From Candidatus Iainarchaeum sp. (GTDB lineage Archaea > Iainarchaeota > Iainarchaeia > Iainarchaeales > JAZDEL01): DNA of 32,000 nt. Shown here in pieces: positions 1 through 32,000 of this stretch. Below the pieces are notes generated by a model that ran no database searches, was not told the DNA's origin, and was given only the letters and a program-made list of their open reading frames with translations. How positions within the stretch are numbered: position 1 is the first letter of the stretch; the number at the start of each line of letters is the position of its first letter. The translations under genes were made by a program, and so were the position numbers. Where the stretch lies: contig JAZDEL010000005.1 in NCBI GenBank assembly GCA_043808785.1, positions 1 to 32,000 of the forward strand, in the 5' to 3' direction.

Positions 1-78
1 CACTATCTTTCCCCTGCTGTCCACGACAGCAGCGTTTATGTGCTCCTTATGGACATCGAGTCCCGCATAGAACGTCAC
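1..78 (-). mobile_element. IS110-family (DEDD) transposase, 5' end only (26 codons; gene continues past the left edge)
   Basis: Minus-strand reading from GTG (78-76) gives VTFYAGLDVHKEHINAAVVDSRGKIV. This resembles the G(I/L)DVHK N-terminus typical of IS110/IS116/IS902 transposases. An in-frame TGA lies immediately upstream and GGAGGTG lies at 85-91. It is absent from the ORF track because it has no stop inside the window. Confidence 0.5.
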
Positions 79-154
79 TCAAACCACCTCCATAGTGTTG
101 TGTATTGTTCCACTATTTCGGGGTTTTCATAACATTCATAAAAATGAAATGCGC

Positions 155-856
155 CTAAACCATTAAATTAGTTACCTGCCGATGCCGCGCCCCGCAATCG
201 CCGGGCTTGGCAAGCACCACCCTGAAAGCCCCTGGCTTGAAAATTTTCCACAGCCCGCTTGAGACAAAAACCCTAAACAGCGCGGCCTTCAGCGGGTTTT
301 TTGTTTCAGGAATTTGCGGGGGAACAAAGCGGAAATCGAAGCCTATTTTCGAAAGCATTCCCTTCAGTTCGAAATAGCTGAACTCGCGCGCAGGGCCGTA
401 GTATTCGCTGTCCGCATGCCCTCGCCCGAACCTGTTTGGCGCGGTAAAGAACGCCTTTCCCTCGGGGCGCAGGACGCGGAAGCACTCGCCCAGCGCATGC
501 TCCGCACTTCCGAAGTGCTCGAGGGCATTGAGAATAAGCACTGAGTCAAAGCTGCCCGTGCTAAAAGGCAGCGCCTCGGCAAGGCCCTGCGCAAAGAAAA
601 CATTGCGCACGCTGCTGCTTTTTTTTGATTTGGCAAGGCGCGGCATGCTGCTGTCAAACGCAATGAACATGCAGGCAGGCATTTCTGGCGCAAGCAGGGT
701 TTCAAACCAGATAAGGCCTGCCCCGACATCCAGCAGCCTGTGCTTTTTGTTTTTTTCAATCGCGAGGAAATCGGGTATGCAGCGCCACGATTTGTCGTGC
801 CGAAAAGCCGCGAGGTAATGCCCTAAGGATCTTTCAGGGGGTATTTCAGCCTGCAT
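155..856 (-). CDS. class I SAM-dependent methyltransferase (Methyltransf_11/25-like)
   Basis: 233-aa ORF. It has motif I LLDVGAG and the downstream ALPFSTGSFDSVLILNALEHF strand typical of class I methyltransferases. Its ATG overlaps the stop of the upstream gene by 11 nt (846-856). Confidence 0.85.
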   Translation of the reverse strand: MQAEIPPERSLGHYLAAFRHDKSWRCIPDFLAIEKNKKHRLLDVGAGLIWFETLLAPEMPACMFIAFDSSMPRLAKSKKSSSVRNVFFAQGLAEALPFSTGSFDSVLILNALEHFGSAEHALGECFRVLRPEGKAFFTAPNRFGRGHADSEYYGPAREFSYFELKGMLSKIGFDFRFVPPQIPETKNPLKAALFRVFVSSGLWKIFKPGAFRVVLAKPGDCGARHRQVTNLMV

Positions 857-2486
857 GCATATCCAGCCGCCTTAGGGCGATTGAAACAACTGCGCACTGC
901 ATGGCAAACCATGCAAAGAGCCCGGCGAGGCAAGCAATCTGGAGAATGCCGAAATCCGGCACAGTTGGGGAGAAGCCGAGGTGCATGAGGCAGATAAGCG
1001 CCTCCTCGAAAGGCGGAACGCCGATAGCAAACACCGAGGGCTGGAGAATCCCGAGGAATGCTATGGAAAGCGCGATAAGGACTGGCTGGATTATTGCAAA
1101 CGAAACAAGCAGCACTCTCCAGTTCCGCATTTTGTCGCCGCGCCTGCCGAAGGCAAGGAAGAGCGCGGATGAAACAACAAGGCCTGCCTCAATAAGCGCA
1201 AACTCAAGCAGGTTAATGTTCTGGGCCGCTGTTTTTTCCGCGTGCATTGCACCAAGGAGTTCGCTTGCGCGCGCGGCATCCGCTGCACGCGCACCAGAAT
1301 CGAAAGGCTGCGGCGCGCTTTCGAACTCCACAACAAGCTCCCCGCCGCTTCCGAAATCGTGCGTTAGAACTACACCCTCACTACCCGCTTCGGGAACTAT
1401 CCGTTCACCGCGGAAAACCGCGCTTTCGACAGGGGTTTTTGTCCTGAGCAGTAGCGAGAGCTGTGTGCCTTCCGCGGCTTTTTTTGTTTCAATATGTATG
1501 CGCAGTTCGCTGCCATTGAGCGATTCCGAAACAGTGGTGTTTTGCCTCGCCTCCCAGTAGTCAGCAACCTCGCCGGCTGTTGCCCACCAGAGATTTGACT
1601 TTTCCAGGTATGCGAGCGTCTTGTCCCAATCGGAGAAGTTTTTGGAGTCAAGCAGGTCTTCTGAATGGAAGAAAAAGTTAAGGACCGCGTGGCTTTTTAT
1701 GAGGTATTCCAGGTATTGCTTGTCTTCATAGCTTGAGAGGTAGATTGTTGTGGGGACAAGAACCATGCGGCTGCCTGAGGCAGTATCGTAGTAAAGCGGG
1801 TAAGGGTCGAATGTGTCGGTGTAAAATTTCCCCTCCGCAACCTTCATCATGCGCGGGCGCAGGAAGTTTCCGTAGTTCCTTTTCACAAGGATGTAGCGGA
1901 AGCCGTTTTCTGCGAGCGCGTCCGCAATGCAGTCCGTCCACATATATGCGGGCCCGCGGAAACCTGTGATAAGCGAATTGTCAAGCCCCGCTGCGGCAAA
2001 GGTCGCCCTTATCTCGGAAACAGTGCCGCCGCACCATGCGGGGTCAAGAGCCAAAGGTTGCTCGTATGCGTCGAATTCCCCAGCCCTGCGCAGCCCGTTC
2101 ATGTGCGTCAATCCGTGGTCCGCAAGCTCAATCCAGCCGCTGCCCTGAACATCAAGCACCCATTTTTTAACCTCCTCGGGCGCGGCAAGTATGCTTGTCT
2201 TCGATGTTTCGCTGCTGAAAGCCTCGCTCTTCGGCACGAATGTCGCAGTTACCTTCAGCTGCGGGTGCATGCGCTTTGTTTCGAGCATCTTCCCCCAGTA
2301 AAGCGGAATTCCCGCGGAGTTTGCGGGCTCGCCCTCGTCCCAGAGCGAATCATAGGAGGCCGTAAGGGGCGCATCCGCGCAGTGCTTCCATTCGCAGAGC
2401 CCTGCAAAAGCGGCGTTGGCAGAAGGGGGCAGCAGAACCAACAAGAACAGGGCTGTTTGCCAGATCCTCATAGTATCGCCTTGCAT
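846..2486 (-). CDS. exported polysaccharide-deacetylase-like (DUF2334/CE4-like) protein with a C-terminal polytopic membrane anchor
   Basis: 546-aa ORF. It has a signal-like N-terminus (MRIWQTALFLLVLLPPSANA) and an HGLTH His pair within a deacetylase-like central domain. It has N-x-S/T sequons (NTT, NGS, NFS). Three to four hydrophobic helices lie at the C-terminus (LVVSSALFLAF, VLLVSFAIIQPVLIALSIAFLGIL, ILQIACLAGLFAWFAM). ATG at 2471 is an alternative start. Confidence 0.7.
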   Translation of the reverse strand: MQGDTMRIWQTALFLLVLLPPSANAAFAGLCEWKHCADAPLTASYDSLWDEGEPANSAGIPLYWGKMLETKRMHPQLKVTATFVPKSEAFSSETSKTSILAAPEEVKKWVLDVQGSGWIELADHGLTHMNGLRRAGEFDAYEQPLALDPAWCGGTVSEIRATFAAAGLDNSLITGFRGPAYMWTDCIADALAENGFRYILVKRNYGNFLRPRMMKVAEGKFYTDTFDPYPLYYDTASGSRMVLVPTTIYLSSYEDKQYLEYLIKSHAVLNFFFHSEDLLDSKNFSDWDKTLAYLEKSNLWWATAGEVADYWEARQNTTVSESLNGSELRIHIETKKAAEGTQLSLLLRTKTPVESAVFRGERIVPEAGSEGVVLTHDFGSGGELVVEFESAPQPFDSGARAADAARASELLGAMHAEKTAAQNINLLEFALIEAGLVVSSALFLAFGRRGDKMRNWRVLLVSFAIIQPVLIALSIAFLGILQPSVFAIGVPPFEEALICLMHLGFSPTVPDFGILQIACLAGLFAWFAMQCAVVSIALRRLDMHAG

Positions 2487-2510
2487 CGCTTACAGGGATT
2501 TATGTGCAGT

Positions 2511-2539
2511 TAGTGATTAATATGCATAGTGATTAATAT
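2511..2539. promoter_or_regulatory. duplicated AT-rich box in a divergent promoter spacer
   Basis: TAGTGATTAATAT occurs twice (2511-2523 and 2527-2539) in the 102-bp AT-rich spacer between the divergent genes ending at 2486(-) and starting at 2589(+). Each copy contains the ATTAAT palindrome. ATGCAT palindromes lie at 2522-2527 and 2560-2565. Confidence 0.35.
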
Positions 2540-2588
2540 TCTAATTGATATAAATCCTTATGCATATACCTCGGCGAGAGGAAAAAAA

Positions 2589-3374
2589 ATGAGCTTCACG
2601 GAACGGCAACGGTTCAAGAGCAACATTGGGGAAGTAGAATACATATTCCCTTACCATTACGGCGACCTTGGCCTGGAAAAAGACGGGAGAAACATAAAAT
2701 TCATAGAATACCTGGCGCGCATCGAATTTGTAAAAAAAATCGTGGAAAAAACAGGGGCAAAAAAAGTTTTGGACGCCGGGTGCGGGGACGGAAGGTTCAT
2801 TTATGAAATGAAAAACAAGGGCATCGAACTGGTCGGGGTTGATTTCTCGGAAAAGGCAATCGGTTTCGCAAAGGCTTTTAATCCCGAAGCCAAGTTTATT
2901 GCCTGTGATTTAAAAAACCTGCAATTTAAGCGCGAGTTCGACTGTGCAGTCTGCATTGAGACATTCGAGCACATAGGCTCCGCAGACCTCCAAACTGTAC
3001 TAAAAAAACTCAATAAATCGCTGAAAGACAACGGTGTTTTGGTCCTCACTGTCCCGACTTTATCGCAAGAGCTTCCTAACGGGCACTATCAGCACTTTTC
3101 CGAAGAATCGCTGATTAAAACATTCGGCGGGGAGTTCGAGGTCGCTGCAATTTACGGGCTAGGAAAATCCGGGCTTTTGTTCTGGGTTTTTACAAAGCTG
3201 AGGTATGCGGGAAATGTATTCTGCAGTTTTGGCAGGATTGCCATAGGGTGCAGGCATTATTTCCGCTTTTTGGGCTGGTTTTACAAAAAGTTCCTGCTTG
3301 AAAGCCCTTTGCACAAAGCAAAAAAGCTTGTTGCTGTCTGCAGGAAGAAGGGGAGCAACAGGGCTGCGGAATAA
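2589..3374 (+). CDS. class I SAM-dependent methyltransferase
   Basis: ORF 2529-3374, trimmed to ATG 2589, which is preceded by GAGAGG. It has motif I VLDAGCGDGRF and the acidic strand FDCAVCIETFEHI. GC is lower than in neighbours (26/60 in sample 2641-2700). Confidence 0.85.
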   Translation: MSFTERQRFKSNIGEVEYIFPYHYGDLGLEKDGRNIKFIEYLARIEFVKKIVEKTGAKKVLDAGCGDGRFIYEMKNKGIELVGVDFSEKAIGFAKAFNPEAKFIACDLKNLQFKREFDCAVCIETFEHIGSADLQTVLKKLNKSLKDNGVLVLTVPTLSQELPNGHYQHFSEESLIKTFGGEFEVAAIYGLGKSGLLFWVFTKLRYAGNVFCSFGRIAIGCRHYFRFLGWFYKKFLLESPLHKAKKLVAVCRKKGSNRAAE

Positions 3375-3388
3375 ATCAGGTGGAAATT

Positions 3389-4519
3389 ATGAGGATTGCA
3401 AGGTTCGTAAGCGAGTTTAAGGCAGATGCCGACAGGGGCCTTATGCCAAACTACCATAAACTCTCCCTTGCGCAGCGCGCGCTGGGGAACGATGTCTCGA
3501 TTTTCGCAATGGGCGAAGCGGAAAGCGGGGGCACGGCCTTCAACGGCATTGATGTAACTTTTGTCAAAAAACCTCCGCTTGCGAGGGTTTTTTTGGGCGG
3601 GAAACTCATGGATGCGCTTTTAAAATCAGGCTTCGATGCCCGGATAGTGCATTCCACAAATCCCATGCCCTTAGGCTGGCTCTTCCCCCATTACAGGAAA
3701 AAAACAAATGCAAAATTCGCGCTTTCGCTGCACGGTTCCCTGAACCCGCTCCGCGCTCACGGGCACGGAAGCGTTTTTGCAATGCGCGACTCGCTCGAGT
3801 TTCCAGCGCTTGCGAAATTCCTTGCGCGGCGCGTGGATATCATACTCCCTGTCGCGGATTTCATAAAGCGCGAGCTGCTGGATGCGGGCGTGCCGGAACA
3901 AAAGATAAAGGTCGTGCCTAGCGGCGTTGATTTTGCCATGTTCAGCGGCACCAGGCCAAAAATGGGCGGCACAGGAAGCGAGTTTACGGTGCTTTACACA
4001 GGCAGGCTTGCCGAAACCAAGGGGATTGCGCATCTCCTGCAGGCTGCGGCGCTGCTTAAGGGCAAGGGCATAAAATTCAGGCTTGTAGGCGGCACTGCAA
4101 AAGACGGCGGGTATGCGGGCGCTGTTTCTCTTGCAGGCAGGCTCGGCGTGAACGAGTTTGTAGAGTTCCTGCCCCCTGTAAGCCACGGGGAAATGCCCGC
4201 GCTCTATGCGCAGGCTGACGCGTTTGTGCTCCCTTCATTCATGGAGGGCAGGAGCAAGGTGCTCTGGGAGGCGATGGCTGCAGGCGTGCCCGCAATAGCC
4301 ACTGCCTGTGGCGGCACGCTTGAAACAATAAGGCACGGCGAGAACGGCCTGCTTGTTCCCGTTGCGGATGCGGAGGCGATAGCGGAGGCAATAATGAGGC
4401 TAAGGAATGACGGTGCGCTTTGCAGAAGGCTTGCCAGGAGGGGGAGGGCAACTGCCAAGGGGTTTGACTGGAAAATTGTGGCGAAACAATACCTTGCCGC
4501 ATTCGAGGCGGTTTTGTGA
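3389..4519 (+). CDS. GT4-family (GT-B fold, group 1) glycosyltransferase
   Basis: ATG 3389 sits 6 nt after AGGTGG. The C-terminal domain shows LYTGRLAETKG and the E-x7-E region PSFMEGRSKVLWEAMAAGVPAIAT...ENGLLV, typical of GT4 enzymes. Confidence 0.9.
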   Translation: MRIARFVSEFKADADRGLMPNYHKLSLAQRALGNDVSIFAMGEAESGGTAFNGIDVTFVKKPPLARVFLGGKLMDALLKSGFDARIVHSTNPMPLGWLFPHYRKKTNAKFALSLHGSLNPLRAHGHGSVFAMRDSLEFPALAKFLARRVDIILPVADFIKRELLDAGVPEQKIKVVPSGVDFAMFSGTRPKMGGTGSEFTVLYTGRLAETKGIAHLLQAAALLKGKGIKFRLVGGTAKDGGYAGAVSLAGRLGVNEFVEFLPPVSHGEMPALYAQADAFVLPSFMEGRSKVLWEAMAAGVPAIATACGGTLETIRHGENGLLVPVADAEAIAEAIMRLRNDGALCRRLARRGRATAKGFDWKIVAKQYLAAFEAVL

Positions 4520-4556
4520 TTGCTTTGCGCGCGCAAAATGTGCGGGGTGCCAGAAA

Positions 4557-5768
4557 ATGAAAATATGCTATGTGGCAACAACAACGCACATAAGCAAAAA
4601 CATGGGCGATGCGCTCGGCAGCACAACCCACACAATGGGTGCTGCAAAAGCCCTGTGCAGGCACGGGCACGAGGTGATATTGGTAAGCGACATGCATGAG
4701 GGGGACGGCGCCTGCGAAACAATAGAAGGGGTAAAGGTCTACAGGCTCCTGCGCGGGATTTTTGTGAGCTCGGGCAGCGTGAAAAGGAGCGGAGCGAACT
4801 TTCTCCTTAAGAGGCTGAATCCGCTAAGCGCCTTAGTGCTGGGCATAAGAATCGCGGAAATCGTGAGAAAGGAGGGGTGCGACGCAATCCTCGAGCGCTC
4901 GCAGAGCGGCGCTGCCGGGGCGGTTGCGTCATACGTTACGGGCAGGCCGATGCTACTCGAGCTCATAGATAACCTGCAGTCGCGGCTCTCGCTCAGCCGC
5001 GCGCAAATGATTTTTACATATACCCCCGCAATGCTTGGCGGCAGGTTCGGCGAGAAGACCGTCGTGGTAGATAGCGGCTACGACGGCGAAATTTTCCGGC
5101 CGCGGAAGGCAAAGGCGGAGTATGATTTGTGCTATGCAGGCTCCTTCAAGGAGTGGGACGGCCTGGAGGATTTGGTAGAAGCGGCGGCAATTCTGCATAA
5201 CCCGAAACTGCGGTTCCTGCTTGTGGGAGATGGGGTTAATTACGCAGGCATAAGGAGGCTTGCAAAGATTAAAAACGTCTCGGGGAACTTTTGTTTCACC
5301 GGGAAGGTTGCGCTTGCGGAAGTGCCCGCCCTTATCGCGCGTGCGAGGGTTTGCATCGCGCCCTTCAACATAAGGCGCACAAAAAAAGGGGGTTTTGAAA
5401 AATACGGCTATTACTTCAGCCCGCTCAAGCTTTACGAATACATAGCGTGCGGAAAGCCGATAATCACGGCGGATTACCCGATAATACGCAAAACTTTTTC
5501 GGAGAGAAACGGGGCGCTTTTCAGGGAGGGCAGTGTCGAGGCGCTTGCCGAGGCGATAAAAAGCACGCTTGAAAGAAAGGACCTCGGCGCAATAGGCAGG
5601 CGCAACCTTGAATACTCCAAAAGGTTCACATGGTTCGAGGTTATAAGGCCGATAGCGGCGGGGATTGAGATGGTGTGCTGCGGGGCCACGGCGCATGAAA
5701 ATGTTTGCGGCAGTGCTGCCGCGGCTGGAAAGGTACGCGGCAAATCCCCCGAGGGGGCGGCAAAATGA
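4557..5768 (+). CDS. GT4-like (group 1) glycosyltransferase
   Basis: Trimmed to ATG 4557 (MKICYVATT...), the usual GT4 N-terminus. It has the motif FSPLKLYEYIACGKPIITAD...NGALF. Its stop overlaps the next ATG (ATGA at 5765-5768). Confidence 0.85.
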   Translation: MKICYVATTTHISKNMGDALGSTTHTMGAAKALCRHGHEVILVSDMHEGDGACETIEGVKVYRLLRGIFVSSGSVKRSGANFLLKRLNPLSALVLGIRIAEIVRKEGCDAILERSQSGAAGAVASYVTGRPMLLELIDNLQSRLSLSRAQMIFTYTPAMLGGRFGEKTVVVDSGYDGEIFRPRKAKAEYDLCYAGSFKEWDGLEDLVEAAAILHNPKLRFLLVGDGVNYAGIRRLAKIKNVSGNFCFTGKVALAEVPALIARARVCIAPFNIRRTKKGGFEKYGYYFSPLKLYEYIACGKPIITADYPIIRKTFSERNGALFREGSVEALAEAIKSTLERKDLGAIGRRNLEYSKRFTWFEVIRPIAAGIEMVCCGATAHENVCGSAAAAGKVRGKSPEGAAK

Positions 5769-6904
5769 AGGTCGCACAGGTCTGCCCTTTCTTCCATCCC
5801 GTGATAGGCGGCTGGGAGACCGCGGTGCTGAACATATCCAAGGGGCTGATAGAGCGCGGGCACGAGGTTACCGTCTTTACATGCGATGAAATGCACGACA
5901 AAACCAAAATACGCGAGCGCGAGGGTTTCGCGGAGGGCGTAAGGGTAAAGCGCTTTCCCGTATGGTTCAGGGTAAGCGACTTTTACAGGATATGGCCGGG
6001 CTTCATAGGCGAACTGCAAAAGGGCAAATTCGACATAGTGCACGCGCACAACTACAGGCACTTCCACTGCGACGCAAGCGCCTTCCTGAAAGGGCGCGGC
6101 AAATACAAGCTTGTGCTCAGGACAGGCATGCCTTTCCACCCGAAGAGCGCGCAGCTCGGCATGATGCGCGGAATTTACGATGCAACAATGCCGAAGCTGC
6201 TGCGCGGGAGAATAGACGGGCTGTTTGTCTACAACAATTCGGAAAAGGAAAAGTTTGAAAGGCTCGGCTTCAGCGGGGAACAAATATCCACAATACCTTA
6301 CGGCGTAGAGGATTTGTTCTTTGAGGAGGGCAACGGCGCAAAGTTCAGGAGGAGGCACTCGCTTAGGAGCAAGGTCGTGCTCTGCGCAGCAAGGCTGCAC
6401 CGCTACAAGGGAATTGAAACGCTGATAAAGGCTGCGGCATTTCTCGGCAGGGATGATGTGAGCATGGTCATAGCGGGGGACGGGGATGAAAAATATGCGC
6501 AAAGCCTCCTGCGCCTCTGCAGGAACATGGGCGTCGAAGACAGGGTTACTTTCGTCAGGGAGAGCATTTCAAGGGAGCAGCTGAGGAACGCCTATGCTGC
6601 GTGCGACCTGTTCGTGCTGCCGAGCATCTATGAATCATACGGCATTGCCCTGCTTGAGGCAATGGCGCAGGGCTGCGCGGTGCTTGCATCACGCACGGAA
6701 GGGCCTGCGGGAATAATAAGCGAAGGCGAGAACGGAATGCTCTTCGAGCCGGGCGGAAGCGCGGAACTTGCGCAAAAAATAGGAAGCCTTATAGACGACG
6801 GCACTGCCAGGGCAAGGCTCGGCAGAAACGCCAAGGCTTACGCGCAGAACCTGCGCTGGGAAAAAATCGTATGCATGATAGACGCGGAGTACGGTAAATT
6901 ATGA
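5765..6904 (+). CDS. GT4-family glycosyltransferase
   Basis: MKVAQVCPFFHPVIGGWE N-terminus. E-x7-E region PSIYESYGIALLEAMAQGCAVLASRTEGPAGIISEGENGMLF. ATGA overlaps at both ends. Confidence 0.9.
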   Translation: MKVAQVCPFFHPVIGGWETAVLNISKGLIERGHEVTVFTCDEMHDKTKIREREGFAEGVRVKRFPVWFRVSDFYRIWPGFIGELQKGKFDIVHAHNYRHFHCDASAFLKGRGKYKLVLRTGMPFHPKSAQLGMMRGIYDATMPKLLRGRIDGLFVYNNSEKEKFERLGFSGEQISTIPYGVEDLFFEEGNGAKFRRRHSLRSKVVLCAARLHRYKGIETLIKAAAFLGRDDVSMVIAGDGDEKYAQSLLRLCRNMGVEDRVTFVRESISREQLRNAYAACDLFVLPSIYESYGIALLEAMAQGCAVLASRTEGPAGIISEGENGMLFEPGGSAELAQKIGSLIDDGTARARLGRNAKAYAQNLRWEKIVCMIDAEYGKL

Positions 6905-8727
6905 AAATCTGCATTGTCTGCGGAGGCTTTCCCCCTGACAAGTACGGCGGGGTAGAGAACAGCCTTGCCGCATTCAGGGAAGCGATGGAGAAAAGGGGGC
7001 ACGAGATAACCGTTATTGCGCAGGATTTCAGGGGGAAGAAAGGGCAAGGCAAAAACATGCACTGGTTCGATGTCGAGCCGCGGAACCCTTTTCCGCAGAT
7101 AGGCATGGTGGGCTTTTTTACCGATGCCCTGCAGTTTGCGAGATGGTATTTCGAGGTTTGGAAATTCCTGCGCAGGCGCGAATTCGACATCTACCACGGC
7201 CACCAGATATGGGGCTTTGTAGGCTGCCTTGCAAAAAAAGGGAAATGGGTTCTGACGCCGAGGAATGTTATCGTGCCGAGCGCAAGCTGGCTGAAAAGCC
7301 TTTCGCACAAGGCGCACTACTTCATCCTCAGGCGTGCGCTGGACAAGGCAGACAGGGTTGTAGCAATAAGCGGGGTTCTCGAGGAAAACATCGCACAGCA
7401 CTCCCAAGCAAACAGGGCGAAGATAAGGAGAATATACAACGGCATAGACCTGCGCAAATTCAGGCGGCTGAAATTAAGGCGGGAAAGGGACGGCAAAAAG
7501 AGGCTCCTCTTTGCAGGCAAGCTGAAGCCCGAGAAGGGCGTGCTTGACGTGCTGCGCGCATACAGGCTGCTGAGGGAAAGGGGAATAGATGCGGAGCTTG
7601 TTGTTGCAGGCACCGGGGCGCATCTAGAAAGGCTGAAGAAGGAATATCCGGAAGTGAGCTTCCTCGGCTTTGTGGGGCAGGAGCGGCTTATAGAGGAATA
7701 CAACAAGGCCGATGCATATGTAGTTTATGCCCCAAAAACAACCGCTGATGAAAGCTTCTGCAACAGCCTTGCCGAGGCAATGGCATGCGAGTGCGCGGTT
7801 GTCTGTTCCGACATACCGATTTACAGGGAAATAACGAAGGGAAAGGCGTTCTTTGCGGAATCCGAAAGCCCGGAAAGGCTGGCAGATGCCATCGAGGGCG
7901 CTATAAAGCGCAAAGACCTTGCGGAAATCGGCAAAGAAATGAGGAAGGTCGCGGAAAACTACTCGCTCGAGAGGTGCGTAGAGGCGCACGAGGCAATGTA
8001 CCGCGAACTGCTTGCCGAGGGCAGGCTGAAGCCGGAAGATTATGGCGAGAACTATTTCCTGAACGAAACCCGCGGCTCCGCCGAGTTCAGGGAAAGCCGC
8101 GGGGAAATGCTCGGGGAGAAGCATGGCAGGGTTCTCTCGCTCCTCGAACCGAAGAGCGGCGAGCGCATCCTCGACATAGGCTGCGGCAGGGGCGAACTTG
8201 CATACCACGCAGCAAAGAGCGGGGCAACGTGCTTCGGGCTTGATTTTTCCCCCGCAGCGCTCCGCCTTGCGCAAGAAAAAAACAGGGGGCGGCTTGTGCA
8301 GGGGGCTTGCACCGAACTTCCCTTCCGCAAAGGCGCGTTCGATGCCGCTGTGCTGGGTGATATTATAGAGCACATAGACAGGGAGGATGCGGTGCGCTGC
8401 ATTGCCGCGGCGCACTTAGCACTGAAGAAGGGCGGCAGGCTCCTTATCCACACAAACAATGTGCGCACCGTGAAGGCTGCGGAAATTCTGGGGATAATTC
8501 AGGGCACAAGGTTCAGGAGGAACGACCCGAAGAAGACAAGGCATATAAACTTCCTTGGCAGGCTTGAGCTTGAGCGCATGCTTTCCGATGCCGGCTTCCG
8601 CTCAATGGCGTGGACCGAAAAAATCGGCAGGAAAAGGTTCAATTTTCCCGCGAGAGATGCCATGCTGGATGCCGCATGCAGGCTCGGCTTCGGCGCGGAC
8701 CTCTTCGCCCTGGGGGTCAAAAAATGA
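6901..8727 (+). CDS. bifunctional fusion: N-terminal GT4 glycosyltransferase plus C-terminal class I SAM methyltransferase
   Basis: 608-aa ORF. Residues about 1-370 are GT4-like (MKICIVCGGFPPDKYGGVEN..., ESFCNSLAEAMACECAVVCSD). Residues about 400-608 carry ILDIGCGRGELAYHAAKSG...GLDFS and FDAAVLGDIIEHI. The domain junction lies near nt 8030. Confidence 0.9.
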   Translation: MKICIVCGGFPPDKYGGVENSLAAFREAMEKRGHEITVIAQDFRGKKGQGKNMHWFDVEPRNPFPQIGMVGFFTDALQFARWYFEVWKFLRRREFDIYHGHQIWGFVGCLAKKGKWVLTPRNVIVPSASWLKSLSHKAHYFILRRALDKADRVVAISGVLEENIAQHSQANRAKIRRIYNGIDLRKFRRLKLRRERDGKKRLLFAGKLKPEKGVLDVLRAYRLLRERGIDAELVVAGTGAHLERLKKEYPEVSFLGFVGQERLIEEYNKADAYVVYAPKTTADESFCNSLAEAMACECAVVCSDIPIYREITKGKAFFAESESPERLADAIEGAIKRKDLAEIGKEMRKVAENYSLERCVEAHEAMYRELLAEGRLKPEDYGENYFLNETRGSAEFRESRGEMLGEKHGRVLSLLEPKSGERILDIGCGRGELAYHAAKSGATCFGLDFSPAALRLAQEKNRGRLVQGACTELPFRKGAFDAAVLGDIIEHIDREDAVRCIAAAHLALKKGGRLLIHTNNVRTVKAAEILGIIQGTRFRRNDPKKTRHINFLGRLELERMLSDAGFRSMAWTEKIGRKRFNFPARDAMLDAACRLGFGADLFALGVKK

Positions 8728-9869
8728 AAATAGCGTATGTTGTTTCTGGCTATGCCCCGCAATTGGGCGGCGCGGAACTTTACACACAGGGGGTTGCGGA
8801 GAGGCTTGCGAAACGCGGGCATGATGTTAGCGTAATAACTTCCCGCCCTGCGGGATACGCGCATTTTGAGGAGATTAACGGCATAAAGGTTTACAGGCTC
8901 CGCGGAACAAGGCTTCTGTTCGGGAAGATGGCGCTTTACCCCGAACTTAGGGCAACCATCGGAAAAATAATGCCTGATGCCTTGCACTGCATCGGGCACG
9001 GGCATCTGTATTCAATCGGCGCCGCAGGCGCGGCATCCAAACTCGGCATCCCGCTTTTCATGCATACATACGGCCCGCTTTCGGCGCACACGCAGCGCGG
9101 AATTCTTGAAAAGGCGCTCTGCGGAATTTACGACTGCATTGTGACCCCGCGGCTTTTCCGGAATGCGAAGGCAGTGCTTTACAGGACGCCGGGCAGCGGG
9201 GAATGGTGCATTTCAAAGGGCGCGAAGAAGGCACTGCTCGGCACAACCGGAATTGACGAGACATTCTTTGCAAAAACAAAAAATAAAAACCGCGGGCGTA
9301 GTTCAAAGGTTGTCGGGTTTGTGGGCACGATATGCAGGAGAAAGGGGGTGCAGAGCCTTGTAGATGCGGCACCGGAGGTAATAAAGAGGCACATGGGCGC
9401 GGAGTTCGTTATTGTAGGCTCGGGCAATGCGGAGACGGACAAAAATTTCGAGGCGGAATTGAGGGAAAGGGTGCGGGAACATGGCATAAGCGGGGCGTTC
9501 AAATTTATGGAGCCCATAATGCCTGACAGCCCTGAAAACAAAAAGAAAATCGCAAGGCTGTTTGATTCATTCGACGTTTTTGTGCTTCCCTCCGAATTCG
9601 AGGCGCCAGCGCAGGCAATGCTGCAGGCAATGGCGCGCGGCAAGCCTGTTGTGGTTGCCGGCATACCTATGCTGAGGGGGATTGTCGGGGACGAGAATGC
9701 GCTTTTCATAAATCCGGGGGACAGCGGCATGCTTGCCGAAAAGATAAGCGCGCTTCTTGCGGACAGCGCGCTGAGGAAACGCATGGGTGAAGCGAACATA
9801 AAGGCTGCAGGAAAGTTCTCGCTGGAACGCATAGCAGCTGAACTTGAGAAGGTTTACGGGGGATTTTGA
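8724..9869 (+). CDS. GT4-family glycosyltransferase
   Basis: Trimmed to ATG 8724 (MKIAYVVSGYAPQLGGAELY), which forms an ATGA overlap with the upstream stop. It has the motif PSEFEAPAQAMLQAMARGKPVVVAG...ENALF. Confidence 0.9.
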   Translation: MKIAYVVSGYAPQLGGAELYTQGVAERLAKRGHDVSVITSRPAGYAHFEEINGIKVYRLRGTRLLFGKMALYPELRATIGKIMPDALHCIGHGHLYSIGAAGAASKLGIPLFMHTYGPLSAHTQRGILEKALCGIYDCIVTPRLFRNAKAVLYRTPGSGEWCISKGAKKALLGTTGIDETFFAKTKNKNRGRSSKVVGFVGTICRRKGVQSLVDAAPEVIKRHMGAEFVIVGSGNAETDKNFEAELRERVREHGISGAFKFMEPIMPDSPENKKKIARLFDSFDVFVLPSEFEAPAQAMLQAMARGKPVVVAGIPMLRGIVGDENALFINPGDSGMLAEKISALLADSALRKRMGEANIKAAGKFSLERIAAELEKVYGGF

Positions 9870-10471
9870 TGGAAGGCATAAACCCTTTCAGGTACCTGCA
9901 GAACGCGCTTTCCAAAATTACGCGCAAAAGGCGCATTGATTTTTTTTTGTCAAGCATGGAACGCCAAGGGAACGCCACTGTCCTTGATGTCGGGGCAAGC
10001 GCCAACTTCCGGCTTAAATGCGGCGGACAGGGCAGGCTAATCGCCCTTAACACAAGCAGGCATGCGCTTTCAGGGCTGTGCGAAACGCCGGCGCTCTGTG
10101 TTGTCGGGGACGGATGCGCCCTGCCGTTCAAAGACAAATCTGTCGACATGGCATTCTCGAATGCGGTTATTGAGCATGCAGGCAGCTGGGAAAGGCAAAG
10201 GCTTTTTGCGGATGAGATAAGAAGGGTGGGAAAAGGGTATATTGTGTGCACTCCGAACAGGCACTTCCCCTACGAGCCGCATTTCCATCTTCCGCTTTTT
10301 CAGTTCATGCCCGCTGCCGTGCAGCGCTTCCTTAAGGGGCTTATGGGAAAGGGGCACCTTGAAGTGCGCCTGCTAAGCAGGGGGGAAATGAAGGGGCTTT
10401 TTCCCGATGCCGAGGTTTTCGGCATGACGTTCGACGCGCTACCTGAAGTGCTCATCGCGCACAGGAAATGA
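9869..10471 (+). CDS. class I methyltransferase-like protein (Methyltransf_11-like, degenerate glycine loop)
   Basis: ATG 9869 shares one nt with the upstream TGA (TGATG). It has VLDVGAS in place of the canonical GxGxG, and GDGCALPFKDKSVDMAFSNAVIEH. Confidence 0.7.
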   Translation: MEGINPFRYLQNALSKITRKRRIDFFLSSMERQGNATVLDVGASANFRLKCGGQGRLIALNTSRHALSGLCETPALCVVGDGCALPFKDKSVDMAFSNAVIEHAGSWERQRLFADEIRRVGKGYIVCTPNRHFPYEPHFHLPLFQFMPAAVQRFLKGLMGKGHLEVRLLSRGEMKGLFPDAEVFGMTFDALPEVLIAHRK

Positions 10472-10472
10472 A

Positions 10473-10675
10473 CCGCGGGCTTTGCGGCTTCGGTACCCGC
10501 GAATAGGCGCGGAGTTTGCTGTTTTGGTGCGGGGGAATCCGCGCGGTTTTTGCGGTTGCGACCCCTGTGAACCCGCGCGGATTTTGCGGTTTCAACCCGC
10601 AAATCCGCGCAGGAACCAAGCAAATATGCGCGGGGGTTTTTTGTTTTCAGTCCCGCGAATCCGCGCAGGTTTCGC
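10473..10675. repeat. array of about six degenerate full or half copies of a GC-rich palindrome (idealised CCGCAAAATCCGCGCGGATTTTGCGG)
   Basis: Copies read by eye are as follows. 10473-10487 is CCGCGGGCTTTGCGG. 10496-10519 is CCCGCGAATAGGCGCGGAGTTTGC. 10531-10555 is GGGGGAATCCGCGCGGTTTTTGCGG. 10572-10589 is CCCGCGCGGATTTTGCGG. 10596-10613 is CCCGCAAATCCGCGCAGG. 10652-10675 is CCCGCGAATCCGCGCAGGTTTCGC. The array fills the convergent spacer between 9869-10471(+) and 10647-11645(-). Confidence 0.65.
10575..10647. terminator. hairpin plus T-tract in the convergent spacer (candidate terminator)
   Basis: GCGCGGATTTTGCGG (10575-10589) pairs with CCGCAAATCCGCGC (10597-10610), giving 14 bp with one bulge and a 7-nt loop. 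Downstream lies GCGCGGGGGTTTTTTGTTTTC (10628-10648). Confidence 0.4.
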
Positions 10676-11645
10676 ATATCGAGAGTTTCCGCATGCGCAT
10701 CATCTCTCTTGCGCGACCGTATTCCTTGCTGCCCCATATGTCCCTGAAAGGAACCTCGAGCGCGTTCCCGAACCTGTACTTCGAATGGAAATCGTAGCAG
10801 CAGGGCGTGACCGTGCCGTCGACAAGCACAACGCCCTTCCTTATGAACGAGCAGCCCTTGTCCGAGGTGTTGGCGGCATAATCTTTCGGCAGGAATTTTT
10901 CCTTCATGTCGGCAATTTCCCGAGGAGTGTAGCCCCATGAAGGTATTGCAAAGGATTTTATCGTGGCGGTCGCATCCAAGGATGCGGCAAACTTTTTGAA
11001 CTCATGCACCTCGTGCCTGTTAAGCTTTGTTTCAATCATCTGCAGCACAAGCTTCGGCTTTGCGCTGCGTGCAGCGCGCTTCTCCTCGGCAAATGCCGCG
11101 AGGTTTTGCATAACCTCCTCGAAATTCCCGCCCCTGCGCATTTTTTCGTAATTTTCCTTTGTGATGCTGTCAAGCGAAACTATGAGCCTGTCAAGTTTCG
11201 CATTTATGAGCCTGCGGGATGTTTCACGGGTAAGCAGGGTTGCGTTCGTGTTTACAATCGAGTTAAGGTTTTTTGAGGATGCGTATCCGACCATCTCGGG
11301 CAGTTCGGGATTGAGCAGCGGCTCCCCCGCGAAAAACAGCCACAGGTAATGCACGGAACAAGGCAGGCCGTCCACGACCTTCCTGAACTCGGCAAGTTTC
11401 ATAAGGCTTCTTTTGCGCTTAAGGCTTGCGTGCGGCGTAGTGCAGAACTCGCAGCGCAGGTTGCACGAGTTCACAGGCTCTATACTCATGGCATGCGGCA
11501 TGCCGGCAAGCCACGAGGGCGCTGCAAAAGCCATATGCGCGGTTTTGCCGAACTCGGCGCAGAGGAAATCACGCCAAGATTCCGCAGCCAGCCTTTTTGC
11601 AAAGCCAAATGCCCTGAGTGCATTCGCTTTTATGCCGCCGCTCAT
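10647..11645 (-). CDS. radical SAM enzyme with twitch/SPASM-like C-terminal domain
   Basis: It has the CxxxCxxC motif (SCNLRCEFC) after MPHAMSIEPVN. The C-terminal part has DGTVTPCCYD (GX4C) and ends CETCADSRD-stop. Its ATG forms an ATGA overlap with the stop of the upstream GT4 gene. Confidence 0.9.
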   Translation of the reverse strand: MSGGIKANALRAFGFAKRLAAESWRDFLCAEFGKTAHMAFAAPSWLAGMPHAMSIEPVNSCNLRCEFCTTPHASLKRKRSLMKLAEFRKVVDGLPCSVHYLWLFFAGEPLLNPELPEMVGYASSKNLNSIVNTNATLLTRETSRRLINAKLDRLIVSLDSITKENYEKMRRGGNFEEVMQNLAAFAEEKRAARSAKPKLVLQMIETKLNRHEVHEFKKFAASLDATATIKSFAIPSWGYTPREIADMKEKFLPKDYAANTSDKGCSFIRKGVVLVDGTVTPCCYDFHSKYRFGNALEVPFRDIWGSKEYGRAREMMRMRKLSICETCADSRD

Positions 11646-12748
11646 TCCACAGCCTCCCTGTAAATCGCGCCGAGCTTTTTGTTTACCGCGACTGTGCCGA
11701 ACATTTCGTCAAAGCGCTTCCTGCCTGCCATGCCCATTTTTTTGCGCAGGCTACGCGACTCGATGAGCTGCAGCAGCGCGCCCTCCAATGCATCCGCGCT
11801 GCCCGGCCCAACAAGCACGCCAGTCTTCCCGTCCTCGACAATTTCGGGTATTGCGTTTATGCCTGTTGCAACAACTGGCAGGGAAAATGCCATTGCCTCC
11901 TGAAGGACGATGCCGTGTGCGTCTATAGGCGAGGGGAAGCAGAATATGTCAGCCTCGCGGTAGAAGCGCGGAATTTCCGCATACTGCATGAAGCCGTATT
12001 TCTTCACGCCCTCGATGCCGTTTGGCACCTCATCGCCGCTGCCCACAACAACAAGCTCCAGTTCCGGAAACCTTTTTTTCAGCCTCCCGAAAGCCTCGAG
12101 CAGCACATTCCCGCCCTTGCGCGCAAACTGCGTCGAGACAAAGAGGATGCGAAGGGCTTCGGCTTCGGCGGCGGCAGAATCCCGCCTGCGGGAAACCGTT
12201 TCTGGAATGTCGAGCCCCGGGGGAATTACCTCTATTTTCCCGTGGCCGATGCCCGGCACGCGCTCCTCCAGCGTGCGCACTGCATAATTTGAAAACGGAA
12301 TCAGTTTTTTGCAGTTTTTTGAATTAATAACCTTCCGCAAAATGAAGCCTGCCCTCTGCCTGAGTTCCGGGCGGTTGCGGAAGTAATAGAATGTGTTTGC
12401 CGTGTCAAACGCAAAAACCCAGGGCTTGTTTGCGTGCAGCGGCGTAACCATTGAATGCACCAGCGAGATGCCGCTTTCATGCGGAAGGGAGAGGCGCCTC
12501 ACAATGGGCAGGTTTGTCTTCAGCGCTGCCGAAACTGTTTTTGCAAGCGGAATTTTGTAGAGTGCGCCCGTGTATGAAAAGACACTTGCAGGAACAAGGC
12601 GCCCGCTGTGGTCCGCGTTTATGAACTCGCGGTGCCCCGCCGTGTAGCTGCCGTAGAAATAGTTCACTCCGTCCGGCGGGCTGCCGAGAAGGTTCCTGAG
12701 ATAGGTTGCCCCGCCCTGGCCCGGATAGCCGTAGAAAAAGACATTCAT
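11642..12748 (-). CDS. GT4-family glycosyltransferase
   Basis: 368-aa ORF with ILFVSTQFARKGG and PSPIDAHGIVLQEAMAFSLPVVATGINAIPEIVEDGKTGVLV. ATGA overlaps at both ends. Confidence 0.9.
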   Translation of the reverse strand: MNVFFYGYPGQGGATYLRNLLGSPPDGVNYFYGSYTAGHREFINADHSGRLVPASVFSYTGALYKIPLAKTVSAALKTNLPIVRRLSLPHESGISLVHSMVTPLHANKPWVFAFDTANTFYYFRNRPELRQRAGFILRKVINSKNCKKLIPFSNYAVRTLEERVPGIGHGKIEVIPPGLDIPETVSRRRDSAAAEAEALRILFVSTQFARKGGNVLLEAFGRLKKRFPELELVVVGSGDEVPNGIEGVKKYGFMQYAEIPRFYREADIFCFPSPIDAHGIVLQEAMAFSLPVVATGINAIPEIVEDGKTGVLVGPGSADALEGALLQLIESRSLRKKMGMAGRKRFDEMFGTVAVNKKLGAIYREAVE

Positions 12749-13605
12749 TCCTGCCGCGCCCCCTTTGGAATTTCAAGCGTGCAGCCCGGCTTTATGCAGT
12801 AAACCCGCCCGCCATATTCGAATGAGAGCGGCACATTGAACCTCTGCGCATCAAGCCGCGAAACCGCACGCACAGTAAGGGTGCGCGCGGATTCGGAAAC
12901 AGCCTCTATTTTAGAATTCTCCCTCTCGAGTATGTATTTTGCCACGTTCGCCATGGTATCTATCCATACGTCTCCGGAACGCAGGGACGCGAGGTGCCTG
13001 TCAAGCTGGCTCGGCATCGTGCAGTAGCTGTAACCTTTTTTTATGCCAATCAAGTGATGTATCTCGATAAGCCACCCCCCTGCGGACTTCTCAAGCCAGC
13101 CGTCCATTTCGCGCGCAGTGCTGCAGGTGCTTGAAAATGCGCCGAGGCACAAAAGGTCGTGGGGAGTGCTGCTGTTCGGCTTGTCTCCACGCACCCTCCC
13201 GGCAAGGTAGTGCCGCCTTGCCGCATTTCGGATGCGGTAGTTGTGCCTTGCATAAGGGTATGCGATTGTTTCCGCCCCGAGCATGTGCCCCGACTCCGAA
13301 AGTTCGCGCAAAACCTCGCCCTGGCCCAAATCAACAAGGCGCCTGTGGGTCATGCCGTGGCTTGAGATTTCGTGCCCCGCATTCCTAAGCGATTCCATCT
13401 CAGCAAGCGAGATGCACTGCGTGCCCTCGAACCGCTTTCCCAGCAGCCCTGCAATGACTGCAAAATTCGCCTTTATTCCGTGTTTTTCGAGTATCGGAAG
13501 CGCGGCATTCACGCTATCGCGCCAGCAGTCGTCGAAAAATATGGTTGTTGCAGTTGCCTTCCCGCCTGACCACGTGCAAATACTGAAGTCGCCCCCATTC
13601 GGCAT
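12745..13605 (-). CDS. polysaccharide deacetylase (CE4 / NodB homology domain)
   Basis: It has NodB motif 1 FFDDCW (TFDDG-like) and motif 2 SSHGMTH. The ORF extends to a GTG at 13647. ATG 13605 is preferred because 13606-13667 looks like a promoter spacer. No signal peptide. Confidence 0.85.
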   Translation of the reverse strand: MPNGGDFSICTWSGGKATATTIFFDDCWRDSVNAALPILEKHGIKANFAVIAGLLGKRFEGTQCISLAEMESLRNAGHEISSHGMTHRRLVDLGQGEVLRELSESGHMLGAETIAYPYARHNYRIRNAARRHYLAGRVRGDKPNSSTPHDLLCLGAFSSTCSTAREMDGWLEKSAGGWLIEIHHLIGIKKGYSYCTMPSQLDRHLASLRSGDVWIDTMANVAKYILERENSKIEAVSESARTLTVRAVSRLDAQRFNVPLSFEYGGRVYCIKPGCTLEIPKGARQE

Positions 13606-13667
13606 AGTCAGGTTAGGGGCAAAACAACTAATAAATATTGCTGTCACAGATATATCTGCGTGTTGCG
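13606..13667. promoter_or_regulatory. 62-bp divergent promoter spacer with a shared AT-rich box
   Basis: AATAAATATT (13630-13639) lies 25-34 nt from the minus-strand ATG (13605) and 29-38 nt from the plus-strand ATG (13668). A second box, GATATATC, lies at 13648-13655. This spacing fits archaeal TATA boxes driving leaderless or short-leader mRNAs. Confidence 0.4.
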
Positions 13668-14630
13668 ATGGAAGATGCGATATTGGTTACTGGCGGCGCG
13701 GGCTTCATAGGAAGCACCGCAATAGCGGCGCTTTTGGGCGAGGGGGCGCGCATAGTTTGCGTGGACAATTTCAGCGACGACTACGACCCCGCGCTTAAGA
13801 GGAAAAATATAAAGCCCTTCCTCGGCAACGAAAATTTCACGCTTATCGAGGCGGATATCCGCGACAAAAAAATCATGGAAAAGGCTTTCAGGAAGGGCAA
13901 ATTCGCCAAGGTTCTGCACCTTGCGGCAAGGGCTGGCGTAAGGCAGAGCATTGCGCAGCCCGAACTATACGAGGACATCAATGTCCGCGGAACCCTGAAC
14001 ATGCTTGATGCAGCAAAGGCGCACGGAGTGAAGGATTTTGTATTTGCATCATCCTCGAGCATTTACGGCGCGACGAAAAACATCCCGTTCAAAGAAGGGG
14101 ATGGCGGCATTGCGGTTTCCCCTTATGCCGTAACCAAGAGGGCGGGCGAACTTTACTGCAGTTACTACAGCAGGGCATACGATATGAACTGCGCCTGCCT
14201 GCGCTATTTCACAGTTTACGGGCCGGGGCAGAGGCCCGCGCTTGCGATACACAAGTTCACAAGGCTTATAAGCGAGGGCATGGAAGTGCCGATTTACGGC
14301 GACGGCAGCAGCGCGCGCGATTATACTTATGTAAGCGACATAGTGCGCGGCACCCTTGCCGCGCTTGAATTTTCTGGAAAAAACCGCGGCTTCCAGATAA
14401 TAAACCTCGGCAACTCGCGCCCCGTGAACATTATGGAGCTTGTGGGGCTTATAGAGAAGGAGTTAGGAAAAAAGGCGAATGTAAGGCACGTGCAGGAGCA
14501 GGCAGGGGATGTGAAGGTTACGCATGCGGACATATCAAAGGCAGGGCGCCTGCTCGGCTACGAGCCGAAAATGAAAATCGAGGAAGGGATAGGCAAATTT
14601 GTCGAGTGGTACAATTCCGGGGGAAAGTGA
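13668..14630 (+). CDS. NAD-dependent epimerase/dehydratase (extended SDR), UDP-glucuronate 4-epimerase-like
   Basis: It has the Rossmann motif VTGGAGFIGS, DNFSDDYDPALKRKN, SSSSIYG, the catalytic YAVTK (YxxxK) and RYFTVYGPGQRP. All are typical of the CapI / UDP-GlcA 4-epimerase group. Confidence 0.85.
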   Translation: MEDAILVTGGAGFIGSTAIAALLGEGARIVCVDNFSDDYDPALKRKNIKPFLGNENFTLIEADIRDKKIMEKAFRKGKFAKVLHLAARAGVRQSIAQPELYEDINVRGTLNMLDAAKAHGVKDFVFASSSSIYGATKNIPFKEGDGGIAVSPYAVTKRAGELYCSYYSRAYDMNCACLRYFTVYGPGQRPALAIHKFTRLISEGMEVPIYGDGSSARDYTYVSDIVRGTLAALEFSGKNRGFQIINLGNSRPVNIMELVGLIEKELGKKANVRHVQEQAGDVKVTHADISKAGRLLGYEPKMKIEEGIGKFVEWYNSGGK

Positions 14631-15406
14631 TGGGCGGCAAAAGCATGGCTACGGGAAAAGGCAGGGTTGATTGGCTCGGAAAGCACTTCGAATTCAATGC
14701 CAAAAAGTACGCATACTCCTACAGCAATTGGGAGCCGCGCAGGGCCAGGATGCTTGAAATAATGCCGCAGGAAGGCATATCGCGGGCGCTTGAAGCAGGC
14801 TGCGGGAGCAACCCCCTTATAGAGGCGCTTCCTGCAGGCGTTGAAAAATTCGGCTTGGATATTGCCCGCCAGCGGCCGAAGGGCGTGAAGTTCAGGCGGC
14901 ACAATGTCGAGGACGGCATCCCTTTCGCGGACGGCTATTTCGATTTGGTTGTTGCGGGGGAAATTATAGAGCATGTTTACGAGACGGGAAGATTCCTGCG
15001 GGAATGCAACCGCGTTCTGCGCAAGGGCGGCACGCTCCTTGTCTCAACCCCTAACACGGGCTCGCTGCGCAACATAAAGGATGCAATTCTCGGAAGGCAG
15101 CCGAGGTATATGGATTACGATGCCGTGCTGCGCCCACGCGACAGCGGGCACATAAGGCACTACTCGCGCAGCGCGCTTTTCTCGCAACTGTGGGAATGCG
15201 GCTTTTCTGCCGAGCGCCTGACAAGCGACTTTGTATATTTCCCCCTGCATTTCCACATAAAACCAATAGGCTGGCTTGGAGAGAAGCTTGCGGCGCTGGT
15301 TCCGCGCTACGGGGATTCGCTTATCGTGAGGGCGAGAAAGATTTCGGATCATAACTATTGCGCTCCAGGAAAGTTTTGCGGCTTTTTGGCCCAAGGGGTT
15401 TTTTGA
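14630..15406 (+). CDS. class I SAM-dependent methyltransferase (paralogue A1)
   Basis: ATG 14630 shares one nt with the upstream TGA. It has LEAGCGSNP and FDLVVAGEIIEHVYETGRFLRECNRVLRKGGTLLVSTPN. It is a clear paralogue of 19100-19819. It carries a 21-aa Cys-containing tail (ISDHNYCAPGKFCGFLAQGVF) that the paralogue lacks. Confidence 0.85.
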   Translation: MGGKSMATGKGRVDWLGKHFEFNAKKYAYSYSNWEPRRARMLEIMPQEGISRALEAGCGSNPLIEALPAGVEKFGLDIARQRPKGVKFRRHNVEDGIPFADGYFDLVVAGEIIEHVYETGRFLRECNRVLRKGGTLLVSTPNTGSLRNIKDAILGRQPRYMDYDAVLRPRDSGHIRHYSRSALFSQLWECGFSAERLTSDFVYFPLHFHIKPIGWLGEKLAALVPRYGDSLIVRARKISDHNYCAPGKFCGFLAQGVF

Positions 15407-16287
15407 TGGCCGATAAATTAAAAAACATAAAAGAAAAAATCAGGAAAGAACTGGCGAAAAATCCTGCTTATCTGGACGGCTGTGATGTGCCGGCATTAAA
15501 AGCGGTATTGTTCGAAACCGGCTCCGCCTGCAACAGGAAATGCGCCTGGTGCCCCAATTACACTACTGACAGAGGGAACCATTTTTTGGGCGATAAAGTT
15601 TTTTATAAAGTAATGGCCGAGCTTAAGGAAATGAAATTTGAAGGGAGGGTTTCATTCAGCATGTACAATGAACCCCTGCTTGACAAAAGGCTCCCGAAAT
15701 TTATTGAACACGTGAGAAAAAACATCCCTTCGGCATATATATACCTGAACACCAACGGGGACGCACTGACCTCGGATGTCTGGAAAAGCCTTCGGGGGAA
15801 GGGGCTGGACTATGCCAACGTCTCCCAATATGACGGAAAAATAAATGAAAACATTGAAAAAATCCTGAATGGATTGGATTCGGGTGAAAGAAAGCATCTC
15901 GGCGCACATATTTTTGATTTGAACACCATTAACAACAGGGCGGGATTGATTAAATCAAGGGCGCTTGAGAAGCCTTTGCAGGAGAAGTGTTCCCGGCCTT
16001 CTTACCAATTGTGCATTAATTACAAAGGCGAAGTTGTTGTTTGCTGCAATGATTACCACGGTTCGGTTACGGTAGGCGACGCGGGCAAAGAATCAATAAA
16101 AGATTTGTGGAGTAATTATGTGTTTAAGTTCTACAGGAAGAAGTTATCGGAAGGGGACAGGGCGAGTTTGGAATTATGCAATTTGTGCGATTTGTGCTCA
16201 AGCCCTGTGCCTCCAATTTATCCTAAGCCCTCATTTGCCGCGCGGGCGCGGCGGGCGCTGCGGCAAATTATAAACAATTATAAATAA
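15406..16287 (+). CDS. radical SAM enzyme with Cys-rich twitch/SPASM-like C-terminus
   Basis: ATG 15406 shares one nt with the upstream TGA. It has CxxxCxxC (SACNRKCAWC), then KGEVVVCCND (GX4C) and CNLCDLC. GC is markedly low (22/60 in each of the samples 15421-15480 and 15601-15660). Confidence 0.9.
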   Translation: MADKLKNIKEKIRKELAKNPAYLDGCDVPALKAVLFETGSACNRKCAWCPNYTTDRGNHFLGDKVFYKVMAELKEMKFEGRVSFSMYNEPLLDKRLPKFIEHVRKNIPSAYIYLNTNGDALTSDVWKSLRGKGLDYANVSQYDGKINENIEKILNGLDSGERKHLGAHIFDLNTINNRAGLIKSRALEKPLQEKCSRPSYQLCINYKGEVVVCCNDYHGSVTVGDAGKESIKDLWSNYVFKFYRKKLSEGDRASLELCNLCDLCSSPVPPIYPKPSFAARARRALRQIINNYK

Positions 16288-16370
16288 TTGCAGCCAATTT
16301 TATTATTGCATTTAAAGCGCGGTTAAAGAAAGTTTTTGAGGAAGCTGTCGGATGATTGCGGGGTAATCGG

Positions 16371-18155
16371 ATGATTATACTTGGGTTCACGAACGGCCAC
16401 GACTGCGGAGCCTCGATTGTGAGGGACGGGAGGGTTGTTGCGGCCGTAAACGAGGAAAGGCTTAACCGCGTGAAGGTGTATTGGGGCTTCCCGTGGCTCT
16501 CAATCAGGGAGGTTATGCGCGTTGCGGGGGTTAAACCTGGGGAGATTGACGCTGCCGCATATGGCGGCCTTGCCGACGCCTGCAACATCTGGCAAGTCAA
16601 GAACCAGTCGGAGGGCCTGCAGTACCCCTCGCTGTTCGGGATGAACTGCGGAGCCGTGAATTTAATCGAAAAAAGGGCATACAGGCCGCTGCTGAGGAGG
16701 GGCATAATCAAACGTGGGAGCGCCGATGTCGCGCTCAAATATTTCCGGAAGGCGTTGCGCAGGATTGGGATTGCCGCTCCGCTTGCAATGGTCGAGCACC
16801 ATGCCGCGCATGCTGCCTCGGCATATTACAGCTCGGGGCGCGAGAATGCCACGACAATTACAATTGACGGAATCGGCGACTTGCAGTGCGCAACTGTATC
16901 AAAATGCAAAGGCACGGAAATCGAGAGGATTGCATCAACGCATTACCATGGGGCATCACCTGGTGCCTTCTATGCGAATGTTACAAATCTCCTCGGCTTC
17001 AGGCCCCTGAGGCATGAGGGCAAAGTGACAGGGCTTGCCGCCTACGGGAATCCGGAGGCAATTGAGTTCCCGTTTTTGGGCCTCGCAAACGGAGGAATGG
17101 AATTCAAGTGGGAGAATTACGAGGGCTATTTCCCGAGGCCGTTTGACAGCCTGTCGAATTTCCTTCTGTACATCAGGGGCGGCCTCGGCATTGGCGCAAC
17201 AAGCAGGGCATATCTTGATGCAATGAGGGAAAGGGCCAAAGGGGCCAAGAGGGAGGATGTTGCGGCCGCCGCACAAAAGAAATTCGAGGAGGTTATTTGC
17301 AGGCATGTGGAGAAGGTTCTCGAGGCAACCGGAAACGGGAACCTCTGCCTTGCGGGAGGGGTGTTTGCGAATGTGAAGCTCAATCAGCGCATCCATGAAA
17401 TCGACGGCGTTAGCAGCATTATGGTGCACCAGCATATGGGTGACGGCGGGCTGGCTGTCGGGGCGGCGCTGCACTATTACAGGGAGAAGCAAGGGGGAAA
17501 ATGCGTAAAGCTGCCGCATGCTTACCTGGGCCCCGAGTATGGCGGGGGAGAGATAGAGCGCGAGCTTACGGCAGCGGGGCTTGAGTATGAGGAGCACGGG
17601 GATATTGACGGAAAGGTTGGGGAGGTGCTGGCCGAGGGCGACATAGTCGCGAGGTATGGCGGCAGGATGGAGTACGGGCCCCGTGCGCTCGGAAACAGGA
17701 GCATTTTGTGCCAGCCCACCGACCCCTCCGTAAACGATTGGCTGAATAAAAAGCTGAAACGCACGGAGTTCATGCCTTTTGCGCCAGTAACGCTTGGCCG
17801 TTATGCGAAGAAGTGCTACAAAGGCATGAAGGGGGCGGAGCAGCCTGCCGAGAACATGATTATTACCTTTGGCTGCACCGACTGGCTTGCTGAGAACTGC
17901 CCTGCTGTCGTGCATGTTGACGGAACGGCACGCCCCCAGGTCATCGAGAGGGGCGTGAACCCCGGGTATTACAGGGTGCTGGAGCAATACCACAAGATTA
18001 CGGGCCTGACTACGCTCATTAATACCTCATTCAACATCCACGAAGAGCCCATAGTATGCACGCCGGGGGATGCCGTGAGGGCGTTTAAGCTCGGGCATCT
18101 GGAGTACCTGGCTATCGGGGATTTTTTGGTTCGGAACAAAAGCGATAAAAACTGA
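16371..18155 (+). CDS. NodU/CmcH-family carbamoyltransferase
   Basis: The N-terminus is MIILGFTNGHDCGASIVRDGRVVAAVNEERLNRVK. The C-terminal domain has VHVDGTARPQ and NTSFNIHEEPIVCTPGDA. Both are hallmarks of the family. Confidence 0.9.
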   Translation: MIILGFTNGHDCGASIVRDGRVVAAVNEERLNRVKVYWGFPWLSIREVMRVAGVKPGEIDAAAYGGLADACNIWQVKNQSEGLQYPSLFGMNCGAVNLIEKRAYRPLLRRGIIKRGSADVALKYFRKALRRIGIAAPLAMVEHHAAHAASAYYSSGRENATTITIDGIGDLQCATVSKCKGTEIERIASTHYHGASPGAFYANVTNLLGFRPLRHEGKVTGLAAYGNPEAIEFPFLGLANGGMEFKWENYEGYFPRPFDSLSNFLLYIRGGLGIGATSRAYLDAMRERAKGAKREDVAAAAQKKFEEVICRHVEKVLEATGNGNLCLAGGVFANVKLNQRIHEIDGVSSIMVHQHMGDGGLAVGAALHYYREKQGGKCVKLPHAYLGPEYGGGEIERELTAAGLEYEEHGDIDGKVGEVLAEGDIVARYGGRMEYGPRALGNRSILCQPTDPSVNDWLNKKLKRTEFMPFAPVTLGRYAKKCYKGMKGAEQPAENMIITFGCTDWLAENCPAVVHVDGTARPQVIERGVNPGYYRVLEQYHKITGLTTLINTSFNIHEEPIVCTPGDAVRAFKLGHLEYLAIGDFLVRNKSDKN

Positions 18156-18186
18156 TGCATGGCTTTTTTGCACAGGGGGCACAGGA

Positions 18187-18963
18187 ATGGCCGGTGAAAG
18201 CAATGAAATGCTGACTGTGGATTACAACGGAATTACTGTCTACTACAAAAAGCATCTTGACGGAGGTGGCAGTACGTTCGGGCAGGATTACATTCCCGAG
18301 GTCGGGAAGCGCTTCGGGAAGGTGGGGAGGGTGCATGAATTCTGCTGCGGGCCTGCATTCATTGGATTTTCATTGCTTGCGCACGGGCTGTGCGATTCAT
18401 TGTGCCTTTCGGACATAAACCCGAAGGCGATAGAGATGTGCAGGCTCACTGTAAAAGAAAACCGCCTGGAAGGGGTTGTTGATTGCTACGTTTCCGACTG
18501 CTTAAAGGGAATCCCGGAAACAGAGAAGTGGGATTTGGTTGTAAGCAACCCTCCGCACTTCGACGGCACTGAAGAGGATTATGCGCGTGAAATCCGCAGC
18601 TATGACCCGAAATGGAGGATACACAAGGAATTCTATGAAAATATCGGCGGCTTCCTAAACGAGGGAGCATCAGTTTATTTCTATGAAAACGGCCGGCAGT
18701 CAAACCCGGAAATATTCAAGGAAATGGCTGGGAAAGCGGGGCTTGAATTTGCCGGAATCCGCAGGCCGGGCAAGCTGGAGGTGATCCCCAGATGTCTTGC
18801 ATGGAGGCTGCCCCGAGTGCTGCACAAATTCCCGAACATCAGAAAAATGGCCGGCATTGTCATTAGAAGTGCGAACTACCCTTTCTATTTTATCCACAGC
18901 AGGAAACCTGCTGCCGGGAGCGCAAGCAACCCTTCCCATTTTGCCCGCGGCAGGAAGTATTGA
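18187..18963 (+). CDS. class I methyltransferase of the (D/N)PP(Y/F/H) amino-methyltransferase type (MTS-like)
   Basis: 258-aa ORF with motif I region VHEFCCGPAFIGF, LSDINP, and motif IV DLVVSNPPHF. Confidence 0.75.
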   Translation: MAGESNEMLTVDYNGITVYYKKHLDGGGSTFGQDYIPEVGKRFGKVGRVHEFCCGPAFIGFSLLAHGLCDSLCLSDINPKAIEMCRLTVKENRLEGVVDCYVSDCLKGIPETEKWDLVVSNPPHFDGTEEDYAREIRSYDPKWRIHKEFYENIGGFLNEGASVYFYENGRQSNPEIFKEMAGKAGLEFAGIRRPGKLEVIPRCLAWRLPRVLHKFPNIRKMAGIVIRSANYPFYFIHSRKPAAGSASNPSHFARGRKY

Positions 18964-19004
18964 TGCTTAGCATGTGCCGCACCGGGCATGAATGCGCGCA
19001 TATC

Positions 19005-19049
19005 CCGCGCTACGGTGATTCGCTTATCGTGAGGGCAAGGAAGGTTTAG
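19005..19049 (+). pseudogene. orphan 3'-terminal fragment of the A-type methyltransferase gene (PRYGDSLIVRARKV-stop)
   Basis: It is 43/45 identical, by eye alignment, to 19775-19819, the real 3' end of the gene that starts 51 nt downstream. The match includes the TAG. It is also related to 15302-15346. There is no upstream coding continuity. Confidence 0.6.
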
Positions 19050-19099
19050 CCCCGCGGCAACCCTTAAAAACAGGTCTGGGCAAATTCTATCGGTCGGAC

Positions 19100-19819
19100 A
19101 TGGGCAAAAAAAACTGCGAAAGCCAAAAGCCGTACTGGCTGGATGCGCACTTTGCATTCAACAGAGAGGGGCATACAAGAATCCCCCCTTACTCAAAATC
19201 CGGCATGCACGACGTGCTTCTCTACAGTAGGCTTATAGACCTGCTGCCACAAGACGGTATTTCAAAGGCGTTCGAGATAGGCTACGGGAATAACCCTATT
19301 ATAAGCTTCCTGCCAAGTGGCGTAGAAAAGTTTGGAATAGATATGGCTGACATAAAGCCAGATGGCATTAATGTCATAAGGCACAATGTAGAGGACGGCC
19401 TGCCGTTCCAGAAAGGCTGCTTCGAGCTTGTGGTTGCCTGCGAAACCATAGAACACATATATGAAACAGGCAACTTCCTGCGGGAATGCAACCGCGTGCT
19501 GCGAAAGGGCGGCACGCTGGTTTTGTCTACGCCCAACATTGCTTCGCTGCGCAATATAGCAAGATGCATACGTGGCAGGCAGCTGAAATTCATGGGATAT
19601 GATGTGAGAAGCGCAGATGGGCACATAAGGTGCTACACCCGCGGCTCGCTCTTCAGGCAGCTCGATGAATGCGGGTTTTCAGTAGAAAAGTTCACAAGCA
19701 CCAAAATGTACCTGCCTTTGCACTTCCATATAAAGCCCATAGGCTGGCTTGGCACTAAACTCGCGCCCCTTCTTCCGCGCTACGGGGATTCGCTTATCGT
19801 GAGGGCGAGGAAGGTTTAG
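19100..19819 (+). CDS. class I SAM-dependent methyltransferase (paralogue A2)
   Basis: 239-aa ORF. It has FELVVACETIEHIYETGNFLRECNRVLRKGGTLVLSTPN and LHFHIKPIGWLG...PRYGDSLIVRARKV, near-identical in blocks to 14630-15406. Confidence 0.85.
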   Translation: MGKKNCESQKPYWLDAHFAFNREGHTRIPPYSKSGMHDVLLYSRLIDLLPQDGISKAFEIGYGNNPIISFLPSGVEKFGIDMADIKPDGINVIRHNVEDGLPFQKGCFELVVACETIEHIYETGNFLRECNRVLRKGGTLVLSTPNIASLRNIARCIRGRQLKFMGYDVRSADGHIRCYTRGSLFRQLDECGFSVEKFTSTKMYLPLHFHIKPIGWLGTKLAPLLPRYGDSLIVRARKV

Positions 19820-19834
19820 TGCCGCTTTGGCGCC

Positions 19835-20860
19835 TTACTTCAGGGCACCGCAGCAATAAACCGTTCTGCACGGCCCGCCTATTTTTCCGAACTCCCGCCT
19901 TTCAAGCATGCCTATCAGCCGTTTCCTCTTCTCTGATGAATATATCCGATCAATTGACCGCTCCCAAATATTGCCGAGAGCAAGCTCGTTGTTCGAATCG
20001 AGACAGCAGGCATACCATGTTCCATCCGGAGCTATGAATGCAACCGAATGCATCTTCTCGAGGCGCGGACACGAGTAACCGCACAGGTCCGCGCTAAGGT
20101 GTGCCGCCGCATCCCTCTCAGCCCACCCGAAGACAGCACTCCTAAGAACCATATCGCGCGGGGCAAGCAGCCTGTTCAGGGGAAGCGCAAAAACCCGTGC
20201 CTTTTCTGCAGTTTGCCTGCTTATGCCCAAACGCTTCGCAAGGAGAAGGCAGTGCATCTTCATTTTTATTTCTGCAAAATCGTCGGGCACCTCAGCAAGG
20301 CGTGCGTCGCGCATCTTTGCAGGGTAAAACCCGAAAGCGCCGTGAATTGAATGTATGTAATCGTGCAAAGTCACCACATGTATGCGCAGCGGCACCGCAC
20401 TTTTCAGTTCGCGCCTCAGCCCGAGAAAAGCCTCGAGGTTGCGCATCGTGTTTTCAAGCGGAATGCGCTTTACATTGAAGTAGTTTTCCGCATTTGCGCC
20501 GTCAATGTTGCAGTGCACCTTGTCTATAAGCCCTTCCTCAAGGATTGTGCGCGACTTTTCTTCGGTCAGGTTCTGGAAATTCGTGAAAACGCCTGTTTCA
20601 ATCCACGGGCATTCCGCCTTTATGTGCCTCGCTATTTCGATGAAGCGCGGGTTCAGAAAGGCGTCGCCGTTCTCGCCGAGCTGCATATGCGTCACGCTGT
20701 GCCGAGCGCGGAATTCCGGGGAGGAAAGCTCGGAGGTTATTTTTTTCGCAAGGCCGAGGGGCATAATCTTTTCCTTTATCTTCGCGCCCCGGTCCCTTGC
20801 GCAAAAAATGCAGTCTGCTCCGCATGCTAAGGAAAGCGAAAGGTTTACCGCAGTGAGCAT
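19835..20860 (-). CDS. radical SAM enzyme with twitch/SPASM-like C-terminus
   Basis: It has CxxxCxxC (LACGADCIFC) close to the N-terminus. The C-terminal part has DGTWYACCLD (GX4C) and GGPCRTVYCCG. The track ORF starts at a TTG (20869). ATG at 20860 is preferred. It is convergent with 19100-19819 with only a 15-nt gap. Confidence 0.85.
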   Translation of the reverse strand: MLTAVNLSLSLACGADCIFCARDRGAKIKEKIMPLGLAKKITSELSSPEFRARHSVTHMQLGENGDAFLNPRFIEIARHIKAECPWIETGVFTNFQNLTEEKSRTILEEGLIDKVHCNIDGANAENYFNVKRIPLENTMRNLEAFLGLRRELKSAVPLRIHVVTLHDYIHSIHGAFGFYPAKMRDARLAEVPDDFAEIKMKMHCLLLAKRLGISRQTAEKARVFALPLNRLLAPRDMVLRSAVFGWAERDAAAHLSADLCGYSCPRLEKMHSVAFIAPDGTWYACCLDSNNELALGNIWERSIDRIYSSEKRKRLIGMLERREFGKIGGPCRTVYCCGALK

Positions 20861-20992
20861 GTTTACCAATTCAAATTTGGGGCGGATGTGTTAAAAAACA
20901 AGCGCTAGGGTTAGTGCGAAAGTTTGTGCACGCCGCACCCCCTGCAATTTGCGCGAAAATAACGCCCGCGTGCGCGCCTGTTCCCGCGCGTT

Positions 20993-21014
20993 CATGCCTG
21001 TCCATGCCCGTCCA
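20993..21014. promoter_or_regulatory. tandem 10-bp repeat upstream of a TATA-like box
   Basis: CATGCCTGTC and CATGCCCGTC, followed by CA, sit immediately upstream of TCTATATAAA (21021-21030). The spacer lies between the radical SAM gene (-) and the secreted-protein gene (+). Confidence 0.3.
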
Positions 21015-21100
21015 GATGCATCTATATAAACCGTTCATCCGCAATAGGTATAATTCCATTCAAATCAAATAAACAAAAGGAAAAACGAGGTGATTTTTGG

Positions 21101-22228
21101 ATGAAGATGAAATATGGAGCGGGCATTGCCCTGCTGCTTGCCGCAGCGGTGCTGCTTGGCACTTACGCGTTTGCGGAGGAGGCACTGCCTAACCATGAGG
21201 ATGCCAATGCAACCGCGCATGAGCAGGACGGCGGCGCTTCGATAGGTGCGGATACTGTAGCCGATAATACGGGGGAAATTGCCGAGGATACCGCAGCGGA
21301 TAATGGTACGGGCGATGCAGCAGCGAAAGCAATGAGGGAAAGGGCCCGCATTGCGGCAGAGGAAGCAAAGCAGGCAAGGGAAAAGGCAGGCAAAGGCAAA
21401 GAGGCTAAGGGAACCGATGCTGAAACCGTTTCAGCGGAACCCGCGGATTATGAAACAGTGCTTGCGCAGATAGGCGAGGGGCTTAACACAGAGGACGCGA
21501 AAAACCTCGGGGAAATAATGAGCGAACTTGCACACAGGCAGGCGCAGGAAAGGCAGGACGCGAACCTTACTGGAAGGGAAAGGGCCGAGTTCAACAAACA
21601 GCTCAACGCATACCTGAAAAACCTCAGGGCGGATATCAGGGTTGCTGTGAAGGACAAGAACCTTTCCGCGGTTGTTGCAAGGGAAATTGCAAGGAGGGCG
21701 GAGGTAGCAAGGGTAAAATCTGCGGCGGAACTGAGGCCAGAGGTTCTTCTCGAGGAGATTTCGGCAGTCTTCGGCACCGCGGACGAGGCTCAGCTCAAGG
21801 AGATAAAGGACATTGTAAGGCAGCGCATAAGGAACAACATCCATTTCTGGAACAGGCTGCTCTACAGGCTGAAGAATGACGCGAAATTCAGGCAGCACTT
21901 CAGGGACATGGTGCATAAGTGGTACCAAAAGCAGTACCTGAATCAGCACCCCGAAATTGTTCGGCCCGAAGCCGCGACGGAAAACGTTGCCGCAAGGGCA
22001 ATAAACCACGATTTCGTGAGGCAGCACCTGCTTGAAAAAATAAGGCAGCGCCTCAGGGACAGGGCGCACAATGCGAAGCAGGCAAGCATTATTCCAGAAC
22101 TGGTGCAGGACATGGTGGACGAGAACGCCATAATCAATCCTGCGCTTGTGCAGGTGGATTCGGCAGCGGTTGCCGCCGAAGTGAACCCTGAAGCGGAAAT
22201 AAACCCCGCGGTTGCACAGCCGCGGTAA
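21101..22228 (+). CDS. secreted or N-terminally anchored hypothetical protein, acidic low-complexity then highly charged helical
   Basis: GAGGTGA lies 7 nt upstream of the ATG. It has a signal-like N-terminus (MKMKYGAGIALLLAAAVLLGTYAFA). An A/D/E/T-rich segment carries NAT and NGT sequons. A long K/R/E-rich region follows, and the C-terminus has NPxx repeats. Confidence 0.7.
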   Translation: MKMKYGAGIALLLAAAVLLGTYAFAEEALPNHEDANATAHEQDGGASIGADTVADNTGEIAEDTAADNGTGDAAAKAMRERARIAAEEAKQAREKAGKGKEAKGTDAETVSAEPADYETVLAQIGEGLNTEDAKNLGEIMSELAHRQAQERQDANLTGRERAEFNKQLNAYLKNLRADIRVAVKDKNLSAVVAREIARRAEVARVKSAAELRPEVLLEEISAVFGTADEAQLKEIKDIVRQRIRNNIHFWNRLLYRLKNDAKFRQHFRDMVHKWYQKQYLNQHPEIVRPEAATENVAARAINHDFVRQHLLEKIRQRLRDRAHNAKQASIIPELVQDMVDENAIINPALVQVDSAAVAAEVNPEAEINPAVAQPR

Positions 22229-22248
22229 ATTGAACATGCAGGCATGGG

Positions 22249-22268
22249 GAAAGGGGGCATGCGCCCCC
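22249..22268 (+). terminator. GC hairpin after the 21101-22228 gene
   Basis: AAGGGGGC-ATGC-GCCCCCTT forms a perfect 8-bp stem with a 4-nt loop. It lies 20 nt after the stop and is followed by a C/T-rich tract (CCTTCCTTTCCCC). Confidence 0.3.
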
Positions 22269-22362
22269 TTGCGGCCTTCCTTTCCCCCGCACTTAGCCCT
22301 TAGTAACCCTTAAAAAAACAAATGCGTGAATACTATACATTAGTGCGTGCAGGGTTGTTGAC

Positions 22363-23001
22363 ATGAACCGCAAATTCGGGGCATTGCTTTTTGCTTTTTC
22401 CGCACTGCTTATCCTCGGCTATGCTTCCGCGCTTTTGGGGAATTACTCGGTTGTTGTTGAGGAGAACGGCAACGCAGCGGTTGTGCTTTCTGTCGAGGGC
22501 TCGGGAACCGTTGATGTGCCTTTGCCGCTCGATACCGAGAATTATGCAATCGATGGGGCGCTTTACGTGCCCTCCGCAAACGGAGTCGAACTTTCCATAG
22601 ATGAGGGAACGCCGGCAACGCTTATATACGACAGCGCACTGCTTACCTCCAAAAGTGCTGAAGGCTGGGCATTTGAACTTGATTTGGGAGCCTTTGATTC
22701 CGGAAGCGTAACCCTCTTCCTGCCAAAGGACACGAGGGTAGCGTCAATGCAGCCAATGGGCTCTGTTTCCGACAGCGATGACGCGAAGATTATAGCGTAC
22801 ACGATAATGAAGGGCACTGCAAGCGTCGGGGCGAACTACTCTTTTGTTTCCGCGGGCGGCGGCACCGAAGGGGGGGAAAGCGGCAAGGAAGGGCGGAGTG
22901 CGGACGGCGCGCTTATAATGGGCGCCGCAATAGCGATAGTTGTTGTGCTTGTTGTTGCGGTCATTGTGTTCATCTACCTGTCCTCTAAAAAAAAAGTTTA
23001 A
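22363..23001 (+). CDS. cell-surface protein with N-terminal signal/anchor and C-terminal transmembrane anchor
   Basis: The N-terminus is hydrophobic (FGALLFAFSALLILGYASA). The central domain is beta-rich and carries NYS sequons. A G/E/S-rich linker precedes a C-terminal TM helix plus basic tail (ALIMGAAIAIVVVLVVAVIVFIYLSSKKKV). Confidence 0.7.
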   Translation: MNRKFGALLFAFSALLILGYASALLGNYSVVVEENGNAAVVLSVEGSGTVDVPLPLDTENYAIDGALYVPSANGVELSIDEGTPATLIYDSALLTSKSAEGWAFELDLGAFDSGSVTLFLPKDTRVASMQPMGSVSDSDDAKIIAYTIMKGTASVGANYSFVSAGGGTEGGESGKEGRSADGALIMGAAIAIVVVLVVAVIVFIYLSSKKKV

Positions 23002-23063
23002 CTGAATCAATAAGGCTGCCCAATCTGCGGGCGGGCGGTTTCTCAAAAGGGCAGGAAAACCTG

Positions 23064-23279
23064 ATGAAGGCGCTTTCTGAGAACGAGCGCAAAGTTATTT
23101 CGCTGCTTGCCTCGGCAGGCGGGGAAATGAAACGCAACATCCTTGAGAGGAAGAGCGGGCTTGCGAAGAGCTCCCTCGCCTCGTGCCTGAACATGCTTGA
23201 GAGGAAGAACGTTGTTATTATAGACAAGACAAGCACGACGCATTTCATACGCTTCACGGACTGGTTTAAGGAACTGTGA
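23064..23279 (+). CDS. small winged-helix (MarR/TrmB/ArsR-like) DNA-binding protein
   Basis: 71 aa. The sequence LSENERKVISLLASAGGEMKRNILERKSGLAKSSLASCLNMLERKNVVIIDK has the pattern of a wHTH recognition unit. Confidence 0.6.
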   Translation: MKALSENERKVISLLASAGGEMKRNILERKSGLAKSSLASCLNMLERKNVVIIDKTSTTHFIRFTDWFKEL

Positions 23280-23283
23280 TGCA

Positions 23284-23778
23284 ATGACGCGCGAAAAAAC
23301 AAAAAAAACCGTGCGCGGTTCGGTGCAGGGTTTGCGCACAGGCAAGCTGGCTAAAACAAAAACCAAACTCGGCGTTATGTGCATAGTTTTTGCCGAGCCC
23401 GTGGCTGGAGGCGAACGGCAGTTCCTCCTCCTGCATCGCGTTCTCAACTGGAGCGGCTGGGAGTTCGTGAAGGGCGGAATCGACAAGGGTGAAACCGCTG
23501 CGGAAGCGGGAAAGCGCGAGATAAAGGAGGAGGCGGGGCTGGGGAAGGCTGAGTTTGTGAAGGCACTCGAAGGGAAGCATGAGTGGGATGCGAAGGGCGT
23601 GCATTACGATTATTCAGTCCTCATCTTTCGTGCGGATGCGGATGAGAAGGTCAGGCTGCAGATAAAGCCAGTGAAAGAGCACGATAAGTTCGGGTGGGTT
23701 CATCCAAAAGACGCAATGGCAATGCTTAAATACGAGAACGCCAGAATTGTTTTTGCAAAGGCGCTGGAGAAAATGTGA
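23284..23778 (+). CDS. Nudix hydrolase
   Basis: It has the Nudix box GGIDKGETAAEAGKREIKEEAGL (GX5EX7REUXEEXGU). The K/T-rich N-terminal 31 aa may be an extension. An alternative ATG lies at 23377. Confidence 0.85.
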   Translation: MTREKTKKTVRGSVQGLRTGKLAKTKTKLGVMCIVFAEPVAGGERQFLLLHRVLNWSGWEFVKGGIDKGETAAEAGKREIKEEAGLGKAEFVKALEGKHEWDAKGVHYDYSVLIFRADADEKVRLQIKPVKEHDKFGWVHPKDAMAMLKYENARIVFAKALEKM

Positions 23779-23779
23779 A

Positions 23780-24229
23780 ATGCCCCGCAAACCGAAGTAT
23801 TTGAGACCCAAGATAATTACATACGAACTGGGAAAGGGGCCTATTGATGAACGCACCAAAGCGGTTACTCTTGCGGAGAAATTAGACCCTAATCGCGGCA
23901 ATGAAATGACAACCATGGAAAAAGTGCTAAGAGAGCACAACAAGCGCTGGGGGCGTAAGCCTCTTGGGCAACTGCCTTTAAAAAAAGAACTGGCAATGTT
24001 CCTCAAAATACTGAACGCGGAACGCGGGTATGCAAGGAGCGCCCTCTCGCTCAAGAGATGGGCAAAATTACCTGCAGAAATCCGGGAATATCTTGAGATG
24101 AATAGATACATAATCAGGCTAAAAAAAGGGAACACGCAATATGTAGCGCTCAGCCGCGCGGGAATCCAAAGGTTTGCGGAAATTGCAGACGCGTTTGAGC
24201 CAATTGAAAACGCCGCACAGGCGAAATAG
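23780..24229 (+). CDS. hypothetical basic protein (possible C-terminal wHTH)
   Basis: Trimmed to ATG 23780, 1 nt after the Nudix stop. 149 aa, K/R-rich (MPRKPKYLRPK...). The EYLEMNRYIIRLKKGNTQYVALSRAGIQRF segment looks wHTH-like. GC is low (25/60 in 23881-23940). I recognise no family. Confidence 0.55.
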   Translation: MPRKPKYLRPKIITYELGKGPIDERTKAVTLAEKLDPNRGNEMTTMEKVLREHNKRWGRKPLGQLPLKKELAMFLKILNAERGYARSALSLKRWAKLPAEIREYLEMNRYIIRLKKGNTQYVALSRAGIQRFAEIADAFEPIENAAQAK

Positions 24230-24288
24230 GGGGCGAATGCCGCACATGGCGCGCGATAGGCGGCATTTTCCCGAAAATTTAATGGTGC

Positions 24289-24618
24289 ATGACTATGCCT
24301 AAAGCCGACAATAAAAGATTGAAAAAGATAATCAGGCTTGCTAGACTTTACGACCGCAAAACCAAAACCCACAAACACACCTACAAGGAAATCGCGAGTA
24401 GGCGGGAGGTAAGTGTGGCAAGGGTGCATGATATTTTGAAAAAATCAGGGATAAAGAGGAGGCCCGATTATTTGGAACTTAGCGGCGGCTACAGGCTCCC
24501 AATATACACTCTTGAAGATATTGAGAAAAAAATAGCCCGAAAAAAATATTTGGCGGGGGAGCGGAACCGCAGAAGAAGAAAACCTGCAGGATTCGGCAAG
24601 ATAAGGAGATTGCGATGA
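24289..24618 (+). CDS. hypothetical basic HTH-like protein
   Basis: 109 aa. HTYKEIASRREVSVARVHDILKKSG resembles a sigma-70 region-4 / LuxR-type HTH. It has an Arg-rich tail (RNRRRRKPAGFGKIRRLR). GC is low (22/60 in 24301-24360). Its stop overlaps the acyP ATG (ATGA). Confidence 0.5.
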   Translation: MTMPKADNKRLKKIIRLARLYDRKTKTHKHTYKEIASRREVSVARVHDILKKSGIKRRPDYLELSGGYRLPIYTLEDIEKKIARKKYLAGERNRRRRKPAGFGKIRRLR

Positions 24619-24890
24619 ACAAAAAACTGCACGCCTTTGTTTCCGGCAGGGTTCAGGGCGTGTTCTTCCGCGCGCATGCGAAAAGGCAGGCTGAGGCGCT
24701 CGGCATTTCGGGATGGGTGCGCAACCTGCAGGACGGCAGGGTGGAGGTTTTGGCAGAGGGCGCTGAGGAAAAACTGCGCGAGTTCGAGAAATGGCTGCGC
24801 TCGGGGCCCGATTCAGCGGAAGTTGAGCGCCTTGAAGCGAAATGGGAAACTGCAAAAGGCGGTTTTTCGGGTTTTGAAGTCAGGCATTAG
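24615..24890 (+). CDS. acyP: acylphosphatase
   Basis: 91 aa with VSGRVQGVFFR and GWVRNLQDGRVEV, the two acylphosphatase signature motifs. Confidence 0.9.
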   Translation: MNKKLHAFVSGRVQGVFFRAHAKRQAEALGISGWVRNLQDGRVEVLAEGAEEKLREFEKWLRSGPDSAEVERLEAKWETAKGGFSGFEVRH

Positions 24891-24923
24891 CGCGCGGCGC
24901 GTTCAAGGCACAGGATTGCGCAA

Positions 24924-25391
24924 TCACGCCTGCTTCTGCACGGTAAGCGTTATCTCGGCACCGCCGAGCAGGCCCGAACCCGAGGAAGCGGAAACCTTTA
25001 TCGTGTAATTCCCGCTCAGCACCGTCTGGCTCACCGGGTTCACTAAAAACTTTATCTCGCGGCTCTCCCCCGCGCCGAGCACGGAAATCGTGTTCACTGT
25101 CTGCGATATCTGTATCGCGGACTTGTCCACAGCCTCCGCGGAAACAATAACGTTGTTCAGCACGCCGCCGGTTACGTTCGTCATCTTCACATGCAGCCAG
25201 ACGGTTTCCCCGCTTGTTATGGGCGTCTTGTCGAACCAAAGCTCCAATGGTTTGGGGGCAAAGAACTGCGCAACTGCAAAGAGCGCAACCGCAGCGATGA
25301 CAACTATCACAACCGCGCCGAGAAGGATGACAAACCAGTCCCTGCCCCCGCCGAGCAGGTTTGCGCCAATTCCGCGGTCGTATATGCCCAT
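24924..25391 (-). CDS. membrane-anchored protein with CARDB-like beta-sandwich ectodomain (hypothetical)
   Basis: It has an N-terminal TM helix (WFVILLGAVVIVVIAAVALFAVAQFF). A beta-rich domain follows (ETVWLHVKMTNVTGGVLNNVIVSAEAV...GESREIKFLV...YTIKVSA), as seen in archaeal CARDB/DUF11-type surface domains. Confidence 0.65.
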   Translation of the reverse strand: MGIYDRGIGANLLGGGRDWFVILLGAVVIVVIAAVALFAVAQFFAPKPLELWFDKTPITSGETVWLHVKMTNVTGGVLNNVIVSAEAVDKSAIQISQTVNTISVLGAGESREIKFLVNPVSQTVLSGNYTIKVSASSGSGLLGGAEITLTVQKQA

Positions 25392-25434
25392 GTGAAAAAC
25401 CCCATAGAATACACGCAGAAGTGGTTAATTAAAC

Positions 25435-25737
25435 TTATGGAAGGGTAAATAGTTTGTCGTCCCCTTTCCCGTCAAGCCAGCCCGCCCTTACCCCCGCGTC
25501 AAGCCATGCGTGGGAGTAGGAGTAAGCCGCAAGCGCGGTCGGAAGGTCGCCTTTTTCCTCGAAATGCCGCGCATCCGAGAAATAATTGCGCGCCATCGAG
25601 AGGAAATCCTCCGCCTTTTTTCGTTCCGCAGGGGTTATGCCCTGCAGGATGGAAGCCTTGCCAAGTGCTTCCTCAGTTAATTTGCGGTAGTGCTTAACCT
25701 TTTCCGCGAGTGCAATTTCATTTTTTGTTCCAACCAT
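25435..25737 (-). CDS. small archaeal DUF357-like protein
   Basis: 100 aa, helical. The motif ALAAYSYSHAWLDAGVRAGWL matches my recollection of the DUF357 signature. Its start overlaps the dphB stop region by 20 nt. Confidence 0.6.
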   Translation of the reverse strand: MVGTKNEIALAEKVKHYRKLTEEALGKASILQGITPAERKKAEDFLSMARNYFSDARHFEEKGDLPTALAAYSYSHAWLDAGVRAGWLDGKGDDKLFTLP

Positions 25738-26503
25738 AAAAAACCCCCAAAGCCTCTGTTTCTTTCTCGTTAAGTTTCGCGCAGACTATAAGCGCAGCAG
25801 GGACTCCGAAATCAAATTCCGAAAGTTCCTGCGCGCTTCCCGCGCGGATTTTTTCGTTCTCGGAGCCTGCACAGGAGATTCCGATGAAAGTGCAGCCGCG
25901 CATAAGGGCGCTCTTACGCTTTTTCGCTATCGCGGCAAGGATTGAAATCGCCTCCCTTACCCCCATGCAATCGTGAATCATCCTGCCGTGCTGCCACTCG
26001 GATTTTATGTCGAGAAGGCAGAGCGTGTGCATGCCTGCTGAGCGGTTCTTTTCAATCGCCGTGAAGAAGGAATCGGGCGCATACCCCTTCTCAGGCCTCA
26101 CAATTGTGACAGTGCGCCCGAACCTGTATTCGTCAATGCCTGTTTTCCCGAGGAATGAGAATGTGGAGATTCCTGGAATGACCTCGCAGCGAACCCCCGC
26201 CTTTTTCGCGTCGATAAGCAGCTGAATGTGCGTTGTTGCGGAGAGCGGGTTGCCGAAAACGCAGAGCGCAACCGTGTTGCTCCTGGCGGTGTTGATGATG
26301 TCGGAAATGCCCCCGCCCTCAAGCTGTTCCCTGCCTAACTGGACAACGCTTCTGCCGAGGATTTTCTCAAGTTCCTGCACGGAACCCTCGGCATAAACAG
26401 AGGTGTAAGAGTCAATGAAAACATTGCCGCACCGCTTCAGCGCCTCTATCGCCTCAAGGCTTATGTGCTGCGGCTTAAGGCCTATTCCCACGATGTAAAG
26501 CAT
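25718..26503 (-). CDS. dphB: diphthine synthase (diphthamide biosynthesis methyltransferase)
   Basis: Trimmed to ATG 26503 (MLYIVGIGLKPQHISLEAIEALKRC...DSYTS). It has GNPLSATTH, a variant of GDPLxATTH, and VIPGIS. This is the tetrapyrrole-methylase fold of Dph5/DphB. Confidence 0.9.
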   Translation of the reverse strand: MLYIVGIGLKPQHISLEAIEALKRCGNVFIDSYTSVYAEGSVQELEKILGRSVVQLGREQLEGGGISDIINTARSNTVALCVFGNPLSATTHIQLLIDAKKAGVRCEVIPGISTFSFLGKTGIDEYRFGRTVTIVRPEKGYAPDSFFTAIEKNRSAGMHTLCLLDIKSEWQHGRMIHDCMGVREAISILAAIAKKRKSALMRGCTFIGISCAGSENEKIRAGSAQELSEFDFGVPAALIVCAKLNEKETEALGVFYGWNKK

Positions 26504-26585
26504 TTTTTTTGCCCCCTGCCAAAATAACCCAGCGGCAGAAACAATTAAATGCATAACCCGCGTAATTGGTTAAGGAGGCGATAAT

Positions 26586-27353
26586 TTGATTTTTGGAAAA
26601 ATGCCTTTGCTTGCTTTCTGCGCACTTGCGGCGTTTATGCTCGTGCTCTCGATGGGCGCGGTTGCCGTGGGTACGGAAAAGGGAAACGGGCCGGAGGCAA
26701 AAGAGAAGATAGTCCTCATACACTACAAGAAAGGGTTCGGCAAGCCCCCGGGGACAGGCGGGGGCAAGGACAAGGGCGGAACCAAGTGCTACAATTTCAT
26801 TGCAAACGGCGCGAAGTGGAAAAGCACGCCAGTGGATTACGTGATTGACCCCGACAACCAGGACGGGCTGCCTGACTGGTTTGTTGCCGGCGCGATACAG
26901 CAGGGGGCGGAAACATGGGATGCAAACACGTCGAAGGAGCTCTTCGGAACATACACATTCGACTACTATTCCAGCTGGGACGGCGACAGCGGCGATGCTC
27001 CCGACGGCAGGAACGAACTGCTGTTCGGAAACTACTGGGAGCCGGGGGTTATTGCAATAACCGTCATCTGGGGTTATTTCTCAGGGCCCCCAAACAAGCG
27101 CGAGATAACCGAGTTCGACGTGCTCTTTGACACCGACTACACATGGGGCGATGCGGATTACAACGGGGTGTCGGCAATGGACCTGCAGAACATAGCAACG
27201 CACGAAATAGGCCACGGCATAGGCCTAGGCGACCTCTATGACACCACATGCATGGAAGAGACAATGTACGGCTACTCGGATTACGGGGAAACAAAGAAGA
27301 GAACCCTGAATTCGGGGGACATAACGGGTTTGCAGCAGCTGTATGGGGCATAA
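26586..27353 (+). CDS. secreted metzincin zinc metalloprotease (matrixin/snapalysin-like)
   Basis: GGAGG lies 7 nt upstream of TTG 26586. ATG 26601 is an alternative start. It has a signal-like segment PLLAFCALAAFMLVLSMGAVAVG. The zinc site is HEIGHGIGLGD (HExxHxxGxxD) and a Met-turn candidate is TMYGY. Confidence 0.85.
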   Translation: MIFGKMPLLAFCALAAFMLVLSMGAVAVGTEKGNGPEAKEKIVLIHYKKGFGKPPGTGGGKDKGGTKCYNFIANGAKWKSTPVDYVIDPDNQDGLPDWFVAGAIQQGAETWDANTSKELFGTYTFDYYSSWDGDSGDAPDGRNELLFGNYWEPGVIAITVIWGYFSGPPNKREITEFDVLFDTDYTWGDADYNGVSAMDLQNIATHEIGHGIGLGDLYDTTCMEETMYGYSDYGETKKRTLNSGDITGLQQLYGA

Positions 27354-27440
27354 TTCGGCATTGCCTGGCAGGGCATAATTAAGCCAAAAGCACGGGGGAA
27401 TGCACGCGGGGCAATTGCGCCCTGCGCAACCCAAAAACGC

Positions 27441-27480
27441 GGGGCGCAATCCGCGCCCCCGTGCCCTTTTTCTTCTTTTC
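27441..27480 (+). terminator. GC hairpin plus T-rich tract
   Basis: GGGGCGC (27441-27447) pairs with GCGCCCC (27453-27459) across the loop AATCC. It is followed by CGTGCCCTTTTTCTTCTTTTC. Confidence 0.4.
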
Positions 27481-27497
27481 GTTCTTACATATCACGC

Positions 27498-28166
27498 ATG
27501 AAGCCAATGCTCAGGAAGTCGGAATTCGCGGCTTTCGCCATAGTCGTGCTTTCATTCGCTATTGCCGTTTATTTCTACCAGAGCCCGCTTATGCCCGATG
27601 TCATGCCATCGCACTGGAATGCTGCGGGGCAGGTTGACGGCTACATGGACAAGTTTTGGGGCATTTTCCTGATGCCGATAATTTCTGCGGTTATGTTTGC
27701 GCTTTTCCTGGCGATACCGAGAATTGAACCGCTCAGGGAGAACCTCGAAAAATTCAGGAGAGAGTTCGGCATATTCGTGATAATAATAATGGCTTTCATG
27801 GTTTACATATACCTCCTGACAATCCTGTGGGCGCTGGGGAAGAAGTTCAATATGGTACAATTCCTGATGCCCGCGCTTGCCGTGCTCCTCTATTATGCGG
27901 GCGTCCTGCTCAAGAAGGCGAAAAGAAACTGGTTCGTAGGCATACGCACGCCCTGGACATTGAGCAGCGACAGGGTCTGGGACAAGACGCACAAGAGGGG
28001 AGGGGCGATGTTTAAGGTTGTTGCGCTGTTCACGGCTTTCGGCATTTTCATGCCCGAGTATGCGATATGGCTCCTGCTTGTGCCTGTCCTTGCCGTAGCC
28101 GTTTACCTTGCGGCATACTCCTATCTCGAATACAAAAAGGAAACAGGCAAAGGGAAGAAGAAATAA
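27498..28166 (+). CDS. SdpI/YhfL-family (DUF1648 + SdpI) integral membrane protein
   Basis: 222 aa with about six hydrophobic helices. The N-terminal motif MPSHWNAAGQVDGYMDKFWG is typical of DUF1648. The segment RNWFVGIRTPWTLSSDRVWDKTH is typical of SdpI-like proteins. Confidence 0.75.
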   Translation: MKPMLRKSEFAAFAIVVLSFAIAVYFYQSPLMPDVMPSHWNAAGQVDGYMDKFWGIFLMPIISAVMFALFLAIPRIEPLRENLEKFRREFGIFVIIIMAFMVYIYLLTILWALGKKFNMVQFLMPALAVLLYYAGVLLKKAKRNWFVGIRTPWTLSSDRVWDKTHKRGGAMFKVVALFTAFGIFMPEYAIWLLLVPVLAVAVYLAAYSYLEYKKETGKGKKK

Positions 28167-28184
28167 GGCAAGAAATAAAACCAA

Positions 28185-28227
28185 AACCAACGCGCCGGTT
28201 GGTTCGCATTTTTTGGTTTTTAGTTTT
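28185..28227 (+). terminator. hairpin plus oligo-T between convergent genes
   Basis: AACCAAC (28185-28191) pairs with GTTGGTT (28198-28204) across the loop GCGCCG. It is followed by CGCATTTTTTGGTTTTTAGTTTT. Confidence 0.45.
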
Positions 28228-28244
28228 CATGTCCATTTTTATTT

Positions 28245-29093
28245 TCAGAGGCACGTCCCCACGGCAACAGTGAACAAATCCCTCAGCCCCGGTGCGAAGC
28301 CCGCAATTGCAATGAAAACCTTTGCAAAGCCGCGCATATTCGGGTTTTCGGTTTCCTTATCCACGAAATAAATAAGCAGCAGCGCAAGCGCGACTTTCAC
28401 AAGCGGGAAAAGCAGCGGGTGCACGCCCAGCAGGAAGCCTGAGGTGAAATGCTGCTCGCCGCACCTGTAGCCGATGCCAAGCGCGGAGGATGTCGCGACA
28501 ACTGTTGCGCAGCCGTCGAGCGCCTGCCCCGCGAGCGCGAAAATGCCGAGCTTTTCCGCAAACAGGGGAGAGGCAAAAAGCTTTGCTGCGAAGTATGCCG
28601 CTGCAGTGAGCGCGGATGCCGCAGCAAGAATCGCGAGAAAACCCGCCAATTCGGTGAATTGCAGCATGTCGAACACGAGGAAGGGCAGGCACAAGCCAAG
28701 CCCGATTCCGCCAAATACCGATTCAAATTCCAGTTTCTTCGCATTTGCAATTTTCCGCGCAATAAGCAGGCAGGCAATCGTAACCAGGCCGATTAATATC
28801 CATACCCCCGGGCTTATTGTGTAATACCATACCTCCCACGGGAAGGGCGAGCGGGGAAGGATGTGCAAATCCTCGAGAATGCGGAACGTGATGCCGAGCA
28901 TGATGTACGGCATCAGCGCAAGCATAAAGCGCGCGTTGAATTTCACGCCCCTTCTGTCAAGCGCGGGAAAAATAACCAGGAACGCCAAGCCTATGAGTAT
29001 CGCTGCATACACAAGCGTGTTCACTATGTTGTAGCCGGAGTACTGCACAATCGGGTCCACAAAGAATTCCCGCAGGAACGAAAAAACACCCAT
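28245..29093 (-). CDS. archaeal DUF63-like polytopic membrane protein
   Basis: 282 aa and highly hydrophobic (about 7-8 helices). The N-terminal FFVDPIVQYSGYNIVNTLVYAAILIG resembles my recollection of the DUF63 family signature. Confidence 0.6.
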   Translation of the reverse strand: MGVFSFLREFFVDPIVQYSGYNIVNTLVYAAILIGLAFLVIFPALDRRGVKFNARFMLALMPYIMLGITFRILEDLHILPRSPFPWEVWYYTISPGVWILIGLVTIACLLIARKIANAKKLEFESVFGGIGLGLCLPFLVFDMLQFTELAGFLAILAAASALTAAAYFAAKLFASPLFAEKLGIFALAGQALDGCATVVATSSALGIGYRCGEQHFTSGFLLGVHPLLFPLVKVALALLLIYFVDKETENPNMRGFAKVFIAIAGFAPGLRDLFTVAVGTCL

Positions 29094-29133
29094 GTGAAGT
29101 TATTTATAGCAGGTCGGTTATTTAATTATTCGT
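29094..29133. promoter_or_regulatory. 40-bp divergent spacer with two GTTATTTA boxes
   Basis: GTTATTTATAG starts at 29099 and GTTATTTAATTATT at 29117. One AT box lies about 24-35 nt from the plus ATG (29134). The other lies about 24-38 nt from the minus ATG (29093). There is no room for leaders or SD sites. Confidence 0.4.
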
Positions 29134-30204
29134 ATGAAGTGCACAGGAATAAAGGTTCCGAAAAAGGATGCCCAGCATATGCATAACTATCTCTCCGCAC
29201 AGGGCCTCCTGCAGAGGGGTTGCGCGCCGGTGCGCATGAGTAAGCATGTGATTTTCCCGCTTGTGAGTAAGCCAAACACGGCACAGCGGAGGGAATTGGG
29301 AAAAATGCTCCGCGGCATGAAAAAGTTCGCGCTTGCAAAACATGAATTCGCTTCCCGAAATGAAAAGCCCCGCTCCCTGAAGGAGGCGCTGCAGGGCAGG
29401 CTGAAAAAGGCGGAACTTGGGGCATTAAGCCGCGCGTTCGACGCCCTGGGAAATATCGCAGTAATCGAAGTCCCGAAAGGGCTTGTGAAAAAAGAAACGC
29501 AAGTCGCGCAGGCGCTCATGCTTGTGAACCCGCAGGTAAAGACTGTGCTGAAAAAAACAACCGCGCGCAGGGGCGAGTTCAGGGTTCAGGGCCTGAAGGT
29601 TATCGGCGGCGAAAAAAACTTTCGCGCGAATTATGCGGAACACGGGTGTAAATTCGTTGTGGATTTGGATAAGGTTTTCTTTACGCCCCGCCTCGGCACG
29701 GAGAGGGGAAGGATAGCGAAACTGATCAAACCCGGCGAAACGGTCTCGGTTCTTTTCGCGGGCGCCGGGCCGTATGCAATCGTTTTCGCGAAGCATGCGA
29801 AACCCGAGAAGGTTTTCGCTGTCGAACTTAACCCGCACGCTGTGGAGAACATGAAGGATAACATCAGGCTGAACCATGTGCAGAACCTTGTTGTGCCTAT
29901 TGAGGGGGATGTGAGGAAAATCGCGCCTGTGCTCCTTCGCTGCACCTCGGACCGCGTAGTTATGCCGCTCCCGAAAAACGCCGGGGATTTTCTAGGGGAG
30001 GCGCTGGAATGCCTGAAGAAGAAGGGGGGCGTTGTGCATTTCTACCACTTCGGGGAAGCGAAAGAGCCGTTTGCCGAGGCTGTTGCGCTCGTGAAAAAGG
30101 CGTGCAGGGGCGCAGGGAGAAAGTGCAGGATACTGCGCAAGGCGAAATGCCGCTCTTATTCGCCCGATACCGTGCAGGCTGTTGTGGATTTTAAGGCGGA
30201 ATGA
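29134..30204 (+). CDS. trm5: Trm5 / Met-10+ family tRNA (guanine37-N1)-methyltransferase
   Basis: 356 aa. It has FDALGNIAVIE, FRANYAEHGCKFVVDLDKVFFTPRLGTER, the SAM motif VLFAGAGPYAIVFAK, VFAVELNPHAV and VVMPLPKNAGDFL...GGVVHFYHF. This is the Trm5/Taw2 (PF02475-type) architecture. Confidence 0.85.
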   Translation: MKCTGIKVPKKDAQHMHNYLSAQGLLQRGCAPVRMSKHVIFPLVSKPNTAQRRELGKMLRGMKKFALAKHEFASRNEKPRSLKEALQGRLKKAELGALSRAFDALGNIAVIEVPKGLVKKETQVAQALMLVNPQVKTVLKKTTARRGEFRVQGLKVIGGEKNFRANYAEHGCKFVVDLDKVFFTPRLGTERGRIAKLIKPGETVSVLFAGAGPYAIVFAKHAKPEKVFAVELNPHAVENMKDNIRLNHVQNLVVPIEGDVRKIAPVLLRCTSDRVVMPLPKNAGDFLGEALECLKKKGGVVHFYHFGEAKEPFAEAVALVKKACRGAGRKCRILRKAKCRSYSPDTVQAVVDFKAE

Positions 30205-30242
30205 ACCTGCCACGAACCGCGGTGCAGGCTGTTGTGGATTTT
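30172..30242 (+). repeat. 21-nt perfect direct repeat: trm5 3' coding end echoed downstream
   Basis: GTGCAGGCTGTTGTGGATTTT occurs at 30172-30192, inside the last codons of trm5, and again at 30222-30242 in the spacer, 50 nt apart. Confidence 0.8.
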
Positions 30243-30345
30243 GCAGCGAGATAGCCGCTAATTAATCATGCAAATTTTAATTAAAAAAGTAATTTCTAAT
30301 GAAAAGGTTTAAATATAATGAAGGCATAGATATATAGGTGGTTTC

Positions 30346-30591
30346 ATGGAAGTTCAGGTAACGGAAATAAAAATGTCAAAGGGCTTCCAGTTCACGCTCC
30401 CGGCAAAGACCAGGAAAAAGCACGGCCTGAAGCCGGGGCAGGAACTGAAGGTAATAGACATGGACAACGAGATAATCCTCAGGCCCAAAATGAAAAGGAG
30501 CGTGAGGGAACTGATAGGCAGGTTTGCGGAAGAGAAAGGCTTCGATTCCGCAAAAGAGCACGACATCATAGTGGCGGGGTTCGGCGGATGA
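30346..30591 (+). CDS. vapB: AbrB/SpoVT-family antitoxin (VapB-like)
   Basis: 81 aa. MSKGFQFTLPAKTRKKHGLKPGQELKVIDMDNEIILRP is a swapped-hairpin AbrB/MazE-type motif. A TTTAAATATA box and a GGTGG RBS lie upstream. ATGA overlap with the PIN gene. Confidence 0.85.
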   Translation: MEVQVTEIKMSKGFQFTLPAKTRKKHGLKPGQELKVIDMDNEIILRPKMKRSVRELIGRFAEEKGFDSAKEHDIIVAGFGG

Positions 30592-30998
30592 AATTCATAG
30601 ATACGTGCGTGCTCTATGCCTCGTTCTTCAGGAACGAGAAGAGCCACGCGGAGGCAAAGAGGCTTATGGAATCTATCCTCAAGGCAAAGGAGAAGGCGGT
30701 TTATTCCGACTACGTCCTGGACGAACTGCTTACCCTCGCGAAAAAAAGAAAGGGGCGGAAAATCGCCTCGCAAATACTTGACGTGATGGTTTCCTCGGAA
30801 ATCGAATTGATAAAAGTCGGCGACGGGAACATCAGCCTTGCGCTCGAGATATTCAGGGGCTACGAGAGCCTGAGTTTCACCGATGCGACAAGCGTCGCCA
30901 TAATGCTTGAAAGGGGAATAACCGAAATATGCTCATTTGACAGGGGCTTCGATGCGGTGCCGAAAATTTCAAGGATTGCGGGCGAAGCGGGGAAGTGA
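30588..30998 (+). CDS. vapC: PIN-domain ribonuclease toxin (VapC-like)
   Basis: 136 aa. It has MKFIDTCVL (first acidic residue), DYVLDELL, SFTDATSVA and ICSFDRGFD. This is the spacing of the four conserved PIN acidic positions. Confidence 0.85.
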   Translation: MKFIDTCVLYASFFRNEKSHAEAKRLMESILKAKEKAVYSDYVLDELLTLAKKRKGRKIASQILDVMVSSEIELIKVGDGNISLALEIFRGYESLSFTDATSVAIMLERGITEICSFDRGFDAVPKISRIAGEAGK

Positions 30999-31077
30999 CG
31001 CCCATATAATGCTTAATGGAGAAACTGGCGAATCAGCAGGCATCCCTATGAAAAAAATTTCAGGGCGGAGATGAAAA

Positions 31078-31725
31078 ATGCCAATCCCAATTGAAATATT
31101 GCGGAAAGCATGGATGGACAAGCGTACCGGCCGTTTAGATTTAACGCACGAAACCCGGCCAAGCGCGGGCCCAATTAAAGATAAGCCGCGCATTGAAAAA
31201 TACGGGATAATAAAAGACAAGAAGAGTAAGATGATTCTGACAGTTAGTAGCCACCCGACACACATCGACGTGGTTGCATTTCCAAAGTTGGAGCATCTTG
31301 AAGCATTCAAGGCCGCGGCAAAGGGAGTTATGCATGGCGGAACGGCGGACTTCTATCCCGGCAGCATAGGTGCGATGCATCTGTTACTGTCCCCTATGGA
31401 CGTTTCCGGACACAGCGCAGTGCTGCTTTTCATCCAGTCCCATTTCAAGACAAAACAGGACGCTCCTGGGCAGCGGGTTCTTTCGCGCCCACTTGCCACA
31501 AAATATGGCGGCTGGAGGCATCGGTGCTTGGATATGGCTGTGGAGTTTGCACTCGGCAGCGGGCGGCTTCTCGTAGTTCCTAAACATGTCGCGAGCCGTG
31601 GAACTGTTCTTCATGACCTTGACAAGGTTTGTTTGGCACACGACTTGAAGAGGTTTGGGGGAAAGGAGGCTGGCAAAATATCGTACTGGCGGGGGGGCAT
31701 AAAAGTTGTGGAGATTGATGTTTAG
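31078..31725 (+). CDS. hypothetical protein (no family recognised)
   Basis: 215-aa ORF preceded by GGCGGAG. The composition is protein-like and no competing ORF is convincing. I recognise no motifs. Confidence 0.55.
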   Translation: MPIPIEILRKAWMDKRTGRLDLTHETRPSAGPIKDKPRIEKYGIIKDKKSKMILTVSSHPTHIDVVAFPKLEHLEAFKAAAKGVMHGGTADFYPGSIGAMHLLLSPMDVSGHSAVLLFIQSHFKTKQDAPGQRVLSRPLATKYGGWRHRCLDMAVEFALGSGRLLVVPKHVASRGTVLHDLDKVCLAHDLKRFGGKEAGKISYWRGGIKVVEIDV

Positions 31726-31814
31726 GCAAGCTGGTTGGCACCTTTTCCTGCAAAGCATGCCGCAGAAAGGCAACCATTTATAACCTTTTTTCATTTTCTT
31801 TTTAGCGTGGTAAG

Positions 31815-32000
31815 ATGAACATAATTCTCCTTGGCGCACCGGGTTCGGGAAAGGGCACCGTTGCGCAGTTCCTTGTGGAAAGGTACGCGTTCACGCAGTT
31901 AAGTACGGGAGATATGCTGCGCTCGGAATTGAGAAGGCGCACGCCCCTCGGAAAGAAGGCAGGGCCCATAATGAAAAGCGGCGGCCTTGTTCCAGACGAA
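31815..32000 (+). CDS. adk: adenylate kinase (bacterial/eukaryotic Adk type), 5' part; continues past the right edge
   Basis: Translation from ATG 31815 gives MNIILLGAPGSGKGTVAQFLVERYAFTQLSTGDMLRSELRRRTPLGKKAGPIMKSGGLVPDE. It has the P-loop GAPGSGKGT, STGDMLR and GGLVPDE. It is not in the ORF track because it has no stop in the window. A TTTATAA box lies about 30 nt upstream. Confidence 0.9.
   Translation, partial: MNIILLGAPGSGKGTVAQFLVERYAFTQLSTGDMLRSELRRRTPLGKKAGPIMKSGGLVPDE

Follow-up and report, generated by a model that had tools for sequence, protein, structure and literature searches.

The island described here appears to encode the enzymes that build and tailor a surface oligosaccharide in the cytoplasm, its membrane steps being encoded elsewhere; we put the probability of this reading at about 55%. 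Within a 20-kb chromosomal stretch of the window (the whole 32,000-nucleotide DNA analysed) six glycosyltransferases and seven methyltransferase domains are found together with rarer sugar-modifying enzymes (Table 1), so the cell-surface glycan is most likely decorated to an exceptional degree. A Pfam profile search verified every domain class reported by the first-pass annotation, at the coordinates given there, among them the O-carbamoyltransferase, the CE4 deacetylase and the epimerase-like SDR, whose specificity is taken from solved relatives. The domain content upholds its view of the locus as an island for glycan assembly and tailoring. NCBIfam equivalog thresholds are reached by none of the island enzymes.

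Judging by gene order and by junctions that are very short or overlap, the genes appear to form about four transcription units, 2486 to 155 (minus), 2529 to 10471 (plus, opened by MT2), 13647 to 10647 (minus) and 13638 to 19819 (plus). The gene 20869 to 19835 on the minus strand converges on the last of these. The window also contains an archaeal marker, diphthine synthase (TIGR00522, 204 bits against a cut-off of 114), as well as a Trm5b-like tRNA methyltransferase, which stays under its NCBIfam cut-off, DUF63 and DUF357. The host is accordingly an archaeon, as yet uncultured and probably from a Micrarchaeota-like DPANN lineage. The closest named relatives come from Candidatus Micrarchaeota, for which a glycosylated S-layer and expressed N-glycosylation genes were reported (bioRxiv 10.1101/2021.04.28.441871). 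One relative, L081 (a Logan contig of 22.8 kb), carries the same island at the same chromosomal position.

Table 1. Features of the island, with Pfam scores in bits and amino-acid identity to the L081 counterpart.
Feature	Position	Strand	Pfam match (bits)	Identity to L081 (%)
MT1, class I SAM methyltransferase	155..856	-	PF08241 55; PF13649 47.9	
Orphan membrane-anchored protein, modelled CE4/GH57 fold	846..2486	-		
MT2, class I SAM methyltransferase	2529..3374	+	PF13649 67; PF08241 65	
GT4a, GT-B fold, family GT4	3380..4519	+	PF00534 124.7; PF13439 61	57
GT4b	4557..5768	+	PF13692 77; PF00534 73.9	66
GT4c	5765..6904	+	PF00534 133.6	83
GT4d-MT3, in-frame fusion	6901..8727	+	PF00534 93.6; PF13649 71	
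GT4e	8724..9869	+	PF13692 89; PF00534 85.5	62
MT4, weakest methyltransferase call	9866..10471	+	PF08241 33.4 (cut-off 21)	58
rSAM1, radical SAM with C-terminal SPASM/twitch-type Cys domain	10647..11645	-	PF04055 72.5; PF13186 48.9	56
GT4f	11642..12748	-	PF00534 112.3	83
CE4 polysaccharide deacetylase	12745..13647	-	PF01522 58.9	71
Extended SDR nucleotide-sugar 4-epimerase, UDP-GlcA 4-epimerase-like	13638..14630	+	PF01370 206.6	
MT5, class I methyltransferase	14606..15406	+	PF13489 54.6	
rSAM2, full-length BtrN homologue	15358..16287	+	PF13186 40; PF04055 39.4	
O-carbamoyltransferase, NodU/CmcH/TobZ type	16371..18155	+	PF16861 186.6; PF02543 131.1	79
MT6, MTS-type methyltransferase with NPPH motif	18187..18963	+	PF05175 46.4	84
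Methyltransferase gene remnant (3' end, MT5/MT7 type; repeat family D3)	19005..19055	+		
MT7, class I methyltransferase	19100..19819	+	PF13489 42.8; PF08241 42	
rSAM3, radical SAM/SPASM-twitch enzyme	19835..20869	-	PF04055 35.5; PF13186 33.5	73

All glycosyltransferases of the island belong to GT4, as had been stated before. The six domains match Glycos_transf_1 with 74-134 bits and are mutually distant (22-32% identity). GT4a contains the ExxxxxxxE motif; the reading frame of GT4b opens at 4407, its probable start being the ATG at 4557. The best named relative of GT4c is the archaeal N-glycan transferase Agl16 (NF041010), which aligns over the full length with 116 bits, far under the family cut-off of 575; GT4a and GT4e share this likeness. 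In GT4d-MT3 the GT4 domain (residues 1-371) is followed by a class I methyltransferase (residues 407-570). The L081 counterpart consists of two separate genes with an ATGA overlap. About 14 nt are missing at the junction in the window, and therefore the stop codon is gone and the two are fused. A fused protein of this kind points to a coupling of methylation with chain assembly.

The seven class I SAM-methyltransferase domains include the one fused to GT4 and a weak one. MT1 (motif I LLDVGAG) shares 11 nt with the 3' end of 846-2486, the gene upstream of it, and the two are therefore probably co-transcribed. The weak domain, MT4, matches PF08241 only at profile positions 19-88, finds no NCBIfam match and has a degenerate glycine loop (GASAN versus GGGAY in the L081 orthologue); it is possibly impaired in SAM binding and may be inactive. 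MT5 and MT7 are paralogues with 59% amino-acid identity, and at the position of MT5 L081 contains only a 103-aa N-terminal remnant and no intact gene. The previously noted fragment of an eighth methyltransferase is real. Its 51 nt are 92% identical to 19775-19825 (3' end of MT7) and 80% identical to 15302-15352 (3' end of MT5), and its translation ends in PRYGDSLIVRARKV and a stop. MT6 adjoins the carbamoyltransferase in both loci and is a predicted N-methyltransferase; about half of the residues aligned with PDB 9l4q (E 3.4e-50) are identical and the NPPH motif is common to both.

Three radical SAM proteins with SPASM domains are confirmed. The closest solved relatives of rSAM1 (motif CNLRCEFC, 45% identity to a Micrarchaeota protein) are DesII, BtrN and the cytosylglucuronate decarboxylase BlsE, all sugar-acting radical SAM enzymes; its wider family in Chitinophagaceae does not stand in a glycan context. 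BtrN is a twitch-type radical SAM secondary-alcohol dehydrogenase. Residues 50-281 of rSAM2 align to 28-259 of the 270 residues of BtrN (PDB 4m7t, E 2.1e-31), and the alignment covers both the CX3CX2C motif and the Cys residues at the C-terminus; L081 has no counterpart of this protein. For rSAM3 (motif CGADCIFC) the match to BtrN is weak (E 0.007). A B12-binding domain was found by Pfam in none of the three, in contrast to seven of the nine radical SAM proteins in archaeal comparator loci. We rejected these enzymes as C-methylases on account of the lacking B12 domain and the full-length homology of rSAM2 to BtrN. Of the heavily O-, N- and C-methylated glycan that had been predicted, O- and N-methylation are reasonable from the families present, while C-methylation is unsupported because no radical SAM protein carries a B12 domain.

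The other predicted modifications, carbamoylation, de-N-acetylation and a hexuronic acid, likewise follow reasonably from the enzyme families of the island. NovN, GdmN and TobZ are the closest solved structures to the carbamoyltransferase (PDB, E 1e-68 to 1e-57); outside L081 its identity to other proteins in two collections is at most 45-50%. The CE4 protein has no membrane-like or signal-like hydrophobic segment and is therefore predicted to be cytoplasmic. Solved relatives of the SDR are PDB 5u4q (E 7e-66), 6zl6/6zld (E 2e-54) and MoeE5 (E 7.5e-48), and the latter two entries are UDP-GlcA 4-epimerases. An apparent membrane-like segment at its N-terminus is the Rossmann N-terminus. Apart from 846-2486, no island protein has membrane-like segments.

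The protein encoded by 846-2486 has no Pfam or NCBIfam match, and a word-based search returned only the protein itself. Among 1.84 billion representatives just 16 remote homologues were found, six of which match DUF2334 and three Polysacc_deac_1 (CE4). Their alignment shows no variation at D41 or at the two HxxxH histidines, H119 and H123. The AlphaFold model (pLDDT 79.6) gave Foldseek matches to GH57 enzymes, PelA, ArnD and CE4 deacetylases; a signal-like segment at the N-terminus and membrane helices at the C-terminus complete the picture. In the model the part predicted to lie outside the cytoplasm is a (beta/alpha)-barrel of CE4/GH57 fold plus a beta-sandwich; the protein is a putative deacetylase-like enzyme. 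Homologues, invariant residues, model and membrane-like segments thus indirectly support the earlier call of an exported deacetylase-like protein. Its functional link to the island is predicted from adjacency alone.

The first-pass annotation had seen no priming, flipping, polymerase or transfer step. We looked for such genes across the 32-kb window (of a 38.5-kb contig) and likewise found no PF00953 or Bac_transf priming enzyme, Wzx, polymerase, GT2, GT-C or STT3/AglB. Priming transferase, flippase and AglB are also absent from the 22.8-kb contig of the relative. Archaeal clusters without their own oligosaccharyltransferase are known, as in the Haloferax low-salt Agl5-Agl15 pathway, and AglP is a precedent for a soluble SAM enzyme that methylates a lipid-linked N-glycan (PMC3871713). 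Since neither the window nor the relative's contig contains a priming transferase, a flippase or AglB, the link to a lipid carrier rests on analogy.

All steps of the proposed pathway are deduced from family membership. GT4s, SAM enzymes and radical SAM enzymes depend on cytoplasmic cofactors. The six soluble GT4s would add sugars sequentially from nucleotide sugars, so that the oligosaccharide grows on the inner membrane face. The SDR epimerase would provide a 4-epimerised hexuronic acid, e.g. UDP-GalA, the cytoplasmic CE4 would take off an N-acetyl group, and the TobZ/NodU-type enzyme would attach an O-carbamoyl group. Six or seven SAM methyltransferases may attach O-methyl ether or ester groups, and MT6 with its NPPH motif may N-methylate either the freed amine or the nitrogen of the carbamoyl group. 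The three radical SAM enzymes, which do not depend on B12, would oxidise, epimerise or deoxygenate sugar carbons and not methylate them. Membrane proteins encoded elsewhere would prime the acceptor, translocate the glycan and transfer it to protein or lipid, and the membrane-anchored 846-2486 protein may trim the product after export.

GT4 enzymes of the PimA and monoglucosyl-diacylglycerol-synthase types glycosylate membrane lipids directly. The product could accordingly be a carrier-independent glycolipid or lipoglycan, in which one GT4 glycosylates a membrane lipid, the other GT4s extend the chain and the tailoring enzymes decorate it. Such a route needs no polyprenyl-phosphate priming enzyme or oligosaccharyltransferase. 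The GT4-only content, the lack of priming and oligosaccharyltransferase genes in both loci and the soluble or peripheral nature of all enzymes are consistent with it, as are NCBIfam matches under the cut-off to lipid-acting GT4s, namely GlcNAc-phosphatidylglycerol synthase, alpha-monoglucosyl-DAG synthase and the LTA glycolipid anchor enzyme IagA/BgsA. However, these matches reach only 35-59 bits against cut-offs of 400-480 and are weaker than those to Agl16, EpsE and MshA, and a flippase, of which none is seen, would still be required; we regard a glycolipid as unlikely. Direct glycosylation of a surface protein in the cytoplasm, followed by export, would also explain the absent carrier machinery: a GT4 would prime Ser/Thr residues and others extend the chain, as GtfA and SdgA/SdgB prime Ser/Thr residues of bacterial serine-rich adhesins. 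Candidates for the substrate are the neighbours p375 and p212, both predicted to be surface proteins. They lie directly downstream, an arrangement kept in L081, but are not Ser-rich repeat proteins, and the SdgA match of GT4c is weak (41 bits against a cut-off of 800). We know of no archaeal system of this kind and consider it very improbable.

An archaeal analogue of the mycobacterial polymethylated polysaccharides MGLP/MMP, polymerised by soluble GT4s, O-methylated and retained in the cytoplasm, would require no export machinery and would account for the surplus of methyltransferases, for soluble GT4s and for the lack of carrier or export genes. The MGLP cluster Rv3030-Rv3037c similarly combines an alpha-1,4-glucosyltransferase with two SAM methyltransferases and a branching enzyme, and its products are cytoplasmic (PMC2674218). 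But the six GT4s differ from each other (see above) and therefore favour a defined hetero-oligosaccharide over a homopolymer, a GpgS-type initiator and an acyltransferase are both absent, the 846-2486 protein is predicted to face outward, and the island adjoins predicted surface proteins, all of which makes this explanation distinctly unlikely. BtrN, TobZ/NovN/GdmN, DesII, BlsE and MoeE5, the closest solved relatives of several island enzymes, are antibiotic tailoring enzymes and could point to a small aminoglycoside-like or nucleoside-like natural product instead of a cell-envelope glycan. This likeness, however, largely mirrors which enzymes were crystallised; six glycosyltransferases far exceed the needs of such products, and Pfam revealed no cyclitol synthase, aminotransferase, aglycone pathway, resistance gene or exporter in the window. 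We give a natural product only the slightest chance.

The reading as a surface oligosaccharide island can be set beside other loci. The order of the island is kept in L081, with modules gained, lost or decayed, and island genes show 54-84% identity versus 73-90% for most flanking genes (62% for p375). The downstream genes p375, p212, Nudix, p155, DUF357 and Dph5 are common to both loci; the L081 contig ends short of the position matching 846-2486. Gene remnants are present in both. The locus evolves quickly, its methyltransferase and radical SAM modules being gained, lost or left to decay.

As a rough control, methyltransferases were counted in 54 loci, each about 21.7 kb long and centred on a homologous carbamoyltransferase; the HMMs used for the count were seeded with proteins of the window itself. 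These loci contain 0-4 methyltransferases (median 1), whereas the window and its close relative contain seven each. An excess of methyltransferases over glycosyltransferases, seven to six here, is therefore as unusual as had been proposed. Seven archaeal carbamoyltransferase loci sum up to 4 methyltransferases versus 26 glycosyltransferases (11 GT2, 10 PMT_2/GT-C and 5 GT4), and in contrast to the island they have GT2 and GT-C (PMT_2) genes nearby, a real difference that counts against the surface-oligosaccharide reading. The methyltransferase-rich architecture recurs in L081 and, less strictly, in L165, a locus from Parcubacteria. The island is most likely an odd variant of a familiar glycan gene cluster and not a new kind of system.

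The island at 155-20869 consists of 19 genes, which according to the ORF listing and the translations are densely packed. All six GT4 glycosyltransferases (GT4a-GT4f) show Glycos_transf_1 matches at 74-134 bits and are mutually distant, with pairwise identities of 22-32%. The first-pass annotation, made from the sequence alone, had counted these six GT4 domains, seven class I SAM-methyltransferase domains (MT1-MT7), a fragment of an eighth and several further enzymes. The Pfam assignments and the remnant between MT6 and MT7 agree with this count, so the observation is fully confirmed. All seven methyltransferase calls are supported by Pfam, with MT4 as the sole weak one; its glycine loop reads GASAN, that of the orthologue GGGAY. 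A characterised pathway that matches the whole locus was not found, and all island proteins stay below the NCBIfam equivalog cut-offs. Neither tRNA genes nor Rfam families were found across the window, and there is no clear compositional sign of transfer (GC 0.50-0.57 in the island versus 0.50-0.54 in the flank).

Genes and gene remnant of the island, with the assignment of each
Feature	Position	Strand	Assignment
MT1, class I SAM-methyltransferase	155-856	-	Pfam
Exported protein, 546 aa	846-2486	-	
MT2, class I SAM-methyltransferase	2529-3374	+	Pfam
GT4a	3380-4519	+	Pfam Glycos_transf_1
GT4b	4557-5768	+	Pfam Glycos_transf_1
GT4c	5765-6904	+	Pfam Glycos_transf_1
GT4d	N-terminal half of 6901-8727	+	Pfam Glycos_transf_1
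MT3, class I SAM-methyltransferase	C-terminal half of 6901-8727	+	Pfam
GT4e	8724-9869	+	Pfam Glycos_transf_1
MT4, class I SAM-methyltransferase, weak call	9866-10471	+	Pfam, 33 bits
rSAM1, radical SAM with SPASM-type C-terminal domain	10647-11645	-	PF04055, PF13186
GT4f	11642-12748	-	Pfam Glycos_transf_1
CE4 deacetylase	12745-13647	-	Pfam
Extended SDR epimerase	13638-14630	+	Pfam
MT5, class I SAM-methyltransferase	14606-15406	+	Pfam
rSAM2, radical SAM with SPASM-type C-terminal domain	15358-16287	+	PF04055, PF13186
Carbamoyltransferase, two-domain	16371-18155	+	Pfam
MT6, class I SAM-methyltransferase, MTS type	18187-18963	+	PF05175, 46.4 bits
Methyltransferase remnant ("eighth"), 51 nt	19005-19055	+	92% identity to 3' end of MT7
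MT7, class I SAM-methyltransferase	19100-19819	+	Pfam
rSAM3, radical SAM with SPASM-type C-terminal domain	19835-20869	-	PF04055, PF13186

An excess of methyltransferases over glycosyltransferases had been called unusual for a surface-glycan locus, and two rough controls show that the window is a real outlier. In the first one, HMMs seeded on the methyltransferases, GT4s and radical SAM proteins of the window were iterated over the ORFs of 163 loci, and 54 loci of at least 20 kb, each centred on a homologous carbamoyltransferase, were counted. No methyltransferase was found in 20 of these loci, one in 19, two in 11, three in a single locus and four in three loci. The number of GT4s ranged from 0 to 5, while the window and its relative L081 (described below) each contain seven methyltransferases and six GT4s. 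The second control was a Pfam analysis of the 108 ORFs of seven archaeal carbamoyltransferase loci (about 131 kb), which encode 11 GT2, 10 PMT_2 (GT-C) and 5 GT4 proteins, 4 class I methyltransferases and 9 radical SAM proteins, seven of the latter with a B12-binding domain (PF02310). Both controls indicate that the window, in comparison to its nearest functional comparators, has far more methyltransferases, is restricted to GT4s without GT2 or GT-C proteins, and encodes B12-independent radical SAM enzymes. The methyltransferase-rich architecture is not unique. A Parcubacteria locus found via MT6 (L165; GCA_016211955.1, JACRHX010000043.1, 384-16503) has four methyltransferases, three glycosyltransferases and one carbamoyltransferase. 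It shares with the window a homologue of MT6 (48% identical), three more methyltransferases, the carbamoyltransferase, an SDR and one GT4, and differs by two GT2s, an OTCase-like gene after the carbamoyltransferase, a DegT aminotransferase and the lack of SPASM radical SAM proteins. Methyltransferase-rich glycan loci may be a trait that recurs among ultra-small episymbionts.

The flank at 21-32 kb encodes a diphthine synthase (204 bits, equivalog cut-off 114), a Trm5b-like tRNA methyltransferase (below cut-off), DUF63 and DUF357 proteins and a PIN protein, and these genes, above all the diphthine synthase, identify the host as an archaeon. The closest named relatives of rSAM1 (45% identity) and MT6 (62%, partial) belong to Candidatus Micrarchaeota. 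For the carbamoyltransferase the best identity in species-representative genomes and JGI metagenomes is 45-50%. A scan of the genome collection yielded 80 loci, all at or below 45% identity, whose synteny with the window does not go past generic GT4 and SDR genes. No relatives were found in a JGI metagenome scan with a two-sequence carbamoyltransferase alignment, and those found in a second metagenome scan are all at most 50% identical.

A single close relative could be identified, a 22.8-kb Logan contig from SRR22387960 (L081, also L167). It holds the island at the same chromosomal position, with the genes in the order of the window (54-84% amino-acid identity) and followed by the same neighbours, namely the predicted surface proteins p375 and p212, a Nudix protein, a third predicted surface protein (p155), DUF357 and Dph5. 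Gene order and shared neighbours indicate that the island is a stable chromosomal feature of the lineage and not an assembly artefact. The flanking genes are mostly 73-90% identical between both loci, with p375 at 62%. Several modules differ. GT4 and methyltransferase are encoded at L081 12824-14658 by two genes with an ATGA overlap, and in the window by the single in-frame ORF of GT4d and MT3, at whose junction about 14 nt are missing relative to L081. This Rosetta-stone-type fusion links GT4 and methyltransferase activities and points to chain assembly being coupled with one or more methylations. At the site of MT5 and rSAM2, which the window has between SDR and carbamoyltransferase, L081 lacks both and retains a methyltransferase remnant only, a 103-aa ORF (6707-7018) resembling the N-terminus of MT5/MT7; L081 contains in addition two MT5/7 paralogues and one methyltransferase more, which lies between GT4a and GT4b. 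A remnant of 59 residues at L081 1985-2161 is 80% identical to the N-terminus of rSAM3. The remnants in L081 and the one in the window show that methyltransferase and radical SAM modules were duplicated and decayed repeatedly, a turnover that would be expected of a surface-glycan locus under diversifying pressure.

Most of the decorations that were predicted for the glycan are reasonable from the enzyme families present. The best solved relatives of the SDR are 5u4q and the Bacillus UDP-GlcA 4-epimerase (6zl6/6zld), and MoeE5, the UDP-GlcA 4-epimerase of moenomycin, ranks high too. By homology, these relatives support a hexuronic acid in the putative product. Among solved structures, the carbamoyltransferase most resembles NovN, GdmN and TobZ, which are O-carbamoyltransferases.

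The predicted C-methylation is the exception. None of the three radical SAM proteins contains a B12-binding domain (PF02310), as only PF04055 and PF13186 are matched, and rSAM2 is BtrN-like; C-methylation by these enzymes was therefore rejected, and the C-methylated glycan is unsupported. The lack of a B12 domain leaves sugar oxidation, epimerisation, deamination or decarboxylation as the supported class of reaction. Residues 50-281 of rSAM2 align with residues 28-259 of the 270 residues of BtrN (E 2.1e-31), its CNRKCAWC with the CNRTCWYC of BtrN (CX3CX2C), and the C-terminal auxiliary-cluster cysteines align as well. Motif, cysteines and full-length homology are those of a BtrN-type twitch radical SAM dehydrogenase, which rSAM2 thus probably represents. 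BtrN, a twitch-domain enzyme of this kind, oxidises a secondary alcohol of 2-deoxy-scyllo-inosamine (PMC10337720, PMC9012708). The setting of rSAM2 differs from the BtrN pathway, as the butirosin genes are absent and the surroundings are those of an archaeal glycan island. Among solved structures, rSAM1 is closest to DesII, BtrN and the cytosylglucuronate decarboxylase BlsE, which all act on sugars, and rSAM3 matches BtrN as well, but weakly. Guilt by association was uninformative for rSAM1, whose large Chitinophagaceae family (about 33% identity) adjoins an AI-2E transporter and an SLT lytic transglycosylase and not glycan genes.

MT6 is highly similar to the protein of PDB entry 9l4q (E 3.4e-50, about half of the aligned residues identical), and its motif VVSNPPHFDG aligns with the NPPH of that protein. 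An NPPH motif is typical of nitrogen-acting methyltransferases (HemK, RsmC and N6-adenine families), and by the pattern (D/N)PP(Y/F/W/H) MT6 can be assigned to the putative MTS/HemK/RsmC-type amino-group methyltransferases. Its family is widespread (775 proteins at E <= 1e-10) and annotated just as "predicted RNA methylase" or "methylase of polypeptide chain release factors". The title of entry 9l4q is "Methyltransferase small domain-containing protein", which names no function; a literature search found no paper on this structure, and what the family does appears to be undescribed so far. In the window and in L081, the gene that directly follows the carbamoyltransferase is that of MT6. Plausible nitrogen acceptors are the carbamoyl nitrogen or the amine that the cytoplasmic CE4 deacetylase would free. 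The pairing is not general, since homologues of MT6 are absent from 160 other carbamoyltransferase loci and one Parcubacteria locus has such a homologue about 2.5 kb from the carbamoyltransferase.

The protein encoded between MT1 and MT2 had been described as exported and deacetylase-like. It has no Pfam match above threshold, no NCBIfam match and no match to PDB sequences; the sole sub-threshold Pfam match is GH57 at E 0.016. A word-based homologue search returned the protein itself only, and an exhaustive HMMER search of 1.84 billion cluster representatives 16 remote relatives, four of them at E < 1e-30, which makes it nearly an orphan by these searches. Six of the 16 relatives match DUF2334 and three Polysacc_deac_1, and one Asp and an HxxxH pair are invariant in the alignment. 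The CE4/DUF2334 superfamily is characterised by a distorted (beta/alpha) barrel and an Asp-His-His metal triad. The fold of the AlphaFold model (pLDDT 79.6, pTM 0.77) matches GH57 enzymes, PelA, ArnD and several CE4 deacetylases. A hydropathy scan indicates a signal-like N-terminus and membrane helices at the C-terminus, from which an outward orientation of the catalytic domain is predicted. The earlier description is thus a fair label: the DUF2334/CE4 relatives, the invariant residues, the fold and the membrane segments speak for it, and a GH57-type glycosidase is an alternative possibility. The sole tie of this protein to the island is MT1, which overlaps its stop codon by 11 nt.

Some observations concern the borders. 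The first 78 nt of the window (1-78, minus strand) code for 26 residues, VTFYAGLDVHKEHINAAVVDSRGKIV, which form the N-terminus of an IS110-type transposase continuing past the window edge. These residues cover positions 1-22 of the PF01548 profile (E 0.0018), a match that owing to its shortness stays below cut-off; the left border of the island may thus be formed by an insertion sequence. The three predicted surface proteins follow right after the island, at 21101-23001 and 24924-25391 (-). p375 has a signal-like N-terminus and is rich in Ala, Glu and Lys, p212 combines a signal-like N-terminus with a membrane anchor at the C-terminus, and p155 is anchored by its N-terminus. With 88-90% identity to their counterparts in L081, p212 and p155 are above every island enzyme. 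Each of the three contains 2-4 N-x-S/T sequons, which makes them candidate glycan acceptors. Within the window, AT skew peaks (0.23) in the region 23600-25000, where the ORFs are short or unsupported except for one that encodes a basic protein of 109 aa, with a weak HTH match (Sigma70_r4, E 0.001); searches for Rfam families and tRNAs gave nothing in this region.

The first-pass annotation saw no priming, flipping, polymerising or oligosaccharyltransferase gene, and within the 32 kb Pfam bears this out. Among the ORFs of the window there is no polyprenyl-phosphate priming transferase, Wzx, polymerase, GT2, GT-C or STT3/AglB. The dolichol-phosphate priming families PF00953, PF02397 and PF00535 have zero matches in the window, AglB/STT3 (PF02516) is absent from its ORFs and from the 22.8-kb contig of the relative, and neither a PF01943/PF13440 flippase nor a Wzy polymerase nor an initiating phosphoglycosyl transferase of a Wzx/Wzy-type locus was found in the window. 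Multiple membrane spans occur in the window only in DUF63, in SdpI/DUF1648 and in the C-terminal part of the exported protein. The hydropathy scan revealed no membrane-like segments in the other island enzymes, barring an apparent one in the Rossmann N-terminus of the SDR. The island comprises cytoplasmic chemistry only, plus one predicted outward-facing enzyme. A contig of Candidatus Micrarchaeota with a homologue of MT6 (L164; GCA_028867115.1, JAGWGY010000024.1) carries at 1706-3271 a 521-aa processive-type GT2 (Glyco_tranf_2_3/Glyco_transf_21), and an SDR as well. Membrane GT2 synthases thus exist in Micrarchaeota, though not in the window.

Membrane steps that are absent within 32 kb are alone no evidence for an unconventional pathway. 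We consider it somewhat probable (roughly 0.55) that the island encodes the stage at which a surface hexa- or heptasaccharide is assembled and tailored in the cytoplasm. The soluble GT4s would assemble the oligosaccharide on the cytoplasmic side, where the tailoring enzymes would modify it, and priming, flipping and transfer would be supplied by genes outside the island, elsewhere in the genome. A defined surface oligosaccharide is favoured by the six distant GT4s, by the outward-facing CE4/GH57 protein and by the adjacent predicted surface proteins.

All rival explanations rest on the total lack of membrane steps in two loci. In the most far-reaching reading, the island would be a complete pathway independent of a lipid carrier, in which purely soluble GT4s build a polymethylated, carbamoylated glycan directly on the molecule that finally bears it, be it a membrane lipid or a protein, or without any acceptor as in the mycobacterial PMPS, and BtrN-type radical SAM dehydrogenases tailor it. 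An ultra-small symbiotic archaeon would then obtain an unusually hydrophobic glycan without dolichol, flippase and AglB, which we regard as unlikely. Among the rivals, a PimA-like GT4 that glycosylates a membrane lipid directly is similarly doubtful. A cytoplasmic polymethylated polysaccharide has a precedent in the mycobacterial MGLP (Rv3030-Rv3037c) and MMP, where a GT4-type transferase, several SAM methyltransferases and a GH57-fold enzyme yield a cytoplasmic product without lipid carrier (PMC2674218, PMC9883506). The island resembles these systems by enzyme class, with its GT4s, SAM methyltransferases and predicted GH57/CE4-fold protein. The mycobacterial pathways are defined by a processive alpha-1,4 GT4, O-methyltransferases, a GpgS initiator and a GH57 branching enzyme in the cytoplasm. 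Unlike them, it has six divergent GT4s, a GH57/CE4-fold protein that is predicted to be extracytoplasmic, and no acyltransferase; a GpgS/GT81 initiator has no Pfam match in the window. We regard such a polysaccharide as quite improbable here. Direct glycosylation of a protein in the cytoplasm has a very small chance, and a small glycoside natural product a slightly smaller one still.

If the prediction of a cytoplasmically assembled surface oligosaccharide holds, the glycan of this lineage would be among the most heavily methylated inferred from any gene cluster, and it would be carbamoylated, partly de-N-acetylated and altered by radical chemistry as well. BtrN-type radical SAM dehydrogenases, which to our knowledge are characterised in antibiotic pathways only, would be placed in envelope-glycan biosynthesis, and the widespread MTS family of structure 9l4q would gain a candidate role in N-methylation beside carbamoylation. 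DPANN archaea live attached to hosts, and surface glycans are therefore probable determinants of host interaction; a role of this kind agrees with the fast turnover of modules seen between the window and L081.

Among known systems, anti-phage defence had been raised by matches to the GT4-conflict family PF20706. It was rejected, because PADLOC matches are at superfamily level only (radical SAM core to pVip, 63 bits; methyltransferase domain to mad2, 30-43 bits; none for the GT4s). The Campylobacter Pgl system builds a lipid-linked heptasaccharide in the cytoplasm with a series of GT4s (PglA, PglJ, PglH), which the GT4 series of the island resembles, with sub-threshold matches to PglJ and PglH. 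Pgl clusters include PglC for priming, the flippase PglK and the oligosaccharyltransferase PglB, and contain no methyltransferases, carbamoyltransferase or radical SAM proteins. The rhizobial Nod-factor set combines the same three chemistries that are predicted for the island: on an amino-sugar oligomer, the deacetylase NodB frees an amine, which the N-methyltransferase NodS methylates, and the carbamoyltransferase NodU carbamoylates oxygen, all three enzymes being cytoplasmic. NodU is the best NCBIfam match of the carbamoyltransferase (133.8 bits, cut-off 1000), and NodB (21.3 bits, cut-off 240) and NodS (17.5 bits, cut-off 24) stay far below their cut-offs too. In contrast to the Nod set, the island has no NodC (GT2) chitin-oligomer synthase, and its backbone enzymes are GT4s.

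The archaeal Agl sets place soluble or peripheral glycosyltransferases and sugar-processing enzymes at the cytoplasmic face as well (Haloferax volcanii AglG, AglI, AglE and AglP; Sulfolobus Agl16). AglP, a SAM methyltransferase, acts on one hexuronic acid within the lipid-linked glycan, and the low-salt Agl5-Agl15 cluster of Haloferax is likewise without its own oligosaccharyltransferase (PMC3871713). In Micrarchaeota the S-layer is glycosylated, and genes for N-glycosylation are expressed (bioRxiv 10.1101/2021.04.28.441871). GT4c aligns over its full length to Agl16 (116 bits, cut-off 575). Unlike the Agl sets, the island has no AglB, Dol-P priming enzyme or AglR/Agl15-type flippase in view, contains seven methyltransferases instead of one, and adds the carbamoyltransferase, the CE4 deacetylase and three radical SAM proteins. 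The finding alone does not establish a new kind of pathway. With six GT4 and seven methyltransferase domains the island combines cytoplasmic glycosyltransferases and tailoring enzymes in the manner of an Agl-type set, and the locus is an unusual glycan biosynthesis island of a type that is itself already known.

Follow-up and report, generated by a model that had tools for sequence, protein, structure and literature searches.

Three radical SAM enzymes of predicted BtrN-like twitch type, probably sugar-tailoring, in a surface-glycan gene island of a DPANN archaeon

BtrN is the founding example of the twitch radical SAM enzymes. In butirosin biosynthesis it serves as the 2-deoxy-scyllo-inosamine dehydrogenase (PDB 4M7T). 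The substrate, a carbohydrate-like cyclitol, loses a hydrogen atom at the carbinol carbon and is then oxidised (PMC9012708). DesII (PDB 8HZV) is a deaminase of dTDP-4-amino-4,6-dideoxy-D-glucose with a side dehydrogenase activity and acts on a nucleotide sugar, as the name of the NCBIfam model TIGR04426 also states. BlsE is a cytosylglucuronate decarboxylase. HygY is a twitch sugar epimerase which, by the title of its paper, is turned into a dehydrogenase by a single Cys mutation, and PMC10991966 notes Cys249 of NeoN as a non-ligand cysteine which delivers a hydrogen atom. The twitch epimerase EpeE quenches its substrate radical with a non-ligand cysteine, and the thiyl radical so formed is proposed to be reduced by the auxiliary cluster (PMC13012085). 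In all three enzymes, which serve antibiotic or RiPP pathways, the hydrogen atom from such a cysteine inverts the stereocentre. Canonical SPASM enzymes such as anSME, PqqE, SuiB and CteB carry two auxiliary clusters and act on peptides or proteins. Their signature is the seven-cysteine motif CX2CX5CX3C.

We analyzed a window of 32,000 nucleotides from a Candidatus Iainarchaeum contig (Table 1). The first-pass annotation had described three radical SAM genes with an N-terminal CxxxCxxC and unusual C-terminal motifs, and all three open reading frames are indeed as described. The motifs are CNLRCEFC (residues 61-68), DGTVTPCCYD and the C-terminal end CETCADSRD-stop in rSAM1, CNRKCAWC (42-49), KGEVVVCCND and CNLCDLC in rSAM2, and CGADCIFC (13-20), DGTWYACCLD and CRTVYCC in rSAM3. 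For rSAM2 we prefer the ATG at 15406 over a TTG at 15358 because it overlaps the stop codon of the upstream methyltransferase gene (TGATG). The end coordinate 20869 given earlier for rSAM3 is an upstream TTG; the ATG at 20860 agrees with the N-termini of the homologues ('ML.SINLSL'). Two domains from the HMM check that had been proposed are found in rSAM1, rSAM2 and rSAM3, namely Radical_SAM PF04055 (E = 6e-20, 9e-10 and 1.4e-08) and SPASM PF13186 (E = 8e-13, 5e-10 and 5e-08). All six matches exceed the Pfam gathering scores and are far above chance. No curated NCBIfam family is matched above its cut-off by any of the three proteins; the DesII model TIGR04426 gives 50 bits with a cut-off of 450.

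Table 1. Radical SAM genes and neighbouring genes of the glycan island
Feature	Position	Strand	Evidence or size
Upstream island block: MT, GT4, GT4, GT4, GT4-MT fusion, GT4, MT	2529..10471	+	Pfam scan; syntenic in L001
rSAM1, twitch-type radical SAM enzyme	10647..11645	-	332 aa
GT4 glycosyltransferase, middle gene of CE4-GT4-rSAM1 operon	11642..12748	-	Glycos_transf_1 2e-32
CE4 polysaccharide deacetylase, first gene of CE4-GT4-rSAM1 operon	12745..13647	-	Polysacc_deac_1 6.5e-16
NDP-sugar 4-epimerase/4,6-dehydratase (SDR), first gene of plus-strand sugar-tailoring operon	13638..14630	+	Epimerase 5e-61
Class I SAM methyltransferase, translationally coupled to rSAM2	14606..15406	+	Methyltransf_23/11 about 1e-14
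rSAM2, BtrN-family twitch radical SAM enzyme	15406..16287	+	293 aa
O-carbamoyltransferase (NodU/TobZ/NovN type)	16356..18155	+	Carbam_trans_C 3.5e-55, Carbam_trans_N 8e-38
MTS-type methyltransferase	18187..18963	+	PF05175 4e-12; conserved in L001
Class I methyltransferase, convergent with rSAM3	19100..19819	+	Methyltransf_23/11
rSAM3, twitch-type radical SAM enzyme	19835..20860	-	341 aa

The three proteins belong to three widespread families; that of rSAM2 comprises 2,475 cluster representatives at E<=1e-30, glycosyltransferase and methyltransferase fusions among them. In each family the cysteines of the CxxxCxxC motif are invariant or nearly so (120, 53 and 120 homologues for rSAM1, rSAM2 and rSAM3), and among the C-terminal cysteines this holds for five and no more. 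In rSAM1 the radical SAM cysteines C61/C65/C68, the predicted auxiliary-cluster cysteines C265, C282, C324 and C327 and the extra cysteine C283 are all 100% conserved. The corresponding residues of rSAM2 are C42/C46/C49, then C195, C213, C258 and C261, and the extra C214, each kept in 51-53 of the 53 homologues. rSAM3 has C13/C17/C20 and the invariant C-terminal cysteines C264, C285, C286, C331 and C337, with C336 at 89%. In the alignments of all three families four of the five C-terminal cysteines coincide with the four that bind the auxiliary cluster in BtrN. The fifth is the second cysteine of a CC doublet, where BtrN has Cys-Phe. Of 134 rSAM2-family representatives 115 have the doublet, of 35 unrelated SPASM/twitch enzymes none, and it is specific to these families. 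Their profiles align over the full length including the doublet (hhalign 99.9%, E = 5e-32, and 98.8%, E = 1e-16).

The first-pass annotation took the three enzymes to be non-canonical twitch/SPASM enzymes, a framing under which the cluster arrangement would be new, with for example two clusters or unusual ligands. The terminal motifs do differ (CxxC in rSAM1, CxxCxxC in rSAM2 and Cx4CC in rSAM3), and rSAM3 has six well-conserved C-terminal cysteines. Against this stands the one-to-one alignment of four cysteines with the BtrN ligands, and the odd-looking extra cysteines, which had been counted among the final-cluster cysteines, are not conserved (one of 27 sequences has a Cys at the position of C264 of rSAM2, the third in CNLCDLC, and one of 120 at that of C260 of rSAM3). 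Viral relatives retain the other four cysteines with C, S, D, A or G at the second doublet position; this second Cys can be lost without loss of the cluster cysteines. Five invariant cysteines per family are too few for two auxiliary [4Fe-4S] clusters. A new cluster arrangement is therefore very improbable. That CX2CX5CX3C is absent, and that rSAM1 stops five residues after CxxC, had been noted as anomalies, yet this is what a twitch domain looks like. The enzymes share the Pfam SPASM match, the G-x4-C element and fold neighbours with canonical SPASM enzymes but differ in their five conserved C-terminal cysteines. The pattern is the ordinary four-cysteine set of BtrN with one extra invariant cysteine, and we regard rSAM1-3 as predicted BtrN-like twitch enzymes with one auxiliary [4Fe-4S] cluster. 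The conservation of the auxiliary-cluster cysteines, on which the earlier sugar prediction had been made to depend, thus holds in the homologues.

rSAM2 matches BtrN (PDB 4m7t) over its full length with 32% identity over 229 aa (E = 2e-31 and 7e-36), whereas rSAM1 and rSAM3 have only 23-25% identity to BtrN. Among solved structures, sequence matching puts DesII first for the rSAM1 radical SAM core (E = 2.6e-09) and BtrN first for the rSAM3 family profile (E = 1.3e-10), and the closest solved relatives of both proteins are BtrN, DesII and BlsE. The same names recur among the best fold matches of the AF2 models, with DesII, BtrN and BlsE for rSAM1 (pLDDT 86) and DesII, ranked first, and BtrN for rSAM3 (pLDDT 94). 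In both models the G-x4-C element lies within a short beta-hairpin. The fold similarity is generic, as TM values of 0.5-0.6 are also obtained with peptide-modifying SPASM enzymes; EpeE is only a weak fold match for both models, at ranks 27-50. DesII differs in its length of about 470-490 aa with additional N-terminal sequence, compared with 293-341 aa here, and in its amino-sugar substrate, for which the window holds no partner gene with an aminotransferase domain. A characterised subfamily with a known non-glycan substrate, the placement that had been named as speaking against sugar chemistry, is not among the closest solved relatives.

Could the enzymes instead mature a protein, like the anaerobic sulfatase-maturating enzyme, and act on an enzyme or surface protein whose gene lies within the island or close to it? 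Some rSAM3 relatives carry the JGI name 'sulfatase maturation enzyme AslB', type I phosphodiesterases (alkaline-phosphatase superfamily) account for 5 of 144 neighbours in the rSAM3 family, and genes for secreted or anchored proteins lie beside the island. The AslB labels are however generic and automatically assigned, BtrN and DesII rather than anSME are the best relatives by sequence, the two auxiliary clusters with their seven or eight cysteines that mark anSME are missing, and Pfam scans of the window found no sulfatase or phosphodiesterase gene. We consider this role quite unlikely.

The gene neighbourhood is rich in glycan genes, as the first-pass annotation had claimed. Genes for an SDR and an O-carbamoyltransferase accompany those for the GT4 enzymes, the CE4 deacetylase and the many methyltransferases of class I. 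The closest PDB entries to the SDR are 5u4q, a dTDP-glucose 4,6-dehydratase (7e-66), 6zl6 and WbgU/WbpP. Entry 6zl6 is titled 'epimerase domain-containing protein'; we take it to be a UDP-glucuronate 4-epimerase. The O-carbamoyltransferase matches NovN (1e-68), GdmN and TobZ (5e-59). rSAM1 and rSAM2 are coupled to glycan genes in operons. CE4, GT4 and rSAM1 are joined by ATGA overlaps of stop and start codons at either end of the GT4 gene, and because of this overlap we place GT4 and rSAM1 in one operon. The order CE4-GT4-rSAM1 is conserved in the relative L001, in which the methyltransferase upstream of rSAM2 is reduced to an N-terminal remnant. A fusion protein of a radical SAM enzyme and a methyltransferase (P0361) mirrors the methyltransferase-rSAM2 gene pair. 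In Pfam scans of the window neither aminotransferase nor 2-deoxy-scyllo-inosose synthase domains turned up in any gene.

A survey of relatives, which had also been proposed, found them again among glycosyltransferase, methyltransferase and nucleotide-sugar genes in many phyla. In the close rSAM1 subfamily GT4, SDR or PF00953 genes adjoin in 4 of 4 loci, and in the rSAM2 family glycosyltransferase or nucleotide-sugar genes are present in 6 of 7 distinct contexts. A glycosyltransferase lies within 4 kb in 13 of 21 loci of the rSAM3 family, again in many phyla. The commonest Pfam neighbours there are methyltransferases (17), GT4 (10) and GT2 (10) among 144 ORFs, given as raw counts. Non-glycan contexts were seen in 6 of these 21 loci, in Chlorobaculum and for distant Bacteroidota-type relatives of rSAM1. 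On several independent contigs close rSAM2 relatives form fusions with domains of PMT_2 (GT-C), GT4, GT2 or a class I methyltransferase.

Some of these relatives could also suggest that not a sugar but a lipid carrier or membrane lipid is modified, for example polyprenyl or dolichyl phosphate or archaeal ether lipids. The best-scoring rSAM2 relative is a fusion with GT-C, a type which uses polyprenyl-phosphate-linked donors, one rSAM1 relative is encoded downstream of a PF00953 polyprenyl-phosphate sugar-phosphate transferase gene, and lipid-modifying radical SAM/SPASM enzymes are known (review PMC13459092). Nevertheless sugars or cyclitols are the substrates of all the closest characterised homologues, fusions with soluble-type GT2, GT4 and methyltransferases occur as well, the rSAM2 operon consists of nucleotide-sugar-type tailoring enzymes, and none of rSAM1, rSAM2 and rSAM3 has a predicted membrane segment. 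A lipid substrate is thus unlikely.

RiPP maturation, the modification of a ribosomal precursor peptide encoded nearby, would agree with the Pfam SPASM domain, with CteB, SuiB, SkfB and EpeE among the fold matches and with a PqqD-rSAM-SPASM gene about 6 kb away in the locus of one relative (L123). Most peptide maturases have two auxiliary clusters, but in rSAM1-3 there is room for one only, and the Pfam scan found no PqqD/RRE domain in any of the three. The intergenic gaps are tiny. Only two small ORFs, of 62 and 55 aa, adjoin the genes, and neither of them is conserved as a protein; the conserved DNA near rSAM3 is the upstream region of the neighbouring gene. No convincing precursor peptide had been seen before, and we also find none conserved beside the three genes. 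Together with the glycan-gene neighbours in many phyla and the relatives fused to glycosyltransferases, this largely refutes a peptide substrate, which we consider very unlikely.

We suggest that rSAM1-3 are probably BtrN-type twitch sugar-tailoring enzymes of a surface-glycan island. The first-pass annotation had predicted radical chemistry on sugars or glycans, and the full-length homology of rSAM2 to BtrN, the nearest solved relatives of rSAM1 and rSAM3, the translational coupling, the recurrent glycan clusters and the GT2, GT4, GT-C and methyltransferase fusions are in favour of it. The most likely reaction activates a C-H bond of a sugar or glycan by radical chemistry, leads to a keto-sugar or, via the extra cysteine, to an epimer, and could proceed in these steps. 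The N-terminal [4Fe-4S] cluster at CxxxCxxC would cleave SAM to the 5'-deoxyadenosyl radical, which would abstract a hydrogen atom from a sugar carbon of a nucleotide sugar or of a growing or lipid-linked glycan. The C-terminal domain would hold the single auxiliary [4Fe-4S] cluster by four cysteines. The substrate radical could then pass an electron to this cluster and yield a keto-sugar as in BtrN. Alternatively, an epimer could arise if the extra cysteine beside the second cluster ligand gave its hydrogen atom to the opposite face; the auxiliary cluster would finally re-reduce the thiyl radical. The predicted two-cluster layout is that of HygY, NeoN and EpeE, and by analogy the extra cysteine could be the hydrogen donor here. 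For the enzymes with the CC doublet we lean slightly towards epimerisation over oxidation. The island has no aminotransferase which could use up a keto-sugar, and this counts against the proposal. The products might be passed on to the neighbouring methyltransferases, carbamoyltransferase and glycosyltransferases.

The chemistry itself had been called poorly characterised, but BtrN, DesII, BlsE, NeoN and HygY are characterised sugar-acting radical SAM enzymes. BtrN belongs to an antibiotic cluster and HygY, NeoN and EpeE to antibiotic or RiPP pathways, whereas rSAM1-3 lie in an island rich in GT4 and methyltransferase genes. Sugar-acting radical SAM chemistry is thus known, and what would be new is its use in cell-surface glycan islands. 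We therefore see rSAM1-3 as a worthwhile lead and not as a surprise.

Judged by the hallmarks tested, the three radical SAM proteins of the window (rSAM1, rSAM2 and rSAM3) belong to the radical SAM superfamily and to its twitch subclass. As the first-pass annotation had read from the sequence, all three carry an N-terminal CxxxCxxC and a C-terminal G-x4-C-C-x-D motif, whose two adjacent cysteines we call the CC doublet. The CxxxCxxC motif is kept in 100% of the non-gap sequences in alignments of 53, 120 and 120 homologues. The HMM searches proposed there gave matches above threshold for each protein, namely to Radical_SAM (PF04055; E = 6e-20, 9e-10 and 1.4e-08 for rSAM1, rSAM2 and rSAM3; 72.5, 39.4 and 35.5 bits, where the cut-off is 29.5) and to the Pfam SPASM domain (E = 8e-13, 5e-10 and 5e-08, all beyond the curated thresholds). 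None of the three reached the cut-off of a curated NCBIfam family. For rSAM2 the ATG at 15406 is the favoured start codon because it shares bases with the stop codon of the preceding gene (TGATG), and for rSAM3 the ATG at 20860 because it fits the conserved N-terminus of the homologues. The AF2 models of rSAM1 and rSAM3 are confident (pLDDT 86 and 94); in both, short beta-strands pair up around the CC doublet, and helices come after them. A fold search of the PDB matched both models to radical SAM structures with probability 1.00, in line with the partial TIM barrel of the superfamily, and confirmed the SPASM/twitch fold class. The TM values of 0.5-0.6 were obtained for sugar-modifying and peptide-modifying enzymes alike, so the fold does not discriminate the function.

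Coordinates of the features discussed (window positions unless locus L001, a relative with a syntenic island, is named)
Feature	Position	Strand	Product	Invariant C-terminal cysteines
rSAM1	10647-11645	-	332 aa	C265, C282, C283, C324, C327
rSAM2	15406-16287	+	293 aa	C195, C213, C214, C258, C261
rSAM3	19835-20860	-	341 aa	C264, C285, C286, C331, C337; also C336 at 89%
Gene without Pfam match, in island	846-2486	-	546 aa, signal peptide, four C-terminal membrane helices	
GT4 fused to class I methyltransferase	6901-8727	+	608 aa	
Small ORF downstream of rSAM1	10452-10619	-	55 aa	
NodB-like CE4	12745-13647	-		
Methyltransferase stretch matched by L001 remnant	14648-14863			
NodU-like carbamoyltransferase	16356-18155	+		
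Methyltransferase	18187-18963	+		
Small ORF upstream of rSAM3	20871-21059	-	62 aa	
Conserved stretch of about 155 bp	20943-21097			
Gene without Pfam match, in island	21101-22228	+	375 aa, secreted, low complexity or coiled-coil	
Gene without Pfam match	22363-23001	+	212 aa	
L001, counterpart of conserved stretch	L001:1016-1164			
L001, methyltransferase remnant	L001:6707-7018		103 aa	
L001, methyltransferase	L001:12824-13534			
L001, GT4	L001:13531-14658			

BtrN, the 2-deoxy-scyllo-inosamine dehydrogenase of butirosin biosynthesis (PDB 4M7T), aligns with rSAM2 over the full length (E = 2e-31), with 32% identity over 229 aa in a fragment-to-family alignment (E = 7e-36). A match to BtrN was obtained with the C-terminal domain of rSAM1 as well (E = 9e-09), and BtrN is the best solved relative of the rSAM3 family profile, via the core and the C-terminal domain (E = 1.3e-10). 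We aligned the BtrN fragment into each family and read the ligand positions from the 4m7t alignment. The ligands C189/C207/C252/C255 of 4m7t_A correspond to C195/C213/C258/C261 of rSAM2 and to C265/C282/C324/C327 of rSAM1. In rSAM3 the counterparts are C264/C285/C331 and then C336 or C337, the fourth being less certain because the spacing is Cx4CC and not CxxC. We regard rSAM2 as a homologue of BtrN but probably not as its orthologue, because the identity of 32% is far lower than orthologues usually show, rSAM2 has CC where BtrN has Cys-Phe, and no window ORF matches 2-deoxystreptamine pathway genes (2-deoxy-scyllo-inosose synthase, aminotransferase domains). Among the three families the pairwise identity is only 21-30%; the family profiles can still be aligned over their whole length, and the CC doublets then coincide (hhalign 99.9%, E = 5e-32; 98.8%, E = 1e-16).

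When each cysteine of the window proteins was scored for conservation in the alignments of homologues, the invariant ones in every family were the three radical SAM cysteines and exactly five in the C-terminal part. SPASM domains have seven or eight conserved cysteines, and twitch domains only about four. The canonical seven-cysteine SPASM motif including CX2CX5CX3C is absent from the window proteins; with TIGR04085, rSAM3 reaches 16.4 bits, below the cut-off of 27, and rSAM1 and rSAM2 are not among the hits. That CX2CX5CX3C is missing and that the rSAM1 reading frame stops 5 residues past its last CxxC is explained by the twitch domain, which looks so. The first-pass annotation had described non-canonical twitch/SPASM enzymes with unusual final cysteine clusters. 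This framing is not supported: of the five invariant C-terminal cysteines, the four on the BtrN ligand positions are the ordinary twitch pattern, to which one extra cysteine is added. Nor are the cysteines that made the patterns look odd conserved, as the third Cys of CNLCDLC in rSAM2 (C264) is Cys in 1 of 27 homologues and C260 of rSAM3 in 1 of 120, which disfavours a truly novel cluster arrangement. By their cysteines the three proteins are thus twitch-type and not aberrant SPASM enzymes, each with one predicted auxiliary [4Fe-4S] cluster, cysteine-ligated as in twitch enzymes of the BtrN type. Protein maturases of the anSME kind are likewise disfavoured, because the cysteine count is too low for two auxiliary clusters and because the window contains no sulfatase gene.

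The one real departure from BtrN is the CC doublet, at whose second position BtrN has a phenylalanine. For comparison with other SPASM/twitch proteins we used a metagenome scan with the close rSAM1 subfamily, in which nearly all of the 80 loci are distant N-terminal matches, as it ran on generic motifs of the radical SAM core; it served as a background sample only. Unrelated SPASM/twitch ORFs of this background sample have a single Cys at the doublet position in 35 cases; CC occurs in 5 ORFs only, each a full-length rSAM1 relative. The doublet is therefore not a general SPASM trait. Within the rSAM2 family it is found in 115 of the 134 scorable sequences among the best 148 cluster representatives. 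The residue that follows ligand 2 differs among distant viral relatives (C in 15, S in 20, D in 3, A in 3, G in 1), and these proteins retain the other cluster cysteines despite this variation. Because the position varies in the viral relatives and is F in BtrN while the ligands stay, it is very improbable that the second Cys ligates the cluster. Its pattern is that of a residue on which the function of a subfamily depends.

A role for such a residue is suggested by enzymes of related design. The hydrogen-donor cysteine of HygY is reportedly C183. According to a title cited in PMC10991966, HygY is a twitch sugar epimerase which becomes a dehydrogenase once one cysteine is mutated, and a passage of the same article gives C249 as the hydrogen-donor cysteine of NeoN. 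In the twitch epimerase EpeE, the substrate radical is quenched on its opposite face by a non-ligand Cys, and re-reduction of the resulting thiyl radical is proposed to fall to the auxiliary cluster (PMC13012085). By analogy, a Cys beside an auxiliary-cluster ligand would suit a hydrogen-donor role of the EpeE/HygY type, and all three families have such a candidate donor, that is, an invariant, family-specific Cys predicted not to be a ligand.

The genes lie in an island from about 155 to about 22228. The Pfam scan bore out the GT4, CE4 deacetylase and methyltransferase neighbours named in the first-pass annotation. Up to 20860 the island holds, besides the three radical SAM genes, six GT4 genes and, apart from the methyltransferase to which one of these is fused, eight methyltransferase genes. 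One gene each encodes a CE4 deacetylase, an NDP-sugar epimerase/dehydratase and an O-carbamoyltransferase. In L001 the GT4 and methyltransferase domains of the fusion are split into adjacent genes. CE4, GT4 and rSAM1 are joined by ATGA overlaps in one minus-strand operon. A tight plus-strand operon consists of an SDR gene, a methyltransferase, rSAM2, the carbamoyltransferase and two more methyltransferases; within it the methyltransferase and rSAM2 meet at the TGATG junction. The SDR resembles dTDP-glucose 4,6-dehydratase (7e-66) and NDP-sugar 4-epimerases, and the carbamoyltransferase resembles NovN, GdmN and TobZ. The operon partners of the radical SAM genes are sugar-tailoring enzymes. A NodB-like CE4, a NodU-like carbamoyltransferase and methyltransferases occur together in this island. 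Going by NCBIfam names, the set recalls the decoration of Nod factors (de-N-acetylation, N-methylation and O-carbamoylation of GlcNAc oligomers), which is an analogy only. Three proteins without a Pfam match flank the island, and the 212-aa protein is a candidate glycoprotein substrate because of its signal peptide, C-terminal membrane anchor and two NYS sequons. The housekeeping genes downstream are consistent with an archaeon (DUF63, Trm5/TYW2 and a tetrapyrrole-methylase family gene, which may encode diphthine synthase).

We also considered whether the three enzymes are RiPP maturases, a role known for SPASM/twitch proteins. The only small ORFs adjoining the genes, of 62 aa upstream of rSAM3 and of 55 aa downstream of rSAM1, were compared as putative precursor peptides with all loci and rejected, as they are not conserved at the protein level. 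There is no room for another precursor peptide beside the radical SAM genes, and the Pfam scan found no PqqD domain in the three proteins. The earlier impression that a convincing precursor peptide is lacking agrees with these results, and RiPP maturation is disfavoured. In sum, the window proteins lack the hallmarks that were looked for, be it those of canonical SPASM enzymes, of RiPP maturases or of anSME.

The same island is found at L001, with rSAM1 at 57% and rSAM3 at 73% identity; rSAM2 is absent there. Between the SDR and carbamoyltransferase genes of L001 lies an ORF in which the N-terminus of the methyltransferase survives as a remnant (47% identity over 72 aa). An inserted methyltransferase-rSAM2 cassette in the window is ruled out by this remnant; the pair was deleted in L001. 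Since L001 keeps only the remnant and no rSAM2, the pair is dispensable and was lost in the L001 lineage. In the window the G+C content of the pair (0.495) is lower than that of its flanks (0.53-0.57). A further shared element is the stretch of about 155 bp upstream of the gene of the 375-aa secreted protein, which is 81% identical between both loci, more than the 71% of the one coding stretch compared likewise (SDR region). It gives matches whichever way it is read, so its conservation lies in DNA or RNA, not in a protein. It stays with the orthologue of the secreted protein in both loci, not with rSAM3, and an Rfam scan of the window, this stretch included, matched no RNA family.

Genes for glycosyl and methyl transfer recur beside relatives elsewhere, as a neighbourhood survey suggested at the outset could show. 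In the close rSAM1 subfamily (at least 43% identity, DPANN-type contigs) GT4, SDR or PF00953 genes flank the radical SAM gene in 4 of 4 loci with visible neighbours; distant Bacteroidota-type rSAM1 relatives are not flanked by such genes. For the rSAM2 family, 6 of 7 distinct contexts contain glycosyltransferase or nucleotide-sugar genes, and further radical SAM/SPASM genes are often included. The rSAM3 family is scattered across very diverse bacterial and archaeal phyla, all uncultured genomes. Single-sequence phmmer probes proved too insensitive for annotating its neighbours and were replaced by a pooled Pfam scan and small custom profiles, covering 144 ORFs from 21 loci with flanks. By raw count, a glycosyltransferase lies within 4 kb in 13 of the 21 loci, a methyltransferase in 11, and at least one of glycosyltransferase, SDR or methyltransferase in 15. 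The leading Pfam families among the 144 ORFs are class I methyltransferases (17), GT4 (10) and GT2 (10), followed by further radical SAM genes (6), phosphodiesterases (5), NDP-sugar epimerases (4) and Wzx-type flippases (3). The five phosphodiesterases (L013-L037) are of the type I phosphodiesterase/nucleotide pyrophosphatase family PF01663.

Several loci of uncultured archaea and bacteria (L005, L006-L008, L010) are glycan clusters that hold between three and six genes for radical SAM enzymes, B12-binding ones among them, which adjoin nucleotidyltransferase, DegT aminotransferase, sulfotransferase, GT2/GT8 and flippase genes. At L010 the radical SAM genes number six, and the genes among which they stand are for GT2, DegT aminotransferase, acetyltransferase, PMT_2 and flippase. 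The presence of several radical SAM genes in one glycan island seems to be a recurrent pattern.

Among 1.84 billion cluster representatives, a profile search returned 2,475 relatives of rSAM2 at E<=1e-30, and the best of them include fusion proteins. The top hit (E = 1e-108) joins a PMT_2 (GT-C) glycosyltransferase domain to an rSAM-twitch module. In others of the best hits the module is fused to a GT4 domain, to a class I methyltransferase, to a GT2 domain or to DUF6625. The fusions recur on several independent contigs, and the methyltransferase fusion mirrors the translationally coupled methyltransferase-rSAM2 pair of the window. In our view these fusions are the strongest single argument that the rSAM2 family would cooperate with glycosyl and methyl transfer. 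Viral genomes carry relatives too: in IMG/VR contigs (L126-L205), which reach 191 kb, 291 stretches encode full-length rSAM2/BtrN relatives with 27-34% identity. One contig (L126) is a genuine phage with terminase and ribonucleotide reductase, and a gene similar to DNA beta-glucosyl-HMC-alpha-glucosyltransferase lies about 3 kb upstream of its radical SAM gene. The viral copies may serve to modify phage DNA or the host surface with sugars.

Taken together, we think that the three window proteins are probably radical SAM enzymes of the twitch type whose role is to tailor sugars or glycans; modification of a lipid carrier is a disfavoured alternative. We suggest that such tailoring would proceed in the following steps. 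The reduced radical SAM cluster would cleave SAM, and the 5'-deoxyadenosyl radical would take a hydrogen atom from a carbon of the sugar, either in a nucleotide sugar or in a glycan. The sugar radical could then be oxidised via the auxiliary cluster to give a ketone, as in BtrN, or the extra Cys could give a hydrogen atom to the opposite face, yielding an epimer. A ketone product could be used by methyltransferases for C-methylation. Oxidation of the substrate radical via the auxiliary cluster has its precedent in BtrN (PMC9012708). If the CC-bearing enzymes do tailor sugars or glycans, we slightly favour epimerisation over oxidation for them.

Radical SAM chemistry on sugars is already known and well precedented in antibiotic pathways, to which all characterised sugar-acting enzymes met here (BtrN, DesII, BlsE, NeoN, HygY) belong. 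In the literature searched, a limited collection and thus weak evidence of absence, we found no characterised radical SAM/SPASM enzyme in a polysaccharide, archaeal or cell-surface glycan cluster. New are the surface-glycan setting, often with several such enzymes, a CC signature that is invariant in three families, the fusion to glycosyltransferases and the frequent occurrence on phage contigs. That the majority of SPASM/twitch enzymes are uncharacterised is known to specialists (PMC9012708), and to them the three genes will be a solid, testable lead and no surprise. The choice between epimerase and dehydrogenase is directly testable, given the BtrN structure, the rSAM2 family and the residues that nature places at the position of the second Cys (C, S, F, D, A, G).

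If the enzymes are glycan epimerases or oxidases, they would account for unusual sugars of strict anaerobes, and G-x4-C-C-x-D with a terminal CxxC would mark thousands of entries now called 'radical SAM/SPASM domain protein'. A wider reading, which we put forward as tentative and rather doubtful, is that CC-twitch enzymes make up a large class, so far unrecognised, of enzymes that tailor glycans by radical chemistry. It would comprise at least three related families with glycosyltransferase partners, sometimes fused. With nucleotide sugars or the assembled glycan as substrate, these enzymes would invert sugar stereocentres, the second Cys acting as hydrogen donor, or would functionalise unactivated C-H bonds in some other way. 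Thousands of sequence clusters belong to the rSAM2 family alone, which also occurs in phages. Were this reading true, anaerobes and DPANN archaea would have an oxygen- and NAD-independent route to rare sugars.

Follow-up and report, generated by a model that had tools for sequence, protein, structure and literature searches.

Orphaned 3′ gene ends are found in the effector-immunity modules of the Vibrio cholerae T6SS, where they are attributed to sequential displacement, with homology-facilitated illegitimate recombination as the proposed mechanism (PMC5361080). According to the studies cited in that paper, Rhs "C-terminal displacement" likewise leaves orphaned 3′ ends (PMC5361080, refs 41, 42, 44-47 therein). 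A related arrangement is displayed by the 32-kb stretch of DNA analysed here, termed the window. A 45-nt gene end, PRYGDSLIVRARK(V/I), is present in three direct-orientation copies, all on the + strand. The locus that carries them is probably a glycan-decoration gene cluster, and gains and losses of its genes would be expected to alter the glycan. The repeats and the genes they belong to are as follows, L001 being the closest related locus.

T1: 15302-15346, + strand, first copy of the 45-nt gene end (PRYGDSLIVRARKIS), at the end of A1, with the stop codon lost
T2: 19005-19049, + strand, orphan copy (PRYGDSLIVRARKV*), with an orthologue at 7879-7923 of L001
T3: 19775-19819, + strand, third copy of the gene end, with TAG, at the end of A2
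A1: 14630..15406, + strand, A-type class I SAM methyltransferase gene adjoining the epimerase gene (Pfam Methyltransf_23/11)
A2: 19100..19819, + strand, second A-type methyltransferase gene (Pfam Methyltransf_23/11)

As at the Rhs and T6SS loci, incoming DNA would have been anchored by homology in a conserved gene, with the resident 3′ end moved downstream as a gene-less fragment in the same orientation, and arrays differ between close relatives. The window differs in its archaeal glycan cluster, in the small size of the displaced segment, only ∼70 nt from a methyltransferase gene, and in having a single orphan in place of an array. The 3′ ends are variable in Rhs and T6SS systems but conserved in the window, which displays no toxin/immunity logic. 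The displacement mechanism proposed for the window is a reconstruction from four loci.

Bacterial O-antigen and capsule loci are recombination mosaics in which unequal homologous recombination between direct repeats provided by paralogues leads to deletions, duplications and gene conversion. The window resembles them in that 45-nt direct repeats flank a 0.77-kb unit and a repeat-to-repeat junction without this unit is present in L001. Identity is mosaic as well, and repeat copies are closer within a genome than between genomes. The window repeat, however, is unusually short and coincides precisely with a gene end, and the host is an uncultured archaeon, probably DPANN-like, a group in which such locus dynamics are poorly documented.

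With integron attC sites and integrase islands the window shares direct repeats at gene 3′ ends that bracket presence-variable segments, a gene being restored at one junction and an orphan copy left at the other. Unlike those systems, it displays neither an integrase nor an attC-type imperfect palindrome, the repeat is ordinary coding sequence, and the A2 unit has its own promoter-like leader.

The repeated gene end and the genes around it

The start-to-start spacing is 3703 nt from T1 to T2 and 770 nt from T2 to T3. T1 and T3 are identical at 42/45 positions; their first 35 nt are the same, and the exact run reaches 37 nt when 2 nt upstream are included. T2 and T3 agree at 43/45 positions, TAG included, with a longest exact match of 20 nt, and T1 and T2 at 40/45. 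When T3 is used as query with up to 3 mismatches, exactly T1, T2 and T3 are returned from the 32 kb, and none in 100 shuffles. The three-copy match is genuine and beyond chance expectation. As coding sequence T is bona fide, and its protein-level conservation extends to distant homologues. A degenerate GDSLIV(R/K)ARK pattern was scanned against genome, metagenome and viral contig collections; it returned six loci, all of them unrelated methyltransferases without similarity to the window, and a reading of T as a widespread repeat was rejected.

A1 has TCG where T2 and T3 have TAG. The frame continues for 20 further codons and ends in a TGATG junction, where its TGA and the ATG of a radical SAM/SPASM gene overlap at 15406. 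The products of A1 and A2 are 59% identical and the genes 64.5% identical in DNA. At positions that share an amino acid, the same codon is used in 64/126 cases outside the tail vs 12/13 in the tail (P ∼0.002 by a binomial calculation from the codon counts, if the tail is chosen beforehand; P = 0.056 when corrected for a scan of the whole gene). Because the scan-corrected P is only 0.056, the surplus nucleotide identity between T1 and T3 is suggestive, and the case for T1-T3 conversion is marginal. On exact-protein look-up, no strain variants are on record for A1, A2, the + strand radical SAM protein or the NPPH methyltransferase.

The block between the repeats and its right-hand neighbours comprise the following.

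Radical SAM/SPASM gene: 15406..16287, + strand, Pfam Radical_SAM and SPASM, absent from L001 and L009
Carbamoyltransferase gene: 16371..18155, + strand, NodU/CmcH-type by Pfam
MTS-type methyltransferase gene with NPPH motif: 18187..18963, + strand, by Pfam, with 90% DNA identity to its L001 orthologue
A2 leader: 19050..19099, + strand, promoter-like stretch and 5′ leader (TTAAAAACAGGTCTGGGCAAATTCTATCGG), homologous to the leader of A3 in L001
Convergent radical SAM/SPASM gene: 19835..20869, − strand, immediately following T3 in the window and the orphan in L001
Conserved region: 20943..21100, + strand, upstream of the 375-aa gene; in L009 and L001, an A gene ends 50-60 nt before it

The + strand radical SAM gene has a GC content of 44% vs ∼55% in its surroundings. 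The leader at 19050..19099 probably acts as a promoter; together with A2 it makes up the 0.77-kb unit, which has no counterpart at that position in L001. Elsewhere, Trm5/TYW2, DUF63 and diphthine-synthase-like genes are found in the window and DUF357 in L001, from which the cluster in both appears to be archaeal.

A first-pass annotation made from the window had given the positions and orientation of the three copies, the 35-nt identity of T1 and T3 and the 43/45 match of T2 and T3 with its TAG, all of which are borne out by the sequence, as is its account of A1, which loses its stop and reads on into the TGATG junction with the radical SAM gene. The identities it had assigned to the methyltransferases, the low-GC radical SAM gene, the carbamoyltransferase and the NPPH gene agree with Pfam and GC content. 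It had also proposed that the genome be searched for the 45-mer; with three sites in 32 kb and only unrelated methyltransferases in the collection scans, this is not a widespread repeat.

Related loci and the orphan T2

The searched collections contain one close relative of the locus, L001, and two short and more distant ones, L002 and L009. Epimerase followed by an A gene is the order kept in L001 (as a fragment), L002 and L009, and these three contigs differ in the genes that lie between the epimerase and 375-aa genes. L009 is the simplest, with the epimerase, a single A gene, the conserved upstream region ∼57 nt past it and a homologue of the 375-aa gene. The block that intervenes in the window is entirely absent from L009. 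L009 does not represent the immediate pre-insertion state, because the − strand radical SAM gene is missing as well and DNA identity is only ∼66%. A complete A1 directly before the right flank of T2, the state expected before a 3.7-kb insertion, was found in none of L001, L002 and L009.

L001 retains the carbamoyltransferase, the NPPH methyltransferase and the orphan (7879-7923). The left flank of its orphan is identical at 53/60 positions to that of T2 in the window, a score reached by 0/300 shuffles. To the right, with neither the promoter region nor A2 between, comes the convergent radical SAM gene, whose 3′ end is reached after 51 nt; the same gene follows T3 in the window. The 0.77-kb A2 unit is thus not present between T copies. 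When the 60 nt immediately to the right of the L001 orphan are aligned globally with the right flank of T3 in the window, the match is not significant, owing to indels, and the T3-type adjacency rests on the radical SAM gene itself. A recombinant junction with the left side of T2 and the right side of T3 is thus present in L001. It is one of the two alternative junctions that had been predicted (19049 joined to 19820). The difference in the A2 unit may reflect either loss in L001 by recombination between T2 and T3 or gain in the window.

Other changes in L001 do not involve T. A 1.46-kb deletion, with neither end in T, begins within A1, which it truncates, takes out the low-GC radical SAM gene and stops just short of the carbamoyltransferase gene. 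Two A genes, A3 and A4, are found elsewhere in L001, and A4 is followed, 51 nt past the gene end, by the conserved region upstream of the 375-aa gene. A tandem duplication has its junction on a GCGA(G/C)GA(A/G)AG microhomology. The deletion and the duplication are ordinary illegitimate events. Across the locus, blocks of 90-97% identity between window and L001 stand beside blocks of 65-76%, a recombination mosaic; the carbamoyltransferase gene is itself a mosaic of 90-95% and 65-76% identity. It was also considered whether the window had lost an A4-like gene ahead of the 375-aa gene by ORF-precise deletion, and the alignment gives no support to this.

The relatives had been expected to differ in the two repeat-bounded segments if the proposal were correct. 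Their arrangement is indeed not identical, the 0.77-kb segment being absent from L001 and the whole block from L009. The 3.7-kb segment from T1 to T2 does not occur as a T-bounded unit in any relative, and the L001 deletion in this part has both ends outside T.

The orphan extends to the left of T2.

Relic upstream of T2: 18975..19004, + strand, 21-30 nt, diverged, A-family-like, with a 3-nt deletion

Right-anchored alignments to five A genes were compared with those of 500 shuffles. For the window relic, the observed score was reached by 2/500 shuffles at 21 nt and by 21/500 at 30 nt; for the L001 relic, it was reached by 0/500 at both lengths. Since the 21-30 nt upstream of T2 are still A-like at the level of a paralogue, the orphan is, judged by its similarity, a ∼70-nt relic of an A-type gene (18975-19049). 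A complete A1 (14630-15406) and this 5′-truncated relic stand in direct orientation, the arrangement of a displaced gene end.

T2 in the window and its L001 orthologue, T2′, differ at 8/45 nt, and every change is synonymous or from stop to stop (simulation P = 1e-5). Third positions differ between window and L001 in 7/15 T codons vs 8/54 adjacent methyltransferase codons (Fisher P = 0.014) and vs 5/41 in the 42-nt spacer (P = 0.01). As third-position divergence exceeds that of the flank and all changes are synonymous, T has a history that is older than that of its left flank and of coding type. This suggests that the T part of the orphan was overwritten from functional gene ends. The T copies of the window are alike at 40-43/45 positions and match T2′ and the A4 tail at only 35-37/45; they are closer to each other than to L001, and their history is incongruent with that of the flanks, as with gene conversion. 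No near-identical partner of the orphan exists in L001 (33/45 for the A4 tail and, by hand count, ∼31/45 for the A3 tail), so that the coding-like conservation of this orphan would need a lost donor, either the deleted A1 end or a deleted A2 orthologue.

Proposed history and rival explanations

T1, T2 and T3 are probably the 3′ ends of three paralogous A-type copies that were shaped by displacement and then by repeat-mediated deletion and conversion. The starting point would have been an epimerase, one A gene and the 375-aa gene, as in L009. In the common ancestor of the window and L001, the carbamoyltransferase, the NPPH methyltransferase and perhaps the radical SAM gene may have entered at the A gene as foreign or duplicated DNA. 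Homology would have anchored one end of the insert in A; at the other end, ∼70 nt ahead of the stop, the join would have been illegitimate, made in a Campbell-type event or by homology-facilitated illegitimate recombination. A complete A1 would have been left, with the old 3′ end displaced downstream as the orphan T2. Since the insertion, T may have served as a crossover and conversion patch, because it encodes the most conserved strand of the protein and would for that reason be the longest near-identical stretch among the paralogues. No dedicated recombinase would have been involved, and methyl-, carbamoyl- and radical-SAM-type decoration genes would have been gained and lost between related genomes.

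It is unlikely that the orphan is simply the remnant of an internally deleted third paralogue, with amino-acid constraint and chance accounting for the similar ends and no special part for T in recombination. The marginal surplus identity of T1 and T3 after scan correction (P = 0.056) would fit such a remnant, as would the GDSLIVRARK-type ends of unrelated methyltransferases and the deletions outside T at the same locus. An untranslated relic, however, should not hold 43/45 identity to T3 and synonymous-only changes across the split between window and L001; moreover, the L001 junction falls exactly in T, and the divergence pattern of T is incongruent with its flank. Synonymous change would be expected if the orphan were expressed as a 26-28-aa small ORF (18963-19049) that begins at or beside the NPPH methyltransferase stop, ends in PRYGDSLIVRARKV and is under purifying selection. 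Peptide and stop are kept at all 8/8 differences (P = 1e-5 if the sequence were neutral). The frame has an ATG and no interrupting stop in both window and L001, and in the window this ATG overlaps the upstream stop as TGATG. Expression is nonetheless quite unlikely, as the start and N-terminal part differ through a 1-nt indel and another ATG (MLSMCRTGHECAHI vs MACAGTGQECALI) and the frame relative to the NPPH gene differs as well. The high third-position divergence of T (7/15, above the flanks) fits replacement from diverged functional ends better than evolution in situ, T2 and T3 agree at 43/45 positions within one genome, and a lone terminal beta-strand of a Rossmann-fold enzyme would have no obvious function. 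A fusion of the NPPH methyltransferase with T2 by programmed readthrough or frameshift was rejected; the T frame is offset in the window and in frame in L001. That a chimeric contig was joined through the shared 45-mer deserves hardly any credence. The window does derive from a metagenomic contig, but the longest exact matches are 20 nt (T2/T3) and 37 nt (T1/T3), short lengths for a join by typical assemblers, whose k-mers are long, and L001, an independent assembly, has the same orphan in the same place.

A dedicated att- or attC-like site, at which the A2 and 3.7-kb units would move as cassettes under a recombinase encoded elsewhere, is extremely unlikely. The sharp T boundaries, the exact T-to-T junction without the A2 unit in L001 and the different positions of A-type genes in related genomes are what such a site would produce, and a recombinase could be distant, as the window covers 32 kb of a 38.5-kb contig. 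Yet no integrase, transposase or recombinase domain was found by Pfam in 30 ORFs of the 32-kb window or among the precomputed Pfam hits of L001. The repeat search found no inverted repeats at T and no terminal inverted repeats; the fold energies of the T1, T2 and T3 regions are no better than those of shuffles (z = +0.39, −0.15 and −1.14). T is a coding sequence conserved in the proteins of distant homologues, other rearrangements at the locus bypass T or use microhomology, and in the genome, metagenome and viral collections the 45-mer turns up only in unrelated methyltransferases. Known element classes fit no better. For an integron, neither an IntI-type recombinase in the 32-kb window or L001 nor an attC-type hairpin was found. 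Direct repeats are present as in an integrative element, but the 3.7-kb and 0.77-kb segments encode only radical SAM proteins, carbamoyltransferase and methyltransferases. For a transposon or IS, there is neither a transposase nor terminal inverted repeats, and a 45-nt duplication far exceeds the usual target-site duplications. An RNA element was ruled out by zero Rfam matches at E <= 1 in 14000-21200 and the lack of a stable fold. Very unlikely, too, is that T is a purpose-built recombination or docking module of an archaeal system for glycan diversification, with methyltransferase-led units shuffled between fixed docks and the orphan as an empty dock maintained by selection, or that the orphan encodes a micro-peptide; if true, this would explain the intact frame of a gene-less fragment in genomes that are 10-35% apart around it.

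Of the behaviours that the first-pass annotation had proposed for this recombination scar at a conserved gene end, the homology-mediated one is supported by the T2/T3 junction in L001 and the variable segment there, and nothing points to the att-like one, given the lack of integrase or transposase, inverted repeat, stable fold and Rfam match. Its "exchangeable cassettes" are an overstatement, because no T-bounded 3.7-kb unit is found in relatives and there is no sign of site-specific behaviour; the data speak of duplication, displacement and deletion by homology and microhomology.

Significance

On the best reading, the T-repeat scar is real, moderately informative and mechanistically ordinary, and represents neither a new mechanism nor a new mobile-element system. 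It provides a coordinate-level case, from the surface-glycan cluster of an archaeal lineage about which little is known, of gain and loss of O/N-methyl, carbamoyl and radical-SAM decoration genes, and the homology patch in this cluster would be a short conserved gene end. The T repeats may serve as a marker for strain-level variation in read data, and the 87-nt relic, whose frame is intact, is a warning to annotators. Orphan gene ends of the displacement type, which bacterial toxin loci are known to contain, would also arise in archaeal glycosylation loci.

Three copies of a methyltransferase gene end

The 45-nt 3′ end of the A-type class I SAM methyltransferase gene (T), which encodes PRYGDSLIVRARK(V/I), is found three times in the window, always on the + strand. 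These are the ends of the paralogous genes A1 and A2 and an orphan situated between them.

Genes (from Pfam, with GC content for the gene at 15406-16287) and T copies in the window
13638-14630, +, NAD-dependent epimerase
14630-15406, +, A1 (Methyltransf_23/11)
15302-15346, +, T1, end of A1
15406-16287, +, radical SAM/SPASM, 44% GC
16371-18155, +, carbamoyltransferase
18187-18963, +, MTS-type methyltransferase with NPPH
19005-19049, +, T2, orphan
19100-19819, +, A2
19775-19819, +, T3, end of A2
19835-20869, -, convergent radical SAM/SPASM, termed radical SAM(-)
21101-22228, +, 375-aa low-complexity protein (Pfam scan)

The copies lie 3703 nt (T1-T2) and 770 nt (T2-T3) apart, start to start. T1 and T3 are identical at 42/45 positions with an exact run of 37 nt, T2 and T3 at 43/45, TAG included, and T1 and T2 at 40/45. 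In a search with T3 that allows up to 3 mismatches, these are the sole sites in the window, and 100 shuffles give none. Positions, spacings, pairwise identities and the mismatch search all agree with the three direct copies reported in the first-pass annotation. The stop of A1 is replaced by TCG, and its open reading frame ends only at a later TGA, which shares bases with the start codon (ATG) of the following gene.

A1 and A2 share 59% protein and 64.5% DNA identity. Where both have the same residue, the codon is also the same at 64 of 126 positions outside the tail and at 12 of 13 within it (P ~0.002, binomial from counts, region chosen in advance). A permutation test on the longest identical run anywhere in the two genes gives P = 0.056, so the identity of T1 and T3 hints at conversion but does not settle the matter by itself.

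The 5′ side of the cluster contains six family-4 glycosyltransferases, further methyltransferases, a deacetylase and an additional radical SAM gene; one 608-aa open reading frame (6901-8727) represents a family-4 glycosyltransferase fused to a class I methyltransferase domain. The 3′ side carries Trm5/TYW2, DUF63 and a diphthine-synthase-like gene, a set that suggests an archaeon. A perfect 21-nt direct repeat, GTGCAGGCTGTTGTGGATTTT, is present there, at and just past the Trm5/TYW2-like 3′ end (30172-30192 and 30222-30242, 50-nt spacing). Some distant homologues carry a Micrarchaeota label. A recurring AT-rich box, CCCTTAAAAACA / GTGTTAAAAAACAA / CCCTTAAAAAAACA, looks like a putative archaeal promoter (TATA-like) element; it is found upstream of A2 (19059-19090), between the radical SAM(-) and 375-aa genes (20885-20905) and upstream of the 22363 open reading frame (22305-22336).

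Related contigs and the mosaic locus

Members of the A family are rare, with just six close ones recovered by protein searches of 5.8 billion sequences: A1, A2, two in contig L001 and one each in L002 and L009. Genome, metagenome and viral collections scanned with a degenerate pattern gave unrelated methyltransferases only. L001 is a 22.8-kb Logan contig that is syntenic with the window at 74-84% DNA identity. At the A1 position, an A1 orthologue survives for only its initial ~100 codons, 47% identical to 14648-14863, and these run directly into sequence corresponding to window 16321; a 1.46-kb deletion, neither end of which lies in T, has taken away the remainder of A1 together with T1 and the low-GC radical SAM gene. 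The resulting 103-codon open reading frame (L001 4888-5199) comprises the N-terminal third of the A1 orthologue and a lysine/glycine-rich extension, is joined to the region that precedes the carbamoyltransferase gene, and is a truncated pseudogene left by the deletion.

L001 retains the carbamoyltransferase, the NPPH methyltransferase, a 42-nt spacer and the orphan (7879-7923, encoding PRYGDSLIVRARKV*), which is thus common to the two genomes. The left flank of this orphan is identical to that of T2 at 53/60 positions. On its right, the convergent radical SAM 3′ end follows after 51 nt, with neither the promoter-like leader nor A2. The T-to-T junction that the first-pass annotation had put forward as a check, 19049 joined to 19820, is therefore present in a relative, with a T2-type left flank, radical SAM(-) at right and no A2.

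The two A genes of L001, A3 and A4, are located beyond the radical SAM gene, on its other side, and the A3 leader is homologous to the A2 leader. They represent a tandem duplication whose junction falls on the microhomology GCGA(G/C)GA(A/G)AG; as this overlaps the last codons of T, the A3 stop is also lost. Copies of ~196 nt, 80% identical, of the radical SAM(-) 5′ end and upstream region are found at L001 8862-9057 and 9771-9966; one sits between A3 and A4. The microhomology at the duplication junction is 10 nt long and shared with the T end. Beyond A4 comes the conserved region that precedes the 375-aa-gene homologue.

L009 (2.9 kb) displays an epimerase, one A gene, this conserved upstream region and the 375-aa-gene homologue, and the entire 5.5-kb block between the A gene and the 375-aa gene is absent. 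In L002 (1 kb), the A gene comes after an epimerase end and before a second epimerase. Because content differs among the three contigs, the epimerase-to-375-aa-gene stretch is hypervariable. Most, but not all, segment boundaries coincide with A-type genes or their ends; both ends of the 1.46-kb deletion in L001 fall outside T. The 375-aa protein is E/A/G/K-rich, belongs to no Pfam family and has a signal-peptide-like start in the L009 homologue; the first 300 nt of its gene share just 44-48% identity with L001. It may be a fast-evolving surface protein beside the glycan cluster.

Along the locus, a sliding comparison of the window with L001 passes through alternating stretches of high and low DNA identity.

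DNA identity of window segments to L001
16321-16900, 90-95%
17000-17950, 65-76%
18046-18600, 89-97%
18650-19049, 80-88%
Epimerase gene, 52-74%
Radical SAM(-) gene, 56-82%

At four-fold degenerate sites, identity ranges from 81% in the NPPH methyltransferase, whose neighbours show 43-64%, down to 43% in the epimerase. Between window 16321-19049 and L001 5194-7923, blocks of 90-97% adjoin blocks of 65-76% inside the carbamoyltransferase gene. The profile is that of a recombination mosaic. These contrasts suggest that lineages have exchanged DNA recently.

Nature of the orphan

Paralogue-level similarity to A genes, with a 3-nt deletion, continues over the 21-30 nt that precede T2. For the L001 orphan, 0/500 shuffles match this at 21 nt and at 30 nt; for the window orphan, 2/500 do so at 21 nt and 21/500 at 30 nt. 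The upstream similarity marks the orphan as a relic of an A gene, ~70 nt in length, rather than an independent 45-mer.

The two orphans differ at 8/45 positions, all synonymous or stop-to-stop (random-substitution simulation, P = 1e-5). Third codon positions of T differ at 7/15, compared with 8/54 in the last 54 codons of the NPPH methyltransferase (Fisher P = 0.014) and 5/41 over all sites of the 42-nt spacer (P = 0.01). These differences are too numerous for the neighbourhood, and such an excess over the flanks gives T the character of coding sequence that is older than the flank around it. It is improbable that the orphan is conserved because it is translated as a small open reading frame: a T-frame ATG does lie upstream in both genomes, but it is a different ATG in each (window 18963, L001 7840), a 1-nt indel separates the versions, the N-terminal residues differ, and the two genomes are not alike in how this frame relates to the upstream gene. 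That T or the orphan is a selected docking site, or the orphan a micro-peptide, is likewise improbable. An older coding signature is expected from conversion by functional A-gene ends, and also from a T2 × T3 crossover, by which the L001 orphan would be what once ended a functional A2 orthologue. The divergence of T is incongruent with that of its flank. Copies within the window are 40-43/45 alike, and just 35-37/45 when compared with the L001 orphan and A4.

Proposed origin and known systems

The carbamoyltransferase/methyltransferase block may have entered at an A gene by Campbell-type or homology-facilitated illegitimate recombination, one end anchored by homology and the other joined illegitimately ~70 nt before the stop, whereby the resident A 3′ end would have been pushed downstream. 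T, as the best-conserved paralogue stretch, could later have served for unequal crossover, with loss or gain of the A2 unit (A2 and its leader), and also for conversion. The low-GC radical SAM gene would have arrived with the block or later. Its GC content is 44% against ~55% for its surroundings, it is missing from both L001 and L009, and its start is coupled via TGATG to the extended A1; it was probably acquired separately and more recently.

The first-pass annotation viewed the repeats as recombination scars that delimit cassettes. This holds for the 0.77-kb A2 unit, which is variable at T; the support does not extend to the 3.7-kb segment as a T-bounded cassette. Of the two kinds of behaviour that it allowed for, att-like and homology-mediated, the first is not borne out: domain scans of the window revealed no integrase or transposase domain, and neither a recombinase nor a structured site was found. 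T-associated rearrangement is homology-mediated. Membership among integrons, integrative elements and transposons was rejected on their defining features.

Repeat-mediated deletion and conversion are ordinary in mosaic surface-polysaccharide loci, which provide a second analogue to the T locus. Closest to the T2 orphan are the 3′ gene ends that displacement has orphaned in Rhs loci and in the T6SS effector-immunity arrays of Vibrio cholerae (PMC5361080). The locus represents a known kind of genome dynamics, in a fresh instance from an under-sampled archaeal lineage.
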